From a virus: a stretch of DNA of 64,000 bases. The translations under genes were made by a program, and so were the position numbers. Shown here in pieces: positions 1-64,000 of the stretch. A model generated the notes under the pieces. That model saw nothing but the letters and a program-made list of their open reading frames with translations, was not told the DNA's origin and made no database searches. Within the stretch, counting starts at the first letter, position 1. Each line of letters opens with the position of its first letter. Location: positions 32,001-96,000 of the IMG/VR virus record IMGVR_UViG_3300037089_000505. One strand, written 5' to 3'.

Positions 1-65
1 TAGCTGAACGAATTTATATTGATTTGACTATCCAAAACGCTGGGGCAACAGTAACAGTAGGTTAA
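1..65 (+). CDS. 3' end of probable tail sheath protein (partial)
   Basis: Frame from nt 3 reads AERIYIDLTIQNAGATVTVG*, resembling the 'AEFIxIxF' C-terminus of contractile sheath proteins; lies directly upstream of the tail tube gene. Confidence 0.6.
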   Translation, partial: AERIYIDLTIQNAGATVTVG

Positions 66-133
66 AAACTGGAAATTATTATGACGTTTGCTAAGATATT
101 TACAACGTCACGTTTTTACGGAGGAACAAACTA

Positions 134-769
134 ATGCCTATTAGTATAAGTAGTGCAATATCGGGAAGAAGAGAACCAAAGAGAGCCAATAGGTGGGTAC
201 TAAAGTTTGAGACTGTACCTTATCCAGCGGGTTTATTCATAGGAAATCAGAACTTCTCTAACGGTGCTTCGGATATGTCTGAATCACTTGCTATTGACCT
301 GTTGTCCGCATCACGACCAAATGTTAGCCACAACATGGGAGAAATCGCAAGGTTAAATGAAAAATGGAAATTTGCTGTTAACCCAACTTGGGATCCAATA
401 TCAGTTGTATTTTATGACTTTGATTCAGGTTTGGGTTCTACTGCTCAGATCATGTGGAGATGGGCACAGACTGTATATGATGTTCTAAATGGCACGATGG
501 GTTATGCTGCCACCTACAAAGTAGATGCTAGCTTAATATTACTTGGACCCGGTCAAACAAGTACATCTCGGGCAGCAACAACTGACATTGAAATTATAGA
601 GGCTTGGGATATATTTGGCATGTGGCCAAACACTGTAAACGGCGGTGAACTAACTTATGAAGGTACTGATGCGCTAAGGATCACGGCAGAATTCCAATAT
701 GACTATGCTAACCTTCATACTACAACTGACTTTGGTTCGCCCGGTGGTACTTGGAGTACTATTCACTAA
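134..769 (+). CDS. tail tube protein (T4 gp19-like)
   Basis: EPKRANRW N-terminus, W..I.V.FYD, 'WRWAQTVYD..G.MGYA..YK', 'E.W...G.WP..V..GELTYE', F.YDYA; GGAGG SD. Confidence 0.85.
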   Translation: MPISISSAISGRREPKRANRWVLKFETVPYPAGLFIGNQNFSNGASDMSESLAIDLLSASRPNVSHNMGEIARLNEKWKFAVNPTWDPISVVFYDFDSGLGSTAQIMWRWAQTVYDVLNGTMGYAATYKVDASLILLGPGQTSTSRAATTDIEIIEAWDIFGMWPNTVNGGELTYEGTDALRITAEFQYDYANLHTTTDFGSPGGTWSTIH

Positions 770-775
770 ATCTAA

Positions 776-952
776 ATGAAATTAAAAGATCTATTTGAAC
801 AAGGTAATCCGCATTACGGCGAGCTTCCCAGGAGCCCAAAAAATCCTGTTAGAAATATGATAGTCGCAATGCTTAATAAGCTGAAAAAGCAAAAGCCGCT
901 ACCAGTAGATGACATTGCAAAACTAGAAAAGAGGCTTAAAGACCTAAAATAA
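776..952 (+). CDS. small basic protein MKLKDLFE..., possible internal head protein
   Basis: 58-aa ORF read by hand, fills the gap between tube and hub genes. Confidence 0.5.
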   Translation: MKLKDLFEQGNPHYGELPRSPKNPVRNMIVAMLNKLKKQKPLPVDDIAKLEKRLKDLK

Positions 953-1014
953 AAACCGCACTTTTCTGGCAGTAGTCTTAAATTAATATAGAGACTATTT
1001 TGAAGGAGTTCAAT

Positions 1015-1920
1015 ATGGCTGACGATAAAGATAAAATAACTGAAATTCCTATTCCCTTGAATAGACAAAAAGAGAGAGTTCGGGCTTCTCATCCCGAGAA
1101 GCCTGAAATTTCATCTTCTACAAGACCCATCCCAATTAATGCTCCATCTCGTTTTGAACCTCCAGCTATACAAGTAGAGATACCTTCGCATGGATTTCTA
1201 TACGTTGGTAAAGTAAACGATCCTGATTTAGCTAGCGGTACAATCAAAATTAGACAAATGACCTTAAGAGAAGAAAAGATACTAACTACAGATAGGTTTG
1301 TACAAGATGGACGGGCTCTAGATATGATCCTAGAAAATTGTATTAAATCACCTATAAATCCTTATGACCTATTATCCTCTGATAGAGTTTATTTACTATT
1401 TTATTTACGTGGTATGTCTTATGGCTTAGACTATGATTTTGCCGTTAAATGCTATCATTGTGGTTTTAATTTCGAACAGACTGTAAGCATAAACAAATTA
1501 GAGATAGCTGAATGGGAAGTTGCTCCTGAAGAACCAATAGTTATAACTTTGCCAATGTCTAAATTTGTAGTGAAAGCTCATTACATGAGAGGACGTGACG
1601 AACAAAGATTAACAGAAAAAGCTAGAGAGCTTAAAAATATTAATCAATCAGACTCAGCAGCAGGCGACTCTATATCGTTATTGATTGATGAAATTGCTAC
1701 GGATGAAGGGGAAATATTAGGACCTAGAGATAAAGAAGACTTTATCAACAATATGGTCGGCGGTGATGCTGATTATTTTCGAGAAACTATGAACGATAGA
1801 GATTGCGGATTAAAACCACTCAAACACATTTATTGCCCCAAATGCGATGGCGAATTGGAGTTTAGCGTCCCACTCGGACGCAACTTTTTTCGTCGATCTA
1901 GACAGCGAACGCAATCATAA
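1015..1920 (+). CDS. baseplate hub assembly / tail assembly chaperone (T4 gp26-like)
   Basis: IPS.G.LY, 'MT.REEKIL', 'DLL..DR.YLL.YLRG.SYG.DY', CxxC pairs (CYHC, CPKC), ends near 'FF'; AAGGAG SD before ATG 1015. Confidence 0.8.
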   Translation: MADDKDKITEIPIPLNRQKERVRASHPEKPEISSSTRPIPINAPSRFEPPAIQVEIPSHGFLYVGKVNDPDLASGTIKIRQMTLREEKILTTDRFVQDGRALDMILENCIKSPINPYDLLSSDRVYLLFYLRGMSYGLDYDFAVKCYHCGFNFEQTVSINKLEIAEWEVAPEEPIVITLPMSKFVVKAHYMRGRDEQRLTEKARELKNINQSDSAAGDSISLLIDEIATDEGEILGPRDKEDFINNMVGGDADYFRETMNDRDCGLKPLKHIYCPKCDGELEFSVPLGRNFFRRSRQRTQS

Positions 1921-2215
1921 ACGCTATAGAGCTTTAATAGACGAACAATTTCGTATAGCTTATCACTCGGAAGGCGCAATGGATTTTCATGCGTTAGAGT
2001 GTTTGACACATGATGACAGATCTCTTATTGGTGAAATTCTGTCTGAAATAAAACGTGATGAAAAAGAGCAAATAGAAAGATCGTCTGGGCGTCAAAGTGG
2101 ACCTGGCCCTTTACCTAGTTTGAACAACGCGCCCAAAACCCCAACGCAACAAAATTTTAGTAGCCGATCTAGAAATAGTTCAGTTAACATACCCAAGTTC
2201 CCCACAAGAAGATAA
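1847..2215 (+). CDS. gp51-like hub assembly segment, possibly reached by +1 frameshift from the upstream gene
   Basis: 'LIDEQFRIAYH...DFHALECL...DR..I.EIL...K..E' pattern; no SD at ATG 1847; overlaps TTT TTT C at 1885-1891. Confidence 0.6.
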   Translation: MANWSLASHSDATFFVDLDSERNHKRYRALIDEQFRIAYHSEGAMDFHALECLTHDDRSLIGEILSEIKRDEKEQIERSSGRQSGPGPLPSLNNAPKTPTQQNFSSRSRNSSVNIPKFPTRR

Positions 2216-2236
2216 GAGCAAGCATATTTCATAATA

Positions 2237-3268
2237 ATGAAAATTGTTATTTATAGCGATCTGCATTTGTACAATCATCATAGGCTTTTAGTGAATTCTG
2301 AAACGGCTTTAAACTTTTTGTCCTATATAAAGAAGTACGCTTTGGATAATTCAATAAACACAATTATAAGCGCTGGTGATTTTTTTCACACTAAAGCAAA
2401 GGCTTACGCTCCGCATGTCGTGCAAGGCTGGCTGCGTGTGAAAGATATGTACAAATCTAAACTCAAACATTACATGATAGTCGGCAATCACGACATGGCT
2501 AATCCAGAAAATACAATGAACTCTATTTTGTTCTTGTATAGTGATTACGCTAAAATCATACCAGACTATTTTTGGTTGGATACTGAGAAGACTCGTATTC
2601 ATATGCTCAGTTATTCAATTAGCCAATTCGACTTTGAAAATTTTGTTTTAGCTGAAGATAAACATAATGTATTGGTGGCTCATTTAGATATAGTTGGCTT
2701 TATGATGCCCAATGGCTTTAAGTCAAATACAGGTTATAAAGTTGAAGATTTCAAAATGTTTGATTTGGTCATATCTGGCCACTATCATAAATTTCAAACA
2801 AGAGACAACGTCATATACGTTGGAAGTCCCTATCAAACGAGTTTTGCAGAAAGAGAACAACCGCATGGCTTTTTAATTCTTGATACGGATACTGTTCAAT
2901 GGGAATTTGTAGAAAATCTGAGTGCACCAAAATACAAAGTAATTGAAGTCAGAAAAATAGAAGATATACCTCCATCTGAAATTAACGGCAATTTCGTAAA
3001 AGCTAAGATCCTTTCTAGAAACATAAGTAAAGATGAATTAAGAGATTACTTGTTTAAACTCGGAGCTATAAGCGCCGAAGTTATTCCTCCAGAAGATGTG
3101 AAGGAGATAGAAAAATATTATGATAAAGCTCTGGGCAACGATCCAATCGATGTAGCTTCAGCCTATCTGAAAAGTCTAACCGATTTACCTTTTGAAAATC
3201 AAGAGCTAATGAAAGCTTTTGCTAAAATAGCCGAAGTATCAAATAACATAACAGATTATGAAGTTTAA
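2237..3268 (+). CDS. recombination nuclease, Mre11/SbcD/T4 gp47-like
   Basis: SDLH, GDFFH, GNHD, SGHYH, YVGSP phosphoesterase motifs; coupled to a Rad50-like gene. Confidence 0.92.
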   Translation: MKIVIYSDLHLYNHHRLLVNSETALNFLSYIKKYALDNSINTIISAGDFFHTKAKAYAPHVVQGWLRVKDMYKSKLKHYMIVGNHDMANPENTMNSILFLYSDYAKIIPDYFWLDTEKTRIHMLSYSISQFDFENFVLAEDKHNVLVAHLDIVGFMMPNGFKSNTGYKVEDFKMFDLVISGHYHKFQTRDNVIYVGSPYQTSFAEREQPHGFLILDTDTVQWEFVENLSAPKYKVIEVRKIEDIPPSEINGNFVKAKILSRNISKDELRDYLFKLGAISAEVIPPEDVKEIEKYYDKALGNDPIDVASAYLKSLTDLPFENQELMKAFAKIAEVSNNITDYEV

Positions 3269-5075
3269 TTACGTCAAATTTAAAAACTTTCTAAGTTTTG
3301 GCGATTATCTTTGTGTGATTGATTTATCACAACCAGGTCTTACATTAATTACTGGCGACAATCAAAAAGATGGTGGTAGTAATGGAAGTGGTAAATCTAC
3401 TGCAATCGTAGACTCTATCACTTACGCTTTATTTGGTAAGACTACTAAAAAGCTAAAAGCTGAAGCTGTCGTAAATAATAAAATCAAGAAAAATTGCTAT
3501 GTGGAACTAGGCTTTGAAATAAATCAAAAATTCTATGTCATACGCCGATGGAGAGCCCACGAAGAATTTGGCAATAAACTTACATTAGAAGAAGATGAAG
3601 TAGATATTTCTAAAGACAAGATGCCAGATACTCAAGATCTAATTGAGTCAATTATACTAATCGACTTTAAGCCCTTCGTACAATCTATTGTTTTAAGCCA
3701 AGAAAATATAGAAAACTTTGCTAGCGCTGAGCCGCTTGAAAGAAAAAAGATTGTAGAAAATTTATTGATGTTTGGATTCATTACTCAATATCACAAAGGC
3801 ACGAAAGAAATATTACGCAAGATCAATCCACAACTTGAACTCTTACAAGGCTTTTATGTTGACAAGAAAGCAACTATCAAAACACTCACCGACAATCTAC
3901 TCAAATATATAGAGAAGTGGGAAAATGAAATAAAGTCTAAGCGGTCTAGAATAGAATTGCTACAAGAACAAATAGATCAATGGAAACATATTGATGTGGA
4001 TAAAGAACTAAAAACTTTACAAGAGAGAACTCAGAAAATACGAATTAAAGATGAACTGGCAACAAAAAAAGAACACCTTGATGACAATATTTTTAGGACC
4101 AAAGATTATAAGAAGCAACTTGATAAAAAACTAAAAGAGAAAGAGAAAGAAATAGCTGCGGCCAATAAAAACCCCGAAGCGTGTCCAGTTTGTGGCTCTG
4201 ACATTAAAAAGAGTGTATTGAAAGAATACTTGGCTAAGAAACAAAAAGAATTAGATAATCTACGATCTGACTTAAAGTCCCAAGAGCATTACTTACAAGA
4301 AAACATAGACGTGCTAGAAACTACTAAACAGGAACTAGAAATTAAGACGGCTGAAATAGATCAGCTAAATATTTTACTTACTACCCGCTTATCAGAAGTT
4401 GAAGTAGCTAACATAAAACAAACTATAATTAAAGCTGAATCAGAAATTGGTATTTTAGGCGGCCAAATTGAAGGTGACATAGAACTTGACGAATACATAA
4501 AAAATACTCAAGTGGCAATTGAGGGCATTAAGAAAGAAGCCAAAGATATCAGGCTCAAGATGAAGAGATTAGAACACGATGCGCATTTATTTGAGTGGTG
4601 GAAAGAAGCTTTGAGTAATTCGCCGAGCTCTATGAAAACGTTCAGCGTCAATCAAATTTTGATATCTCTTAATAAATACATCAACTATTATTTGAACTTT
4701 TTTGGTTTCAATATAACCTATTCTCTCAGTGCAGAATTGAATGATACAATTACTAAAGACGGCGAAGAAATACCCTTCGGAGCTTTAAGTGGAGGTGAAA
4801 AGAGATCGGTAGAAATTAGTTTAGTATTTGCCCTTTATGAAATCGTGCGGATAAGATTACCCGACAATATAAATATCATTGTTCTAGATGAACTATTGTC
4901 AAGGTATTTAGATGAAGTAAGAATCACTGATGCGCTGGGAATACTAAACGAATTAGAAGAAAGACAGTTAAGTATATTTGTGATTGATCACAAAAATCTA
5001 ATAAAGGAAAGTTTGAACTGTAAAACCATAAATATCACTAAGGGGAAAAATGGCTTTTCAACGCTCGAACAATAA
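3258..5075 (+). CDS. recombination ATPase, Rad50/SbcC/T4 gp46-like
   Basis: FKNFLSF, Walker A NGSGKS, coiled coil with CPVC zinc hook, LSGGEK signature, LDE Walker B. Confidence 0.95.
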   Translation: MKFNYVKFKNFLSFGDYLCVIDLSQPGLTLITGDNQKDGGSNGSGKSTAIVDSITYALFGKTTKKLKAEAVVNNKIKKNCYVELGFEINQKFYVIRRWRAHEEFGNKLTLEEDEVDISKDKMPDTQDLIESIILIDFKPFVQSIVLSQENIENFASAEPLERKKIVENLLMFGFITQYHKGTKEILRKINPQLELLQGFYVDKKATIKTLTDNLLKYIEKWENEIKSKRSRIELLQEQIDQWKHIDVDKELKTLQERTQKIRIKDELATKKEHLDDNIFRTKDYKKQLDKKLKEKEKEIAAANKNPEACPVCGSDIKKSVLKEYLAKKQKELDNLRSDLKSQEHYLQENIDVLETTKQELEIKTAEIDQLNILLTTRLSEVEVANIKQTIIKAESEIGILGGQIEGDIELDEYIKNTQVAIEGIKKEAKDIRLKMKRLEHDAHLFEWWKEALSNSPSSMKTFSVNQILISLNKYINYYLNFFGFNITYSLSAELNDTITKDGEEIPFGALSGGEKRSVEISLVFALYEIVRIRLPDNINIIVLDELLSRYLDEVRITDALGILNELEERQLSIFVIDHKNLIKESLNCKTINITKGKNGFSTLEQ

Positions 5076-5105
5076 TATACTATGATCTGGAGTAAAGATA
5101 ACTAT

Positions 5106-5585
5106 ATGAGCACAGAAAAAAACCCCATCAGCAAGACATGCGTCATTAATGACCCGCTGATTAATACTGTTCAGAATTTGCTATCCACTGGATGGCGCAA
5201 GAAAGAGGATCGTGTTTTCTACAAAGGTAGGAACACTTATATTATAGAGTTGAATGGTAATTACCATCCAATGTGGGGAATTGAGATCACACCCATTAAT
5301 GATGGTTTTGATCCAAACGATTGGAAGCTGCGAAAAGATTTAAACAGCCTAAAGAACTTGGGCCACGTTACCGACAAGAGGCTTTATCTTAACGACGGCA
5401 ACAAAGAAGAAATATCACATATGATTGCTGCATTACAACAGAATCGTTTTAATTTAATCTACGACAATTCCTATGTAGTATTTAGAGCAGCGCCTAATCG
5501 TGTGAGAATCTTTAAAATTGCCGCTACGATGGATTTAGTCGAACAGCCAGACGGCTGGTATGTTGGAGAGAAAAAGATATTATGA
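5106..5585 (+). CDS. hypothetical protein
   Basis: ORF in operon; start at 5082 or 5106. Confidence 0.55.
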   Translation: MSTEKNPISKTCVINDPLINTVQNLLSTGWRKKEDRVFYKGRNTYIIELNGNYHPMWGIEITPINDGFDPNDWKLRKDLNSLKNLGHVTDKRLYLNDGNKEEISHMIAALQQNRFNLIYDNSYVVFRAAPNRVRIFKIAATMDLVEQPDGWYVGEKKIL

Positions 5586-5779
5586 AGATAGGAAAATATG
5601 TGGGACGAAGTTTCTGTTTGGGAAAATGAGGGTGGTTTTAATCGCGAGATTGAAAATCATGGCTCGAAAGAATTAAAAAAGCTTCTAAAAACATTTGAAA
5701 AAATGACACCAGAAGAATATAGAATTTTGCATCAAAAAGCTTGTGAGCTCGAAAAAGAGGACCCGAGTCCAAAAATAAT

Positions 5780-6190
5780 ATGAATCTAAAAATAGGATCC
5801 CGTATATTTCTAAAGAAAGCATTCATTGAAAGAATAGTTAAAACCGGCGATATGTCTGGTAGCTCGTTGGCATTTGGCATAGTGGCAATCACAGATTATG
5901 CCATAAACTTAAAGAATTTACGAACTGGAAAGCTATACACTATTCCTCTAAGTGAAATGCAAGGCAACGTAGATGAGTCAGCTGACTTACAACAACCACG
6001 ACCAATAGCGACTCCAAAAGAAAAGACTGAAGTAGTAACACTAAATTCGACAATCAAAATTGAAACACCAACAAAGCCAAAGAAAGATTTTACATATGAA
6101 GCTACTGCTACTTTACATTTTCCTGCCGCTACTGCAAATGTCGTTATATTAAAGACCGGCGACCCATTTGCCTATTTATATGAGAGCTAA
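5780..6190 (+). CDS. hypothetical protein
   Basis: 136-aa ORF with ATGA overlap with the upstream small ORF 5598-5783. Confidence 0.55.
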   Translation: MNLKIGSRIFLKKAFIERIVKTGDMSGSSLAFGIVAITDYAINLKNLRTGKLYTIPLSEMQGNVDESADLQQPRPIATPKEKTEVVTLNSTIKIETPTKPKKDFTYEATATLHFPAATANVVILKTGDPFAYLYES

Positions 6191-6258
6191 GACAAACAGC
6201 ATATATCATACAATATATTAGTGTGATTAAAGCATTAAAAACGTAAGGAGTAAAAACA

Positions 6259-7371
6259 ATGGATAGAGAATTAAGTGTTCTAGAGAAAAGTTTGTTAGGA
6301 AACATCAACAAAAAGTTTGGCAAAGACATGGAACTAATGGTTCAGCTCACCGATGATGCCATCTACGGTAAACCAAGAGGTTGGGTAGACACTGGCATTT
6401 ACGCATTAAATTGGTTAATATCTGGTGACTTTAATGGCGGTTATCCGGGTGGACGAATTACCGAAATGGCTGGCGATCCAAGCACAGGCAAATCATTGCT
6501 TTGTGAAATGGCCATCAAAGATAAGGATTTAGGACTCGTAATTTATTTTGATACAGAGACTGCTATAGATAAAGACTTCTTAAAATTCTTAGGTGTAGAT
6601 AATTCTAAAATTCTTTATCAACCAATCGACACAGTAGAACAATTAATTAGAGTATGTCAAGAAGTGTTAGATACTGTTGTAGCTAATAACCAGACTGAAA
6701 AGAAAATTTTAATGATCATTGATTCGATAGCTCTAGCTTCCACCGAAAAAGAAATGGATCCTGAAGGTGGGCAAGACATGGGCTATAAGGCCAGAATGCT
6801 CAGAAAGTTCTTCAGAGTATATGCTCGCAAGATTGAGAAATATAACATCGCTTTATTAGCCACTAACCATTACACTCAGAAAGTAGGCCAGAGTTATGGT
6901 CCAAGTAAGGTTACAACGGGCGGTAGTGGGCTGCTATATGCCGCTAGCGTGCGACTAGATCTTAAGGTGGTAGAACTTGAAATCGATAAGAAGCTTGAAT
7001 CATTAGGCGCTAGTTCTGTAATGATCCAAGCAAAAACTGAAAAAAATAGATGCTTTTCGCCTAAACGTAAAGTCAATTTCATGCTAGATTTTGAGAAGGG
7101 TGTCAATAGATATAGCGGCTTATTTAAGATTTTGCAAGATTACAAACTAGCCACAAAAGGGGGCGCTTGGTGCAAATTGGGATTCGAAGTAGACCCAGAA
7201 ATACCTGAAAAATTCTTTGAGAAAGACTTTCCTGGTATTGTAGAAAAATACAACTTGCTACCAATAATTCAAAGCAATCTACAACAAGTTATAAGCAAAG
7301 ACATTGATACAGAAGATCTTGAAATAGAAGCAATGGAAGAAGTGACTGCCAAAGAGTCAGATGGAGAGTAA
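6259..7371 (+). CDS. uvsX: RecA/UvsX recombinase
   Basis: GGYPGGRITE, Walker A GDPSTGKS, YFDTE, IIDSIA, 'TTGG..L.YAASVRL'; AAGGAG SD. Confidence 0.95.
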   Translation: MDRELSVLEKSLLGNINKKFGKDMELMVQLTDDAIYGKPRGWVDTGIYALNWLISGDFNGGYPGGRITEMAGDPSTGKSLLCEMAIKDKDLGLVIYFDTETAIDKDFLKFLGVDNSKILYQPIDTVEQLIRVCQEVLDTVVANNQTEKKILMIIDSIALASTEKEMDPEGGQDMGYKARMLRKFFRVYARKIEKYNIALLATNHYTQKVGQSYGPSKVTTGGSGLLYAASVRLDLKVVELEIDKKLESLGASSVMIQAKTEKNRCFSPKRKVNFMLDFEKGVNRYSGLFKILQDYKLATKGGAWCKLGFEVDPEIPEKFFEKDFPGIVEKYNLLPIIQSNLQQVISKDIDTEDLEIEAMEEVTAKESDGE

Positions 7372-7382
7372 GGAGAAATTAA

Positions 7383-7790
7383 ATGCCTAATGAATATGAG
7401 GCTAAAATACGAAACACCGCCGATACTATAAGATCGTTAAGGGAGAATTCAGGAGCAACTTCAAGCACATTTATGTTTGCCGTCTTGGCAACTTTATTAG
7501 CTAAGAATAAGATTTCCGATAAAGACCTCGACGTTATATTTGATGTAGAGAAGTTTCAAACTCGTAACACCTTAAAGAGTTATTACGAACAAGGCCAGGG
7601 TGACCCACATTTCGAAATGAAAAGTGAGCAAGAATTAATCGATGTTCAAAATGTTTGTGATGCACAAGTAGACGAATACAATAAGTTTGTCAAACAAGTT
7701 GCTTCGCAAATAAAAACTAAAAGACAGAAAAGGAAAGACGGAACTATCCCCGGCAAAGATGAAGACGAGGATGAAGACGAAGATGAATGA
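7383..7790 (+). CDS. hypothetical protein with acidic DE tail
   Basis: AAGGAG SD, 135 aa. Confidence 0.65.
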   Translation: MPNEYEAKIRNTADTIRSLRENSGATSSTFMFAVLATLLAKNKISDKDLDVIFDVEKFQTRNTLKSYYEQGQGDPHFEMKSEQELIDVQNVCDAQVDEYNKFVKQVASQIKTKRQKRKDGTIPGKDEDEDEDEDE

Positions 7791-8056
7791 GCCATATAAA
7801 CCAATCGAAGATTTAAAAGACGATTGGGACTTTGTAAAATCAGATGAAGAAATCATAGCTCGTTATGGACAAGAAACCTATGATCTAATAAAAAAAGTGG
7901 CCGAGTCTAGCGAGAAAAGAATTGCACTTAGATTGAAAAGATCTAAGACGCTTTGGGGTCGATATCTCAATTGGCGAACTGATCGCCAAGAAAGAAAAGC
8001 GGCAGTCAACTTCATCATGTATGGACCGGGTGGCGATTAAAAATAAGGAGAAAACA

Positions 8057-8332
8057 ATGACATTCAAAAAATTCAAGTACACAAAGAAAAGCGACAATGA
8101 AACTAAGGACTATTTTGTTCTAGTATTAGATGAAAATAAAAACCCTAAACATTTTGGTGGTATTGAGTTAGGATTGCTAGATGATAAAGAAATATCACAA
8201 CTGATTACAATTCAAAGTAAATATGAAGAGGCCGTAAAGCCTTTTGTAAGTAAGGCCTATAGACTTTTCATAGAAGAGAACATTAATGACGTCCGTACTG
8301 ACAGTGAAGACGAACTTCTTGATTCTAAGTAG
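8057..8332 (+). CDS. hypothetical protein
   Basis: AAGGAG SD before ATG 8057. Confidence 0.6.
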   Translation: MTFKKFKYTKKSDNETKDYFVLVLDENKNPKHFGGIELGLLDDKEISQLITIQSKYEEAVKPFVSKAYRLFIEENINDVRTDSEDELLDSK

Positions 8333-9665
8333 CGAAGACACAGATCTTTTAGAAAATATATACGATACACTTAGTTTTGCCGACACCTCTAAAGCTTTCT
8401 ATAATGGAGTCTTTAATAAAGATCGAATAACACAAGTACGTTTTTCAAAGTATGTAGAGGGATTAGGCTTACCAAGTTTAAGGATTCCCATAGGCTTTCT
8501 TGATTTTATTCAGAGTGTGCTTAAAGGTTATAGCCACACTGTAGTTGATGATAGAAAGCCTATAAAAGAAATCGAAGTAGACGACATAGAAAATCTAGAA
8601 GGCATAGAATTAGTAGAACATCAAATAGGTGCAATCTATAAAGCTTTAGGTAGAAGACGAGGAATTGTACGAGCTCCCACTGCTTCAGGTAAAACAGAAA
8701 TATTTTTAGCCATACTTAACATGCTTGAAGAACCCTCTTTAGTTTTATTTAACCGTGAACAGCTTGCTAAACAAACGGTAGATAGAGCTGCAGAGCGTGG
8801 CCTAGATGTAGGCTTAGTTCAAGGTCCAAATGTTTTAGAAAAAAATATTACGATGGCCACAGTACAGAGCATACACAAACTCAAGAACATACACAAATAT
8901 AAAAACCTTGTATTAGATGAAGTACATAACTGTGGATCTAAATCATATCAAAAAGTTTTGAAGTTAGCTCATTGGGAAAGAGTGTATGGATTTAGTGCTA
9001 CACCCGTCGATCCTAAAAAAATGAATTTGAGATCTGCTAAATTAATTGCCTATGTGGGACCTATAATTTATGACGTCAGTGCTAAAGAATTAATGGAAGC
9101 CGAGATTATAGCTAAACCAAAAATCTTTATGCTGCCTGTAAACGAACCAGACGATCTTGAAGACTGTAATTATAGAGAAGCTGAGATGTTGGGTTTGATC
9201 TATAACACTTACCGAAACAATCTGATCAAAGACTTGGCTGAAAAACATAAAGAAGATAAGGTATTGATTTTGACTAAATATATCGACCAGGGGCAAGAAA
9301 TAGCTAAGTTGATACCTGATGCTGAATTTATATGGCACGAAGTATCAGTCGCAGAGAGATTAAAAGCAGTCGCAAGATTTGAGAGCGGCGAGCTCAAGAT
9401 ATTAATAGCTTCCCGTATCCTTGATGAAGGCATAGATATTAAAGAATTCAAAGTTCTAATAATAGCCAGTGCAGGTATTAGCTTTATAAAAACTATCCAG
9501 AGATTAGGACGCGGCTTAAGAGTTACTGAAGATAAAAAGAATATAACAGTCTATGATTTTATGGACAACACCAGCCCCAAATTACTTAAACATTCCCGTG
9601 CGAGAAAAAAGACTTACAAAATGTTTGGTTATGATGACATAACTGTAGTGGAGAAAATAGCATGA
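8286..9665 (+). CDS. uvsW: superfamily 2 DNA helicase (UvsW-like)
   Basis: PTASGKT, DEVH, SATP, EGIDI, QRLGRGLR, VYDF.D motifs. Confidence 0.9.
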   Translation: MTSVLTVKTNFLILSSEDTDLLENIYDTLSFADTSKAFYNGVFNKDRITQVRFSKYVEGLGLPSLRIPIGFLDFIQSVLKGYSHTVVDDRKPIKEIEVDDIENLEGIELVEHQIGAIYKALGRRRGIVRAPTASGKTEIFLAILNMLEEPSLVLFNREQLAKQTVDRAAERGLDVGLVQGPNVLEKNITMATVQSIHKLKNIHKYKNLVLDEVHNCGSKSYQKVLKLAHWERVYGFSATPVDPKKMNLRSAKLIAYVGPIIYDVSAKELMEAEIIAKPKIFMLPVNEPDDLEDCNYREAEMLGLIYNTYRNNLIKDLAEKHKEDKVLILTKYIDQGQEIAKLIPDAEFIWHEVSVAERLKAVARFESGELKILIASRILDEGIDIKEFKVLIIASAGISFIKTIQRLGRGLRVTEDKKNITVYDFMDNTSPKLLKHSRARKKTYKMFGYDDITVVEKIA

Positions 9666-9958
9666 TAGAAATACACGATGAAAAATTTATCGCTGAAGGA
9701 ATAGACGACGCCTCTTATTTTATTGAGAAATATAAAGTGACTGGCGACGCTATAAATTTAGATAAAGCTGCTCTTTTATTGAAGAGTGTAAAAGTTTATC
9801 TAACCGCAAAGAAGAGCGTTCTCAACTATGAAATATGAAAACCCTTATCCAATCGAGAGTGTTACAGTCGAATTTGTAGCAATACAACATGGCTGGAAAA
9901 ATTATATCTGGAGTGTATTGTATCAAAGAGAACCAAAATATAGGAGAGGAAACTAGAG

Positions 9959-10222
9959 ATGCCTTTATACGAATATGATTGTCCAAAATGTAAAACTAGA
10001 ACAGATCACTTACATGGTTATAATAAGAAACCAAAACTAAAATGTCCAGAATGCGGTACGCTATTAGCGAAAAGATTTTCACTTACGTCATCTATAATAA
10101 TTAAACAATCATTTAAAGCCGTTTCGAATCCCAGATGGTTAGACAAAAAAATAGAGAAGATAAGAGCCAATCCAGACTTAGACCCATACAAGAAACATAG
10201 GGATAAGGACACACCCTTATAA
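9959..10222 (+). CDS. FmdB-family zinc-ribbon protein
   Basis: MPLYEYDCPKC...CPECG. Confidence 0.85.
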   Translation: MPLYEYDCPKCKTRTDHLHGYNKKPKLKCPECGTLLAKRFSLTSSIIIKQSFKAVSNPRWLDKKIEKIRANPDLDPYKKHRDKDTPL

Positions 10223-10626
10223 GGAGCCTTTCTATGGAACACAGAATATTAGTAGATGATGTTTTATACATCGTAGAAGATAATAAAATAGAAAAACTAA
10301 AAACATGGTTAACTAAAAATGGCCTAGAGGCAGGCCAAGTCAAAAGCGACTTAGATGTTGAAGATATAGTTTATGAGTTTGAAGCAACCGAACCGGTTTC
10401 TAGTAAGTTACCGGTCGAAGATAAAACCCCCAGGAGGAGAAGTAAGAAAAATGAAGATTAATCTCAAGAATTTCGATGAAACAGATTTACTTGAGCTGAA
10501 TGATGAAGCAATCGAGCAACTAAAAGATCAAGACTATAAAGAGACACAAAAAAAGAAAATGAATAGGAATACGAAACATATCGGTAGATCTAAATAACTT
10601 CCCACCATTGCATATTATAATATATA

Positions 10627-11655
10627 ATGAAAATTAAGTACTCGTTCAAAACTGTTGAAAGTTTCCTCAAGGAGTACGTTAAAGACTATAAGGTATTGGG
10701 CAGCGGCGAATTAGCAATTAATTCGCCGTTCATGAGCGATACGACTTATGACTGTCATATAAACGTAGAGAAGGGAGCCTTCCATGATTGGGAATCTGAC
10801 GAACATGGAAACATAGAGGACTTAGTCGCCATTATTCTTGAGACCGACGACCCCGATGAAGCCCGACGAACATTATTCAAATATGGCTTTGCTGATATTC
10901 AAATTCAAGACACCAGACCCCAAGAACCTTTAATCTTAGACACTAAAGAAATAACGCTACCACCAAATACGTTAGCTTTTAGCAAGAAAGAAAAACGTGG
11001 CGGTATTAGAAATTTACAACTCGCACAAGCATTCTTAATGGAAAAACTTGTCAACTATAAATTGGCCACTAGATATAACCTGCGATGGACAGAAAGTTCT
11101 TATATAGGCAGTGTAAAAGATCCAGCTAAAAAATATAATCTTAGCCGCAGAATAATCATACCTACTTATGAAGATGGTAAATTAGTGTATTTTCAAGCGA
11201 GAGATTATACAGGCAAGAGCGAATTAAGATACAAGAATCCGCCAAAGGAATTGCAGCTCAAAAGTATCATAGTCCCATTTTATGACTTGATACTACCCAA
11301 CGAAATTCTGTTCATAAGCGAAGGACCGTGGGAAGCTATTCAATATTCTGGAACTTACATGTTAGGGCCCGTGATTTCTGATAGGCAGATATTTAAGATC
11401 AAAAAGAAAAATCCTAAAGCGATATATTTTGTGCCAGATAATGATGAGACTGGCCGAAGAAAGTTGATCAAAAACTTGGGTCACATAAAAAGTTTTCTCA
11501 GTTGTCCTATATACATCGTCAAGTGGTGGAAGAATGATTATGCAAACTTCAAAGATCCAATTGATGCCAAGATAAAGTTTGATGATTTAGTGAATGCTGA
11601 CTTTATTGAGTTTGACCAATATACCGAACTCAAAATAAGGATGGGTAATATATGA
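10627..11655 (+). CDS. DNA primase (TOPRIM), T4 gp61/DnaG-like
   Basis: RIIIP...G.LVYFQAR, RYKNP, EG..EA, DND.TG, KDP; N-terminal Zn-domain ligands partly degenerate. Confidence 0.85.
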   Translation: MKIKYSFKTVESFLKEYVKDYKVLGSGELAINSPFMSDTTYDCHINVEKGAFHDWESDEHGNIEDLVAIILETDDPDEARRTLFKYGFADIQIQDTRPQEPLILDTKEITLPPNTLAFSKKEKRGGIRNLQLAQAFLMEKLVNYKLATRYNLRWTESSYIGSVKDPAKKYNLSRRIIIPTYEDGKLVYFQARDYTGKSELRYKNPPKELQLKSIIVPFYDLILPNEILFISEGPWEAIQYSGTYMLGPVISDRQIFKIKKKNPKAIYFVPDNDETGRRKLIKNLGHIKSFLSCPIYIVKWWKNDYANFKDPIDAKIKFDDLVNADFIEFDQYTELKIRMGNI

Positions 11656-11879
11656 AGAAAGATTTTACGAAAGAAGACGCACTTTTGACAAAATGGAAAC
11701 CATTTTTACCACCATGGAAAATAACCCACAGAAAGAGTAAAAAGCGTAAGATACTTCTACTGACAGCTCAATTACTTGATAATCAAGAAAAGTATATGAA
11801 AGGTTTACCGCCCCAAGGATCTTCATTACTTGAGTGGATGACCTCATTACATTCAGTGGAGCTCACAAATGAACGTTGA
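11652..11879 (+). CDS. small protein resembling the N-terminal propeptide of T4-type major capsid protein
   Basis: LLTKWKPFL ... TAQLLDNQEKY. Confidence 0.5.
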   Translation: MKKDFTKEDALLTKWKPFLPPWKITHRKSKKRKILLLTAQLLDNQEKYMKGLPPQGSSLLEWMTSLHSVELTNER

Positions 11880-12342
11880 AATCGAACGCAAGTTCCTTGT
11901 AAAAGGAGACGGTTACAAAAGCCTTAGATTTAAAATCTATCGTCAAGGATATCTCTCCACAGAAACGAAGCATACAGTAAGGGTGCGAACGGTAGGGCGA
12001 AAAGCCTTTATAACCATCAAGGGTAAAAGAGTTGGAATTAGTCGGACTGAGTTTGAATACGAAATTCCTTATAGTGATGCCAAAGAAATGCTTGAGTTTC
12101 TATGCGAAAGGCCTATCATAGAAAAGACGCGATATATTGTTAAATACGGCGAACTGACTTGGGAAGTAGATGAATTCATGGGTGAGAACCAAGGACTTGT
12201 AATAGCAGAAGTTGAGCTCGAGAGCGAAGATCAAAAAATTCATTTGCCGCCATGGGTAGGAGAAGATGTATCAAAAGATCCCCGCTATGCTAATTCTAAT
12301 TTAGTGAGGAATCCTTACAAATCATGGCCGACAAAGAATTAA
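11869..12342 (+). CDS. CYTH-domain triphosphatase/adenylate cyclase-like protein
   Basis: EIERKFLV, QGYL, VRVR, EFEYEIP, EKTRY, WEVDEF, AEVEL. Confidence 0.92.
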   Translation: MNVEIERKFLVKGDGYKSLRFKIYRQGYLSTETKHTVRVRTVGRKAFITIKGKRVGISRTEFEYEIPYSDAKEMLEFLCERPIIEKTRYIVKYGELTWEVDEFMGENQGLVIAEVELESEDQKIHLPPWVGEDVSKDPRYANSNLVRNPYKSWPTKN

Positions 12343-13063
12343 CACTTGCATTACTTAAAGCAAGAGAGTGGATAAAAATAAGAGGTGTGCTAGTTCAAGT
12401 CTCACAAGAATATTCGCCTGACGGCATTGGAAGATTTCATGTAGATTTCATGACCACTAATATGGATTCACAACAACGATTGGGTCAGCTCATCTATCAA
12501 AATGTAATGCCATATAGTCCAACTAAAGAAACTGAACTCTGGATTATTAAAGTTGATTAGTAAGAAGGTTACTATTTTGATGCTTAGAGGCTTACACTGT
12601 GGAAACTGTCGGCACTTAGCACACATAGTAAGTGCAGTCGGTACCGGCTACTTATATCATTGTGAAAATAAAAAGTCTCGGCGACCAACGATGTCGTTAG
12701 AGGAAGCACGTTATCCGTGTAGCCATTGGAAAAAAGTTAAGTAATTACTTTTACGATTGTTGTAAGTGTAAGAATAGCGCACAGCCGTTAGATGATATAG
12801 GCTTATACTGTCGAGCGAAAGAAAAAGACGTATTGCCGTCTCAAAAAAAGTGCGAACATTATGCGGAGTATACATTGACTAAGAAAGAGTTCACAATAGG
12901 AGTTCTCAAAGATGAGTTGTGGTGTTGTTTATGTGTGCGTGGAACGGTAATTGCAAAGCCGGGCTCTCCTATTTATTGCACTATACATAATAGAGATGTG
13001 GCAATAAAATCACCACCATGCAAAAATTATTGCGATTGGAGAGGACCTATAAAAAATGAATGA
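12324..13063 (+). CDS. cluster of small ORFs (12324-12560, 12553-12744, 12875-13063), the latter two Cys-rich
   Basis: Overlapping ORFs; CxxC...C...C modules; shared N-terminal K-x-x-T-(I/L)-x-x-L-(K/R) motif. Confidence 0.6.
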
Positions 13064-13553
13064 TCTAAAATTCAATTGGCTTGGTGAAGGAATGCACTAT
13101 GGACAAGACACTCACTTCTTTTGCCTAACAGCTTTTAACATTGACCTTATATATTCAATCAATAAAAGAACTAAAATGTCAGACGGCGAAGAGTCGTTTG
13201 TAATAAATCGAGTAACACAAAAAAGTATAGGTAATGTCAACAAGAATAGAAGTATAGATGAAACTATAAACAATGTCTTTTTAATAAAAACAGATGATGC
13301 CTTTCATAGGAAATTCAAACATAGTTACTATTTGCTTAAGTTTGTTACAGATACTAATGTTATTACGATAGGTAAATATTCAGATAACACTGCTAGTAGT
13401 TCTTTTTATCTAATCTGCGGTACTGACTATATAAATCTATTAGCTGATACTAAAAAAGTTGAGTCAGCCGACGATATTAGAGAAACAGCGTTCAAACCAC
13501 TTATGTGTGTGTTTGATCGCAACGAAATGACTAAGGAACTGCTTCGAGATTAA
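13056..13553 (+). CDS. hypothetical protein
   Basis: 165-aa ORF with SD-like GGAG/GAGG upstream. Confidence 0.6.
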   Translation: MNDLKFNWLGEGMHYGQDTHFFCLTAFNIDLIYSINKRTKMSDGEESFVINRVTQKSIGNVNKNRSIDETINNVFLIKTDDAFHRKFKHSYYLLKFVTDTNVITIGKYSDNTASSSFYLICGTDYINLLADTKKVESADDIRETAFKPLMCVFDRNEMTKELLRD

Positions 13554-13570
13554 GGAGATAAAGTTAGCCC

Positions 13571-14839
13571 ATGAAAGAAAGTTTAAACCTTGGAACACTT
13601 GAACATTTGATCTTAAACTACTCTACAAAAGATCAAAGCTTCTGGTTGAAAGTATTCGAAAATCTAAAACCCGCCTTCTTTGAGAAGGACGATAATAAGA
13701 AAGTCTTTACATTCTTTAAGAACTATTTCGGTAAGTACAAACAAATACCTGCTCGACAAATAGTTGCAAACGAATTAAGAGACGTAGATGCATCTACATT
13801 ATCGGTTATTTATGAAGCACCTACCGAAGACGCAAAACAATACATATACGAAAAGACTCTTACCTTCATAAAAGAGAGTATGATGAAAGAGGCTTTTATG
13901 AAGTCTATCGACATTCTAGAAAAGAATGGTAAGGATAAGTTTGACGAAATAGAATCTGAAGTAAGAAAAGTCGTTAGATTCAATATGGATGTCTCGCTTG
14001 GTATTAGACTATCAGACGTAGATACCAGATACGAAAAGATCAAATCACTTGAGACAGAAAGAATACCCACTGGTTTCCCTCAATTAGACGCTTTACTCCA
14101 TGGAGGATGGGGACGTAAAGAGTTATTTGCCTGTGCAGCGCCTCCAGGAATTGGTAAATCAATCTTCTTAGCTAATTGGGCAGTTCAAGCTATGAAGCAC
14201 GGACATAACGTTCTAGTCTACACACTAGAAATAGCAGAAGAGCGATTGTCAATGAGGCATGATGCTATTCTAACTAAAATACCAGTAGACGAATTGATAT
14301 TAGATATTGATGCAATCAAAGCAAAGTATAAGATGTTTGCCAAAGTGTCTAAAGCTGACATGCAGATAAAAGAGTTCCCAACTAAGGGTGTCAGCATAAA
14401 CCAATTGAAGTCGCATTATGAACAACTAAATCTATATGAGGGTTTTGAACCAGAAATAATCTTTGTAGACTATGCTGGTCTATTAAGACCGTCCTTCAGA
14501 GTAGGAGATAACTACGAAGATTTAAGAACCATCTTTGAAGAACTAAGAGGTTGGGCGGTAGAGTTAGACATTCCTATCGTTACAGCTGCTCAAACAAACC
14601 GAAAGAGCATAGACGAAAAAGGTGGAACAAAAGAAATCATTACAATGGCTCAAGTAGCTGACTCACTTGGTATTACCCAAACCCTAGACGTCTTTATGAC
14701 TATAACACAATCAAGAACTGAAAAAGAAGAAGGCCGAATCAATTTGTATATAGATAAAAGCCGTAACGGAGAATCTTCAAAATCCATCGAGCTAAGCATA
14801 GATTATAAGAACTTCATAGTAGAGGAGTTAGGAATATGA
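13571..14839 (+). CDS. replicative DnaB-like helicase (T4 gp41-like)
   Basis: IPTGF..LD..L.GG, APPGIGKS, YTLE, FVDYA, TAAQTNR, KSRNG. Confidence 0.95.
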   Translation: MKESLNLGTLEHLILNYSTKDQSFWLKVFENLKPAFFEKDDNKKVFTFFKNYFGKYKQIPARQIVANELRDVDASTLSVIYEAPTEDAKQYIYEKTLTFIKESMMKEAFMKSIDILEKNGKDKFDEIESEVRKVVRFNMDVSLGIRLSDVDTRYEKIKSLETERIPTGFPQLDALLHGGWGRKELFACAAPPGIGKSIFLANWAVQAMKHGHNVLVYTLEIAEERLSMRHDAILTKIPVDELILDIDAIKAKYKMFAKVSKADMQIKEFPTKGVSINQLKSHYEQLNLYEGFEPEIIFVDYAGLLRPSFRVGDNYEDLRTIFEELRGWAVELDIPIVTAAQTNRKSIDEKGGTKEIITMAQVADSLGITQTLDVFMTITQSRTEKEEGRINLYIDKSRNGESSKSIELSIDYKNFIVEELGI

Positions 14840-15052
14840 TAGAATTCGAAGAAAGCAAGAGAGTGGATAATAAGCCTATTTCTCAGTTAGTTAATCGCGA
14901 AACTGGAAAACGCTACATTGATATGGACGACCTATTACATTTCTTGGATAATGTTGCTTTTCGAAGTGAAGGCTATACTGGCCCACAAGTCGTAGAATTC
15001 CTGAAGCAGCGCCTGACAGTTATGATGTCAGGTCAAGACGACAAATGTTGTT

Positions 15053-15588
15053 ATGAGTTATTTAGTCTCTAAGGAAGAAGCACTACTACTCTTAAAAGGC
15101 TGGCAAAAATCTCATCCACCAAAAGACGGTAGAGACTTTGTAGGACTTTGGTCTGACAGAGAACCTCATCTTTTATTTTGGGATAAAAATAATGAGACTT
15201 GGTCTGGCGTAACTAAAGACGAATATGAAGAGCCAGAGTATTGGCGTGAGTTGAATGCCACTGAGAATAAAAGATTAGAAAAATGGACGAAGTTCCTTGA
15301 TAAATGGTCATGACAAAAGAAGAGGTCATAAAACTTTTAAAATTAAAAGGCAGCGAACCACCACACGATAGATCCTTTCTAGGTCGTTGGTTTATTCGAG
15401 ACGCGACTTTTCGTATTGAAAAGGGCACTTATCATTGTACTGAGAGGTGGGTGACCCACATAATTCATTGGGAGAATGGTGAGTGGTGGTCAGATGATTC
15501 AGCTTATCCGTGGAGAAAACCAGAGGGTGGATGGAGAGAAATAGAAGAAGGAGATGAATACGATGAAGAATGGTATGAAGGCAGATGA
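15053..15588 (+). CDS. two paralogous Trp-rich small proteins (15053-15313, 15310-15588), DUF551-like
   Basis: PP(K/H)D...F.G.W ... W ... P..WRE(L/I) in both. Confidence 0.6.
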
Positions 15589-15899
15589 TATAAAACCAGC
15601 TTGGGAACTTGACCCAAAAGACATAACTAAAAGATTGCTAAAGGATATACCGAGCGGACTTCGCTATACTCAGAAAGATAAAGAGCGAGCTATAGATGAG
15701 GCTTTCAGTGCTTGTGCCTTCGGTAGTATGCAGAATGGAGTACCTGGTGAAATCATTAACCATCTATCCAAAGAAACTCGCGACATACTACAACATTGCA
15801 CATCGCAAGATTGGATGCACAGAATACCGACTTGGCTTGACAACGATAAAAGCCTTGATGCACAAATTCGCAGAATGGCGCCGAATTGGAATAAAAAGA

Positions 15900-16367
15900 A
15901 TGGACGACGAAGGTAGTGTTTGGTTTCACGGGACCGATACCAAAAAGAAGTATCTCTCAATACTAAAAAGTGGGTTCAAACCTTATACTTATTTTACACC
16001 ATACCTTGATACAGCTATCGGATATGGTGGGAAATATGTATTTGCTATTTACTTTGAAAAGAACCCTACTAAGTACTGGGAATGGAGAAATACCGAAATA
16101 ATCCCGCCTGACAGAATCTTACACGTCAAAGAATACTCCTACACCGTTAAATATATCAACGAAGCTGCTCTTAAAGAACAACACCATTCTGATCTTTTAG
16201 AAAGAAATCCTGGTAAAATTATTTGCCCAAAATGCGACGGTCACGGCGAACATAGACCTAAGAAATATAGACTTCAACACATATACAAAATCGGGGGTGG
16301 ATCTTTCAGGACCAGAAAAGACAAATGTAATATTTGTGAAAACTGTAACGGATATGGAGTAGTCTAA
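15900..16367 (+). CDS. ADP-ribosyltransferase-like protein with C-terminal CxxCxGxG zinc finger
   Basis: WFHGT...SILKSGF...YFT.....A..YG...WEW...IPP.RI; CPKCDGHG and CENCNGYG; likely start ATG 15900. Confidence 0.6.
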   Translation: MDDEGSVWFHGTDTKKKYLSILKSGFKPYTYFTPYLDTAIGYGGKYVFAIYFEKNPTKYWEWRNTEIIPPDRILHVKEYSYTVKYINEAALKEQHHSDLLERNPGKIICPKCDGHGEHRPKKYRLQHIYKIGGGSFRTRKDKCNICENCNGYGVV

Positions 16368-16686
16368 AGTCAAGATAATTTCATGGTTAAGCTTGGCCGC
16401 TGGTACAAAGACGAATACAATGAATATACAATGCCTCTCGTTGTTGATATACTGAAAGATAAACTAACTGCTATTATTTCTTTACCAGATACTAGAAACT
16501 CAGACTCTGAAAAACTTAATTACATTTTAACAGATAGATACACCGACACCTTCGGCCTAATGATAGGTGAGATGCCAAAACTACAATCTAAAAGTTTCTC
16601 TAGAAAATTGCCCAGAAAGACAATGCGAAAGGCACTCAAAGCTATATTTACGGGGAAAGCGTAAAGATAAATATAAGGAGACTCTC

Positions 16687-17470
16687 ATGACACTTTACGG
16701 TTTACTGTTACAAAATTTGACTGACTTAAATGAAATGCATGCAGTTCCAGGCCCAGGTGGATTAAGGCACGGACGTGGGGCAGCTGGACACTTAAGAGGT
16801 TTTGAAAAATCTAAACCACCTGCAGGTATGTCTGGTAAAGATTGGCACATTGGAGATAAGTGGATGAGCTATGAAGAAGCTCAATTATATCTCAAAGACA
16901 AACTGAAACGATCTGTTCCAGAAAAAGAACTTGACCACATGGACGTAGATGAAATGGTCGCTAAAACAAAGGAACTGGCTTTAAAATTGTGAAATTGTCA
17001 GAAGCTCTTTTTCTAGAAATGAACGTAGAGTCTCCTATTAACCCACTAGGCTCATATCCTGGTCCCGGATATGCAAGTCCTGGCTTTAAATTCAATACGC
17101 CTCAAACTCCAGTTACTTCGCAAGGTGCAGACAAAGAAGCTTATAAATATTACGGGAAAAGATACCCTATTCCTAAGAAAAAGAAGAAAGAAAAAAGAAA
17201 GAGGGGCGTAGATGAGATTGATAAACTATCAACAGATATTGATGCGCCAGGTAATGGCTTCGGATCAATGTATTAGGAGTTAATATGAAGCTAGCAGAAG
17301 CTATAGGAACAATCCCTACACCAAACAAGATGAATGAACCATACTTGAACTTCGGCACTCATATAGAAAAACCCCGTAAGAGACCTAAGCCGTTGCGCCG
17401 ACGTCTCAACCCACTCAAGGCAGCGACTCGCCTACCCAACATAAAACCTGCTCCACTCGAAGGCTATTAA
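16687..17470 (+). CDS. three small basic/Pro-Gly-rich proteins (16687-16992, 16989-17276, 17285-17470), candidate internal head proteins
   Basis: N-termini MTLYGLLLQNLTDLNE, MKLSEALFLE, MKLAEAIG; AGGAG SD at 16687 and 17285. Confidence 0.5.
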
Positions 17471-17491
17471 CTATCGATTCTATAATATAGT
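17471..17491 (+). promoter_or_regulatory. TCGA-N8-TAnnnT promoter (leaderless geometry)
   Basis: ctaTCGA ttctataa TATAGT, 6 nt to ATG 17498. Confidence 0.6.
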
Positions 17492-17497
17492 CCACTA

Positions 17498-17761
17498 ATG
17501 GACGCGAACAAACTAAAAAAACTTAAGGAAATCAAATACCAGATTCGGAAATGCTGTGGAACATGTAAGCACGCTAACTTCCCCGCGAATGATTGGTCTA
17601 CCTGCCAATTTCACACATATCAACATCAAAAACATACAGTAGAAATGAGAAACTTATCTGTCAACAGCTATGGATATTGTCCCAGCTTTGAGTGGAGTGA
17701 GTTTTATCTAAAGGCTGAACTCGGTCTTTGGTTGAGCTTTACTGAAGGAAGTGAAACATGA
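17498..17761 (+). CDS. Cys/His-rich hypothetical protein
   Basis: CCGTCKH...C..H.Y.H.KH...GYC. Confidence 0.65.
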   Translation: MDANKLKKLKEIKYQIRKCCGTCKHANFPANDWSTCQFHTYQHQKHTVEMRNLSVNSYGYCPSFEWSEFYLKAELGLWLSFTEGSET

Positions 17762-18117
17762 CAAAAACAAAGATCGTTCTTGCAACTGGAGCTGGATTAT
17801 TTGTAATTCTTTTCTTCTTTTTGGTTATATGTTTTCCAAGGCCATTTCCAACTGAAACTCAGCAATTTTCAGAAATCCAAAAATCAATCGACGAGAACGA
17901 AAAGAAACTCCAAGAAGCCGAGCAAGGCGTGTGGAACATTCAAAGGGATTTGTGCAATCTTACTCTTCAGATTTGGGTGACGGATATGATTCGTCATCAT
18001 CAAACTTTTTCTCTCACACACATTGAGACTATAGAAGATTTTAGTCCAATGACCGATTGGATGGCTTTATTGGACAGTTGGGTTCTTTGGCTTCAAAAGA
18101 AAATCATCATCAGAGAA

Positions 18118-18138
18118 GTTTCGAATCCAGTTTAGTAT
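18118..18138 (+). promoter_or_regulatory. TCGA-N8-TAnnnT promoter (leaderless geometry)
   Basis: gttTCGA atccagtt TAGTAT, 6 nt to GTG 18145. Confidence 0.65.
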
Positions 18139-18144
18139 TAATTT

Positions 18145-18669
18145 GTGGAAAAGGTCAATCTCCCAGAAATGCAGAAAGGTGCTTGGAAGGTAGAACGTTT
18201 CACTACCGACCGAACTGATTGGAGTTCACTCTTTCATGGAAGGGCAGTTCCAGTTGGCGAAACCTATACGCGCCTCATGCGAGACAATGTTCTAGTAATG
18301 TCGGACACTCCTGCTGAAATGCACGACCATCGAGATCCTGTCGATTTTGCAAGAGGCTCCTGTCTTTTGAGTGGACTTGGCCTTGGAATGGTTTTGAAAA
18401 ACATCCTGCTCAAGCCATATGTTACAGATGTAACAGTGATAGAAGTCTCTCAAGATCTGATCGACCTTATTTCGCCTTTCTACATTGATCCACGAGTCAC
18501 AATCATTTGTGCAGATGCTTTAGCCTACAGGCCGCCCAGAGGCAAACACTACAATATGGTCTGGCATGATATCTGGGACAACATCTGTGAAGACAATCTT
18601 GAGAGCATGAAAAAGCTCAGAATGAAGTACGCAAGGCGAAGTGATTGGCAAGGTTGCTGGGCTCAATAG
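18145..18669 (+). CDS. SAM-dependent methyltransferase (spermidine-synthase-like fold)
   Basis: VMSDTPAE, GLGLG motif I, VTVIE, ADA, WHDIW. Confidence 0.8.
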   Translation: MEKVNLPEMQKGAWKVERFTTDRTDWSSLFHGRAVPVGETYTRLMRDNVLVMSDTPAEMHDHRDPVDFARGSCLLSGLGLGMVLKNILLKPYVTDVTVIEVSQDLIDLISPFYIDPRVTIICADALAYRPPRGKHYNMVWHDIWDNICEDNLESMKKLRMKYARRSDWQGCWAQ

Positions 18670-19803
18670 GAATGCAAAAGATGAAGTTTCTTTTCAAAGC
18701 ATTAAATCCTTTTACACAAAGCAGCAAGACAATGTTCTTCATATTCCTGTTTCGTCTTTTACTCATGTTGGTCTTTTTGCTTCTTGCAGCTCTTGTCTGC
18801 TTTGGGCAAGACGTAACTACTGGTACATGGGTAGATAGAGCCCATGGCGGTGCAGAAGCTACTTTCAACGATGATGGTACTAGTATATGGTTGAAGTCTA
18901 ATCCAGTCCTCACTGACGACGAAGTTCAGTGGATAAGAACTGAATGGCATTTCACATACGCAATTGAGGGCGACAAAATAACTCTACTCCGTCTAACGGA
19001 TAACGTAACGTTCATCGGCAAAGTTGTCAGGTGTACGCCGTCACATTTGACATTATTGATCAAGGACGGCAAACTTTCCACAAGATACGAATTTGAAAAC
19101 GAGAATGTCCAAACGTTTGAACCTGACGAAAATGATTGGGAGGACTGAAATGATTTATCGACTGTCTTCTTACATGGCACCCAAAAAGAAAAGTGCTCAG
19201 TTCAGGGGTAATCTCAAATTTGAGATTACAGTCAGAGGTAGTATGCGAATACTCATCAGGGATATTCTTCACGCAATCAAATATCGCATTGAGTCAGCAC
19301 AGGAAACTGAGGCTTTTATAAATATTCTCGAAGACAGGAGGCTCTTAACTTCAGTTTTTCATATTCATGCCCGTCGAGTGACCATACTTGAAACTGCTGC
19401 AATAAAAAAAGCTGCTGAGCAAATCTTCAAGCAGCTTCATGCGCCCGCATATTTTCATTCGAAAGGAATCGTAGTTTGAGAAGTCCCGTAGATGTAGCAC
19501 ATAGAATCGCGCGGCAAGTCCCACTTGAACTTAAAGGACAGTTTGAAGACTTAGCCGTCAATGATCTTGCGTGGTACATCCGAGACTTTGCTTGCAAGCC
19601 ACCTGAGCAGTGGATCACTTGTTTTGCAAATCTTCAGGACTATTGCTGGTCTCATCTATGGAATGAAAGTGGCTATCTGCCCGAAGAATGGCAACAAAAG
19701 GTCGCTGCTATCATTTCGGATAGAACGCTCGAAGAAGTCAAAAGACTTAACGCGGAGGAGTACAAGCACAGAGTCAAATACGATTTAAAAAAGAAGGCGA
19801 AAA

Positions 19804-20625
19804 ATGAAGATTACAATAGTTGGAAGCGGTAACGCTTTTTCGTTCAAAAATTACAACACCTGTTTTTTACTCGAAGAAGATAACAAGAAACTACTCATCG
19901 ACTGTGGTGGAGAAGTTCCACAAGCTTTACACGATAAACTCAATCTGAGCTATAAAGATATAGACGCAATCTATGTAAGCCACTCGCATGCTGATCATAT
20001 TGGCGGCTTAGAAAAGTTTGGCTTTGCTCGATATGATTGGGTAAACAAACCACGTCTATGGAATCAATCCGAAAAGCCTTATGCGCCCGTTCTGATTGGC
20101 AATGCAACGTTACTTCTAAACATTTGGCAAAGATCACTTCGTGGTGGAATGGACACGCTTGAGTTTCAAACCACACTGGAAACCTTTTTCCATACTTTGC
20201 CTATAGACAACAATGAGTTTTATTGGCAGGGATGGGACTTTAAACTTATTCGCAACCTTCACGGAGAAGGCAACAACAAATATTCATATGGCCTTTATGG
20301 CGTTAGGCCAAATTATCCCTCGGTTTACTTTACCACTGATAGTAGATTCGATGATTCATCTGAAAAGATTGAACTATATCGCAAAGCCGATAGAATTTTC
20401 CAGGATTGCGAATGCACTCCATATCTTTCTGGTGCTCATGCAAACTATCAACAGCTGGTGACTTTACCGACTGATATTAAGAAGAAAATGTATCTCACTC
20501 ACTATCAAGATTCTGTGTATGACGGTGGTGATGAAAACAAATATGAAGTTAGGGCAGAACTTGACGGCTTCGTTGGTTTTATCGAGCCGGGTGAAATTTG
20601 GTATTTATCAGAGGTAAATAAATGA
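19804..20625 (+). CDS. metallo-beta-lactamase-fold hydrolase (RNase Z-like)
   Basis: GSGNAF, LIDCG, SHSHADHIGG, FTTD, H..Y, LTHY. Confidence 0.9.
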   Translation: MKITIVGSGNAFSFKNYNTCFLLEEDNKKLLIDCGGEVPQALHDKLNLSYKDIDAIYVSHSHADHIGGLEKFGFARYDWVNKPRLWNQSEKPYAPVLIGNATLLLNIWQRSLRGGMDTLEFQTTLETFFHTLPIDNNEFYWQGWDFKLIRNLHGEGNNKYSYGLYGVRPNYPSVYFTTDSRFDDSSEKIELYRKADRIFQDCECTPYLSGAHANYQQLVTLPTDIKKKMYLTHYQDSVYDGGDENKYEVRAELDGFVGFIEPGEIWYLSEVNK

Positions 20626-21188
20626 ACTACTTCTCTTCCGACTGGCATCTCGGCCATACCAATATCATCAAATACTGCCATCGGCCTTTTGTAAGCTCAG
20701 AAGAGATGGATGCTATTATACTCAAAAACTTTTTTGACACTGTCAAACCTGGAGATAAATTTTTCTATCTTGGAGATCTTTCTTTTCATATTGACACAAT
20801 CAAGAGAGTATTAAATAGTCTAGCCGGTACTAATATCAAAAGCGTATTCTTAGTAGGGAACCACGATAATTACAACGTAGCCATTAGACAAGTGGCAAAA
20901 TCTGGGGGCATTGAAATAGTGGATGGCTTTCTTGACATTAACATAGAAGGTCAAGCTATAACCTTATGCCATTATGCAATGCAGTCTTTTTACAAATCTC
21001 ATTTTGGCGCTTGGGGTCTGTACGGCCATCATCATACTAATGTCAGCCAAGAAGTGACTGGCAAAAAGATGAATGTGGGAGTAGATCAACACAACTTCTT
21101 TCCAGTTTCATTTGATCAGGTAAAGGCCTACATGAAAAACCGACCCGACAATTGGGACACAATTCATGATGCCGAAAAAAGATTTTAA
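20622..21188 (+). CDS. calcineurin-like metallophosphoesterase
   Basis: SDWHLGH.NII.YC.RPF, LGD, GNHD, LCHY, YGHHH, NVGVD. Confidence 0.9.
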   Translation: MNYFSSDWHLGHTNIIKYCHRPFVSSEEMDAIILKNFFDTVKPGDKFFYLGDLSFHIDTIKRVLNSLAGTNIKSVFLVGNHDNYNVAIRQVAKSGGIEIVDGFLDINIEGQAITLCHYAMQSFYKSHFGAWGLYGHHHTNVSQEVTGKKMNVGVDQHNFFPVSFDQVKAYMKNRPDNWDTIHDAEKRF

Positions 21189-21386
21189 AGCCATAGAAGC
21201 ATATCATCGTTCTGAGCGTGATAGGTTAGATGCCGCTCTACCAAGAAAAGAATCTACAATTCGCATTCTTAAAGATCAAGATTGTCAACATTGTACTTAT
21301 CAGGGTTTAAAAAAACCTAAAGATATAGCTGATGCTTTATTTGGTTACTGTCCATACTTTGGATTTGAGCCAAATACTTGCAACTG

Positions 21387-21661
21387 GTGGAAAAGCAAAT
21401 AACTAAAAAAACAAGAACGCTCAAACTACTTAAGGGCGAAGATTGCCAGCATTGTATGCGATTTGAGCGAAGACATAAGCCAGTTGTGGGCGGTATTGAG
21501 TCATACTGCCATATATGCGAAAAGATTCTATTCTAAAAGAGAATACTTGTGACGAATGGTGGCCGAGCAATGAAACGCTGAAAGAAAAGTTAGTGCGAGC
21601 CGTACAGATTCCAAAGGAATATTTGTTTCGAGAAGAGAGTATAAATAAACGAAAGAGGTGA
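21387..21661 (+). pseudogene. Cys-rich small gene disrupted by a 5-bp duplication; paralog of 21166-21402
   Basis: ATTCT ATTCT at 21525-21534; removing one copy restores ...DCQHC...YC...NTCDEWW, matching the neighbour's DCQHC...YC...NTCNWW. Confidence 0.6.
21625..21645 (+). promoter_or_regulatory. TCGA-N8 promoter
   Basis: gttTCGA gaagagag TATAAA(T), then GAGGTG SD and ATG 21664; would also cover nadE. Confidence 0.55.
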
Positions 21662-21663
21662 GC

Positions 21664-22113
21664 ATGAACTACTTTCAGAGACTCTGGACAAAAACGCCAC
21701 TCAGTAACAAGATCACGCTGGCTGTTTTGGCCCTTGTCATAGATCTCATTCCGATTTTCTGTCTTTGTTGGAGTCTATCACTTCCGCCGGGATCGAAGTA
21801 CCAAACTTTTGACATTGTAGTCAGTGTAATTGCCGTTCCCCTCTTTCTCCTTGGAATCCCATTTGCCTTGTCTGCCCAGGATCTAGCTCAGATTGAAAAG
21901 CGAGAGAAGGAAGTGGCCAAAGATCAGCAAGACTTTCTCAACGATGAAGACGGCTACTTGGAAGGCATGGCCGAAAGAGTCATCACAGAGATTGAATTTG
22001 ATATGGAGATTAAGGAGCTCACTGATTTACAAAAACGGAAATTCGTCAACAAGATTCTTTACAAAATAGTTTCACACTTCAGGGGTTTAGGAAAGGAGAA
22101 GGAAAAGATATGA
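21664..22113 (+). CDS. membrane protein (2 TM)
   Basis: two hydrophobic segments followed by a charged tail. Confidence 0.65.
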   Translation: MNYFQRLWTKTPLSNKITLAVLALVIDLIPIFCLCWSLSLPPGSKYQTFDIVVSVIAVPLFLLGIPFALSAQDLAQIEKREKEVAKDQQDFLNDEDGYLEGMAERVITEIEFDMEIKELTDLQKRKFVNKILYKIVSHFRGLGKEKEKI

Positions 22114-22940
22114 TCAAGGATTTCACGGGCCTCATCAACGCGACGACCATCAGCATCAGGAACTTTACTGACTGTGCGGTCCTCGGACTCTCAGGCGGAG
22201 CTGACTCGACGCTAGTGGCCATTCTTTCCGCCATGGCTTTGGGCCAGGAAAACGTCTACGGAATCGGACTACCCTACAGCGATCTTGACAAGCAGACTTT
22301 CAATTCACGGTCGGCACGGATCGCCCACAGGCTGAACATTCACTACCTGGAAATCCCCATCAAGAAGCAGGTCGACGCTATCATCGAGTCGCTCAAGTGG
22401 GATGATGACCATCCCATGGAGCTCGATGCCATTCAGTTGGGCAACATCAAAGCTCGAGTCCGAATGGCCACGCTCTACGGCCTGAACGGAGCCTTCTCGG
22501 ATGAAGGAACTCGGTACCGTGTCATAGGCACTGGGAACTTCAGCGAGGACTTCATCGGCTACGATACCAAGGGTGGCGATGCTCTTGCCGACATCTTCCC
22601 TATCGGTTGTCTTTTCAAGAGTGAGGTCTATCAGCTTCTCGATCATTTCATTTCTCAAGGATTCATCGAAGAAGACCTTGTCGACCGGGTTCCGAGCGCC
22701 GGTCTCTGGGAAGGCCAGACAGACGAGGGTGAGCTCGGTCATACCTACGCTGACATGGAACCCAAGATCGTCCAGCTCGTCGATGCTTACAAGGATGAGA
22801 TTGGAGAAGTCCAGACTGATGCTCTGACAGAAGATGTCCGCCTGAGACACCTTGCCAACAAGCACAAGCACATGGCTCCTCCGGTTCTCAACCTTCGCAA
22901 GTTCTGCGAATGGAACGATCCGACTGGCTATTTCGCATAA
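22110..22940 (+). CDS. nadE: NH3-dependent NAD+ synthetase
   Basis: LGLSGGADS, GNIKARVRM..LY, GTGN.SE..IGY.TK.GD, K.EVY.L, PSAGLWEGQTDE.ELG..Y. Confidence 0.95.
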   Translation: MIKDFTGLINATTISIRNFTDCAVLGLSGGADSTLVAILSAMALGQENVYGIGLPYSDLDKQTFNSRSARIAHRLNIHYLEIPIKKQVDAIIESLKWDDDHPMELDAIQLGNIKARVRMATLYGLNGAFSDEGTRYRVIGTGNFSEDFIGYDTKGGDALADIFPIGCLFKSEVYQLLDHFISQGFIEEDLVDRVPSAGLWEGQTDEGELGHTYADMEPKIVQLVDAYKDEIGEVQTDALTEDVRLRHLANKHKHMAPPVLNLRKFCEWNDPTGYFA

Positions 22941-22947
22941 CACTTTG

Positions 22948-22979
22948 AGCTGAGGTTGTAAAGCTTTACAACCTCAGCT
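22948..22979. terminator. perfect 32-bp palindrome after nadE (hairpin/terminator-like)
   Basis: AGCTGAGGTTGTAAAG|CTTTACAACCTCAGCT. Confidence 0.65.
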
Positions 22980-23303
22980 TCGTTTGGGAGAAAAAGAAAA
23001 TGGATTGGGACGATATCGATGATGGTGATCACGTTCGACACATAATCACAAAAGAAGAAGGCATTGTCATTAACGCCGATCCGTTCTTTGAACTCGGCGA
23101 GAAAGTGTGGGTGAAGTTTTGGGACCCAGTTAAAAGGAAATGGCGCAAAGAAAAAATTCATCCAGGCGAGGTGGAATGGGCATGAAGGCTTTGATCGAGC
23201 TTCTAACTGATTTTGCTAGAGAGCATCCTATCATCTTCTTTTTTCTCATGCTCCTTACAGCTATCGTCGGATGGCTGTTTATCACTCTATCTTTTATTCT
23301 TTA

Positions 23304-23324
23304 GTTTCGACAGGGATATATTAT
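23304..23324 (+). promoter_or_regulatory. TCGA-N8-TAnnnT promoter (leaderless geometry)
   Basis: gttTCGA cagggata TATTAT, 5 nt to ATG 23330. Confidence 0.7.
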
Positions 23325-23329
23325 AAAGC

Positions 23330-23626
23330 ATGGACACAAAACGAACTTGCAATGCTTGCTGGTTTTACGAGAAGGATGGAACCAATTGGTTCGTTTCCAA
23401 AAACGCCGAAGTAAAGCCCAAGCCCAACCAGGAATGGTGCACACTGAACAACGCGCCCTGCCCGGCAGCTCGGACTTGCCCTTCTTGGATGACCACGGCA
23501 GGAACCAAGCCGATCATGAACGGATCTGATACAAAGACCAAACAGGAAGCAGCGGCTGCCAAGAAAGAAAAGAGGCGGCTCCGGAAACTAGCCAAGAAAG
23601 CTATCCTCGAAGGGAGTCGAGAATGA
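23330..23626 (+). CDS. Cys-containing basic hypothetical protein
   Basis: CNAC...WC.....C.....C; C-ending codon bias. Confidence 0.65.
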   Translation: MDTKRTCNACWFYEKDGTNWFVSKNAEVKPKPNQEWCTLNNAPCPAARTCPSWMTTAGTKPIMNGSDTKTKQEAAAAKKEKRRLRKLAKKAILEGSRE

Positions 23627-24456
23627 TCGTGGCCGTAATTGCCTATATCATCTTAGGCATCATTATGAGCGTTAAGCTTGAATCGGAAATCCTGGAATTT
23701 CCGCTGAGCTTCATAAGTCAAGACACCTATAGAAAGGCAATCGTATTGCCTATCTTGTTTTGGCCTTTTCTGGTCGGAGCTTCTTGGATCTATTTCGTTA
23801 GGAACGGAGAAGGAAATTGAAACCTTACGGAGTCAAAGTCATCCAGTCTCCCGACGTGGCCGATATCCAGGCTATGGGTGCCAAGTCCAGCACTGGAAAG
23901 TTTCCCGGTAAGAGCGGAGATTTTCATCCCTACAGCCGGACCAAAAACAAAAAGGCGATCCGCCAGTATTGGAAGAGCAAGGCCCGCCACCAGAAAATCG
24001 ACTTGGAGGATTAGATGGCCGAAGTTTTTAATAGCATCATGCGGGGGCTGGAAGAAGTCAAAGAAATACGGGCTGCCGATACGGCTCTTGAGCAAGATTT
24101 GAAATGGGCGGTTCAGATTCGCAAACTCCGCAAGGGTCTTGAACGATGGGAGAATCCCTACGTCATCGCAAAAATCCTCAAAATCCTGAAAAAAACTGGA
24201 ACCCCACTTTTCTGGTTCAGCATTGAGAGTCCGAACTGCCTTGAAGAAGAGGACAACGAGAATACTCTCCGAGAGGTTGTGAAGATGCTCAAGCACCACG
24301 TGAAATTCGTAAAGGGCGGGGGAAAAGTACCCACTGTCCAGGGAGTCCCTTTCAAATACGCCCACACCGTCACCTCCGATGATGAAACCAAAATCATGTT
24401 CACAGACATTTCTAACCTGGGCGATTATGTCATTTTCGACGACTAGGAGAGAAGAT

Positions 24457-24656
24457 ATGCCAGGATACATTGAAGACACCACGGGAATACACACGGTTTC
24501 ATAGCTGAAGAATGTGACACCTTGGATGCATCAGTGTTCACCGGAGATCAACTTCTTGAAAAATCAAATCGAGAAGGCTTGAAAATGTATCTCGATCGAT
24601 GGCAAAAGAAAATTATGGAATGGGAAGAAATGGCAAAAGAATTGGGGTACAAATGA
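24457..24656 (+). pseudogene. small gene interrupted by an extra AC dinucleotide
   Basis: AGGAG SD + ATG 24457; ACACAC at 24489-24494; deleting one AC gives a continuous ORF whose TGA overlaps the next ATG. Confidence 0.55.
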
Positions 24657-25027
24657 TACTCGGTCTTGATGTTCATGGAGTGATCGATAAAGAGCCTGAC
24701 AAGTACGCTGCTCTAGCACGTGCCGTTCGGTCGAAGAAGGGTGGCAAAGTTTATATCATCACCGGACAATCTGATACTCCCGAATTAAGAAATTTGCTAG
24801 ACAATCTCGGAATGACGTTTGATAGGCTCGTTTCAATTCAGGATGAGCTTATGGCAGTTAGTGCTCCCATCATGGGATACGAAGAAGGAAGACCAATCTT
24901 TCGTTCTCTTGATTGGGACGGCTTCAAAGGGTCATATTGCGCCCGCAATCATGTTGATCTAATGATTGATGACAGCCCAGAATATCGTCTTTATTTCACG
25001 ACTCCTTTCCTTTTAATAAACAAGTAA
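24653..25027 (+). CDS. HAD-superfamily phosphatase-like protein
   Basis: LGLDVHGVI (DxH variant), YIITG, K...C, MIDDS. Confidence 0.7.
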   Translation: MILGLDVHGVIDKEPDKYAALARAVRSKKGGKVYIITGQSDTPELRNLLDNLGMTFDRLVSIQDELMAVSAPIMGYEEGRPIFRSLDWDGFKGSYCARNHVDLMIDDSPEYRLYFTTPFLLINK

Positions 25028-25029
25028 AA

Positions 25030-25050
25030 CTTTCGAAAGCGAGGTATAAT
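25030..25050 (+). promoter_or_regulatory. TCGA-N8-TATAAT promoter (leaderless geometry)
   Basis: cttTCGA aagcgagg TATAAT, 6 nt to ATG 25057. Confidence 0.75.
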
Positions 25051-25056
25051 AAAGAT

Positions 25057-26289
25057 ATGGAAACACGCGGAGATAAGTCACTCATCATGGTCACCGCTGA
25101 CAACAACAACAAATTTTACAAGATGCATGATAATACCGATGGAACCTTCACGGTGAAATACGGTCGGGTCGGAGTCACTGAGACGACTATGAACTACCCC
25201 ATAAAGAAATGGGATTCCATTTACCGAGACAAGACCGGCAAAGGTTATCGGGATGTTACGGAGCTTCGGGCCGAGAAGACGGTCAACAACAGCAATGGCA
25301 ACACCCCGAGTTTCGCCGACATCAAAATCGCCCAGATCAAATCTCTGGTCGCCACTCTCCAGTCCTATGCGAAGAAATCAGTCACCGAGAACTATACGGT
25401 CACTTCTGAGGCAGTCACTCAAGCCCAGGTCGACGAAGCACAGTCTGTTTTGGACCGGATCACCACTCTGAAGGTCACCGATACCAAGATCCTCAATGAC
25501 ACCCTCCTGGAACTCTACAAGGTCATTCCCCGAAGAATGGCCAACGTCAAGCATCACCTCTTCGGTCTGGAAGAGGGACTTGATAGCAAGCCGGACATTT
25601 TCAAAAGGACAATTGAGACCGAGCAAGCCACTCTGGACGTTATGAGAGGCCAGGTTTCTACTAACACCAAGACCAAGGACGTTTCTAACAAAGCCAACCA
25701 GACACTGCTCGAGGCCATGGGGCTGGAAATCGTTCCCATCGAAGATTCGGATCGGCAGATCATTCTCAAACTTCTCGGCCCCAACAGCCGGCAATTCCGT
25801 TCGGCCTTCAAGGTGATCAACGTCAAGACTCAAGGCCTCTTTGATAAGAAACTGGTCGAAGTCACCAACAAATCCACCAACCTTTTTTGGCACGGCTCTC
25901 GCAACGAAAACTGGTGGTCCATTCTGGACTCCGGCCTCATGATCAGGCCTTCCAACGCCATCTACACTGGGTCCATGTTCGGAGATGGAATCTACTTCGC
26001 CGATAAGGCTCAGAAGTCTATCGGCTACACTTCTCTTCGGGGAAGCTACTGGGCCGGTGGCGGAAGCAACAAGGCTTACCTGGCAGTCTTCAATGTCCAT
26101 ACCGGAAACTGGCTCAAAGCTCAGAGGCACGAGTCCTGGATGTACGAACTGACTGAGAAGAAGCTGAAAGCCCGGGGCGCTTACGATTCTTTCTTCGCTC
26201 TCGACGGAGCTGATCTCCGGAACAATGAATACATCGTCTACAACAAGGCACAGTGCACCGTCCAGTACCTGGTCGAGATCGGAGACTAA
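25057..26289 (+). CDS. poly(ADP-ribose) polymerase: WGR + helical regulatory + catalytic domain
   Basis: NNNKFY...YGRVG...K..KGY (WGR); LY..IPR; FWHGSR.ENW.SIL..GL, G.MFG.GIYFA....KS.GY, NNEYIVY (H-Y-E triad). Confidence 0.92.
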   Translation: METRGDKSLIMVTADNNNKFYKMHDNTDGTFTVKYGRVGVTETTMNYPIKKWDSIYRDKTGKGYRDVTELRAEKTVNNSNGNTPSFADIKIAQIKSLVATLQSYAKKSVTENYTVTSEAVTQAQVDEAQSVLDRITTLKVTDTKILNDTLLELYKVIPRRMANVKHHLFGLEEGLDSKPDIFKRTIETEQATLDVMRGQVSTNTKTKDVSNKANQTLLEAMGLEIVPIEDSDRQIILKLLGPNSRQFRSAFKVINVKTQGLFDKKLVEVTNKSTNLFWHGSRNENWWSILDSGLMIRPSNAIYTGSMFGDGIYFADKAQKSIGYTSLRGSYWAGGGSNKAYLAVFNVHTGNWLKAQRHESWMYELTEKKLKARGAYDSFFALDGADLRNNEYIVYNKAQCTVQYLVEIGD

Positions 26290-27395
26290 ATTGATCCGAT
26301 ACGGAATCTACAACACAGAAGTCGGAACCATTACCGAGCTCCTTGCCGACGAGGGCGACACAATCACTATTCGAGCAAAAAACGGTTTTGCAAAATCAAG
26401 AACTATCAAGATTGAAGACTTGGTTGCTTTACTCGAAAAAAACTCTACTCTAAAAAGAGCTGGAGAGATCTTGGCTAAAAAGCTCCGGACGGTTCAAGGC
26501 CTTCAAGTCGGAGATGCTTTCTTAAATTTCGAAGATGAATTGCTCGCATGGGAAAAGGCAAAATGAAATGGCTATCTTTTTAGCACTTCTACCGGCTGCA
26601 ATTCTCTGGAAGCTCTTCGCCTATTTGGTCGTCCTGCTACTCTGGGGAACTATGTGCTTCTTCGTCGGAAGGTGGACAAAGTGAAAGCCTTCGACAGCGA
26701 CATAGTATCAAGCGAAGGGAAGAAATAAATGGCAACCTGGCGGTCATGGTCAAAAAAGCGATGGAGTGAGGCTGGATTCGCTCGCGCACCAGAACACGAG
26801 GAAGATGCAAAGAGGATGGCGCTCGCTGCTATTCGCAATATTTCTATGTCCGAGTTCATGGCTATTCTTGGTCGACCCAAAGAGGAATATGCCGGTCATG
26901 GCTCTGAGCTCTACAATGCTATTATCAATCCCACGATCCGGCGAGAAATGGTTCTGAAAGCATTTTTCGGAAACAAGATTCCTGACATGAAAATTCATCG
27001 ACACAAGACCGTTTGGGTTTGCCAGGATTGCGCAGACGTCAATCACGGCCTTCTGCTCACCAACGGGACAAAAATGCTCTTCACAGAGTGCTCCGATTGT
27101 AGCCAGATGAAACCCTGTATAGACATCGAGAAGTAATAAGGAGAAGACAAATGAGAATTCTAATTGGCCTTGATGAAAAGGCTCTAAAGGAAGCGTTGAA
27201 GAATGGCGGCCCCGTAGTTGTTGTTGATACTGCTGAAACGCCAGTTTCTCTCGTAATTACTGAGGGCGAGATTGAGGACATTTCGTCTATGAAAGGGCAG
27301 AAAGACGATCAAGAAAACCCCATTGATACTTACAATCTTTTTCCAGAGAGCATGTCTGAAAAAGAGTTCAACCAAATCATGAAGGAGACAAAGAA

Positions 27396-27871
27396 ATGAA
27401 GGTGACGAAGATTCTTGTCGTTCTGTTGGCCGTTCTGTTTGCGGCCCTTGTGGGATGCACTTGCTCATAGTTGGTGGTTTTTACTTCTTTCAATAGCAAC
27501 GATCATAGGTGTTACTGGATGTCTTGTTGAAGTATACGACGAGGCCAAGCTAGTTGATGGTAGGGCTAAAGAAATTAGATGGGGTAGTCAACCATTTCCC
27601 AAAGATGAAGTCTTGGCCATGTTGAAGGATGCTCATACTTGTATCAACTGCTATTGGGAGCGTGGTACTGGGAAAGTCAATCGGCAATTGCATAAAGTGC
27701 CAAAAAGCATTTCCAGTTGAACATAAGTGTCTCTGGGAAGAAGTAGAGGCTCGAACGATTACAACCGAAGATTTTCGTAGACCTGATCTTGAAAAGCGAG
27801 TCACTGCTGAAATCAAAATTCTCAAATGTCATATCTGTGGGGATTTGAAAGAGTTTAGGATAAGCATATGA
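27396..27871 (+). pseudogene. frame-disrupted membrane gene plus Cys-rich gene
   Basis: ATG 27396 with AAGGAG SD stops early; coding sense continues in successive +1 frames (27415-27720, 27629-27871). Confidence 0.4.
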
Positions 27872-28249
27872 AACGATCTTTTATGGTTATAGTAAAAGAA
27901 AAGTCTTGGGAAATCTATTGGCGACTACAAGAATCATGGTTTTGGAAATTCTATCGGTGGTTCACACCGTCCTGGCTATCTTATGTTTTCGAGAAGAGAC
28001 GGGGAGGTAATGACACGCCATGGTTGACAGTCATTCACTGTCGGGTCATGGGTCATCCAAATGGCGAAGTGTTCTACAATCTCGGTGGCTCTGAGCCTAA
28101 TCATCATTGTAAAGATTGCGGCGAGGATATAGGATAATGAATCGTGACTGGCCCACAATTGAAGACGTTGAAAAGGGTAAGATGTCTGACCTCTCTCACT
28201 GGTTCGTATTGTTACCCAACGCTGAAACTCCAGAGCAAGAAGCAATTGT

Positions 28250-28270
28250 GTATCGAATTCGACTTAGAAT
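28250..28270 (+). promoter_or_regulatory. TCGA-N8-TAnnnT promoter inside the 3' end of the upstream ORF
   Basis: gtaTCGA attcgact TAGAAT, ~28 nt before ATG 28299. Confidence 0.45.
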
Positions 28271-29030
28271 CAAAGAACTTTATAGCGAGGTAAAGTAAAT
28301 GAAGATTACTAAAGAGCAGCTTCTTCACAAAGGTGGATCTTGGCTTGGTGCAATCCGTTCGTGGATTCAATGGAATGCCATAAACGGAAGTCAAGTAACA
28401 TGGGGTAGCGACGAGCCGCTTCGATTCACAAAAGCTCTGACGGTCAAAGACCTGGAAGAACTGGCTGCTGAAATCGCGGCCAATGCCCTCAACTATCCGC
28501 CTTTGTTTTCAACTCAATATCGTCGGCCTCTCGATCCTAAAGAGGAATCTCTTAGAGAATTGAACAGGCTCAAAGATGAAACCGTATGAGTTCATCGACC
28601 GTATAAATTACGTTTTTCATCCAATAAGAATCTCTACATTCCAGAAATTTTTCTGGCGTGTGTTGGGACTCTTATTGACTGCCCTCACGTTCGGGGTAGT
28701 AGCCATACTTTTCTATAGCGTATTTTTTGACAGAGCTGACTTTCTCAACAGGAGAAAAATGTGCCAGCTTCTGACGAAATCCCCTTGCCTTTTGAAAGAT
28801 CCTGTCAAGGTAAAGATAGGTATCACAAAAGGATATCTCTGGCAGCTTGATCTGAGAACTGACGTTTGCTGGACTGAAGACGGAGTCTTTTGTTACTGTA
28901 ATGAGGACATACTCTTTTGTACCTTCTTGCCAGATCGGCTTCAGAAAAAATACGATCTTAAAATGAGAAGAGTTCTCAAAGCTTCTCTAAAACAACAAAG
29001 AAGAGAAAAGAAAGCAATCACAAAAGAATC

Positions 29031-29780
29031 ATGAAAATTTTATTCACAGCTGATCTACATGGATTAGAAAGTGCATTTGTACGATATGTTGAACTTCTCA
29101 AAGACTATGACATTGGCGTCATTGCTGGAGATTTACAAGACGACCGTTTACCAGAAAATAAAATTGCTGAGCTACTTGGTGTTCCAGCTGCAAGTTTACG
29201 TCTGGACCAAGAGTATGATCGTTTCATAGACGCCTACGAGGCTCTTGAAAAACAGAGCGACAAAGCTCTAGAAGTCCAAGCAATCAAATTGAATACGATT
29301 CTTAATTCAGCAAATAAACCCGTTCTGATAATTAAGGGTAATCACGATCGATGCGCTTGGCCCTCGAATGGCAACGTCCACAATATCGATCAGACTAGTT
29401 TCAAGTATGAAAAGCTTAATTTTGTGGGGTACCAATGGACTAATTTCCACAGAAGCGAACTCATGCAGGAAGCTGACCTTCAGTCTCTTGTACCCCTAAT
29501 GGATGAGAACACAGTGTTAGTAACTCATGCTCCGCCATACAGAGTTTTAGACACTATCACAGTCCATATTTTTGGTTATGGTCCTACTAAACAACCGCTC
29601 GGTAGTCAGGCCATTCGGTATTTCGTAGAAAAGACACATCCCAAACTGCATCTCTTTGGACATATTCACGAAGGCTTCGGTCGACGAGGCAATTCGTTCA
29701 ATGGATCCTATAGATTCCCCAAACGTTTTGTAGGTATCACCATTGAAGGTAATGAAATTTTGCATAGAGAACTTTCTTAG
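29031..29780 (+). CDS. metallophosphoesterase (Icc-like)
   Basis: ADLHG, AGDL, GNHD, VTHAPP, GS..I, FGHIHE. Confidence 0.9.
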   Translation: MKILFTADLHGLESAFVRYVELLKDYDIGVIAGDLQDDRLPENKIAELLGVPAASLRLDQEYDRFIDAYEALEKQSDKALEVQAIKLNTILNSANKPVLIIKGNHDRCAWPSNGNVHNIDQTSFKYEKLNFVGYQWTNFHRSELMQEADLQSLVPLMDENTVLVTHAPPYRVLDTITVHIFGYGPTKQPLGSQAIRYFVEKTHPKLHLFGHIHEGFGRRGNSFNGSYRFPKRFVGITIEGNEILHRELS

Positions 29781-29800
29781 TATCGAAGGCGACTTATGTT
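29780..29800 (+). promoter_or_regulatory. TCGA-N8-TAnnnT promoter
   Basis: gtaTCGA aggcgact TATGTT; predicted +1 falls on the GGAGG SD of ATG 29817. Confidence 0.55.
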
Positions 29801-29816
29801 CTTCTTGGAGGCGCAC

Positions 29817-30713
29817 ATGTTTGAAGAGATAGGTAAATTCATCGACCATCTTCCCACAGCTGTTGTGAAATTCACAGATGCAGTTGCCAAGGGACTTGAA
29901 AAGAATATGTCCCTTTGGCTTTTGATTATTTTCAATGCCTATCTCCTGGGTGGTATTACTTGGACAATCGTCACATCTGTGGCTGTTGGATGGTGGCTGT
30001 TGCTCGCAATACTTCCTATACTACTCGCAATACCCTATGCGATTGCTCTAATCAGGAAGATAAGGAGTCACCATGAAAAGACTGTTTAATTTACTAGTCA
30101 TAGCCATTTTGGTAGCTTTACCTTTTGTAGCATGCGGTGTAGCTCCATCTGATCCAACGCCGAAAGTTCCAGGCTTACAAGCACAAAATCTCCCGTCGAG
30201 TTTCGTATTTGTTGAAGCCAAAGGTAATTACTATTACATCTATAAGGATGAAAATGGCTATTACCTCATCCATCAGGATTCTACATTTGCCCAGAGCGTT
30301 CATATCACTTGGCTTGGTACTACGATTCATTAAAGCATCGAGACATATATTCTTTTAGTAACTGGAGGACCAAGATGTTTGCTGAAGCTTTCAAAGCTAT
30401 CGGTGAAGCCATAGACACGTTCTTCAACGTCGTGCCCAAGGCTATCGTAGATTTTTTCAGGGCTATGTACAAGAGCGATGCTTTTCAGAAAATGCCTTAT
30501 TGGTTTCTGATCGCTTTCGCTGTCTTCAATCTTGTATTTGTTACTTGGGATATTATCTATATAATCAACACGGGCCTTATCTGGTTTCCGTTCCTGGCGG
30601 CGCTTCAACTTTTTATTGCCTCGCCCTATGTGGTCGGCTTGATCAGGAAGATGCGCCAGGGAAATGTGATTTCCAGTCTGATTTCAAAGCTGAAGGGAAA
30701 GAAAGATGTCTGA
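29817..30713 (+). CDS. two paralogous 2-TM proteins (29817-30089, 30375-30713) flanking a lipoprotein (30073-30333)
   Basis: shared F..IG..ID...P.A.V.F and PY...LIRK.R; lipobox-like FVAC. Confidence 0.65.
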
Positions 30714-31746
30714 AAGAAAACTCGCTTCAATCCAGAGGATCGCCAAGATCGAGCCCATCGAGGGCGCCGACGCAATCGAGCGTCTTTCCATTCTCGGCTG
30801 GCATTGCGTAAGCCAGAAGGGCACCTTCAAAGAGGGAGACCTTTGTGTCTACTTTGAAGTGGACTCTTTGCTTCCTGTGAAGCCGGAATATGAATTTCTT
30901 CGCAAGAGTTCGTTCAATCCTCGGCTCAATGGTTTCCGCATCACGACCATCAAACTTCGGGGTCAGATTTCGCAGGGTCTTGCCCTTCCCTGGAAAGAAT
31001 TGGAATTTGGCGACCAGAACAACATTGTCGAAGGAGCTAACGCAACAGAAGCTCTCGGCGTTCGGAAATACGAGCCCGAAATTCACCCCTCTCTCATGGG
31101 CGATGTGAAAGGCAACTTCCCATCTTACGTTCCCAAGACGGACGAGGAAAGAATCCAGAACGTTCCCAACGTTCTTACCCGCCATGCCGACAAACTCTTT
31201 GTGGCGACAGAAAAGCTGGATGGAACCTCTACTACCTTCTTTGTCTTTGAAGGAGAATTCGGAGTTTGCGGAAGAAACTGGGAACTCAAGCCGACTGAAA
31301 AGAACACCTACTGGGAAGTGGCAAGAAAGATCGATGCTGAGCTCAAGCTCAAGAAATCCGCCTGGAAGAATGTCGCCGTCCAGGGCGAAATCGTTGGACC
31401 CGGAATCCAGAAGAACAAATACGCTCTTTCTGAGTTCAAGTTCTTCGTCTACCATGTATTCGACATCGACGCCTACAGGTACTTCAACCACTCCGCGCTG
31501 ATGCATTTTTGCAAAGCCAATGGTTTTGACACAGTGCCTGAGGTTGCAGTAGATTTCCACCTGCAGGACAAAATGCCCAATGTGGAAGCAGCCGTCAATT
31601 TCTCTAACGCCAAATCGCTTCTCAATCCTGTCATCATGAGGGAGGGTGTGGTAGTCAAGTCGGCTATAGAGAACATTGATCCTGAGCTCGGGCGACTTTC
31701 ATTCAAAGTCATCAATCCCTACTTCCTACTCAAACACGAGGAATAA
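30706..31746 (+). CDS. ATP-dependent RNA ligase, DRB0094/Rnl2-type with N-terminal OB domain
   Basis: RKLASIQ.I..IEPIEGAD.IE, KLRGQISQGL, PKTDEERIQN, motif I EKLDGTS, QGEIVG.GIQKN.Y, REGVV, SFKVI. Confidence 0.93.
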   Translation: MSERKLASIQRIAKIEPIEGADAIERLSILGWHCVSQKGTFKEGDLCVYFEVDSLLPVKPEYEFLRKSSFNPRLNGFRITTIKLRGQISQGLALPWKELEFGDQNNIVEGANATEALGVRKYEPEIHPSLMGDVKGNFPSYVPKTDEERIQNVPNVLTRHADKLFVATEKLDGTSTTFFVFEGEFGVCGRNWELKPTEKNTYWEVARKIDAELKLKKSAWKNVAVQGEIVGPGIQKNKYALSEFKFFVYHVFDIDAYRYFNHSALMHFCKANGFDTVPEVAVDFHLQDKMPNVEAAVNFSNAKSLLNPVIMREGVVVKSAIENIDPELGRLSFKVINPYFLLKHEE

Positions 31747-31930
31747 AATGTATGGTCTAGAAGATGAAATTGCTGGTCAAAGAGAAGATATAGAAAAACT
31801 CAAAAGAAAGAACGCAAAGTTGCACAAGCAACTTAAGGACAAGGATACACTAATCAAAACTTTGCAGGAAACAATTGATCGTCTGCAAAAGAAACCATCG
31901 ACGTGAAGATAAAGACTGGGAGGTCTTTTC

Positions 31931-32440
31931 ATGAGCCCCGCTATTTTTATTATAGCCCTGTCCCTTGGGAGATCACCTGCCCTTGTCGCCCAGATTTATA
32001 ACTCCACTCCGGCAAATCCAGTGCTCGCCTGTGCCACTGTGGAGTGGGAGTCACGGTTCAGTTGGGATGCTATTCACCGCAACCCTGATGGTTCCCACGA
32101 CTGGAGATATTGGCAAATCTGCGATAAGTGGCACAATCCATATGCCTATGATGTTAAGAAACACATCAAGGCGGGTGGACAAATCATGATGGACGACTTG
32201 ACAAGAGCTCACGGTAATATACTAACAGCATTGCATTATTGGAACGCTGGCAAGAATTATCCTGCTCACGTTCTCGCTATTTACTATAAGCTGAAGACGG
32301 CGTTAGTAGCTCTTGAAATGTCTCCGCCGCTTGAGGCCCAAACGAGATTGGCATTTTTTGAAAAAGACAACAGCTCATTGCTTGAGCAAATTTTGCTTTT
32401 TGACAACCGAAAAAAGATGAAGGAGATTAAAATAACATGA
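31931..32440 (+). CDS. lytic transglycosylase-like (SLT fold) protein
   Basis: ES.F...A...N.DGS.D...WQI, AL..WNAG; GGGAGG SD. Confidence 0.7.
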   Translation: MSPAIFIIALSLGRSPALVAQIYNSTPANPVLACATVEWESRFSWDAIHRNPDGSHDWRYWQICDKWHNPYAYDVKKHIKAGGQIMMDDLTRAHGNILTALHYWNAGKNYPAHVLAIYYKLKTALVALEMSPPLEAQTRLAFFEKDNSSLLEQILLFDNRKKMKEIKIT

Positions 32441-33276
32441 GAGCTAATGAATAGCTTTGGAGCGCAATTATTCTATTAATTGTTATGGCTATAATTGGCG
32501 GCTTCATTCTACTAGTCGTAAACATACCGCAACCAAAAGAATTTAAATTCACTGTCAATCTACTCTCTATGAAGAACGTTCGGTCTTTGCGGGGAGATGC
32601 GGCTGGATTTTTACTTTGGAGCGGCAAGATCGGGGAAGAAGAATTCCTTTACGCTTGGGCAAAGAAGCCTAACTCAAATGAAATTTTTCGCATGGTCATC
32701 CCCATAAGATGTGCAAGAATTCTAATGGATGACGATGAAAATCCGCACATGGATGGTACATATTCTTTCTATCGTGAAGTTCATCCTAGCGAGATTAGGG
32801 AGTCTTGGACTCAAGCAATTCTCCACGTTCCTCACAACACTATCGTTTCAATCTATAATTTGGAGAACTAACAATGTGGTGGTTTTGGCTTGTCCTTCTA
32901 ATATGGGGAGCTGCAGGAGCTTCAGGGTTTATTGTCCTCCTTATGGAAGCTAGCGATAATGGCGATGACATTAGCAGTCTTGGTCTATTTGCGTTTCTGT
33001 TCTTTGCCGTCATAGGTCCTTTTGTTTGGTTGATAGTATGGCGGTATGACTCTATTAAAAAGAGAGAGGCAAGGCATAAATAAAAATGAACATGAAAAGC
33101 GACAAAGAATTACTTCATGAAACTTATGAGCTTCTAACTAAAATGCGAGACGCTCATGACAGAGCTCTCAAGGGTTGGCAAGATGCTATTGCTTTAGCGC
33201 AAAAATATGCATTAGAAGTGGGTAGACTAGAAAAAGAAGTAGAGATCTTAAAGACCGGAAGTAAAAATTAGCAAAA

Positions 33277-33504
33277 ATGGATAAGCGAGAAGTTATTGAT
33301 TTGCTGAAAGGTTGTGTAATGAAAGTAAGAGTTTTAAGTTCTACGAGTCCAGAGGACTTAGAAGACACAATCAACGATTTTCTTGCTAATTGTCACGAGA
33401 CGACAATAGTTGACATAAAATTCAGCACATTTCCAAGCGAGGGACAGCACCTCAGAGAAGCTGAATACTCTGCATTGATAATTTATAAGGAGATTCAAAA
33501 ATGA
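33277..33504 (+). CDS. Cse60/DUF2758-like small protein
   Basis: MKVRVL....EDLE..INDFL......VDIKF.....YSALIIY. Confidence 0.6.
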   Translation: MDKREVIDLLKGCVMKVRVLSSTSPEDLEDTINDFLANCHETTIVDIKFSTFPSEGQHLREAEYSALIIYKEIQK

Positions 33505-33782
33505 AAGGTGTTCACAAAACGCACTATACATTAGACGGCGAAATTGTAGAGCGCGACATTATGTTAGACGATTATGATCGTAGGTTTGTTATGCACAATG
33601 CATCTAGCGTCACTATTGACGTTGCAAATGATGTGCCCAAATTCTATGACTATAAATCAGGCCGGACAATATCTTTGGCGAGAGCCATTCTTGAGAACCG
33701 CCGAAAGCTTATTCGGAAACCGAGGGTCACAACAAAAAATGGCGACCCATACGATTTGAGAATCGAAAATCTAAACTTTTAG
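33501..33782 (+). CDS. degenerate HNH-endonuclease-like protein
   Basis: LARAIL...VTTKNGDPYDLRIENL versus canonical LHR.I...VDHINGN.LDNR.ENL. Confidence 0.5.
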   Translation: MKGVHKTHYTLDGEIVERDIMLDDYDRRFVMHNASSVTIDVANDVPKFYDYKSGRTISLARAILENRRKLIRKPRVTTKNGDPYDLRIENLNF

Positions 33783-33790
33783 GAGGAGCC

Positions 33791-34063
33791 ATGAAGTTAG
33801 TCAAAACAAGTATTGCTGTTGCAGTAATGCTACTGTTGGCGACAGCTGTCTTTGCACAGAGCACTGTCGTTCTCAGAATCAACAACAATACAGTATTCAG
33901 TGTCAATATTTATATTGACGATATTTTTGTGGGAGTTATAAGCCCATACAGTTATTCTTTTGCCAGAGTTCCGTATGGAAGCCACGTAGTATACGCTACG
34001 GCACCTGGAACCAGTATTACTTGGGGTCCGTCAGTAATCTATGATCAGGGAATATACACCTGA
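33791..34063 (+). CDS. exported PEGA-like beta-sandwich protein
   Basis: signal peptide (VFA|Q), N.T...V.IY.D....G...P...V..G.H...A....WGP. Confidence 0.7.
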   Translation: MKLVKTSIAVAVMLLLATAVFAQSTVVLRINNNTVFSVNIYIDDIFVGVISPYSYSFARVPYGSHVVYATAPGTSITWGPSVIYDQGIYT

Positions 34064-34136
34064 CCTTGAACTTGAATCCATAACATAGTAACGCTAGCAG
34101 CGTTACTATTCACTTTAACGTTAGAAAGGACTTGGA

Positions 34137-34601
34137 ATGATCTTATTCTATCTTGGTGGGCTGTGGGTAATCGCAATGGTAGGCTGCCTCGTTGTAGACC
34201 TAAAGAAGGAAGAGCTGGTGAAGACCAAGAATTCACCTACGTTTTGGGTCGGTCTATGTGGTGGAGCAGGCGTGATTCTAATTGGAATCTTAGTTTGTGC
34301 TCATAGCGTAGCGATACCTGAAAGCAAATACTTACTAAGCGAAGACTCGAAAATGACTTTGCAAAACTCACAGCTCCAAGTCCTCCCTCAGACTAGCGAT
34401 ACAAACGTATTTCATTTAGCGGTTCAAACTCCGAACGGATTTGAATATTTAAATCAAACAATAAATAGTGTTTCATTTGAGGGAGACACTATAATCCTCG
34501 AAAAAATAGTAAAGCGAGTGGACTGGAAATTCTTTAATTTGGGTTTCAGCAAAGTTACTTACAACTTAATTCTTCCTATCCGAACTGTAAGAGCATGGTG
34601 A
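34137..34601 (+). CDS. 2-TM membrane protein, paralog of 38567-39037 and 62416-62826
   Basis: C-terminal L.K....W.FN.G....(Y/W)NL.LP. Confidence 0.65.
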   Translation: MILFYLGGLWVIAMVGCLVVDLKKEELVKTKNSPTFWVGLCGGAGVILIGILVCAHSVAIPESKYLLSEDSKMTLQNSQLQVLPQTSDTNVFHLAVQTPNGFEYLNQTINSVSFEGDTIILEKIVKRVDWKFFNLGFSKVTYNLILPIRTVRAW

Positions 34602-34751
34602 CAACATGGGAAAGAAGACACAGATGGCCGAACTACAAGAACGCATAGCGCAGGAATTGCGAGAAACTTTTCCAGAGCATTTCGGCGGACATGGGGCATG
34701 TGCAATTCGGATCTTATCTATGATAAAACAAAGCTACGTGAAAGGATCTGA

Positions 34752-35543
34752 ATGAAATATACAATCGTCCTATTTTTCTTTTTTTGTGCGTCAATAGTTT
34801 TTGCTCAAGATGGCCCACTACCAACAGCCTTACCAGCTGATAGAGAAATAATTCCTATTTTAATCTATCACGCAATCCGTCCAGTAAGACCCACTGACAC
34901 GCCCTTTGTATTGAATTACGTTTGCACACCTGAAACCCTAGAAAAAGAATTGTCCTTCTTAAAAGCGGCCGGATACACTTCAATAAGTTTTGCCGATTTA
35001 GTAGCACACTTTAAAAGCGACAAGCCTTTACCAAAAAGCCCAATCATCATTTCTTTTGATGACTCATGGGAAGATCAATATACATACGGCGTTCCTCTTC
35101 TAATAAAGTATGGATTCAAGGCCACTTTCTTTATTATTGCCGGCGCTATGGGCGCTCCATATTACATGACTTGGGATGAAGTAAAAATGCTAAGTTCTAT
35201 GGGAATGGAAATTGGCGGTCATACTTGGTCTCATCCTTACCTCGTACAAATTCGCAGACTTCCAGTTTTAGATAAAGAACTTGTATATTCGAAGAAAGTT
35301 CTTGAGGACCAGATTGGAAAACCAATTACTGCTTTTGCTTATCCGTATGGACTTTACAACGATGTGCTAATAAATCTACTCAAGAAAGCCGGATACACAA
35401 GCGCTCGAACTACTTATCCAGGCATTGCTCATTCTGAAAAGGATCTGTTCAATCTCACTGGTCTTATCAGGACTGAGAATATGGCATACTTCACTAATGA
35501 CTTGAATGAGTATTTTAGTGAATACGAGGACATCGCGAAATAG
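34752..35543 (+). CDS. exported polysaccharide deacetylase (CE4, PgaB/IcaB-like)
   Basis: signal peptide; PILIYH, ISFDD, ATFF, EIGGHTWSHP, FAYPYG. Confidence 0.9.
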   Translation: MKYTIVLFFFFCASIVFAQDGPLPTALPADREIIPILIYHAIRPVRPTDTPFVLNYVCTPETLEKELSFLKAAGYTSISFADLVAHFKSDKPLPKSPIIISFDDSWEDQYTYGVPLLIKYGFKATFFIIAGAMGAPYYMTWDEVKMLSSMGMEIGGHTWSHPYLVQIRRLPVLDKELVYSKKVLEDQIGKPITAFAYPYGLYNDVLINLLKKAGYTSARTTYPGIAHSEKDLFNLTGLIRTENMAYFTNDLNEYFSEYEDIAK

Positions 35544-35555
35544 GAGGGTAAGGGT

Positions 35556-35993
35556 ATGTTTTTCACCGCAGCTCTTTGGATGTTGATCTTGGGCAAGATT
35601 GGCGGGATTTTTCTCGCAGCGGCAATCTTGTCTTCTGCCACCGCTATTATCGCCGGAATTTTCTGGGCCGTCAATGCCTATGAATCAGAAGACGATAACC
35701 AAAAAGAAGGCGATACAAACTTTGATTGGAAAGTCAAGTCTAAAAAGATTTGCACTTCCTGGCTTGTCGTAGCAATCATCAGCATTTTCATTACGACATT
35801 TACCCCCTCTACAAAGGAATTGATCCTTTTAGCCACCTTCAAAGGCGTCGATCAGTATAACACAACTCATCCCAATTCCTTGATTTCTGTCAATGGAATT
35901 GTGGGAACAGCCGATGACGTCATGAAGGTTTTCCAGGATTCACTCACTAAGGTGGAGCAGATGATCAATCCGCCGCCAGCTCCTGCAAAATAA
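35556..35993 (+). CDS. membrane protein
   Basis: 2 TM segments, PS.KE motif. Confidence 0.65.
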   Translation: MFFTAALWMLILGKIGGIFLAAAILSSATAIIAGIFWAVNAYESEDDNQKEGDTNFDWKVKSKKICTSWLVVAIISIFITTFTPSTKELILLATFKGVDQYNTTHPNSLISVNGIVGTADDVMKVFQDSLTKVEQMINPPPAPAK

Positions 35994-36005
35994 TTCGGAG
36001 GCAAC

Positions 36006-36539
36006 ATGAAACGATTTGCTATTCTCATAAGTGTTCTTATGCTCGGCATTATATTGCCGCTCGCTGCCCAAAGCAATGTAGGACAGCTATGGGTAAGAAA
36101 CCATTCCTCTTACGTAATCAACTTCTACCTTGATGGCAACTTCATTGGCAGTCTAGTGCCTCTAACAGAATCAAAACTTCCAGTTAGCGTAGGCACTCAT
36201 ACTATTTCTGGAGTCGCCGCTAACAACTCAAACTCTACTTGGGGTCCTAGTCAATTCGTTATGACTGAAAACGGTTATGTTGAAAACTACTGGGACAGCA
36301 ATGTAGCAGTGCCACAAATGACTTGGTTTAAGATCATTAACAAAACTAATCATACGCTGAACATTGATCTTGACGGTCGAACACTTCCTGGCACTGCTGC
36401 TCCCAACTCAGAAACGGTAATCAATCTTTCAGTGGGCAGTCACACAATAACTGCTACTGCTGACGGCTTGAGGTGGGGTCCATTCACTTTCTATGACACT
36501 AGTAGCGGATGGGATTGGACGCTTACACAAACAAACTAA
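36006..36539 (+). CDS. exported protein with two PEGA-like 'WGP' domains
   Basis: signal peptide; tandem N.(S/T)...LDG...G...P..E....SVG.HTI...A...WGP. Confidence 0.75.
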   Translation: MKRFAILISVLMLGIILPLAAQSNVGQLWVRNHSSYVINFYLDGNFIGSLVPLTESKLPVSVGTHTISGVAANNSNSTWGPSQFVMTENGYVENYWDSNVAVPQMTWFKIINKTNHTLNIDLDGRTLPGTAAPNSETVINLSVGSHTITATADGLRWGPFTFYDTSSGWDWTLTQTN

Positions 36540-36548
36540 GGAGATGAA

Positions 36549-36893
36549 ATGAGACTTATACCTAAACTTATACCTATTCTTCTATTGGTGCTTCTGCCGG
36601 TGTTTGCCTTTACGCAGACAAACAGCATGCCGGCACCTGCAGTAATTCCTCCAGTAGCAATGCCAATAATCACGACGGCGCCTTCAGCAACGACTGTTAA
36701 TGTGATTAACCGCACGACATTTGAATTGACTATTCTCGTGGACCATGTTTCAGTAGGAACATTGGCCCCACAGAGACAGGCAAATGTTATTGTATCTGAA
36801 GACGTTCATGTGTGGACGGCTACCAACGATAAGGGCCAGACCTGGGGTCCTATCACGATGGAAGGTCCTCACGTTTGGAATCTTGTACCATAA
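36549..36893 (+). CDS. exported PEGA-like 'WGP' domain protein
   Basis: signal peptide, Pro-rich linker, INRT...VD...GTLAP...H...A....WGP. Confidence 0.7.
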   Translation: MRLIPKLIPILLLVLLPVFAFTQTNSMPAPAVIPPVAMPIITTAPSATTVNVINRTTFELTILVDHVSVGTLAPQRQANVIVSEDVHVWTATNDKGQTWGPITMEGPHVWNLVP

Positions 36894-36937
36894 TCGGCGG
36901 TGCCGATTTCTCTAATTCTTTTTTGGAGGTCTCTATA

Positions 36938-37723
36938 ATGAAGAGATTTTTGATTATCGCTCTTGTCGTCTTGAGCATTGTATTGCCCACGGCGACATTC
37001 GCACAGCAGATGGCACCAGCAACGCCGATTGCCCCCGAGACGCCGCAGGCACCTCCTGCAACTATCGGACCTTCACAGCCGATTGCACCAGCACCAGCAC
37101 CAGCGCCAGTCGTTATCATTCCGTCTTGGACCAACAAGGACTTCTGGGTAGGCACATCATTTGACTTGGGCTTGCCATATACTGGCTTCGTAGTAACGGC
37201 AAATCAGAACCTTAGTAATACTCCGATCCTTGGTTGCAGCGTCTCGCCATTTACCTTTGATGGTATTTTGAATCTTGACCTTGGATACACTCCTATCAAG
37301 CTTGATACCTTTCATCTTGGTGGAATGATTCGACTGTCTGGAGCTCTTTCTTTTACATACATTGGATCTCGATCTGGTTGGGATGGCTATTATTACGGTA
37401 ATGATACTGTAAGTGAATACGCACTTACAAGCTGGTTTGCAATTTCACCTATGATTGCTGGCCGTATTCAACTTGCCGGAAATTCTACGCTTGTTCTAGC
37501 TTTTGGAGCTTCATATTATTCATATGGCGATTATGAGGTAATATTTTCTGATACTGCTGGTGATCCAGCTTTTAACCAGAGCGCATCAGCTCCTACAACT
37601 GGGGCGATAGGCGCCAGTGGATGGAAACCTGCTGCATTACTTCAGTTAGTTGAAGGAAGCTTTACTACTGAGCTTGGTCTTACCGGACCAGACTTCTACG
37701 TCGGCTGCGGATACGCTTTTTAA
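36938..37723 (+). CDS. exported, probable outer-membrane beta-barrel protein
   Basis: signal peptide (TFA|Q), Pro/Ala linker, alternating hydrophobic strands, ends FYVGCGYAF. Confidence 0.6.
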   Translation: MKRFLIIALVVLSIVLPTATFAQQMAPATPIAPETPQAPPATIGPSQPIAPAPAPAPVVIIPSWTNKDFWVGTSFDLGLPYTGFVVTANQNLSNTPILGCSVSPFTFDGILNLDLGYTPIKLDTFHLGGMIRLSGALSFTYIGSRSGWDGYYYGNDTVSEYALTSWFAISPMIAGRIQLAGNSTLVLAFGASYYSYGDYEVIFSDTAGDPAFNQSASAPTTGAIGASGWKPAALLQLVEGSFTTELGLTGPDFYVGCGYAF

Positions 37724-37740
37724 GTTCTTTCGATTTTCTT

Positions 37741-37768
37741 AGGCAGGGCCAAAAACCCTGCCTTTGTT
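37741..37768 (+). terminator. intrinsic terminator
   Basis: AGGCAGGG-ccaaaaa-CCCTGCCT followed by TTGTT. Confidence 0.7.
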
Positions 37769-37789
37769 GCGTGAAAAGAGGATCTCTAA

Positions 37790-38563
37790 ATGTTAGGATT
37801 ATTCTTGGCCCTTAATCTAACCTTAATGCCACCAAACGTAAATCTCTTTGATTATAACAGTCCTTTAGTAAGTGGAGATTATGCCAGTAGCTTAGTAGAA
37901 GATATCAATCTTGAAGCACAAATCAGATTGTTCAACTTTCTTTACGTAGGAGGAAGTGTAGGGACTATTACACACGACGAATCTCTTAGTGCATTTAATT
38001 TTGTCCCTACGTATGAGAAATATACTTTCGATGCTGGAATTGATTATGTAAATCCGACTGATAAGAAAGCTGGATTTAAGTTCGGTTGGATTCATGAATG
38101 TATTCATCCTACAAACATCTATAAAACTGGTGGCGGCACATATGAGGGTTCATATGATTTACTTTTCACAAACATCTATGACCATAAAGGACCATTTGAT
38201 CTTGGCTTTGAAGAAGGCCTGTATCTGAATTACGGCTTTGAAGATTACTCATATTCTACTGTAATAGATCCTCGTCCACTTATGTTTACTGGCTCCTATC
38301 AAAAAATTCATCTTGATCCTTTCTATTTAGCCTTTGACGAAAAGGTTTATCTGCATGAAGTAGCAGCTCATGAGGATGTTTGGAAAAGTCTTTATTCTAC
38401 CTTTCAGGCTGAAGCCGGCATAGATCTTAATGATATGGTATTTGGGGTTAGATGGAACAACGTAGATCCATTAGCTCCTTTACTTTGGGCTGAAGGTGTC
38501 CAGATTACCACAAAAGGATACTTCAGTGTCTTTATGACCTTCAAACTTGAAACAGAGAGGTGA
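37790..38563 (+). CDS. probable beta-barrel/envelope protein
   Basis: aromatic/Gly-rich strands, Y.F.AG, GW.H.C.HP motif. Confidence 0.5.
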   Translation: MLGLFLALNLTLMPPNVNLFDYNSPLVSGDYASSLVEDINLEAQIRLFNFLYVGGSVGTITHDESLSAFNFVPTYEKYTFDAGIDYVNPTDKKAGFKFGWIHECIHPTNIYKTGGGTYEGSYDLLFTNIYDHKGPFDLGFEEGLYLNYGFEDYSYSTVIDPRPLMFTGSYQKIHLDPFYLAFDEKVYLHEVAAHEDVWKSLYSTFQAEAGIDLNDMVFGVRWNNVDPLAPLLWAEGVQITTKGYFSVFMTFKLETER

Positions 38564-38566
38564 AAC

Positions 38567-39037
38567 ATGTGGTTTCTGATTGCTTGGCTGATAGCTTGGT
38601 TTTTCATTGCCATTGCTGTTGGTTGGACTGATGAAGCATTTAGTGGCGTCGCTACTTTCTTTCTCGGCGGCGTAGTTCTGGGACTTTTTGTCGTCCTTGG
38701 AGTTCTTATAGGCACTGAGTCCATCAGCACTAGTAAATATACACTCGTTTCTAACGAGAAGGTCTATTACAGTCGCGATAGCGGTCAGAACGACCAAAGA
38801 ATAAAGATTGTAAAAGGCTCAGACGGGAAAGCTCAACTAATGATAGTGGGAGCTGGAGAACATGAAACCTATCTGGTGTCAAACTGCGGACTACACAGTA
38901 TTACCGTCAGCACAGACAATGAATTCTACCTACAGAAAATTACTCGCCACCTTGAAAGAGGATGGTTCAATTTCGGAAACACAACTGAGGAATGGAATCT
39001 AGTGCTTCCTAAAACATTGGGCCTCGAGATAAACTAA
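38567..39037 (+). CDS. 2-TM membrane protein (paralog family)
   Basis: same C-terminal motif as 34137-34601. Confidence 0.65.
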   Translation: MWFLIAWLIAWFFIAIAVGWTDEAFSGVATFFLGGVVLGLFVVLGVLIGTESISTSKYTLVSNEKVYYSRDSGQNDQRIKIVKGSDGKAQLMIVGAGEHETYLVSNCGLHSITVSTDNEFYLQKITRHLERGWFNFGNTTEEWNLVLPKTLGLEIN

Positions 39038-39212
39038 AAATGAAGTGTCCTGACTGTAAAGGCGAATGTGGAGAATATGAGGCTGTCTTGTATAAAGGAG
39101 CTGGAGGCGGCCCGTGGAACATGTGCGACTTCTGTGAAGGCAATGGGACAGTATCATTCTTTCAATGGCTGTCATGGAAGTGCTCTGTTCTTTTCGAAAA
39201 TATAAGAAAAAG

Positions 39213-39653
39213 ATGAAAACATTTTTAGTCATAACCATCTTTTTGATTTGTGCTATTATGACAAGTTTTGGACAAGTGAAAGATTTGGTAATGGCCTCTG
39301 AAAAACTTTGGGGACAACCAAAGGAAACTATAATCCAGAACTTACACCATCTTGCTGAAGAAAGAACACAGCTCGTAAATAACACATTGCTTGATGTGGT
39401 AACTTACTTATCAGGTGATCATAAGTCCACTGATTTGTATTTCAAGGACAACGTGTTGGTTATGATCCAACGTTTCTTTTATGGTCCTAATGACAAATTA
39501 GACCGCTGGATAGAAATTGCGACTAAAGAAATGGGTCCATCAACGAATGATAGTGAAGTTAGCCCGCAATGGATTACAGCTAATTCAATTGTGACTTTAC
39601 GAGAAGCACGAGGTAGTTATGTTCTTTTGGAGATCAAAGGAAAAAATCTATGA
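39213..39653 (+). CDS. exported hypothetical protein
   Basis: signal peptide (SFG|Q); WG motif as in 42300-42746. Confidence 0.55.
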   Translation: MKTFLVITIFLICAIMTSFGQVKDLVMASEKLWGQPKETIIQNLHHLAEERTQLVNNTLLDVVTYLSGDHKSTDLYFKDNVLVMIQRFFYGPNDKLDRWIEIATKEMGPSTNDSEVSPQWITANSIVTLREARGSYVLLEIKGKNL

Positions 39654-40261
39654 AGCCAAAAAATAAAACATACCTGATGATTTACTTGGCTCACGAAGAT
39701 GACGGTTATCAAATCAAGCGAGTGACTGGCGAACAAATTCGCCAAGAAGTAAAGAAGGGTAATCAAGAATTCACTTTGATTGATGGCATCATTTTGAAAT
39801 CAGAGCATAACAAAATAGACGTCACAAATCTATGAAACTACGAGTAGGGTATGACGGAACAAGATACACGGTACAGTATAAGTCTTTCTTGTTCTGGCAC
39901 ATATTGAGAGAAGGTTGGAGAAACTGGCACGACTATTCGTTCTACAAAGATTTTTGTTGGAACGACAAAATGACTTTTGAGACTTTTGAACATGCGTATA
40001 ATGAGGCCGAAACTTTTAAATTCAAGTTTGCTCGTTCTTCTAAAAAGACGGCCTATCATGTATTAGACAAAAACAAAATAGATTGGAGACTACATGGCTG
40101 AATTTCCCCAAGAAACTAAGAAGAGTGATAATTGCAACAACTGCTATCACAGAGACAAAATCGGCGCGGGACCTTTTTGTAAATATCACGCTATGATGGA
40201 AATTAGATTGAATTGGGTTTGCGACCATTGGAAAGAAAGCATTCATAAATAAAGGAGTTTT

Positions 40262-40657
40262 ATGAAAACGTTTTTAATCGCTATTGTAGCGATGTGTGTA
40301 GTGTTGGGTTGTGCAACAGTGAAAAAAGAAGCAGTCCTAATTGATGGCATTCCGTATATTCTACCAGTGCCGCCAGCTGCGCCTGACAATCCGCATCATA
40401 GTGGGCCTGCTGCTACCAATCCTACCAATTCTGATCCTGCGCCAACGCTAACTGTCCCGACAACTGGAGGCGATAATAATGGAGCTGGTGGCAATAGCAA
40501 TACTGGATCAAGCGGCAATAACAATAACAACAACAATGGATCAGGCAGTAACAAAGACCATCCAGATAAAAGCAAAAATCACGACAACGGCCATCACAGC
40601 AAAGATAAGGATCACGACAGTCATCGCGGCGAATCCAAACGTGGTCGCCACAGATAA
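40262..40657 (+). CDS. low-complexity lipoprotein (Pro, Asn/Gly, His/Asp/Lys tracts)
   Basis: lipobox VLGC; AAGGAG SD. Confidence 0.7.
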   Translation: MKTFLIAIVAMCVVLGCATVKKEAVLIDGIPYILPVPPAAPDNPHHSGPAATNPTNSDPAPTLTVPTTGGDNNGAGGNSNTGSSGNNNNNNNGSGSNKDHPDKSKNHDNGHHSKDKDHDSHRGESKRGRHR

Positions 40658-40678
40658 GATAATTGCTGGAGGCAAAAT

Positions 40679-41113
40679 ATGAAAAAACTAGCCCTCGTTT
40701 TAATAGCATCTCTTTTTGTATTACTCGCAGGATGTCTTCTACCTAATTTTCCATATGCATTTTACGTAACTGATCAAACAGTAATAACTCCTGCACCTGT
40801 ACCCACAGCAGCTCCCGCGGGAGATAATTGGGTTTATGCTCCTGATTATGGTTGGGTATATTGGGACAACTCTTGGGTATATTTGAATGACAGTTGGGTT
40901 TATTGGCCAGCTTTTGATTTCAATGTCTATCAATATTACAGAGTTCATCCCTTTCTTCAGTACCATCATTACTATGGTGGACATCAAATAAATAGAAGCT
41001 ATATACCCGAACAGGATAGCCGCGGCACATCGAGACGGTGTGGGGCGTGGCGAAGACAACACCCAGGATTTAAGCCACACAATTGGTCGCCAAGACCTCA
41101 TCAGGGACGCTAA
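40679..41113 (+). CDS. lipoprotein with repeated WVY motif
   Basis: lipobox LAGC; WVY x4. Confidence 0.7.
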   Translation: MKKLALVLIASLFVLLAGCLLPNFPYAFYVTDQTVITPAPVPTAAPAGDNWVYAPDYGWVYWDNSWVYLNDSWVYWPAFDFNVYQYYRVHPFLQYHHYYGGHQINRSYIPEQDSRGTSRRCGAWRRQHPGFKPHNWSPRPHQGR

Positions 41114-41124
41114 AGGAGTATAAT

Positions 41125-41334
41125 ATGAGTTGGGGAATTGCAATTGTTCTTTGGTTTGTGTTTGGTTTTATAGGCTACCTTATCGGTAACCCAAAAAATC
41201 GACCAGTTCTTGGTTTTGTGCTAGGGTTTCTTTTGGGCATAATCGGAATTATCATCATGATATGCCTTAAGCCGAAGGTATTGACTGTCGATCAGCCACC
41301 CACGGCAGATCAGCCGCCTACTACTGGCGCATAA
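41125..41334 (+). CDS. small 2-TM protein
   Basis: K.R...GF.LGFLLG.IG.II pattern. Confidence 0.7.
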   Translation: MSWGIAIVLWFVFGFIGYLIGNPKNRPVLGFVLGFLLGIIGIIIMICLKPKVLTVDQPPTADQPPTTGA

Positions 41335-41346
41335 CAGGAGTCATAT

Positions 41347-41643
41347 ATGAAATTGAAATTAGGTCTTTTGATTGGGCTGATGGCGATGTTGTTTCTAGCA
41401 AGCTGTGCGACTGTTCCGGTTCACGCTCCAGTCATTCTTCAAGTCAACAACTTCACTCTATTTGCCGTCAGTATTTACGTCGATGACGTTTATCTTGGAA
41501 CGATGCAGCCTTTCACTAAAGACGCTGTCCATATTTCCTACGGCTATCATAAGCTTTTTGGTAAGGCAATCGGAACAAGTCTCGTTTGGGGACCAACTTA
41601 TATTACCGATACTGAAAGCTACAAATGGAATCTTACAGAATAG
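41347..41643 (+). CDS. lipoprotein with PEGA-like 'WGP' domain
   Basis: lipobox LASC; close paralog of 33791. Confidence 0.75.
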   Translation: MKLKLGLLIGLMAMLFLASCATVPVHAPVILQVNNFTLFAVSIYVDDVYLGTMQPFTKDAVHISYGYHKLFGKAIGTSLVWGPTYITDTESYKWNLTE

Positions 41644-41651
41644 GAGATAAT

Positions 41652-42296
41652 ATGAAGAAAATTCTTTTCTTAGCAATAGTGCTAGTTGCGCTTATTCTGC
41701 CAGCTACAGTATTTGCTGCCGATCAATTCATTGATATGTTCATTGGCGGTGGAACTACGGGACTTACTGGAACATATGATGGTTATTATCCTAATGATTT
41801 TGTCAATCACGGACATACAATAAATATTTCTAACTCCACATTTGATTTTGTGTTTGGAGTAGATTATTATTGGGTGCTAAATAAAGAGCACACTTTCTGG
41901 ATGGGAATCGGAAGTACATTATCTATGGCTTATCCAGCCTTAAATAGCGTTTCGCCAGAAACTATATCAATAGATGTTCCGTTTGAATATCTTTTTTCAC
42001 CACACTTCTCAATAGTAGTGAAACCATCTTTACTTGGTATGTGGATGCCAGCGTCGCTAAATAAATTTTCAAGTGCAGACCTAACTGGAATTGGTTTTAG
42101 TATTGCTGCAGGGCCAGCTTATTACTTTGACGAACATGAAAATATAGGCGTCTGCCTATTAGCGGGATATAAATATTTACCCGCAAGTTGTACTGATGAA
42201 ACTGGCAAATATAAGACAACGTTTACTGGTGGCGGACCTTTCGTATCATTATATCTCTCGTTTGAGCTATGGTCAGACGATCAGGTTGAGGAATAA
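41652..42296 (+). CDS. probable outer-membrane beta-barrel protein
   Basis: signal peptide (VFA|A), amphipathic strands (FGVDYY, AGPAYYF, LAGYKY, GPFVSLYLSF). Confidence 0.6.
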   Translation: MKKILFLAIVLVALILPATVFAADQFIDMFIGGGTTGLTGTYDGYYPNDFVNHGHTINISNSTFDFVFGVDYYWVLNKEHTFWMGIGSTLSMAYPALNSVSPETISIDVPFEYLFSPHFSIVVKPSLLGMWMPASLNKFSSADLTGIGFSIAAGPAYYFDEHENIGVCLLAGYKYLPASCTDETGKYKTTFTGGGPFVSLYLSFELWSDDQVEE

Positions 42297-42299
42297 AAT

Positions 42300-42746
42300 A
42301 TGAAGAAGCTTTTCTTTTTGGTCCTTGTAATAATAGGGCTCGTTCTACCGTTGTCCGCCTTTGCAGCAGATGTGGGCACTCTGTTTTATTGGGGCAACAG
42401 CGTTAGCTTTGTCGAGACAACTATGGCCGCTAATTCAAAGGCTGAATTTTTGCAGAAGTTTGATATTGGCAAAACATGGTATCTAACTTACAGTGTAGAC
42501 TTCTATGGTGAAAAAGCCCAACTGAGTTATTTATTTGACGACTCTGGACTTTATCAAGTCGTTTGGTATCCGTTGAGTTACGACCAGGCTCAAGCAGTGA
42601 AGTCAGATTTTACTAAAAACATGGGACGACCGCCAACTGTAAGAAGCGACTATGTTTATTGGATAAAAGAACACCGAACGGAAATTAAAATTTACAAGGT
42701 TAATGATGAACTTAGACTTATAATGTTCAGGTGGGAGGAACCATGA
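42300..42746 (+). CDS. exported hypothetical protein
   Basis: signal peptide (AFA|A). Confidence 0.6.
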   Translation: MKKLFFLVLVIIGLVLPLSAFAADVGTLFYWGNSVSFVETTMAANSKAEFLQKFDIGKTWYLTYSVDFYGEKAQLSYLFDDSGLYQVVWYPLSYDQAQAVKSDFTKNMGRPPTVRSDYVYWIKEHRTEIKIYKVNDELRLIMFRWEEP

Positions 42747-43111
42747 AAAAGATTTTTCTTTCTTTCATTCTATTAATTGCCGTTGCTTTTATGGCAAGTG
42801 CAGCAACAGCTTTTGTGATAGGAACTGATTTAATTAGCTGGAATGCCGACTTCAAGGTTTTTATTACTGGGGGAACAGACTACAGTTCGGTCACTGTCTT
42901 TCGTTTTATGGAATATGTCTGTGGAGTGGTCGACGCTAACTTTGATTTGGGTGGCAGCAAAGGACCGACGTGGTTTAAACTACCTATCGGAACAACCGTC
43001 AGAGATGTTTCAGTTGTAGTCAGTAATTATCTAGACAACCATCCAGAAAAAACCAACGAGAGCGGAGCTTTTATTGTGGTAGAAGCTTTGTCTAACGCTT
43101 TTCCACATTAA
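42743..43111 (+). CDS. Rap1a/Tai-family immunity-like protein
   Basis: signal peptide; G.DL....YV.GVVD....P...T......VV.NYL..HPE......A..V.EAL..AFP. Confidence 0.75.
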   Translation: MKKIFLSFILLIAVAFMASAATAFVIGTDLISWNADFKVFITGGTDYSSVTVFRFMEYVCGVVDANFDLGGSKGPTWFKLPIGTTVRDVSVVVSNYLDNHPEKTNESGAFIVVEALSNAFPH

Positions 43112-43132
43112 GTTTCGAAAATAGCATATATT
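43112..43132 (+). promoter_or_regulatory. TCGA-N8-TAnnnT promoter
   Basis: gttTCGA aaatagca TATATT. Confidence 0.65.
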
Positions 43133-43193
43133 GATTTATAAGTTCCTGACCTCATGAATATAGAGGCAGGCCCAAGAATAGGGAGGAATTTTC

Positions 43194-43727
43194 ATGAATG
43201 CACAGCCTTTGAATCCAGCCGATGTCGAACAGGTCTTCACAGAGCTCCTGGCAAAGAACGGCCAGGTCACTTCGTTGGAAGTGAAGGAGGAGCTGAGGAC
43301 CCGGGGCTTCTGGGCCACACAGGCCATCGTTGGACCTCTCGTCCAGGACGTCGCCAATCAGCTTGGCGTTCCTTTCACAAACAACGGACGGTTCAACACC
43401 TACACGCCCCTCGTGACTACGGTGACCGACGACGAAGACGAGGATGATAGCGACGGAAGCATTTCGAGCCCGAGCCTCACGGCAACCGGCTCCACTCAGC
43501 TTCCCTCCACTCCTGTCAAGGTTCGGACACCTCCGGCTGACCCGGCCGACCGCGAACCGATAACCAATCCGGCTTCCGGCGACTGGACGGTCTATGACAT
43601 CCACAACGGACCTTCGGCTTCCCTGGCCTTCCAGGCAAAGCTGACTGAGAACCAGGCCAAATACGCCTACATTCTCAAGGTCTCTCCGGTTCTCTATACG
43701 GATGTCAGGGCCAAACGGTTGGCTTAA
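43194..43727 (+). CDS. two-domain hypothetical protein (T.LEVK.ELR..G.WA.Q N-domain, acidic linker)
   Basis: GGGAGG SD, C/G-ending codons, own promoter and terminator. Confidence 0.8.
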   Translation: MNAQPLNPADVEQVFTELLAKNGQVTSLEVKEELRTRGFWATQAIVGPLVQDVANQLGVPFTNNGRFNTYTPLVTTVTDDEDEDDSDGSISSPSLTATGSTQLPSTPVKVRTPPADPADREPITNPASGDWTVYDIHNGPSASLAFQAKLTENQAKYAYILKVSPVLYTDVRAKRLA

Positions 43728-43769
43728 TCGCCAGCCTCGCCTTCCCAAATCGGCGGAGGGCCTCGTACG

Positions 43770-43800
43770 GAGGGGAGGAATTCGGTCCTCCCCTCTCTTT
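43770..43800 (+). terminator. intrinsic terminator
   Basis: GAGGGGAGGA-attcgg-TCCTCCCCTC followed by TCTTT. Confidence 0.8.
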
Positions 43801-43817
43801 GCATGTAAGGAGTCATA

Positions 43818-44018
43818 ATGACGCAAACTTTTCGCATTGAAAAGGGCACTTATCACTGCACAGAATGCGGCAAAGAAATCAAGATCACCAAAGTGCCTAC
43901 AGTCTGGAATCCTACAACTGAGCTCATAGTCAGAGAAGATAGGAACAATGAAATCTGGCATCCGAACCAAGATGCGAAAGGCCAATACTATGAGTGTGGC
44001 CCGATGAGGAGAATATAA
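43818..44018 (+). CDS. small zinc-ribbon-like protein
   Basis: AAGGAG SD; CTECG ... H ... C. Confidence 0.6.
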   Translation: MTQTFRIEKGTYHCTECGKEIKITKVPTVWNPTTELIVREDRNNEIWHPNQDAKGQYYECGPMRRI

Positions 44019-45643
44019 TGGACGGCGATGGCTTAGTTGCGGTAGACTCTAAGGAAGATCTACCAACCGATGTCCTAAAATTTTTTGAATCACAAGCTGA
44101 TCTTGGCGAGAGGTATTTTCCAAGGCCATCAGCTTTAGGAATTCATTATGGCGGCCGTTGCTTCAAAATGCAGGCTTCATCTTTCTGTGAAATCAACATG
44201 GACGGTGGGGCATTACTTTTCTTTTCAACTAACCACTGGGTCTATGTCCTTTTCCTCGGCGCATTCACCTGGTCCAATCCGGTAAACTTATGAAAAAGAG
44301 TTGCTACATTGGCAAAGAACGCTACTGTCTCGCCTTAGAAGCATGGCGTTCATATCCCAAATGTAGCCTCGGTTTTTCAATCGCTTGTGACTACGACAAA
44401 CAATCTTGTATTTATCGAAATCCTCGTCCTTTGGAAAAGTGTCCCAAACCTAAAACATACGCTCAGCTCATTGCCGTTAGAGATAAAAGACACAATGAGC
44501 CCAAGGAGATATCATGACAGATGAAGAAGAGAAAGGCGCTCTAGCTGCTCATTTGATTCTCATGCGAAGTGCTTATGAGAATCCTGTGGCAATGGATGCT
44601 CCTCTTACGCAAGCTGAGATTGAAGAACTGGGTAGTTTTTTGGCTGCAATAAGAACGCCAGTGCCGACTGACGCCGTTCATTTTACTTGCGCAAAATGTG
44701 GCGGCAAGAGATGGCAAACAAAAGAAGAATATACCCTTATGGTAGCCGAAGCTACTCTTCAATATACCGAAGAACAGATTGCCGAGAACGGTGGCATGGA
44801 AAACATGCCGAGACTTTGTTCTACCTGCTACAAACAGGTTCACTTGAAACCTCTAGAGAACTGACATGGTATTTCCAACTATAGAAAAAGGCGACTGCGT
44901 CTACCACATGCAAAATGATTGTGGTATGGGCGTAGTTATTTCCGCCGACAAGTTTGACGAGATTGCATATGTAGAATGGCCTTGGGGTCATAGTTGGGAA
45001 TACTTTGGAGATTTGATGTTGATAAACTAAGGGGAAGAAATATGAGACAGCTGCTTATCATTACAGGCGATACCAACGACGACGATTTGGTAACCAAACA
45101 GTGCTATATCAAGGACGAAAAAGAATTGGAAATGGTCAAGAGAGTTCTTGCCGTCATCAAGACGAAAACTCTTTCAATGGCAGGCGGAAGTCGCCACAAT
45201 TGGCCGAGCAGTGATTACTGTTCTGAAAGCGTTCAGGATCTTTACAAGGGACTCCTGAGTGAAGATGATATAGAGTGGTTTAACGAATACGTGCCTTACG
45301 GCGAATTCGGGATCCATACTATTCGTAGAGCAGTCTTGTATGAAATTCAAGAAGAAGAAAAACTTTTTGAATATTACGATTTAGTAAAATTGAGGACATA
45401 AAACAATGAGAAAATTATTTCAGACCTTGGGGCCCAGATGGAGCAGGAAGACACTTCCTGCTGGAGCTGGCATAGACGTTCTAGGAAAATGGGCACTTTC
45501 TGATGAGCCAGGTGATTGCCACTTAGCCGTTGGCCACTATGTTTGCATAGGTGGTGATGGTGCTTTTGACGGCTGGTATGATGACTTGGGCTTTTTCATA
45601 AGCCAAGATCCGCCAGTAAGATGGGCACCCATTCCAAGCTACT

Positions 45644-45931
45644 ATGAATAAATACCTTCAATTAATGAAGGAGCTGAAAGAAAAAGGCACGGGCAAAATG
45701 ACCGTGTTCGGCAATTCAATGTTGCCAATCATAAAGAGCGGATCTACTCTTACCTTCAAATCTCAAACTACATATGAAATTGGAGATATTGTTTTCTGCA
45801 AAATGCGTGGGCGTTATATCGATGCTCATCTAATCACTAAGAAAAATGCTAAACGTGGCTACATGATTTCAAACAATCACGGATGGGATAACGGCTGGAC
45901 ACGCACAATCTATGGTAAAGTGATTCTTTAA
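45644..45931 (+). CDS. S24/S26 peptidase-like small protein
   Basis: V.GNSMLP.IKSG, GDIVF, H.I. Confidence 0.65.
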   Translation: MNKYLQLMKELKEKGTGKMTVFGNSMLPIIKSGSTLTFKSQTTYEIGDIVFCKMRGRYIDAHLITKKNAKRGYMISNNHGWDNGWTRTIYGKVIL

Positions 45932-46021
45932 CGTGCCCGAAAATATGCCGGCTGCCTACCCGAAAATATGCCGGCTGCCTACCCGAAAACGTGCCGCGAC
46001 GTGCCCGAAAATATGCCGGCT
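45931..46021. repeat. four 22-23-bp direct repeats followed by an AT-rich tract
   Basis: CCCGAAAATATGCCGGCT(GCCTA) at 45936, 45959 and 46004; variant CCCGAAAACGTGCCG at 45982. Confidence 0.9.
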
Positions 46022-46087
46022 ATAAATAACATAACAACTAACATATTACAATATAGACAACATATTTACAGGTAATGGAGCCAGAAT

Positions 46088-46750
46088 ATGAATAAGCCCA
46101 TTATAGGGAAATTAATCGAATGGTTTGAGGAACAACCCGCCAACAAGAAGTGGACTAAGGATCAAATAGTGGGGCGCATTCTTAGTGGCCTTGCTTGCGA
46201 AGTCCTGACTAGAAATGAAGAGAAGTGGCTTAAATCTTGGGCACAAAAACAGATCTTTGACATTCCAGAGGATATGCAAAAGTCTTTTGTTCATGAAAGG
46301 CCAATGCCTACCACACTGCCTCCGACTGAACGTGTCGTTTCTAAGAGTGAACAAAAGAGACGCACAATCCAAGAAGGCGCCAGAAAGAAGGGTGGAATAA
46401 ATCCACCACCAACTTCGCCGAAACCCAATGTCAAACCGAGCCCTCAAAAACCAATGCGACCGGCTCTTCGCCACATAACAGAGGGGAAGAATCCAACTGA
46501 ACTTTATCCTGCAATCAGAGTTGATTGGACCGAATCCGAAAGAGGTTGGGGACAAAGGCCTGATGGTTATTCTCTGCACCTCACCAGGGAAGATTCTGAG
46601 GCCTACATTAAAGAATATTGGGACAAGATGCCTGCTCAAGTGCCTGATGAATATTCCCGACCAGAGGATCCGAAGGTCATAGACGTAAATGCCAAGATAC
46701 TTCGTGAAATCAAGAAGTCTAAGAATGGAATAAGACGCTATGATCGATAA
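46088..46750 (+). CDS. hypothetical protein, Pro-rich linker, C-terminal W.ESERGWG.RPDG.SLH domain
   Basis: 220-aa ORF, GGAG SD. Confidence 0.7.
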   Translation: MNKPIIGKLIEWFEEQPANKKWTKDQIVGRILSGLACEVLTRNEEKWLKSWAQKQIFDIPEDMQKSFVHERPMPTTLPPTERVVSKSEQKRRTIQEGARKKGGINPPPTSPKPNVKPSPQKPMRPALRHITEGKNPTELYPAIRVDWTESERGWGQRPDGYSLHLTREDSEAYIKEYWDKMPAQVPDEYSRPEDPKVIDVNAKILREIKKSKNGIRRYDR

Positions 46751-46808
46751 AGAGGTAATGGATCTAGGTGGCGGAGCCTATACTCCTATTAGAGAAAGAG
46801 AGAAGAAG

Positions 46809-46955
46809 ATGGCTAAGAAAGAAAAAATGGTTAGTGTAGACATTGAGTTGGACAATACAAGTTTCCTTCTCCTGGCAAAGCGCGCCCATGAGTTGGACAT
46901 CACTTTCAATCAACTTATCATCGACATTTTGAGAAAGCAGATAGGCGACAAATGA
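46809..46955 (+). CDS. small ribbon-helix-helix-like protein
   Basis: V.IELD......LA..AH..DITFNQLI..IL; start uncertain (46740 or 46809). Confidence 0.5.
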   Translation: MAKKEKMVSVDIELDNTSFLLLAKRAHELDITFNQLIIDILRKQIGDK

Positions 46956-47713
46956 GTGAAGAAATCAAAAAAGTCTATGAGCGGATAAACGCTTTTGCAG
47001 CTTCATACAACATACAAAACCTTGGAGATGCATGCGGCTATCCATTACTCTATCTAACTCCCCAAAAAATATCTGGTGCACCAAACTTGCTAATTGCTGG
47101 AGGCTTTCACGGCGGTGAAGAGCCAGCTGGCACTTTGGGCCTATTGAAATTTTTGGAAACATATTCCTTTAAAGATAGAGTCAATCTTTCATTCTTACCT
47201 CTTGTCAACCCTTCGGGATTTGCTTTGGGCCAACGACTCAATGCCAACGGCGGGAATCCTAATCATGGATTTTGTTCTAGAATCCGAACAGACGAGGTTT
47301 TATCTGAAGAAGGGGAGATTCTAGTCAAGAATATAGCAGAACTTTTTGAAGCCGCTTCGGATGGATTTTTGACATTGCATGAAGATTGCGATCAATCCAG
47401 GTTTTATCTTTTCACATTTGAACAGACCGAAAAACCTGGACCGTTTACAAGTCGACTGTTTCAAACAGAGTGCAAATTCTTCGAGCCCATTACCGAGTCC
47501 ATTCTAATTGATGAAAAATATGGAACTCGCGCATTTGATGGTGCCGTCTGCTTTAATGATTGTGATGGGACTTTTGAAGATCTCTTATTTCATATGGGTG
47601 TTCCTTATATAGCCTGCACAGAAACTCCAGGTCTTCAACCCATAGATGAAAGAGTCGATGCAAACGTAGCTCTCATACAATCTTTCATAGATTGGCAAAA
47701 GGAAAGACGATGA
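46952..47713 (+). CDS. M14-family metallopeptidase / deacylase
   Basis: GFHGGEEPAG, PLVNPSG, R.N..G.NPN, LHED, ETP. Confidence 0.8.
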   Translation: MSEEIKKVYERINAFAASYNIQNLGDACGYPLLYLTPQKISGAPNLLIAGGFHGGEEPAGTLGLLKFLETYSFKDRVNLSFLPLVNPSGFALGQRLNANGGNPNHGFCSRIRTDEVLSEEGEILVKNIAELFEAASDGFLTLHEDCDQSRFYLFTFEQTEKPGPFTSRLFQTECKFFEPITESILIDEKYGTRAFDGAVCFNDCDGTFEDLLFHMGVPYIACTETPGLQPIDERVDANVALIQSFIDWQKERR

Positions 47714-48463
47714 AACACACAATTCTTCGAGTGAGCGGATATTGGGGAGATAGTTATTGGCACATACCTATCCTCTCTGAAGAAGAAAAAATAACTCTAG
47801 ACAAAATAATAGAAGCGATACCAGAGTGTTATCGCTTTCAAACACATAGAGTATATAAGGATGTAAGAAACTTTTGTAAACAACACGGCCAAAAAATCAC
47901 GATCGAAAAAGTTAATGAGCTATTGGCTGAAAATGATGAGGTTGAGAAAAGCGACAATCCTTTAGTAAATTTGCTACGCGAATGGGAATATGAAATGGCC
48001 AGCTTAGAACAACACGACTATGACGCTATGTGTAAAAAGACTGACCAAGTTCTTGCGGAGTATAAGCAATGTCCAAAATGAAAGAACCCGAATTCCCCAA
48101 ATGCAAAGTCACCATAGGTGTAGAATTCTTGGGTGACTATTTTGAAACTTGGGATGAAGAAATAGATTGGAATGACTTTTGTGATCAAGTCTATGACCTT
48201 TCGGCTGATGTAGAAGTTGAAGTAAGAGAGGCAGCTCAAAAGAGAATAGCCTTGAAAGATGCCCTAAAGAAAAAAGATGGCGACTAAAGAAGAAGTTTTA
48301 AAGCTACTCAAAGCAAAATCCAAAGTGATTATTGCCTGTCCAGAATGCGGTTCAGATAAGATCAATCAATATCGTATGCCGACTGGACCAATCTGGTGCG
48401 AAGCGTGTGGACTAAGAGTTGAACAAAAAGAAAAGAACAATCCATTTATTACAAGGATATAAA

Positions 48464-48928
48464 ATGGTGTTAAAGTTTAGAATGTGGAATCCAACCACTA
48501 AAACAATGATTGATCTTAAAGCAATCACCCCCTTAGCCCTCGATTCTAACTTGAAAGTAGATGGGATCTTTATTCCTTTCAACGGAATGCCCATCATGCA
48601 ATATACGGGCATGACTGACAAGAACGGTAGAGAAATATATGACGGTGACATTCTAAGGAAAAGCGATCCTGAATATTGGGATCCAAAAGCTTGGGAAGGT
48701 TCAGATCTCTTCAGCCCACCAGACGAACATGATAAAAAACTATTTGGTGGTGGAACTGGCTATGTAGAATCTTGTGCTTTTGGTTGGACAGTAATCGATA
48801 TCAATTGTGGCGAGTGGGCCTTTAACGGTCCTGAGGGACCAGGGTGGAATGGTTGGGATGTAGAGGTCATTGGCAACAGATACGAAAATCCTGAATTGAT
48901 GGTGAAAAAAGATGGCCAGAAGATATAA
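48464..48928 (+). CDS. YopX-family protein
   Basis: KFR.W, MQYTG.TDKNG.EIYDGDI, EVIGN.YENPEL. Confidence 0.9.
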   Translation: MVLKFRMWNPTTKTMIDLKAITPLALDSNLKVDGIFIPFNGMPIMQYTGMTDKNGREIYDGDILRKSDPEYWDPKAWEGSDLFSPPDEHDKKLFGGGTGYVESCAFGWTVIDINCGEWAFNGPEGPGWNGWDVEVIGNRYENPELMVKKDGQKI

Positions 48929-49645
48929 GAGTTCAGAAGAGTGGAAAAAATTTGGCTTTGAGCCGACTGTTACTGGTTGGACGGATAGTCCTGAAGGGGC
49001 AATGCGATCTGATCCTAATGGAAAGTGGTTTCCAATTCACGTCCTTCAGGATTTTGCCGCCGCTGAATCTGATAGAGACGATATGGAAAAAATGTTATAC
49101 TTACTAGTCAAGAGTCTTGAATCATGGTGGAGGCTTCCAAACGATATGAGAAAGCTTGCCGACATAGAGCCTTTAATAATAACGGCATTGGATATAAAAG
49201 ATGAGATGGATAAAAACTCTGTTTAGTTCAGTTGATGGTTCCTTAGCTAAAAAGCCAGAAGTAAAGATTGATCCTTCAAAGATTAAACTTTCTTCTACTG
49301 GCCAACTACGGTTTCCGTCATTGTCTGAACAGCTTAAAAAAGAAATAGAAAAGCTATCTGACAAGGATAAGAAATTATTCATTGATGTTGCCATACCAAT
49401 TATAGCCAAACTCAGACGATTTAGCTACGAGAAAGCCTGTGTAGAAACAGTCTGGGGTGAAAGCCTCTGGTTCAGTTTACATTTTGTTCCCGACATTACT
49501 GTTCATTTGCAAGTATACGTAAGGCCGCCTAAAAAAGTTTTGCGAACTTTCTTTACTTTTTGGAAAGGCAAAATCATGTGGACAAATGGTTATGGTAAGA
49601 TTGATGACTGTTTGGCCGATATTCAAGCGAACTTAAAGGAATAAA

Positions 49646-50014
49646 ATGCTCCACGTAAAAACAGCTCTCAAAGAAAGCTCCATCCACGGCCTTGGATTGT
49701 TTGCGGCCGAGCCAATAAAGAAAGACACTTTAATATGGGAATTCAATCCGTTGTTTGATAAAAGGATATATAACGGAATCCTAAACATGTTGCCCGCAGT
49801 GACTCAAGAATTTATCAAGCTATATGGTTTTTTGGATCTAGGTGGATATTGGATTTTATGTAGCGACAATGCTCGCTATATGAATCACTCAAATAATCCT
49901 ACATGCGAAGATCGAAATCAAAAAGACTATGCCGCAAAAGATATTGAGATAGGCGAAGAGCTCACTTGCAACTATTACGTTTTTGATCGTTCGGTGAGTC
50001 ATAGAAAAATATAA
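49646..50014 (+). CDS. SET-domain protein (lysine methyltransferase-like)
   Basis: S.IHG.GLFA, ARYMNHS..P, A.KDI..GEELT..Y. Confidence 0.92.
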   Translation: MLHVKTALKESSIHGLGLFAAEPIKKDTLIWEFNPLFDKRIYNGILNMLPAVTQEFIKLYGFLDLGGYWILCSDNARYMNHSNNPTCEDRNQKDYAAKDIEIGEELTCNYYVFDRSVSHRKI

Positions 50015-50748
50015 GGAGTTAAAATGAAAAATTCAAAGAATCATTGGACTGATGACGAAGGTTGGATGCATGATGATTTGACAAAGAGGCCGGGTAGTGT
50101 GGGTTATGCTATTGAAAAATACATGCGACAGATTACTTCAATAGATGACGTAGATGAACTTAGAAAACTCTTTTTTGATGTAGTCATGGATCCAATAGAG
50201 ATTCAGGGCACGAGCGAAGAGAAGAAGCAAGTCTATATGGAAAAGGCTAATAAGATTGACGATGTAGATGATTTGAGAGAGTTCATATTTGCTATTCATG
50301 GCCGAGCAAAAGATTACAAAAGAAAGCTGGCAAGAAAGTGACATTAGACGCACAAGGTTTTAATCGGGAGCCGGGCTGGAGAACTTACACTCTAGTTGGA
50401 CTTGACATCTTTTTAGGAGCAATCTTTATACTCCTAAAATGGTGTGGAATAATTAATTGGAGTTGGTTTATTGTGTTGCTACCCTTCTATTGGCTTCCGG
50501 CCATCTGCTTATTACTTCTTGCGATGGCCATGACAGCCATTCGGTTCGCCGACGCATATAGAGAAATAGAAAAGGTGGTGGCAAATGGAAAGACTAACGG
50601 CGGGACAACTAAAGAAAATTCTAGAAAGAGTCCCTGATAACGCAGATGTGGTCATTCGTGAAAGGGGTAAGGATCTTTTTATCAAATTGGCCTTCGCTTG
50701 GCAATATGAAAATAAGTGCGAAGCTTTGGTGTTAGTAGAGACAGAAAC

Positions 50749-51309
50749 ATGCCCGTCTATACCAGATGTTTGAAATGTCCCTTGGGACAATACCGCGAAG
50801 TAAATGGCTATAAAATCGTTTGGGGTGATGGTAATCTTTCGGCCCCTATACTTATTATTGGGGAAGCACCCGGAGAATCGGAAGCAAAGCTTGGACGTCC
50901 CTTTGTTGGTAGATCGGGACAGTTCTTACGACACCGATTAGAGCCATATATTGAGTTTCCAAAAGGGTGCTTCATCTCTAACACTTGCCTATGTCGGCCT
51001 CCAGACAATCGTAAACCAACCATAGAAGAACAAACTTCTTGTTCTTCACATATACACACCATGTTATTCACAATGCGACCAAAATTGATCATTACAGCGG
51101 TCAAAGTTGCATCAGATTATTTGAGCATACTTCTAGGTAGGTCATACACAATCTACTTGGCCGAAGCCGCTGAGCTAGAAGACTTAGTTTTTGTATGGTT
51201 GCCTATTTATCACCCGTCTTATGTAATGAGAGCCAAAGAGACGACGGCTACGTTTGAAAATACATTAAGATCATACGCAAAGCTATTCAAGAGTATAGGA
51301 GATTTCTAA
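50749..51309 (+). CDS. uracil-DNA glycosylase, family 4
   Basis: C..C.L, IGEAPG..E...GRPFVG.SG, N...CRPP.NR.P..EE...C, YHPS. Confidence 0.9.
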   Translation: MPVYTRCLKCPLGQYREVNGYKIVWGDGNLSAPILIIGEAPGESEAKLGRPFVGRSGQFLRHRLEPYIEFPKGCFISNTCLCRPPDNRKPTIEEQTSCSSHIHTMLFTMRPKLIITAVKVASDYLSILLGRSYTIYLAEAAELEDLVFVWLPIYHPSYVMRAKETTATFENTLRSYAKLFKSIGDF

Positions 51310-52547
51310 TGAAGATAAGGATCTATAAGGTTGGAGAGCTATACGGTCTTCAAGTGAAAGATGGTTGGTTTGATTCTTGGCATTGCGGTTCTTGGATGAT
51401 TCCACTAGCTGCAAGAACTGAAGAAGAAAAACAAGCTGGAAAGCATCCGACTGGTTTCAAGTCACCTGAAGAGGCTCAAGAGTGGGCTGAAGAACACCTT
51501 GGAATTAAGGTTGTAAAAGAGCTTAAAGTCAAGAGGGTGGAGCATGGCCACTAGAGGAGAGGGCCCTCTTAAAGAAGAATGGTATTCAATTTGCTCAATG
51601 CATCATGAGCGTGATGAAAATTGCGACATGTGCAATTGTGGGAAGTGGATAAACGTAGAAGAGCAGAAAAAAGAACACGAACTATTTGAGAGAAATCCAG
51701 AAGAGTGGAGAAGAATTCACGCCCGAGACAGATTAGAATTCTTCGATTTTAAAACTGGTGAGAAGTTGAATCCCTTTCCGAATTTGAGGTGAAAGATGAT
51801 AGTTGAGAAGTGGCTCGAAAAAGATTGTGTTTGTATTGTCCATCAGCACGACCAAATACCCAGCCTTGTTTGCGGCTATGTGGGTGTTGATGAAGAACAT
51901 CCTCTTTACGGTGTTCGCTACGATGAAGAGTCGCTTATTCTTGAAAAAATGCTCAGACAATCTAAAGCATTTCGTAAAAAGCACGACGTGAAGGAAATGC
52001 TCAAGGATCGTAGCACAGACAACTGGGCTTATCCTATGGAAGATTTCTCTGCTACACCAGAAGGTTATTTTATTAAACATAGTATAAGCTTTGCTGATAA
52101 AGGTGATGTAGCTAACTTACGTGAATTCAATTGTCCCGCTATTTGGTTCTTTGGTTTTGATAGTGGCCACCCCGGCTATGAGTGGGAGAACGTAACCAAG
52201 CTAGATCTCCAAGCAAAAATCCATCGGCTTTGTTTTGAATTAGCCTATGAGCTTGATCAAATCAAGTGGAACATATTACTTCCGAGTCAGGAATACAAAC
52301 TACTATGAGAGCTATATATGAAATCGTTGAAGACATACCTGAAAAACCTTTAGTGATTCGAGATATTGGTTGGCGAGACCATATGTCTGTGACTAACGAT
52401 GCTGAAGCTGTAGTAGAAGATTTATGGAATAAGGGAAAACTATCTGACAGACGCTTGTTCTATTATGATAGCGCAGGCGATTTAGATGAGCTTGTTCACA
52501 TAGATGGTTCTTTTATAAGATTTCGACCAGGTTGAAAGGAGTTCTGA

Positions 52548-52889
52548 ATGAGGACGGTGTGTTTGGATTTTGATGGCGTCGTTCATAGCTACAAGAGCGG
52601 ATGGAAAGGTTATTCGGTAATTCCTGATCCTCCAGTTCCCGGCGTCAAAGAAGCTATTGATGAGCTCCGTAAAACTTACATGGTCAAGATTTTTTCTACG
52701 CGTTGCAAGAAGGCTGAGGGCATCGCCGCCATTGAGAAGTATCTTGAGAAGTATGACATCAAGGTCAGTGCTATTTGCGAGAGCAAACCTTCAGCCTTCA
52801 TTTACGTTGACGATCGCGGTTTTACATTCAACGGCGATTGGCCCGCAGCAGTCGCAGCAATCAAGGGCTTCAAGAGCTGGCTGGAATAG
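52548..52889 (+). CDS. HAD-superfamily phosphatase-like protein
   Basis: CLDFDGVVHSY, IFSTR, KP....YVDDR. Confidence 0.8.
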   Translation: MRTVCLDFDGVVHSYKSGWKGYSVIPDPPVPGVKEAIDELRKTYMVKIFSTRCKKAEGIAAIEKYLEKYDIKVSAICESKPSAFIYVDDRGFTFNGDWPAAVAAIKGFKSWLE

Positions 52890-52909
52890 GTTCGAGGAAG
52901 TCATAAGTT
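52889..52909 (+). promoter_or_regulatory. TCGA-N8-TAnnnT promoter (leaderless geometry)
   Basis: ggtTCGA ggaagtca TAAGTT, 6 nt to ATG 52916. Confidence 0.6.
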
Positions 52910-52915
52910 CTTTTT

Positions 52916-53773
52916 ATGTTTGCTCTCAAAGTAAATGACAGAAACTCCAAGGAGTCACAAGCTCTCGCCTATTACAACATGATGGATGGGGTGGGACTCC
53001 AATATTTTCGTAAAGCTGAAGAAGTCCCACCTGATGCTGTTCCTGCTGGTTCGGTAGAGTGGTTTCTTGAAGTCACAAGATGGAAAGTTATACCTGATTA
53101 TTATCCAGAATTTCTCAGACCATATCTCGGCCGTAAAATATGGTGGACAGACCAATGGCCGATGCATGGTGGGATCTTCGTCAAGCCAGCTGACAAGTAT
53201 AAACGCTTCACAGGCAAAATAACTACTGGTGGATATCATGGCAAGAAGAAGGGCCCATACTGGTGCTCTGAGGTTGTAAGCTTCACCAATGAGTGGCGCT
53301 TCTATGTAGCGAATGGAAAGGTTCTATATATTGGTTGGTATTGTGGTCTTAACGACGATGCAATGCCACCCGATCTTAAAGTCGATTGGCCCCAAGACTA
53401 TTGTGGTGCTGTAGATTTTGGGACCACACCTGAAGGCAAGCTACTTCTCATTGAAGCTAATGAACCATTTTCCTGCGGATGGTATGGTCACATTTCAGAG
53501 GGCCGCATTTATGGGAAGTGGTTAGAAATAGGCTACGAGTATATGAAGGAGAAAATGAAAAAGGGAACTGACGGCACTGCTGGTGCTTGGGCTTTAGAAA
53601 AAGGTGAAGACGGAAGAGTCTATATTAGCGCAGACGATCTTGGATTTTGGATCGAAGAAGCATTAAACTACACAGATGGTGCCGGAGCAAGTCTATCAGA
53701 CGATGCTAAATCCAAATTACTCAAACATCTTTATGAGCGGATCAAAGAGATAGCAGAGAAGGCTGTTCTGTGA
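52916..53773 (+). CDS. ATP-grasp domain protein (R2K-like)
   Basis: DYYP..L..YLGR, FVKP...KRFTG, SEVV.F..EWR.YV, DFG, LIE.N. Confidence 0.75.
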   Translation: MFALKVNDRNSKESQALAYYNMMDGVGLQYFRKAEEVPPDAVPAGSVEWFLEVTRWKVIPDYYPEFLRPYLGRKIWWTDQWPMHGGIFVKPADKYKRFTGKITTGGYHGKKKGPYWCSEVVSFTNEWRFYVANGKVLYIGWYCGLNDDAMPPDLKVDWPQDYCGAVDFGTTPEGKLLLIEANEPFSCGWYGHISEGRIYGKWLEIGYEYMKEKMKKGTDGTAGAWALEKGEDGRVYISADDLGFWIEEALNYTDGAGASLSDDAKSKLLKHLYERIKEIAEKAVL

Positions 53774-54102
53774 AAATAAACTCTTACAAAGAACACCTCA
53801 CATATACATTTATAGATAGCCCAGTAGGGCGTTTGCTACTCGCAGGAGACGATCGTGGTTTATGGCAATTAAGTTTCATGAGCACTAAACCAGATATTGG
53901 CGATGCGTGGTCTTTTTCAAAAAATGTTTTTCAGGGCACTCGATCACAACTCAATGCATATTTTGCAGGAGACTTACATCAATTCGAAGAAATTCCTTTA
54001 CATCTTGTAGGCACTGATTTCCAACTTGCTGTTTGGAATATTCTACTTTCTATTCCTTATGGGACGACATGGTCGTACAGCGATGTTGCCCGCGCGCTAT
54101 AG
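53770..54102 (+). pseudogene. ogt: truncated O6-methylguanine-DNA methyltransferase
   Basis: DSPVG.LLL, QL.AYFAG, GTDFQ..VW..L..IPYG.T.SY.DVA, then stop; no PCHR active site in the downstream frames examined. Confidence 0.8.
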
Positions 54103-54213
54103 GCAAAGACATCTATCCGGCCTTCAAGGCTTATCAAAAAGACGGAACTACATTTCTCTATGATCACAAGTGGCAAAATCCAACAATCTATCAGGAACGA
54201 CTCCCAGGGAGAA

Positions 54214-54234
54214 GTTTCGAAGGTATGGTAATAT
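54214..54234 (+). promoter_or_regulatory. TCGA-N8-TAnnnT promoter (leaderless geometry)
   Basis: gttTCGA aggtatgg TAATAT, 5 nt to ATG 54240. Confidence 0.7.
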
Positions 54235-54239
54235 AAACT

Positions 54240-55580
54240 ATGGACGAACTTAAACAACTGAACAAACTGGTCACCGAACTCAACACCACGAACTCCACCA
54301 CAGACAAAACTGAGATCCTGGCCAAGTATCCGGAATGCAAAAAACTCCTGAGCTGGACCTATGATCCCTTCATCCAGTTCTACGTCAGCTCGGACAACAT
54401 TCTCAAGATGGAAAGCCAGATCAAACCCAACGGAGTTCATACCGACATCTTCGGCCTCATGGCTGAACTCAACTCCAGAAAGTATACTGGCCACGATGCC
54501 ATCGCCTACATCCTTCAGTTCATTTCCGAAAACAAGATTTACCGGGATCTCATCCTCCGCATACTCGATCGGAACCTCAAGACTCGGGCCGATGCCAAAC
54601 TCATCAACAAAGTTTGGCCGGGAACAGTCCCTTCTTTCGAAGTGGCTCTGGCCCACAAATACAACGACTTCAAACAGAAGGTGGATTTCACCAAAGACAC
54701 TTGGTTCGCTTCCAGAAAACTGGACGGAGTCCGGGTCATCACGGTCATCTCCTCAAACGGCGATATCAAATTTCTTTCCCGCAAAGGAAAAGAATTCACC
54801 ACTCTGGACAATGTCCGCAAAGAGCTCCAGAAGAAACTCGAACCATATCGCAATGACTTCGATTTCTTCAAGGGCGGCTTGGTTCTCGACGGAGAAATGT
54901 GCATCGTCAACCAGAACGGCGATGAAAACTTCACGGACATGATCAAGCTCATCCGCCGGAAGGACTACACGGTCGAACATCCCAAGTATAAGATCTTCGA
55001 TATGATGCCTTTGGTAATCTTCGAAGAGAAAGAACCACCCAAAGGAATTCGCAATATCAGGCTGACTCATCGAATCAATCTCATCAACCTCTTCAAAGAT
55101 CAGGGCATCTTCAATGGGGGCATCTTGGACCCGGTGGAGCAGAGGAAGATCGGAACCGAGAAAGACCTCACTGACTTCATGGCTGAAGCCAATTCCAAGA
55201 ATTGGGAAGGACTCATCCTCCGGAAGGATGTCCCCTACAAGGCCGGCCGCTCTTCGGATATGCTCAAGGTCAAGGAAATGCAGGACGATGAATTCGTGGT
55301 CCAGGACGTGGAGATGGGGCCCATCCGGATCATCAAGGGCGGCAAGGAAGTCACCGAGACAATGCTCTCCGCCATCAAGATCCCTTACAAAGGTAACGTG
55401 GTCTCGGTCGGATCTGGCTTCTCCATCCAGCAGAGACAGGAATTCTACAAGGATCCTTCTAAGATCCTGGGCAAAACGGTCACCATCAAATACTTCGAGG
55501 AAACTATCAATGAGCAGGGGCTCTACTCCCTCCGGTTTCCGGTCCTCAAGACCATCTACGATGGAGACCGGGATGTTTAA
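54240..55580 (+). CDS. ATP-dependent DNA ligase
   Basis: motif I KLDGVR, SRKGK, LDGE, IFD, WEGLILR, R...MLKVK, VGSGFS, SLRFP. Confidence 0.95.
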   Translation: MDELKQLNKLVTELNTTNSTTDKTEILAKYPECKKLLSWTYDPFIQFYVSSDNILKMESQIKPNGVHTDIFGLMAELNSRKYTGHDAIAYILQFISENKIYRDLILRILDRNLKTRADAKLINKVWPGTVPSFEVALAHKYNDFKQKVDFTKDTWFASRKLDGVRVITVISSNGDIKFLSRKGKEFTTLDNVRKELQKKLEPYRNDFDFFKGGLVLDGEMCIVNQNGDENFTDMIKLIRRKDYTVEHPKYKIFDMMPLVIFEEKEPPKGIRNIRLTHRINLINLFKDQGIFNGGILDPVEQRKIGTEKDLTDFMAEANSKNWEGLILRKDVPYKAGRSSDMLKVKEMQDDEFVVQDVEMGPIRIIKGGKEVTETMLSAIKIPYKGNVVSVGSGFSIQQRQEFYKDPSKILGKTVTIKYFEETINEQGLYSLRFPVLKTIYDGDRDV

Positions 55581-57999
55581 AGAAACTCTAAAAACAGTCC
55601 TTGCTATTTTTGCCATCGTAATAATGGCGGCGCTTCTCCTCTTTCTTCTTTGGACTGTTTTTCATCCAATCGACCGTTTTGTCGGGACAAAAATACAGGC
55701 AGTAGAAAATGTCTAAGGCAAAGCGATCTGAGCTCATCAAACTGATTGAGCGGGCAGTAATAGTTCAGGGCGTCACAAAGACTTGGCTTGAGGATGCGGT
55801 CCTCGTCTTAAAGAAGGAATCGAAATGAAGATGAGAAATGGAATGGAAATCAAGGATCATATCAGTATCACTATGGACAAGGAAGAATATGAACAGGCAG
55901 CCGGGGTCGAGCTGACTGATCGGCAGTGGCAGTCGGTGGTCCGTAGGATTCGGGATCCCAATCGGTCCGAGCTTTATAGCATCCTGAATCATATCACTGG
56001 CGTCATCAACGAAATGAGGAGGAAGTAATGGGGACTAGAACCAAGATGCTTCGGCTCCAGAGAATGGGGCTGATGGAGGAAAGACGCCAGGATCGGCTCA
56101 GAGCATACTGGCTCGCCGAACGAGACCGCACTGAGAGAGAGCAGGGCTACGCAATGCACAAATTCTATGAAGATCAAGCGCAGAAGCGGCTCGCAGAGGA
56201 AAAGGCAAAGAGGTTGTCTACCCGCATTCGGAAGTGGTGGAATGGGCTCTTCTTCAAAGACGCCTCTATTCCTTGCGGCATCGGAATCGATCACAAAGAG
56301 GATATGCCTCCGGAGGGGAAATGACACTTTCAGACAAGATCTTCAGATTCATAGCCGTCCTCATTGTCGTCGCTCTTTCTTTCGGCGGCGTCTTTTTTAT
56401 CGACGGTCTCCTCACTGGAGATTGGCCGACCAAACACGATCCCAGTATCACCTTCAACCTCATCGGCAGCCAGGTCTACACTTACCATTCGGTAGGTACT
56501 ATTGTTATCAATCCTCATTTTACCGTAGAAGGAAGTGATAAGCCGGGAGTTCCTGCTATTCAATATAGCGACAAATATTGGTCAACCGATAAAGAACATC
56601 CCGAAAATGACAGTACGACTCTTCTCGTTTCTGACTCTGAAAAGGTATTTATTCCTCGGCGTAATTACGTCTTGACTGACTCTAAGGGCAAAAGCTTTTA
56701 TTCAAACGGACCTTTGGTTATCACGCCCAATGACGTCATAAATGGTCGAACAGCTCCGACCATTCGTTTTCAAGAGAAAGGCAAAAATCCGAACTACGCA
56801 GCCGTCTTTATTCTCAGAGGCAAAGCTTTTGTGGAGGTGGCAAAATGATGTTCTTAAAAATTCTTTGGGGCGTTGTAAAGATCGCCCTCATAGCACTACT
56901 CATAGCGCTAGCCGCAGTAGTATTCGTTGCCATCTTTGGCAGCCTATCCTTTGTATGGTTTGCTGTTTTGGCGATCATCTACATCATACTGCTGATCACT
57001 GGCATAATTTTTCTTGTTCGGTGGTTGGCTGAAAAGGGCTGGTTCGATGAGTTTCTTTTTTAAGAAAGGAAGGGACATGAAAGCTTTTTACTCGAATCAC
57101 GAGAGCCGCATTTTGCACATTGCGGGGCTTGTAGCGATTGCTGTTATATTCATCGGTATCTTGGGACTCGTAATATGAAAAGGCGCTACAGGATCTTTCT
57201 CGTAATTGTTATTTTGCTCACCTTGGGCAATATCTTCATGTTGGTCATAAGCAATAATTGGCCAGGAAGAGTTTCCAGTATCATAGGATGCGCCGGCGGA
57301 ACTGTAGCGGCAATAGCTTGTATTCGATTAATGAAGAGCGCAGTTGACTGATTTCTTTTTCAGAGAAAATCAATTAACGCTCCACAAATATTATCGCTTT
57401 CAGATTTCTAGATGGGAAGCTGATTGTAGAAAGTTAGCTGCATTTCGCATATGGAACTATAAGAAGACTGATCTTGCTGGATTTGGGTTTGTCCTTGAGT
57501 TACTTGGTTTGAACATCGTCCTTGAATTTTACGACAACAGGTATTGGGATCGCGAACACGACCGCTGGAAGAGGAATAAACATGAATCCGAATATTAAAC
57601 CAGTCCTTGACGACGCAGCAAAACTGATCGACGCAGACTCTGGCGGAATGAAGCTCATGGAGCTCTTGCCAGCTATTCTCGTGATTCATAGAAACATCGA
57701 TCCTGATGACTTGATCGACGGGCTCAAATGCGATTCTCGTTTCAAGGTCTTTGAATACTATTGGCGGCTTGACGACAATACTTTGCGTCTCAAATATTTC
57801 GTGACCTTGACTTACAAATAGGAGAAACTATGTCAAACTTGTTTTTTCAGCTTTTTTCCTTTTTCCTTTTTCTCTTCATTGTTGCTGTTGTCCTTTACTT
57901 GACGATAATGCTTTCAGCGATCTTTGCCGTAATTGTTCTTTGTGTTCTAGTTGTCATGTGCATTATTTATCCGATCTATCTTTGGTTTAAGAGGTAAAA

Positions 58000-58419
58000 A
58001 TGGAGCAGCATCCAAGAAATCCATACGTAGCAGTAGACGCCATCATCCGGGTGAAAGGTGGCGCTAAAATCATTTGTATCAAGCGCAAGAACCCTCCATA
58101 TGGTTTGGCTCTTCCTGGGGGTTTTGTCAATTACGGCGAAAGCGCCGAAGATGCAATCAAACGAGAAGTGATGGAAGAAGTCGGCGTCCGGTTAGATCTC
58201 CTGGCCCAGTTCCATACTTACTCGGCACCTGACAGGGATCCTCGTCATCACACACTCAGCGTAGTATTCATCGCTTGGTCAGAGGATGAACCGAAAGCGG
58301 GAGACGACGCCGCTGAAGTCCTTCTTGTCAATACGCTTGATATTCCAAAGCTTGAGTTCGCTTTTGATCACGCAAAAATCCTAGAGGACTGGAGAGGACT
58401 CGGACAGTATCGACACTGA
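58000..58419 (+). CDS. Nudix hydrolase (ADP-ribose pyrophosphatase-like)
   Basis: ALPGGFV..GES..DA..REV.EE.G Nudix box, P.RDPR, AGDDA, AFDH. Confidence 0.92.
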   Translation: MEQHPRNPYVAVDAIIRVKGGAKIICIKRKNPPYGLALPGGFVNYGESAEDAIKREVMEEVGVRLDLLAQFHTYSAPDRDPRHHTLSVVFIAWSEDEPKAGDDAAEVLLVNTLDIPKLEFAFDHAKILEDWRGLGQYRH

Positions 58420-58427
58420 TTTATTAT
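58407..58427 (+). promoter_or_regulatory. TCGA-N8-TAnnnT promoter
   Basis: gtaTCGA cactgatt TATTAT, then GGAGG SD and ATG 58447. Confidence 0.65.
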
Positions 58428-58966
58428 AAAGGTAACGGAGGAAGCAATGGTCAAAGATTTTTTCTGGAACCTGTTTTGGAAGCCGGTAAAGTCAAATCTG
58501 ATACTGGCAGCTCTTTTCCTTGTAGAGATTTTCTGGTTTCTTGTCCTGGAATGGGAGCGATGGATCCACATCGCATTTCTCATCGGAACTGGCATTCTTT
58601 CAATCTACCTCAACGATGGCCGTTACTTCGTGGCGGCTGCCGGTGGGGCCACAGTCTACAGTCTCCTTTGGTTCAAGCTGGCCGTCTCGAAACGGTGGTA
58701 AACTAGAGGCGGCAGAGATCTGGGCCGGTGGAAACACCGGCCTTCTTTTTACGAAAGGAAGCAGAGATGGCTACCTTCTTACGTTTCATGGTTTTTATTG
58801 TCATGGGCGCTGGGGGTCTTTTCCTGGGCATCTTTTTAGTATATCTTGCCTGGACGTTTCTACCCTTGATACTTTCTATTTTCGCAACAGTCATAGCATT
58901 TGTGCTTTGGTGCTGGGGAGTAGTTGAAGTCGGGGCATGGGTCATAATTTCGGCATAGGAGAGACA

Positions 58967-59737
58967 ATGACTGATTCACTTGGCGATAGGATGAAAGGCA
59001 ATTACGAAAACCGTTCTCGGTTTTACCTGACTCGAAGAACGCCTGTCATCATTCGTGTAGATGGCCGAGCCTTTCACACTCTGACTCGCAACTGCGAAAA
59101 GCCCTTTGATGAGAGTTTGAGCAAATGCATGATCGAGACTACGATCGGACTCTGTGAAGAGATTCAAGGCGCAAAATGTGCCTACGTCCAAAGCGACGAG
59201 ATCTCAATTCTGATTACCGATTATGATCGTCTTAGCTCTGGCGCCTGGTTCGACTACAACCTCCAGAAGATGGCTTCGGTCTCAGCTTCCATCGCCACTC
59301 TAGCTTTCGGTCTTTCTATAAGAAAAATCGCTGGCGATTGGAACGATTGGAAAAGTCAAGCCAAAGCTACATTCGACTCTCGCGTTTTCAATATTCCGAG
59401 AGAAGAGGTGACCAACTATTTCGTTTGGAGACAGCAAGACTGGACTCGCAACAGCCTTGAAATGCTGGCTCGAGCCCACTATTCACACAAACAGCTGGAC
59501 AAAAAGAATGGTGCAGCAATGCACGAGATGCTCCACGAGAGGGGCGTCAATTGGGCGGATCTCCCTGACAAGTGGAAGAATGGAAGTCTCATTGTCAAAG
59601 AGTCTATTCTCATAGACCTGAATCAGGACATGGTAGCTTCAAACATGCGGTCTGAGTGGAAGCCGAAAGATCCATGTCCCATTTTCAAGAACGACCGAGA
59701 CGCTATCGAGAAGCTTCTCATACCTGAGGAGGTATAA
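58967..59737 (+). CDS. thg1: tRNA(His) guanylyltransferase (Thg1-like)
   Basis: LGDRMK..YE, IRVDGRAFH..T, KPFD, YVQSDEIS, FDSRVF, YF.WRQ.D..RNS. Confidence 0.93.
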   Translation: MTDSLGDRMKGNYENRSRFYLTRRTPVIIRVDGRAFHTLTRNCEKPFDESLSKCMIETTIGLCEEIQGAKCAYVQSDEISILITDYDRLSSGAWFDYNLQKMASVSASIATLAFGLSIRKIAGDWNDWKSQAKATFDSRVFNIPREEVTNYFVWRQQDWTRNSLEMLARAHYSHKQLDKKNGAAMHEMLHERGVNWADLPDKWKNGSLIVKESILIDLNQDMVASNMRSEWKPKDPCPIFKNDRDAIEKLLIPEEV

Positions 59738-61185
59738 CATGTCAAAGAAAGAACTTGAACCGGTCGAGCTCATCGACATCACGATCAAGGCTTTCGCTCA
59801 CGGAGCCCTCATTTTCGAGAAGAGCTACCGCAACATCCAATACACTCTCGACTATGATGATCAGCTCACTGAAATCCAGATCACTGATAGTCTCGGCAAG
59901 ACAAAGACCCAGTCATTTTTCAACGTCGCCGTCATCGTCACAGAAGACTGAAATGACTTTTGATTGGGTTAAAGGCGAGCCGCCGAAAGAATCAAATAAG
60001 AAATGGCTGATTGAAATTCGGCCAGAATTTTTCGGTGGTTCACAGAAGGATTCTGAATACATAGTCATTTCATGGAATCCCATAACACTTTACTATTTGG
60101 ACTGGCTGGGACATGTAGTTGAGCCTTTCTATATCGCAAGACATGTAGAGTTGGAGGTCTAAAATGAAATGGCTTATGTATCGCGATCGCCATAGCTCTG
60201 GCGTCTCGCACTGGATTTATCGGCCACTCTACGTAGATAAGATCACAGACGATCTCAAAAAAGACTGTGAAGAAAGCATGCAGGAAAAGTCCAATGAATG
60301 GAATTGGTCTGATCACTTCCGAGGCATAGAGTGGAAAATCGTTGACACTCGGCATGTCTCAATGAAAGCTATTGCAGCTACTTTGATCGGCATGAAACGA
60401 TCGGTAAACTATCACAAGATTGCTATCAAAGACCTCAACGGTCAAATCCCTCAGATCTTATCTCTACTGGATAACGGCAAGGGTCGCAAAACTGACCCTG
60501 ATGATATCGAGCAGGCACGTCGAGACAAGCAGCGAGCCAAGAGCATGAGGGACTTTCAAAAGCGACAGGCGAAAGGAAAATAACATGGCAATATTCGGAT
60601 GGATCCTTATAGCCCTTATCATTTTCTTTTTAGCCCTTTGGTTACCGAAGAACTTAGCCACTTATTTGGCAAAATCATGGTTTGAAAATAACTACCCAGA
60701 TTGGGCTAATCTTCTCCCGTCCTATAATCGCATGTTCTGGAACCCTCGCCGATGGACAGTAATGTCGTGGTTGAGTTGGCTTCAGAAAAAATTGACCAAA
60801 CAGCTTGCTGAAGTTGAAAAACAAATCAATCTTGCTGAAGTCATAAGCAAAGATCCCGAGTTTGCTTCACGACTTGTCAGCTCGGGTGTGTATGATCAAA
60901 TCCAGCAATGGATCAAGTCTCCTGCAGGTCAAGAATTCAAGAAAGTCGTAGACGAAATCAACAAAAAGGGAAAAAATGACTAAGATCATAAACTGGCTCT
61001 CTAAAAGAATTGATGAAATGAGCCAACAGGGCTATTGGTATTTTGTTCTCATAACTGCCTGGTGCATCGGCTGGATCATTGCCGATATTGCAACCGGTGG
61101 ATGGCCTTGGGCTATTGGACTCGCAATCATCTATATACCCTTCGTGATTGCTTTTTATAGAAAAATTCGCAAGAAGAAATCCTGA

Positions 61186-61206
61186 GCTTCGACAAAACGA
61201 TAGTAT
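61186..61206 (+). promoter_or_regulatory. TCGA-N8-TAnnnT promoter
   Basis: gctTCGA caaaacga TAGTAT; predicted +1 at the AAGGAG SD of pncB. Confidence 0.65.
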
Positions 61207-61224
61207 CAATCAAAGGAGAGCTAA

Positions 61225-62412
61225 ATGCCAATAACGCAGTCTCTGCTTAATACCGACCTTTATAAGCTGTCAATGGCTCAAGCGGCTCTTCATCAATTTC
61301 CTGGAGCAGAGGTTGAATATGCTTTTAAGTGTCGTAATAAAGCGCATTGGACTCCAGAAATTGTAGCTGCTATCAACAAAGAAATAGACGATCTTTGCTC
61401 CCTACGATTTACACAAGAGGAGCTTGAATTTCTTTCCCGTATTCGGTATCTCAAAAGAGACTTCCTTGATTTTTTGAGTCTCACACAATTGAATCGAAAG
61501 CATATCAAAGCATGGCTCGATGAAAATCAAGAACTTCAAATTCGTATTAAAGGTAATTGGTTTTTGACTATCTTATTTGAAGTCCCCGTCCTTGCTATCG
61601 TCAATGAAATCTACAATCAATTCACCTATCCCAACGTTGGCCCATTTGTAGGTGGACGTGGTCGCCTTGAAGAAAAAGCAAAGCTGCTCAAAGCCTATCT
61701 TTCAAATGGAAATCTACTCTACTTTAGTGACTTTGGAACACGGCGACGATACTCCTTCCATTGGCAAAAGGAAGTAGTCAAATTCTTGAAAGACGAATTT
61801 GGGCCGTCTGGAGTTTTCACTGGAACTTCAAACGTTCTTCTGGCAAAGACTTTCGGTCTCCGGCCTATTGGCACCATGGCCCACGAATGGATCCAGTGCG
61901 GTCAGGCAACTGGAGTCAGACTCATTGACTCGCAAAAAAGAATGCTTCAGGCCTGGGTAGACGAATACCGTGGCGACTTGGGCTATGCACTTTCAGATAC
62001 ACTCGGCACTGATGCTTTCGTCAAAGACTTCGACCAGTACTTTGCCAAGCTCTACGACGGAGTGAGACAAGACTCTGGTGATCCAATCGCTTGGGGGCAC
62101 AGGATCATTCAGCACTACAAAAAATTGGGCGTTGACCCCAAGACAAAGTCGCTCATCTTTTCAGATTCATTGGATTTTCCAAAGGCCATCAATATCAATG
62201 AGACTTTCAAGAATCAAGCCAAAGTTTCATTCGGTATCGGCACTTATCTGACCAATGATATTGAAGGAATTGAGCCACTCAACGTAGTAATCAAAGTGGT
62301 CAGGTGCAATGGCCAGCCGGTTGCAAAACTTTCTGACTCACCGGGCAAAGGCATGTGTGAGGATCAGGATCACGTCACATACCTCAAGAAGGTTTTTGGC
62401 ATCAAGGAGTAA
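61225..62412 (+). CDS. pncB: nicotinate phosphoribosyltransferase
   Basis: SLL.TDLYK..M, DFGTRRR.S, GTSNV, GTMAHEW (phospho-His), GVRQDSGDP, FSDSL, FGIGT.LTND, KLSD.PGK. Confidence 0.95.
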   Translation: MPITQSLLNTDLYKLSMAQAALHQFPGAEVEYAFKCRNKAHWTPEIVAAINKEIDDLCSLRFTQEELEFLSRIRYLKRDFLDFLSLTQLNRKHIKAWLDENQELQIRIKGNWFLTILFEVPVLAIVNEIYNQFTYPNVGPFVGGRGRLEEKAKLLKAYLSNGNLLYFSDFGTRRRYSFHWQKEVVKFLKDEFGPSGVFTGTSNVLLAKTFGLRPIGTMAHEWIQCGQATGVRLIDSQKRMLQAWVDEYRGDLGYALSDTLGTDAFVKDFDQYFAKLYDGVRQDSGDPIAWGHRIIQHYKKLGVDPKTKSLIFSDSLDFPKAININETFKNQAKVSFGIGTYLTNDIEGIEPLNVVIKVVRCNGQPVAKLSDSPGKGMCEDQDHVTYLKKVFGIKE

Positions 62413-62415
62413 CAC

Positions 62416-62826
62416 ATGGTTATGCTTATTGGTCTCGGTCTTTTGTTTGCCGGCGGCTTTGTTTGGCTCTCCGTGACAAATGATAGGGCAAGTTTCGGGG
62501 AGATCGGCGTCCTGGTCATAATGGCAATAGCTATTGCCGGCTTTATCACTATGGAAGTCTCGAAAGCAGTAAAGAGCCAGATCGTATCTGAGAAGATAAG
62601 TGTGACCATCCTCGATGACGACAAGGCTATCTTCCATGATAATGGCAAAGATATGGATATCAATACTACGAAGTTTGAAAGTATTGTGTTCACAGGCGAC
62701 AAGCTCTTTGTCCAAAAGACTTCAAGAATGTATCCCAAAAATATTTGGCTTCTCGACATGACTTCGTCCAACTACGTTTTGATAATTCCAGAGGTGGCAA
62801 CAAAATATGCTCCCAAAGGAGAATAG
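62416..62826 (+). CDS. 2-TM membrane protein (paralog family)
   Basis: S..F.GD....QK...W......Y.LIIP, as in 34137-34601. Confidence 0.6.
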   Translation: MVMLIGLGLLFAGGFVWLSVTNDRASFGEIGVLVIMAIAIAGFITMEVSKAVKSQIVSEKISVTILDDDKAIFHDNGKDMDINTTKFESIVFTGDKLFVQKTSRMYPKNIWLLDMTSSNYVLIIPEVATKYAPKGE

Positions 62827-63081
62827 AGATATGAGAGTCGGCGACATGGTCAGAAACAGCAAAGAACAAAGACTTTATTGCGGATGTGGAATGTATCCAT
62901 ACGCTATAGTCATGTCCCTCGATCCCTTCATCTTGGTATCAGAGGAGACTGATATGAGATGGGACCATGTTCTCAGAGAAGAGATGGACGAAATAGTTGG
63001 ACGGGCAAAGACTTCCACTATTCTGCGATGTCTTTGCCGCCTTTCTCTAAAAGAAAAGATAAAATTTTTAAATTGGTCTAA

Positions 63082-63315
63082 ATGAATAAGCGTAAGGTCA
63101 TTCATCTTTTGAAAGGAGTACGCTACGCGAAGATAAGAGCTGATTTATCGTTTTTGAATGGCGGTGAAATTCCTTACAAAAATCATTGGGGTAATTGGGT
63201 TTGGCGCGATCCTTCTGTACCAGAGGACAAAAATTGGGGCGGGCTAAAGCCTCCCAATAGTACTTGCATCCCAGTTCTCTATAATGGAATTTGGCACTGG
63301 AAACATTTTCTTTAA
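63082..63315 (+). CDS. small Trp-rich protein with N-terminal KRKVIHLLKG motif
   Basis: ORF overlapping the upstream stop. Confidence 0.55.
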   Translation: MNKRKVIHLLKGVRYAKIRADLSFLNGGEIPYKNHWGNWVWRDPSVPEDKNWGGLKPPNSTCIPVLYNGIWHWKHFL

Positions 63316-64000
63316 AGGAAACTCTATGATAATTGCATTGAGCCTTTTTGCAGCTGTAGTAATAGTTGCACTTATTAGCTATGGGATCACATGGCTTAGT
63401 GATCTGTGGTGGAAACATGCAGTAAGTCGAATGCTTCACAAATTAGCCAAAAAATATTCAACAAAAGATCCTCACGTGCATGATGTCTTAGAAAAATTTG
63501 CCAAGGACTGGGATAAAGATCATTTGTTTGGTAAAGGAATAAAATGAAGCTTGAACAAATGTGTTCCTATAATAGCATGACTGGTATGTATCCAGATCAT
63601 GTTTGGGGTGGGGAACCCCGATATGAAAAGGCACGGCGGGTACGATGCCCAACATGTGGGCGATCAATGATGGCCGCAGTACGTTATTGTCATGATGGCT
63701 GTTGCGCTTTTCAATGTATTCCGCCTCATAAGAAAAAGGGCTGGTGGAAAAAACCAAAACCCAAACCAGTTGAGCACAGACATCCGAGGAGAGTATGAAA
63801 AAATACGGCACAACTCCAGAGAAGACGCGAGAGATATGGCGTTCTATCAATATCCGCAAAGTTCTCAAGAAACATATTGCTTGTCAAAGATGTGGTCTTT
63901 GTTGCAAAGCTGGAGTTTGTGGAGTTGGAAAAGAAGATAAAAATGGTCGATGTATTTTTCTTGTAAAACTAGAGGACAAATATTCTTGTAAACTCTACGC

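Follow-up and report, generated by a model that had tools for sequence, protein, structure and literature searches.

A ten-residue N-terminal helix common to a four-cysteine family and other small proteins of an uncultured peat jumbo phage

A ten-residue helix is carried by about 28 small genes, or about 9% of all genes, on the contig of an uncultured jumbo phage from peat. Roughly two-thirds of the carriers belong to one expanded four-cysteine family (hereafter the Cys family); without the rest of that family, the helix heads at least eight unrelated small bodies. Its consensus after analysis, K-x-x-[TVAI]-[ILK]-x-[LMVI]-L-[KRQ]-[GDNA], is that of a two-turn amphipathic helix, and selection keeps the peptide, not the DNA that encodes it. 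The explanation that we favour, at even confidence, is that the helix originated in the Cys family, was transferred to at least eight other bodies and has been kept there as a shared interaction handle. Small orphan genes that offer no handle for study abound in jumbo phages, and a common ten-residue peptide could provide one lead on the partner or destination of some 28 proteins at once.

Occurrence of the motif

The initial annotation covered a window of 64,000 nucleotides, part of a contig of 143,947 bp, and listed twelve tag peptides, all of which are present. The pattern that it proposed, K-x-x-[TVA]-[IL]-x-[LMVI]-L-[KRQ]-[GDAL], was used for all pattern matches counted here. Six-frame translation of the whole contig gave 17 matches, every one on the + strand and none within a long protein. 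Five of these lie outside the window, in DNA that had played no part in the original observation, and 15 of the 17 are located 2-7 codons downstream of an ATG, GTG or TTG. The analytic expectation is 0.09 matches for the proteome and 0.6 for six frames, and residue-shuffled proteomes contained a mean of 0.09. The motif is thus real, and its bias towards N-termini exceeds expectation, as had been suggested. In a control of 450 kb from Bacillus phage G the pattern matched twice (a density 27-fold below that of this contig), with no match at a plausible gene start.

A PSSM trained only on ten tags from the Cys family recovered among its top matches every non-family tag, together with further ones (15575 and G136234), and the non-family tags that it ranked all adjoin start codons. 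At a threshold of >=14 bits, 17 of 22 matches were N-terminal-like, compared to 15% of all scanned windows.

The cysteine family and the other carriers

The Cys family is newly defined here and consists of rare, unannotated proteins of 50-130 aa that are expanded in this phage lineage. The helix comes first in the structure, at most 2-3 residues separate it from CxxC, and C and then CxxW follow. The Lys and Leu of the tag and the four cysteines are invariant, the last of these being situated in C-x-x-[WYF], and the four cysteines probably bind zinc. The contig encodes about 19-20 copies, mostly in tandem arrays (19 matches to the family HMM), and only 29 representatives were found among 1.84 billion proteins. 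The family has no relative in Pfam, PHROG or the PDB. The ESM Atlas returned unnamed phage clusters only, plus a lead to DUF6472 (0.92) that was rejected as an identity since it had no HMMER support. A degenerate DNA pattern for the tag followed by CxNC matched nine loci in metagenome contigs, five of them with members of the family, and the flanks of these loci held no tagged non-family genes.

A parallel is offered by Bacillus phage G, where a small zinc ribbon has expanded to ~35 copies, for which a role as transcription factors or DNA-binding proteins was suggested (Iyer et al. 2021, PMC7824862). In each case a jumbo phage encodes small Cys-rich paralogs of obscure role by the tens. However, the spacing here (CxxC...C...C) is not that of a classical double-knuckle ribbon, and an N-terminal helix common to other bodies is reported here but not for phage G. 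The profile of the Cys family found nothing in the 497-kb phage G genome.

Table 1. Carriers of the helix, with positions in the window
Gene	Coordinates	Strand	Tag	Description
12324	12324..12560	+	KELTLALLKA (12333-12362)	78 aa, no Cys
12553	12553..12744	+	KKVTILMLRG	Cys family, 63 aa, TTG start; tag followed by CGNC...C...CSHW; family HMM E 6e-15
12875	12875..13063	+	KEFTIGVLKD	Cys family, 62 aa, TTG start; family HMM E 3e-9
15053	15053..15313	+	KEEALLLLKG (15071-15100)	86-aa tagged protein
15310	15310..15588	+	KEEVIKLLKL (15316-15345)	92-aa tagged protein
15575	15575..15916	+	KDITKRLLKD (15617-15646)	113 aa; T-K tag variant at residue 15; PSSM 15.3 bits
21169 (initially 21166)	21169..21402	+	KESTIRILKD (21247-21276)	Cys family; conserved 26-aa N-terminal extension
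21387	21387..21536	+	KTRTLKLLKG	Short Cys-family member, 49 aa, GTG start; family HMM E 1.5e-10
27415 ORF (initially ~27601)	27415..27720	+	KDEVLAMLKD (27601-27630)	101 aa; tag followed by CINC and stop; family HMM E 7e-4
33277	33277..33504	+	MDKREVIDLLKGCV (14-residue tag extension)	Cse60-family protein; Pfam/PHROG domain begins at internal Met15
48277	48277..48462	+	KEEVLKLLKA	61-aa classical CPxC...CxxC zinc ribbon
48419	48419..48928	+	KKRTIHLLQG (48428-48457)	YopX protein; PSSM 23.7 bits
63082	63082..63315	+	KRKVIHLLKG (63088-63117)	77-aa Trp-rich protein
G136234	outside window			Tagged non-family protein, found by the PSSM trained on the Cys family

The twelve carriers first listed had been described as otherwise unrelated, which was an overstatement. 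In 12553, 12875, 21169, 21387 and the 27601 copy no more than 2-3 residues lie between the helix and CxxC, and these five are one family; 15053 and 15310 form a paralogous pair (E 1.5e-5 in blastp of the cargo alone). CxxC is absent from 12324, 15053, 15310, 15575, 33277, 48419 and 63082. The zinc ribbon 48277 is a borderline relative of the Cys family (family HMM E 0.06; 22 columns aligned in a separate comparison), with CPEC...CEAC in place of the family's third and fourth cysteine pattern. Gene 12553 is missed by public gene calls.

Most tags are at or near the N-terminus, as claimed, but two of those listed depart from this. The tag of 27601 lies at residue 63 of its ORF, with no start nearby and a hydrophobic part N-terminal to it, and this gene is a truncated or fused copy of the Cys family that has lost the third and fourth cysteines. 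The tag of 48419 is translated only from the TTG at 48419, implying a gene overlap of 44 nt; it lies upstream of the canonical YopX Met, ATG 48464, which has a better SD than the TTG. This agrees with the initial view of 48419 as the weakest case. In the Cys-family member 21169, 26 residues precede the tag (extension and tag are both kept in its ortholog P0018 of L017), and P0019 contains two tag copies. The tags of 21169, 27601 and P0019 speak against a reader for which the N-terminus would have to be free, and within the Cys family the helix may be core structure and not a handle.

The unrelated tagged bodies are 12324, the 15053/15310 pair, 15575, the Cse60-like 33277, the zinc ribbon 48277, YopX (if the TTG is used), the Trp-rich 63082 and G136234. 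When the Cys-family profile was compared with 63082, 12324 and 15310 using hhalign, only residues 1-14 aligned, and homology in the profile comparison was confined to the first 13-14 residues. Cargo-only blastp among the non-family bodies detected no similarity apart from the 15053/15310 pair. The proposed Cse60 and YopX payloads both score above their Pfam cut-offs: 33277 matches Spore_Cse60 (PF10957) with 34.2 bits (cut-off 20.7; residues 15-71 on profile positions 2-59), leaving the tag outside the domain, and 48419/48464 matches YopX (PF09643) with 66.1 bits (cut-off 22.4; residues 19-161 on positions 1-127). Both domains are complete and both profiles begin after the tag. The "DUF551-like" label given to 15053/15310 was not borne out, as neither a Pfam family at E<=1 nor a PHROG at E<=0.01 was found. 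The carriers could have proved to be full-length homologs, and about two-thirds are, while at least eight bodies share the tag alone. The picture of a portable, modular helix therefore holds for the different bodies, on which the tag is selected as a peptide, but not for the two-thirds in which helix and CxxC form one unit and the helix is integral to it and invariant.

The spacing from tag to body is 2-5 residues with no flexible linker, and the helix may therefore simply pack on its own domain. AlphaFold2 predicted a helix at residues 3-10 (mean pLDDT 82 over the first ten residues), followed by regions of low confidence (pLDDT 55-65); the two runs gave pLDDT 61-63.

IMG/VR scans with 33277, 63082, a DnaB-like helicase and YopX found no relatives, and a scan with the sheath protein gave one 5.7-kb fragment only. 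Word-based homolog searches for 15310, 63082 and 33277 returned the query alone or 1-2 close homologs, and megablast and tblastn against cultured phages gave no match.

Selection on the peptide and transfer of short patches

Ortholog tests, which drew only on two divergent relatives (L050 and L051), gave pS 0.70 and pN 0.11 for the tag codons of four pooled ortholog pairs; for the tag of 63082 the values were pS 0.78 and pN 0.07. In L051 the ortholog of 15053 has the tag as KEETLLLLKG, with a different N-terminal sequence ahead of it, and the ortholog of 15575, a gene missing from the initial list, retains KELTKRLLKD. Between genes, 7-9 of 9 amino acids are identical at pS 0.6-1.0. The tag of 33277 and a Cys-family tag at G135406, for example, agree at 9/9 amino acids with four synonymous differences. 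The underlying DNA is thus divergent, as first noted, because synonymous sites are saturated. DNA-level repeats or a common upstream signal were ruled out as the cause of conservation, since both the synonymous sites and the upstream sequences differ. Ten public contigs with 15310 hardly differ from the window (nine are 100% identical to it, one 98-100%) and were therefore useless for tests of selection.

Tagged genes are clustered among replication and nucleotide-metabolism genes, and 79% of them overlap the upstream gene, compared to 39% of other genes; the start of 12324, for example, has a 19-nt overlap with an upstream CYTH gene. Tagged genes also lack an SD (median -2.2 versus -6.0 kcal/mol for other genes, a comparison biased by gene calling, in which the starts of untagged genes are chosen partly by SD). 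In gene 15310 a patch of 13 aa has its source in gene 43818: 34 of 38 nt from the 5' end of 43818 are found inside 15310 and are absent from its ortholog. Short-patch transfer between small genes does occur in this phage, showing that short 5'-end patches are exchangeable between phage genes.

Possible origins and roles of the helix

These results are consistent with a model in which the helix would have spread from the Cys family by short-patch recombination at gene 5' ends, in the setting of tightly packed, translationally coupled gene arrays. It would then be retained through contact of its conserved hydrophobic face and invariant Lys with one common partner, for which a phage protein, a host protein or the other tagged proteins are candidates.

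A shared, portable and selected N-terminal helix matches what would be expected of a docking or addressing module. A more specific and only tentative proposal is that one phage or host factor reads the helix as a genuine address label, such that jumbo phages would route or regulate dozens of fast-evolving accessory proteins via short terminal helices. Possible destinations would be the virion, a compartment, a chaperone or a protease. Encapsulin cargo-loading peptides, which address unrelated cargo to one shell protein, are likewise short, conserved terminal peptides on unrelated proteins; they are, however, usually C-terminal, extended, Gly-rich and flexibly linked, whereas the tag is an N-terminal helix without a flexible linker. 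Should a single reader exist, the tag could be put to use on other proteins as a portable tool, in the way that the capsid targeting sequence (CTS) of T4 has been.

We think it rather unlikely that the helix is a by-product of start capture, in which new small genes took their opening ~12 codons from a Cys-family gene already in the array, for its start codon and translational coupling, with no shared function of the helix. This would account for tagged starts that lack an SD and overlap the upstream gene, and short-patch transfer as such is seen directly, from 43818 to 15310. Furthermore, Cse60 and YopX retain their own canonical Met directly after the tag, and in both the L-K/Q-G codons of the tag form an SD-like AAAGG/AAGGA (-5.2 and -5.0 kcal/mol). 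A neutral scar should nevertheless decay, yet every non-family carrier has preserved the motif positions, synonymous sites are saturated, the tags of orthologs show far less nonsynonymous than synonymous change, and all junctions fall in the same 2-5-residue window after the helix.

Loading into the prohead and injection with the DNA, in the manner of T4 internal proteins, is improbable. The CTS on T4 IPI-III and Alt is a conserved N-terminal peptide that is experimentally portable to foreign cargo (PMC3012670), a precedent that the initial annotation overlooked in stating that no such system was known, although literature searches found no description of the tag motif itself. In both systems a ~10-residue N-terminal peptide is the sole shared part of otherwise diverse small phage proteins, and here the tag is found on small accessory proteins of diverse kinds, in a phage whose sheath gene points to a contractile tail. 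The two peptides are nevertheless unlike in sequence; in most carriers the tag forms an integral part of a Cys-rich domain, and several members of the Cys family have it at an internal position. In addition, across 25 tagged sequences the tag is followed by neither a conserved Glu nor a cleavage motif that would correspond to an L/I-x-E prohead-protease site, and the genomic neighbours belong to replication and nucleotide metabolism. Prohead proteases S77/S78 (PF03420, PF04586) were not found on this contig, which is estimated to be only ~63% complete; the PF03420 search, empty in control genomes too, is uninformative.

Still less probable is a membrane-targeting helix of the MinD/FtsA type that brings small proteins to the inner membrane. 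The tail of MinD is of similar design, a short amphipathic helix; the tag is K/R-flanked and Gly-capped, and 27601 joins its copy to a hydrophobic segment. Against this, positions 2-3 are mostly acidic, the net charge ranges from -1 to +4, and the hydrophobic face, itself small, frequently contains Thr.

Finally, chance, or a generic amphipathic N-terminus arising from K/E/L-rich composition or A-rich codon preference after starts, is close to refuted and very improbable: AAR/GAR codons are generally favoured after start codons and the pattern was fitted to its own hits, yet it matched 17 times where 0.1-0.6 were expected, including beyond the window and never inside a long protein, phage G matches were far sparser and away from gene starts, and a matrix built from one family finds the other tags.

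Enrichment and N-terminal position of the tag

The 12 peptides listed in the initial annotation as copies of a helix tag (K-x-x-[TVA]-[IL]-x-[LMVI]-L-[KRQ]-[GDAL]) were all confirmed at the positions given there. In a six-frame translation of the whole contig this expression matched 17 times, always on the plus strand and never within a long protein, with a start codon 2-7 codons before the tag in 15 cases. Residue shuffles of the 303 called proteins gave a mean of 0.09 matches compared to these 17 six-frame matches, and analytically 0.09 matches are expected in the proteome and 0.6 across six frames. Five matches lay outside the window and are therefore independent of the fitting of the expression.

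Against circularity, a score matrix was trained on ten tags from a single family of small four-cysteine proteins (the Cys family). Its top matches outside this family were exactly the non-family tags already listed plus 15575, G101118, G136240, G128043, G135094, G135406, G135886 and the minus-strand G13707 (bare gene numbers are window coordinates, G-numbers whole-contig coordinates), nearly all with a start codon 2-7 codons away. At ≥14 bits, 17 of 22 matches were N-terminal-like, compared to 15% of all segments scanned. The unrelated, AT-rich jumbo phage G (450 kb scanned) contained two matches to the expression and no matrix match at a plausible gene start. Taken together, the shuffles, the matrix, the N-terminal bias and the phage G control rule out a generic amphipathic helix, one of the two outcomes that the initial annotation had named as fatal to its proposal, as well as a general jumbo-phage habit. 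The tag motif is genuine and strongly non-random.

One paralog family and eight unrelated bodies

The tagged ORFs had been described as otherwise unrelated, whereas most are related: five of the 12 (12553, 12875, 21166/21169, 21387 and 27601) belong to the Cys family together with at least 14 further contig ORFs, and 15053 and 15310 are paralogs. The family profile detected 19 copies on the contig (E<1e-3), mostly in tandem arrays. In these proteins the helix is followed within 2-3 residues by CxxC, then by a variable loop, a third cysteine, often [IL]-P, and a fourth cysteine in C-x-x-[WYF]; the lysine, the second leucine and the four cysteines are invariant.

Tandem arrays of Cys-family genes
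Array	Coordinates
G2829/3010	whole contig
12553/12875	window
21169/21387	window
G100925-101338	whole contig
G135088-136020	whole contig

The family is scarce elsewhere: a set of 1.84 billion clustered proteins contained only 29 representatives, and the family has no relative in Pfam, PHROG or PDB. Its expansion resembles that of a zinc ribbon in phage G, which reached ~35 copies (PMC7824862), but profile comparison does not support homology, the Cys-family profile finding no match in phage G. The helix does not always stand at the N-terminus: in both 21169 and its ortholog P0018 it is preceded by a conserved 26-residue extension, P0019 carries the helix-CxxC unit twice, and in 27601, where the N-terminus is hydrophobic and a stop precedes the last two cysteines, the tag lies at residue 63 of the ORF. 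In the sole minus-strand member (contig piece L001:13333-13713), the Cys domain is followed by a long low-complexity tail rich in Thr, Ser and Gly, and three metagenomic relatives (P0013, P0017 and P0030) retain a tail of the same kind. Another member (L004:19608-19877, G135608-135880) ends in ...ALIDLFKI and may have terminal helices at both ends.

Eight body types carry the tag outside the family: 12324; 15053/15310; 15575; 33277 (Cse60-like); 48277 (zinc ribbon); 48419 (YopX); 63082 (Trp-rich); and G136234. The DUF551-like label for 15053/15310 was not upheld, as neither matched DUF551 in a Pfam search. Profile-profile alignment of the Cys family with 63082, 12324 and 15310 was limited to residues 1-13/14, and with 48277 to 22 columns, up to the first CxxC. 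With tags removed, no non-family body was similar to another or to the Cys family, the 15053/15310 pair excepted. The Cse60 Pfam domain and three PHROG profiles all start at Met15 of 33277, which marks the 14 tag residues before it as an add-on; for 48419, the YopX profile starts just past Met16. Thus, in place of 12 unrelated ORFs there is a single large paralog family together with some eight bodies of unrelated kinds. Much of the proposed portability holds for the latter, but most carriers are members of one family.

Selection on the peptide and its possible role

Between genes, tags shared 7-9 of 9 residues with synonymous sites saturated (pS 0.6-1.0); those of Cse60 and the Cys-family gene G135406 were identical at 9/9 residues with four synonymous differences. 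Because these pairs had been picked by similarity, orthologs were tested additionally. Comparison of 63082 with its ortholog in the divergent relative L050 (81% identical) gave pS 0.78 and pN 0.07 in the tag, and pS 0.63 and pN 0.14 in the remainder of the protein. The syntenic relative L051 retained the tags of 15053, 15310 and 15575, and its pre-tag residues differed (MK vs MSYLVS; LRKSHHT vs MT). Tag codons pooled from four ortholog pairs gave pS 0.70 and pN 0.11. This low pN against high pS indicates that the tag is under peptide-level selection, on non-family bodies too. AlphaFold2 predicted residues 3-10 to be helical (mean pLDDT 82 over the first ten residues); the remaining model was poor.

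Kept on eight different bodies are a hydrophobic face (positions 4, 5, 7 and 8), the invariant lysine and a Gly/Asp cap. Their retention argues for one external contact, which would be either a common partner or mutual association. Alternatively, as the short tag-body junction (2-5 residues) would allow, the helix may pack against each separate body. A reader needing a free N-terminus is unlikely, because internal tag copies exist. The docking or addressing role suggested initially is plausible but unproven. Among known systems, the T4 capsid targeting sequence comes nearest in concept: it is all that is conserved among internal proteins that otherwise differ from one another (PMC3012670). Like the tag it is found on diverse small phage proteins, but its defining cleavage site is absent from the proteins described here. 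Our literature search found no paper describing the N-terminal tag motif.

Spread, translation starts and genomic setting

How the tag spread we can only infer. Tagged genes are clustered and non-family carriers often adjoin Cys-family members; adjacent pairs are 12324/12553, 48419/48277 and G136234/G136020. A 13-residue patch, TFRIEKGTYHCTE, occurs at window 15406-15444 (mid-gene in 15310) and 43824-43862 (5′ end of the small Cys gene 43818), with 34/38 nt identical. Since the patch is missing from P0002, a 63%-identical ortholog of 15310, short-patch gene conversion appears to have taken place recently between these two unrelated small genes.

Starts overlapped the upstream gene in 79% of tagged compared to 39% of other genes. 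Shine-Dalgarno (SD) pairing of tagged starts was weak (median -2.2 vs -6.0 kcal/mol, p ~3e-7), in a comparison where the gene caller favoured SD for the other starts. As a class (for example window 12324, 15310, 48277 and 63082), tagged genes are almost without SD pairing and most begin within the upstream gene's 3′ end (4-35 nt overlaps), unlike the phage's other small genes. For Cse60 and YopX, the body has its own Met downstream of the tag, and the tag's L-K/Q-G codons create an SD-like AAAGG/AAGGA 7-8 nt before it (window 33298-33321 and 48443-48466); both tagged and untagged isoforms are possible. YopX is the weakest case, as its tag is translated only from a TTG start that overlaps the upstream gene by 44 nt.

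The Cys-family gene G135088 begins 1 nt past the 3′ end of tRNA-Pro(tgg) (L006:2013-2249, G135013-135249), without room for an SD, which suggests a leaderless or processing-dependent mRNA; its relative P0015 is likewise mis-called through an upstream tRNA.

The viral contig (143,947 bp, the window being bases 32001-96000) is ~63% complete by CheckV estimate and encodes a tail sheath and numerous replication and nucleotide-metabolism genes; public contigs of up to ~310 kb contain near-identical sequence. Public gene calls in the window include an Apyc1-like metallo-beta-lactamase (19804-20625; anti-Pycsar family match), NAD synthase (22110-22940), a PARP/WGR protein (25057-26289) and NAPRTase (61225-62412). 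From these four calls, the phage seems to carry equipment for NAD and cyclic-nucleotide conflict.

Follow-up and report, generated by a model that had tools for sequence, protein, structure and literature searches.

NAD+ is central to the conflict between bacteria and phages, and in the literature searched only three phage routes for reconstituting it, NARP1, NARP2 and NARP3, have been demonstrated experimentally. NARP1 comprises Adps and Namat, NARP3 comprises PnuC and NadR (PMC13464706), and NARP2 consists of Nampt with a bifunctional Nmnat/Nudix protein (Osterman et al. 2024; NadV/NatV of KVP40). Jumbo phages with a Preiss-Handler pathway, including a pncB-nadD-nadE cluster (Kuafu_71), have been reported from sequence, and these NAD-jumbo phages also bear many NAD+-consuming enzymes (Li et al. 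2024, Microbiome 12:268, PMC11662467); the view of our first-pass annotation that the genes described below form a distinct, undescribed route was therefore not upheld in that form. In the bacterium Pseudomonas aeruginosa, salvage through pncB/nadD2/nadE neutralises an NADase toxin with a RES domain (PMC11535050), and in Escherichia coli pncB has been overexpressed as a strategy for a larger NAD(H) pool (PMC7437165), two precedents which, by analogy, suggest that such a route is feasible. Infection by jumbo phage PA5oct raises expression of the host's pncA-pncB1-nadE operon (PMC7318152).

The window analyzed here is a stretch of 64,000 nt (positions 32,001 to 96,000 of IMG/VR record IMGVR_UViG_3300037089_000505) from an uncultured T4-like phage. 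The whole contig measures 143,947 bp and was estimated by CheckV to be about 63% complete, implying a genome of roughly 230 kb; a second contig on record (310,676 bp) bears a PncB identical to that of the phage. Genes for PncB, NadE and a Nudix hydrolase in the window probably represent a partial and dispersed version of a widely recurrent viral NAD+ salvage module, in which raised NAD+ re-synthesis would serve a phage-encoded PARP and buffer NADase-type defences.

The pncB gene (61225..62412, + strand) encodes 395 aa that, by homology, are a true nicotinate phosphoribosyltransferase. Both expected domains were found (PF17767, NAPRTase_N, 122.6 bits; PF04095, catalytic NAPRTase, 254 bits), and the TIGR01514 score (464.4 bits) was above the equivalog cut-off of 269.55. 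The best solved relative was P. aeruginosa PncB2 (1YIR, E 3.5e-123), with which the IGTMAHEW histidine motif aligned, and G216, T217, M218, H220 and E221 were invariant across 20 homologues. We take the histidine of GTMAHEW to be the autophosphorylated residue coupling ATP hydrolysis. As PncB was the sole PF04095 gene of the contig, neither NadV/Nampt nor Namat is present there, in agreement with the initial identification of a clear nicotinate phosphoribosyltransferase of the GTMAHEW type rather than NadV/Nampt. Directly 3' of pncB lies a small membrane-anchored ORF of 136 aa (62416..62826, +) without Pfam or PHROG match, whose nearest Atlas clusters were viral hypothetical proteins, all scored below the reliable level.

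The nadE gene (22110..22940, +; 276 aa) encodes a predicted NH3-dependent, single-domain NAD synthetase, as first proposed. It matched PF02540 (156.5 bits) and TIGR00552 (144.5 bits, cut-off 63.65), carried the SGGADS P-loop (PP-loop GLSGGADS, residues 26-33), and had NAD_synthase as its sole significant domain, with no fused glutaminase (nitrilase-like) domain. Closest to it among solved structures were the NadE of P. horikoshii (2E18, E 8e-32), C. jejuni (3P52) and Francisella (3FIU, E 2.5e-24). The phage protein is a member of the short NadE group, as is the Francisella enzyme, and a Francisella-type NMN synthetase would run nicotinate > NaMN > NMN > NAD+, needing NadM or NadR instead of the NadD that was not found in the contig; several viral clusters do pair PncB and NadE with NadM-Nudix-like fusions. 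The best matches are nevertheless archaeal-type and Campylobacter proteins, the archaeal NadE of M. jannaschii is an NAD synthetase that accepts NaAD exclusively and shows no NMN synthetase activity, and the NMN synthetase of Francisella is a lineage-specific exception among NadE (PMC3376133). This order of steps appears very improbable and would not explain the missing step, since an adenylyltransferase is needed either way.

The Nudix hydrolase gene (58000..58419, +; PF00293) encodes 139 aa with a perfect Nudix box (GX5EX7REUXEEXGU, as G41-x5-E47-x7-R55-E-V-M-E-E-V-G-V63). Its best characterised relatives were the Nudix domains of NrtR and NadM (E 2e-6 to the NadM-Nudix protein 2QJO), and it probably acts on ADP-ribose or a related dinucleotide. 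Only part of the earlier label of an ADPR-pyrophosphatase-like Nudix could be upheld: the box is intact, but the ADPR type is only partly established, as the top NCBIfam matches fell far below their curated cut-offs (NrtR, 41 bits vs. 400; NadM-Nudix, 33 bits vs. 397). The best PDB match was an uncharacterised Aquifex protein annotated as an 8-oxo-dGTPase domain (2YYH), and the best PHROG match a generic MutT/NUDIX hydrolase family. In two other viral contigs (G024, G025) a Nudix homologue with 43-47% identity is flanked by PncB and NadD, and in four more (G017, G026, G028, G029) homologues share one reading frame with NadD-like domains.

Conservation of the three genes was most evident in the only close viral relative (G001), with which the phage has 12 proteins in common. 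The shared set includes PncB (69% identity), NadE (63.5%), Nudix (56-59%), RtcB (60%) and, at the equivalent position after pncB, a counterpart of the 136-aa ORF (29%, E 3e-16). All five fall within 91.8-101 kb of the relative, where pncB, nadE and Nudix (56-69% identity) occupy 9 kb, whereas in the phage studied here the NAD genes are dispersed, 36-38 kb apart, with nadE, Nudix and pncB spanning 40 kb, and do not form an operon. Such scattering over accessory DNA, together with the 8-oxo-dGTPase and generic MutT/NUDIX matches, would suit three unrelated and independently acquired genes, the Nudix being a house-cleaning (MutT-like) or RNA-decapping enzyme. That reading, already disfavoured, is difficult to reconcile with the retention of all three genes at similar divergence in a relative that otherwise shares almost nothing, with Nudix homologues that elsewhere lie among NAD salvage genes or are fused to them, and with a promoter-like motif common to pncB and the nadE chain; it is judged very improbable.

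The nicotinate route was widespread in viral contigs, 224 PncB-bearing ones being found in IMG/VR. Whole-record searches covered 48 PncB-bearing viral records, 12 of them at least 90% complete. NadE was encoded in 30 of the 48 (9 of the 12 near-complete ones), a PF01467 adenylyltransferase in 20, PncA in 23 and a Nudix homologue in 13; a PF01467 gene was present in 7 of the 9 near-complete genomes with both PncB and NadE. Among 57 dereplicated viral loci, genes within 10 kb of PncB included PncA (38/57), NadE (35/57), NadD (17/57) and a related Nudix (15/57), and the commonest form was PncA-PncB-NadE without NadD. Among GenBank phages, NadE also occurred in 8 of 14 PncB-bearing records (it matched 39 of 50,697 records). 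Being co-inherited with the close relative and recurrent neighbours in viral contigs, pncB, nadE and Nudix are supported as functionally linked by comparative genomics, and co-occurrence across related phages, on which the first-pass annotation had staked its proposal, was clear.

Two of the four steps from nicotinamide to NAD+ were not found in the available 144 kb, which counts against reading the genes as a salvage module. The adenylyltransferase and nicotinamidase had been noted as missing from the window, and extending the search gave the same picture: the 143,947-bp contig had no PF01467 (NadD/NMNAT) match at E<=1 and no PF00857 (PncA) match, both absences holding for the available sequence. 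Neither Prs (PF13793, Prs-like Adps) nor PnuC (PF04973) was found in the 144 kb, nor was a macrodomain or an NAD-dependent ligase, the DNA ligase of the phage being ATP-dependent. Because the contig is only about 63% complete, none of these absences is established for the genome. A set without NadD can nonetheless be a finished design, since two viral genomes with a completeness rating of 100% (G004 and G018) have NadE adjoining PncB and a PF01467 gene nowhere.

The genes would most likely boost NAD+ salvage while relying on the NadD and PncA of the host, or on copies in unsampled phage sequence. In the infected cell, PncB would convert nicotinate, PRPP and ATP into nicotinate mononucleotide (NaMN), host NadD or an adenylyltransferase encoded in unsampled phage DNA would convert NaMN to NaAD, and phage NadE would form NAD+ from NaAD, ammonia and ATP. 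Nicotinamide released by NAD+ consumers would first have to be deamidated by PncA, again of host or unsampled phage origin. The Nudix enzyme would most likely cleave ADP-ribose (or a related dinucleotide) to AMP plus ribose-5-phosphate, removing an NADase product and returning carbon towards PRPP. The net effect would be a higher flux of NAD+ re-synthesis, to the presumed benefit of the phage.

Expression of these genes may be coordinated by a common promoter-like motif. The pattern TCGAMNNNNNNNTAKWMT (TCGAM-N7-TAKWMT) had 7 matches in the window where 0.56 would be expected, every one of them on the + strand; genome-wide there were 16 matches on the + strand and none on the - strand. One site (61189..61206, +) lies 36 nt upstream of the pncB start and another (18121..18138, +) 24 nt before position 18145, at the head of an overlapping chain of 11 genes ending in nadE (18145..22940, +), so the TCGA promoter proposed earlier for pncB and the nadE operon was recovered as a shared promoter-like motif. 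The chain is a putative operon with gap-free junctions, all overlapping by 4-56 nt, and a gap of 199 nt follows nadE. A third site (25033-25050, +) is found 24 nt before the PARP gene. The motif is inferred to act as a promoter, and through it the NAD genes and the PARP would be switched on together.

The PARP gene (25057..26289, +) encodes a WGR-helical-PARP protein of 410 aa (PF00644 and PF05406) whose H-Y-E triad, by alignment to human PARP1, is intact (in LFWHGSR, GIYFAD and NEYIVY). No other recognisable NAD+ consumer is encoded in the contig, and the gene lies 2.1 kb from nadE. The NAD genes could be imagined mainly to supply NAD+ consumption by the phage itself, here by the PARP, or to act as a general metabolic booster of a large phage in nutrient-poor peat, with no role in immunity. 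Besides the intact triad, the proximity to nadE and the shared motif, this possibility draws on the richness of NAD-jumbo phages in NAD+-consuming enzymes (Li et al. 2024, PMC11662467), on two other viral contigs (L012 and L029) in which PARP lies 1.4-1.6 kb from PncB, and on the presence of PARP in 7 of the 48 PncB-bearing viral records but in none of 14 control cellular genomes. The remaining 41 of the 48 records, including 10 of the 12 near-complete ones, were without PARP, which therefore cannot explain the NAD module in general, and the contig shows neither NAD-dependent ligase nor macrodomain. Feeding of PARP, as suggested by the first-pass annotation, finds some support, but the reading as a whole, with no role in immunity, is rather unlikely.

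A counter-defence role of the phage NAD+ genes is plausible as a hypothesis. In its strong form, the set would be dedicated to counter-defence and amount to a fourth pathway of NAD+ reconstitution, its selective value being to remake NAD+ from nicotinamide once Thoeris, DSR, SIR2-HerA, aRES or similar NADases have fired. NARP1, NARP2 and NARP3 show that rebuilt NAD+ defeats such defences, and the route as found in bacteria counteracts an NADase of the RES type (PMC11535050). Fuller viral sets also encode PncA, for nicotinamide, and Nudix, predicted to handle ADP-ribose; these two substrates are the products of NADases. A route with no needs beyond nicotinamide and PRPP would moreover not be hampered by the ADPR-1''-phosphate trick that aRES plays, an argument already made for NARP2 (10.64898/2026.01.28.702374). 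The nadE chain also includes an Apyc1-like gene (19804-20625, +; PF23023 Apyc1, 88 bits vs. a cut-off of 50), a weak hint of an anti-defence role, next to a phosphoesterase gene (20622-21188, +; phrog_547). On the other side, the route takes four steps and much ATP, PncA and NadD are missing from the available sequence, and most occurrences of the set are in very large phages, whose metabolic genes are many regardless of defence (PMC11662467). A dedicated counter-defence is a tentative possibility, somewhat below even. It narrows the salvage-module explanation, and the two are not mutually exclusive.

Taken across viruses, the PncB/NadE core, extended elsewhere by PncA, NadD and Nudix, might constitute a fourth phage NAD+ reconstitution pathway, running from nicotinamide via nicotinate, although this is doubtful at present. 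If true, it would also work against ADP-ribose-spoiling defences such as aRES, because ADP-ribose is not needed, and the NadD-less form (the phage studied here and the two complete genomes) would mean that phages need encode no more than the steps limiting flux, since the host's NadD, an essential enzyme, can take care of NaMN adenylylation. With four enzymes and several ATP per NAD+ made from nicotinamide, the nicotinate route would be slower and costlier than NARP1 or NARP2. The phage is a clear example of the minimal NadD-less form, apparently co-regulated by a promoter-like motif rather than an operon and with a built-in PARP consumer; this combination of minimal form, common motif and intact PARP makes its set a reasonable construct for a first test.

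Compared with the proven pathways, the component sets of NARP1, NARP2 and NARP3 were not recovered in the 144-kb contig (PF13793, PF04095, PF01467 and PF04973 searches). The set resembles NARP2 in having a PRPP-dependent phosphoribosyltransferase of the same superfamily, a pathway-associated Nudix and NAD+ re-synthesis from a pyridine base; NARP2, however, takes nicotinamide directly with two proteins, whereas the phage set would take nicotinate, needs amidation by NadE and has no adenylyltransferase in the contig. With NARP1 and NARP3 it shares the presumed outcome, NAD+ restored in the infected cell, but the contig has no Prs-like Adps, second phosphoribosyltransferase, PnuC or NMNAT-type domain, and substrates and chemistry differ. 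The same enzymes make up the NrtR-controlled pncA-pncB1-nadD2-nadE salvage operon of Pseudomonas (NSPI), and phage PncB is closest to P. aeruginosa PncB2. The best NCBIfam match of the phage Nudix, far below cut-off, is likewise the ADPR-responsive repressor NrtR (listed as 'NtrR'); unlike NSPI, the phage version lacks the DNA-binding domain of NrtR, is under phage-type regulation and, in the sequence available, includes neither PncA nor NadD. Like the NAD-jumbo phages (PMC11662467), the phage carries pncB and nadE of deamidated salvage alongside NAD+ consumption, both cases being bioinformatic only, and it leaves what was known from sequence surveys unchanged. NAD-jumbo phages were delimited by genomes >200 kb (Li et al. 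2024), against 144 kb available and about 230 kb implied here, and by pncB, nadD and nadE together, of which nadD is missing from the available 144 kb. Unlike the NAD-jumbo clusters, the genes described here are dispersed in a T4-like phage, linked by a common promoter-like motif, and include a co-inherited Nudix.

Judged by sequence, the pncB, nadE and Nudix genes of this phage are a real, co-inherited partial Preiss-Handler set. PncB (61225-62412) displayed both NAPRTase domains, reached 464 bits with the TIGR01514 equivalog model (cut-off 270) and aligned end to end with PncB2 of P. aeruginosa (1YIR, E 3.5e-123), keeping the IGTMAHEW motif, whose His, Glu and flanking residues were invariant across 20 homologues. 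It was the only PF04095 gene of the contig, which therefore encoded neither NadV/Nampt nor Namat. NadE (22110-22940) was a 276-aa, single-domain NAD synthetase harboring the SGGADS PP-loop, and the identities given to both enzymes in the first-pass annotation were upheld. The nearest solved relatives of NadE were the short enzymes of Pyrococcus, Campylobacter and Francisella. Those of the archaeal type act strictly on NaAD (PMC3376133), which makes a Francisella-like NMN synthetase function unlikely. Most likely, PncB would catalyze the first step and NadE the last of the route from nicotinate through NaMN and NaAD to NAD+; the adenylylation of NaMN and the deamidation of nicotinamide would depend on host enzymes or on phage genes outside the available sequence. 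The third protein (58000-58419) displayed a perfect Nudix box, as first proposed. Its suggested ADP-ribose pyrophosphatase character was less firmly matched: the best characterized relatives were the Nudix domains of NrtR (an ADP-ribose-responsive repressor) and NadM-Nudix, all far below curated cut-offs, and the closest solved relative was an uncharacterized Aquifex protein. It probably hydrolyzes ADP-ribose or a related dinucleotide.

Neither pncB nor nadE matched any GenBank phage at the DNA level, and relatives were found at the protein level only. NadE was encoded in 8 of the 14 PncB-bearing GenBank phage records, and in only 39 of 50,697 records overall. A scan of IMG/VR with the single PncB protein returned one relative, while a scan with an alignment returned 224 contigs encoding PncB. 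The closest viral relative of PncB was carried by a 112-kb record (IMGVR_UViG_3300037086_000474, hereafter G001), which had only 12 proteins in common with this phage (tblastn). Five of these, namely PncB (69% identity), the ORF following pncB, RtcB (60%), NadE (63.5%) and the Nudix protein (56%), were all located at coordinates 91.8-101 kb in G001 (tblastn, with Pfam check). As the set is compact in G001 and scattered in this phage at similar divergence, sequence comparison indicates that PncB, NadE and Nudix were co-inherited. Small predicted membrane proteins were encoded on both sides of pncB (60977-61186 and 62416-62826), with hydrophobic stretches seen in the translated sequence read by eye. 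The downstream ORF occupied the same position in G001 (about 28-29% identity, E 3e-16); it was rejected as the missing NadD or PncA, being a small membrane-anchored protein without informative relatives.

Whole-record counts covered 48 of the best 80 PncB-bearing contigs (224 in total), 12 of the 48 being at least 90% complete. NadE was encoded in 30 of the 48 records (9 of the 12), a PF01467 adenylyltransferase in 20 (8 of the 12), a PncA-type isochorismatase in 23 and a homologue of the present Nudix in 13. Dereplication at 90% PncB identity left 57 loci, where genes within 10 kb of PncB were assigned with family HMMs, single-linkage ORF clustering having merged Nudix with NadE. PncA was found at 38 of these loci, NadE at 35, NadD at 17, Nudix at 15 and PARP at 2. 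Co-occurrence across phages, set as a check in the first-pass annotation, was thus displayed both by G001 and by the frequent proximity of NadE to PncB.

The commonest architecture among the 57 loci was PncA-PncB-NadE without NadD (14 loci, and 3 more with Nudix added). A tight five-gene cluster, PncB-Nudix-NadD-NadE-PncA, was found in two viral records (G024, 98% complete and 236 kb; G025), and NadD-like and Nudix domains lay in one frame in four others (G017, G026, G028 and G029). A 35-kb record with terminal repeats, rated 100% complete (locus L022 of G013), harbored NadD, Nudix and PncB without NadE; in this other incomplete version, the route would end at NaAD. In a quick PncB tree, the protein from the window grouped with that of G001 and with three metagenome proteins (63-80% identity) in a five-member clade with good support, and cellular PncBs were interspersed among the viral ones. 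Neighborhood NadD was scattered over this tree (11 changes, no better than shuffled labels).

The window covers bases 32001-96000 of its source, a single IMG/VR virus contig. This contig (143,947 bp, linear, G+C 40.6%, 63% complete according to CheckV) held nearly all its genes on the + strand and carried a T4-like replication and recombination set. Its genes included Mre11/SbcCD-like genes (2237-5075), a RecA/UvsX-like gene (6259-7371), a helicase (8286-9665), a DnaB-like helicase (13571-14839) and an ATP-dependent DNA ligase (54240-55580), as well as a T4 baseplate protein (1000-1920). An accessory region encoded a polysaccharide deacetylase (34752-35543), a uracil-DNA glycosylase superfamily protein (50716-51309) and an R2K-clade ATP-grasp protein (52916-53773). 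RNA-repair genes were also present, coding for a Thg1-like protein (58937-59737), an RNA ligase bearing an OB domain of the PHA02142 type (30706-31746) and, outside the window, RtcB (contig 102247-103629). RtcB was placed between PncB and NadE in G001, and RlaP and CCA-adding enzyme genes recurred near PncB at other viral loci.

The first-pass annotation had reported the adenylyltransferase and nicotinamidase steps as absent from the window, and the absence extended to the whole 144-kb contig (63% complete), where PF01467 (NadD/NadM/NadR adenylyltransferases) and PF00857 (PncA) had no match at E≤1. Prs, PnuC, macrodomain and NAD-dependent ligase had none at E≤0.1 in the same contig. Protein P0001, a PncB matching at 100% identity over 96% of its length, is on record on five contigs, of which the longest measures 310,676 bp; the true genome may therefore be roughly double the present contig and belong to a jumbo phage. 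As the contig is incomplete, these steps may be encoded elsewhere in the phage genome. The missing third of the genome may well hold a NadD-type gene, since 7 of the 9 near-complete genomes that encode PncB and NadE also carry one. In two genomes rated 100% complete (G004, 168 kb; G018, 139.6 kb with terminal repeats), PncB adjoined NadE and no PF01467 gene was found anywhere; a set without NadD can thus be complete as it stands.

The motif TCGAM-N7-TAKWMT was detected seven times in the window (18121, 23307, 25033, 26691, 28253, 58410 and 61189), always on the + strand, versus 0.56 expected. With nine further sites outside the window, the whole contig held 16 on the + strand and none on the - strand, 12 of the 16 preceding a called start codon by 16-46 nt. 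Site 61189 preceded pncB, site 25033 preceded the PARP gene and site 18121 headed an 11-gene chain (18145-22940) in which all junctions overlapped, with nadE last and followed by a 199-nt gap. The "TCGA promoter" noted in the first-pass annotation for pncB and the nadE operon was a real sequence feature. From sequence, we infer that it acts as a promoter and that the set is co-regulated through it. A generic promoter scan gave no more matches than in shuffled sequence. The 7-nt spacing between TCGAM and TAKWMT is unlike that of sigma-70 and T4 MotA-type promoters, and an origin from either class was rejected.

Within the nadE chain, TATAAATA, the T4 late-promoter consensus, was located at 21640-21647, 11 nt upstream of a 151-aa membrane ORF (21658-22113) overlapping the nadE start. 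This octamer could serve the membrane ORF and nadE as an internal promoter, or may be a chance occurrence, given its near-equal counts on the two strands of the contig (8 on + and 7 on -). The chain also encoded an Apyc1-like metallo-beta-lactamase-fold protein (PF23023, 88 bits versus a cut-off of 50) and a calcineurin-like phosphoesterase (phrog_547, 143 bits). Their genes overlapped each other (19804-21188) in the same gap-free chain and, as a pair, are candidates for anti-Pycsar activity or the degradation of cyclic nucleotides. Kinship of the phosphoesterase with the phage phosphatases countering aRES was rejected, as the latter are macrodomain proteins (10.64898/2026.01.28.702374) and the contig has no macrodomain.

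The PARP protein (25057-26289) possessed WGR, helical and PARP catalytic parts, and its His, Tyr, Glu triad was kept in an alignment to human PARP1. At two viral loci (L012 of G003 and L029 of G020), PARP was located 1.4-1.6 kb from PncB and no NadE gene lay closer than 10 kb, a hint that PncB and PARP are paired in some phages. Of the 48 PncB-bearing records, 7 encoded PARP; among the 12 near-complete ones, 10 lacked it.

A gain in NAD+ flux from the phage set is plausible by analogy, because in P. aeruginosa the bacterial version of the route neutralizes an NADase toxin of the RES-domain type (PMC11535050), pncB has been overexpressed in E. coli with the aim of enlarging the NAD(H) pool (PMC7437165), and the host pncA-pncB1-nadE operon is induced in infection by jumbo phage PA5oct (PMC7318152). 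An anti-defence role is likewise plausible, and the benefit may be counter-defence, PARP supply or both. In the literature search, no paper was found in which the Preiss-Handler genes of a phage were tested against bacterial defence.

The phage routes demonstrated by experiment are NARP1 (Adps and Namat) and NARP2 (Nampt and Nmnat) (10.1101/2024.02.11.579819), and NARP3 (PnuC and NadR) (PMC13464706). None of them uses nicotinate, and the NARP1/2 paper makes no mention of nicotinate, PncB or NadE (10.1101/2024.02.11.579819). The claim of a distinct route was not supported as stated, as Preiss-Handler sets in jumbo phages had been reported earlier from sequence alone: complete salvage or Preiss-Handler pathways were described in 174 of 668 gut jumbo phages, with pncB, nadD and nadE clustered in Kuafu_71 (Li et al. 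2024, PMC11662467). The features proper to the present set are that neither NadD nor PncA occurs in the available sequence, that its genes are dispersed across the genome with a common promoter-like motif, and that an intact PARP belongs to the same motif class as pncB and the nadE chain.
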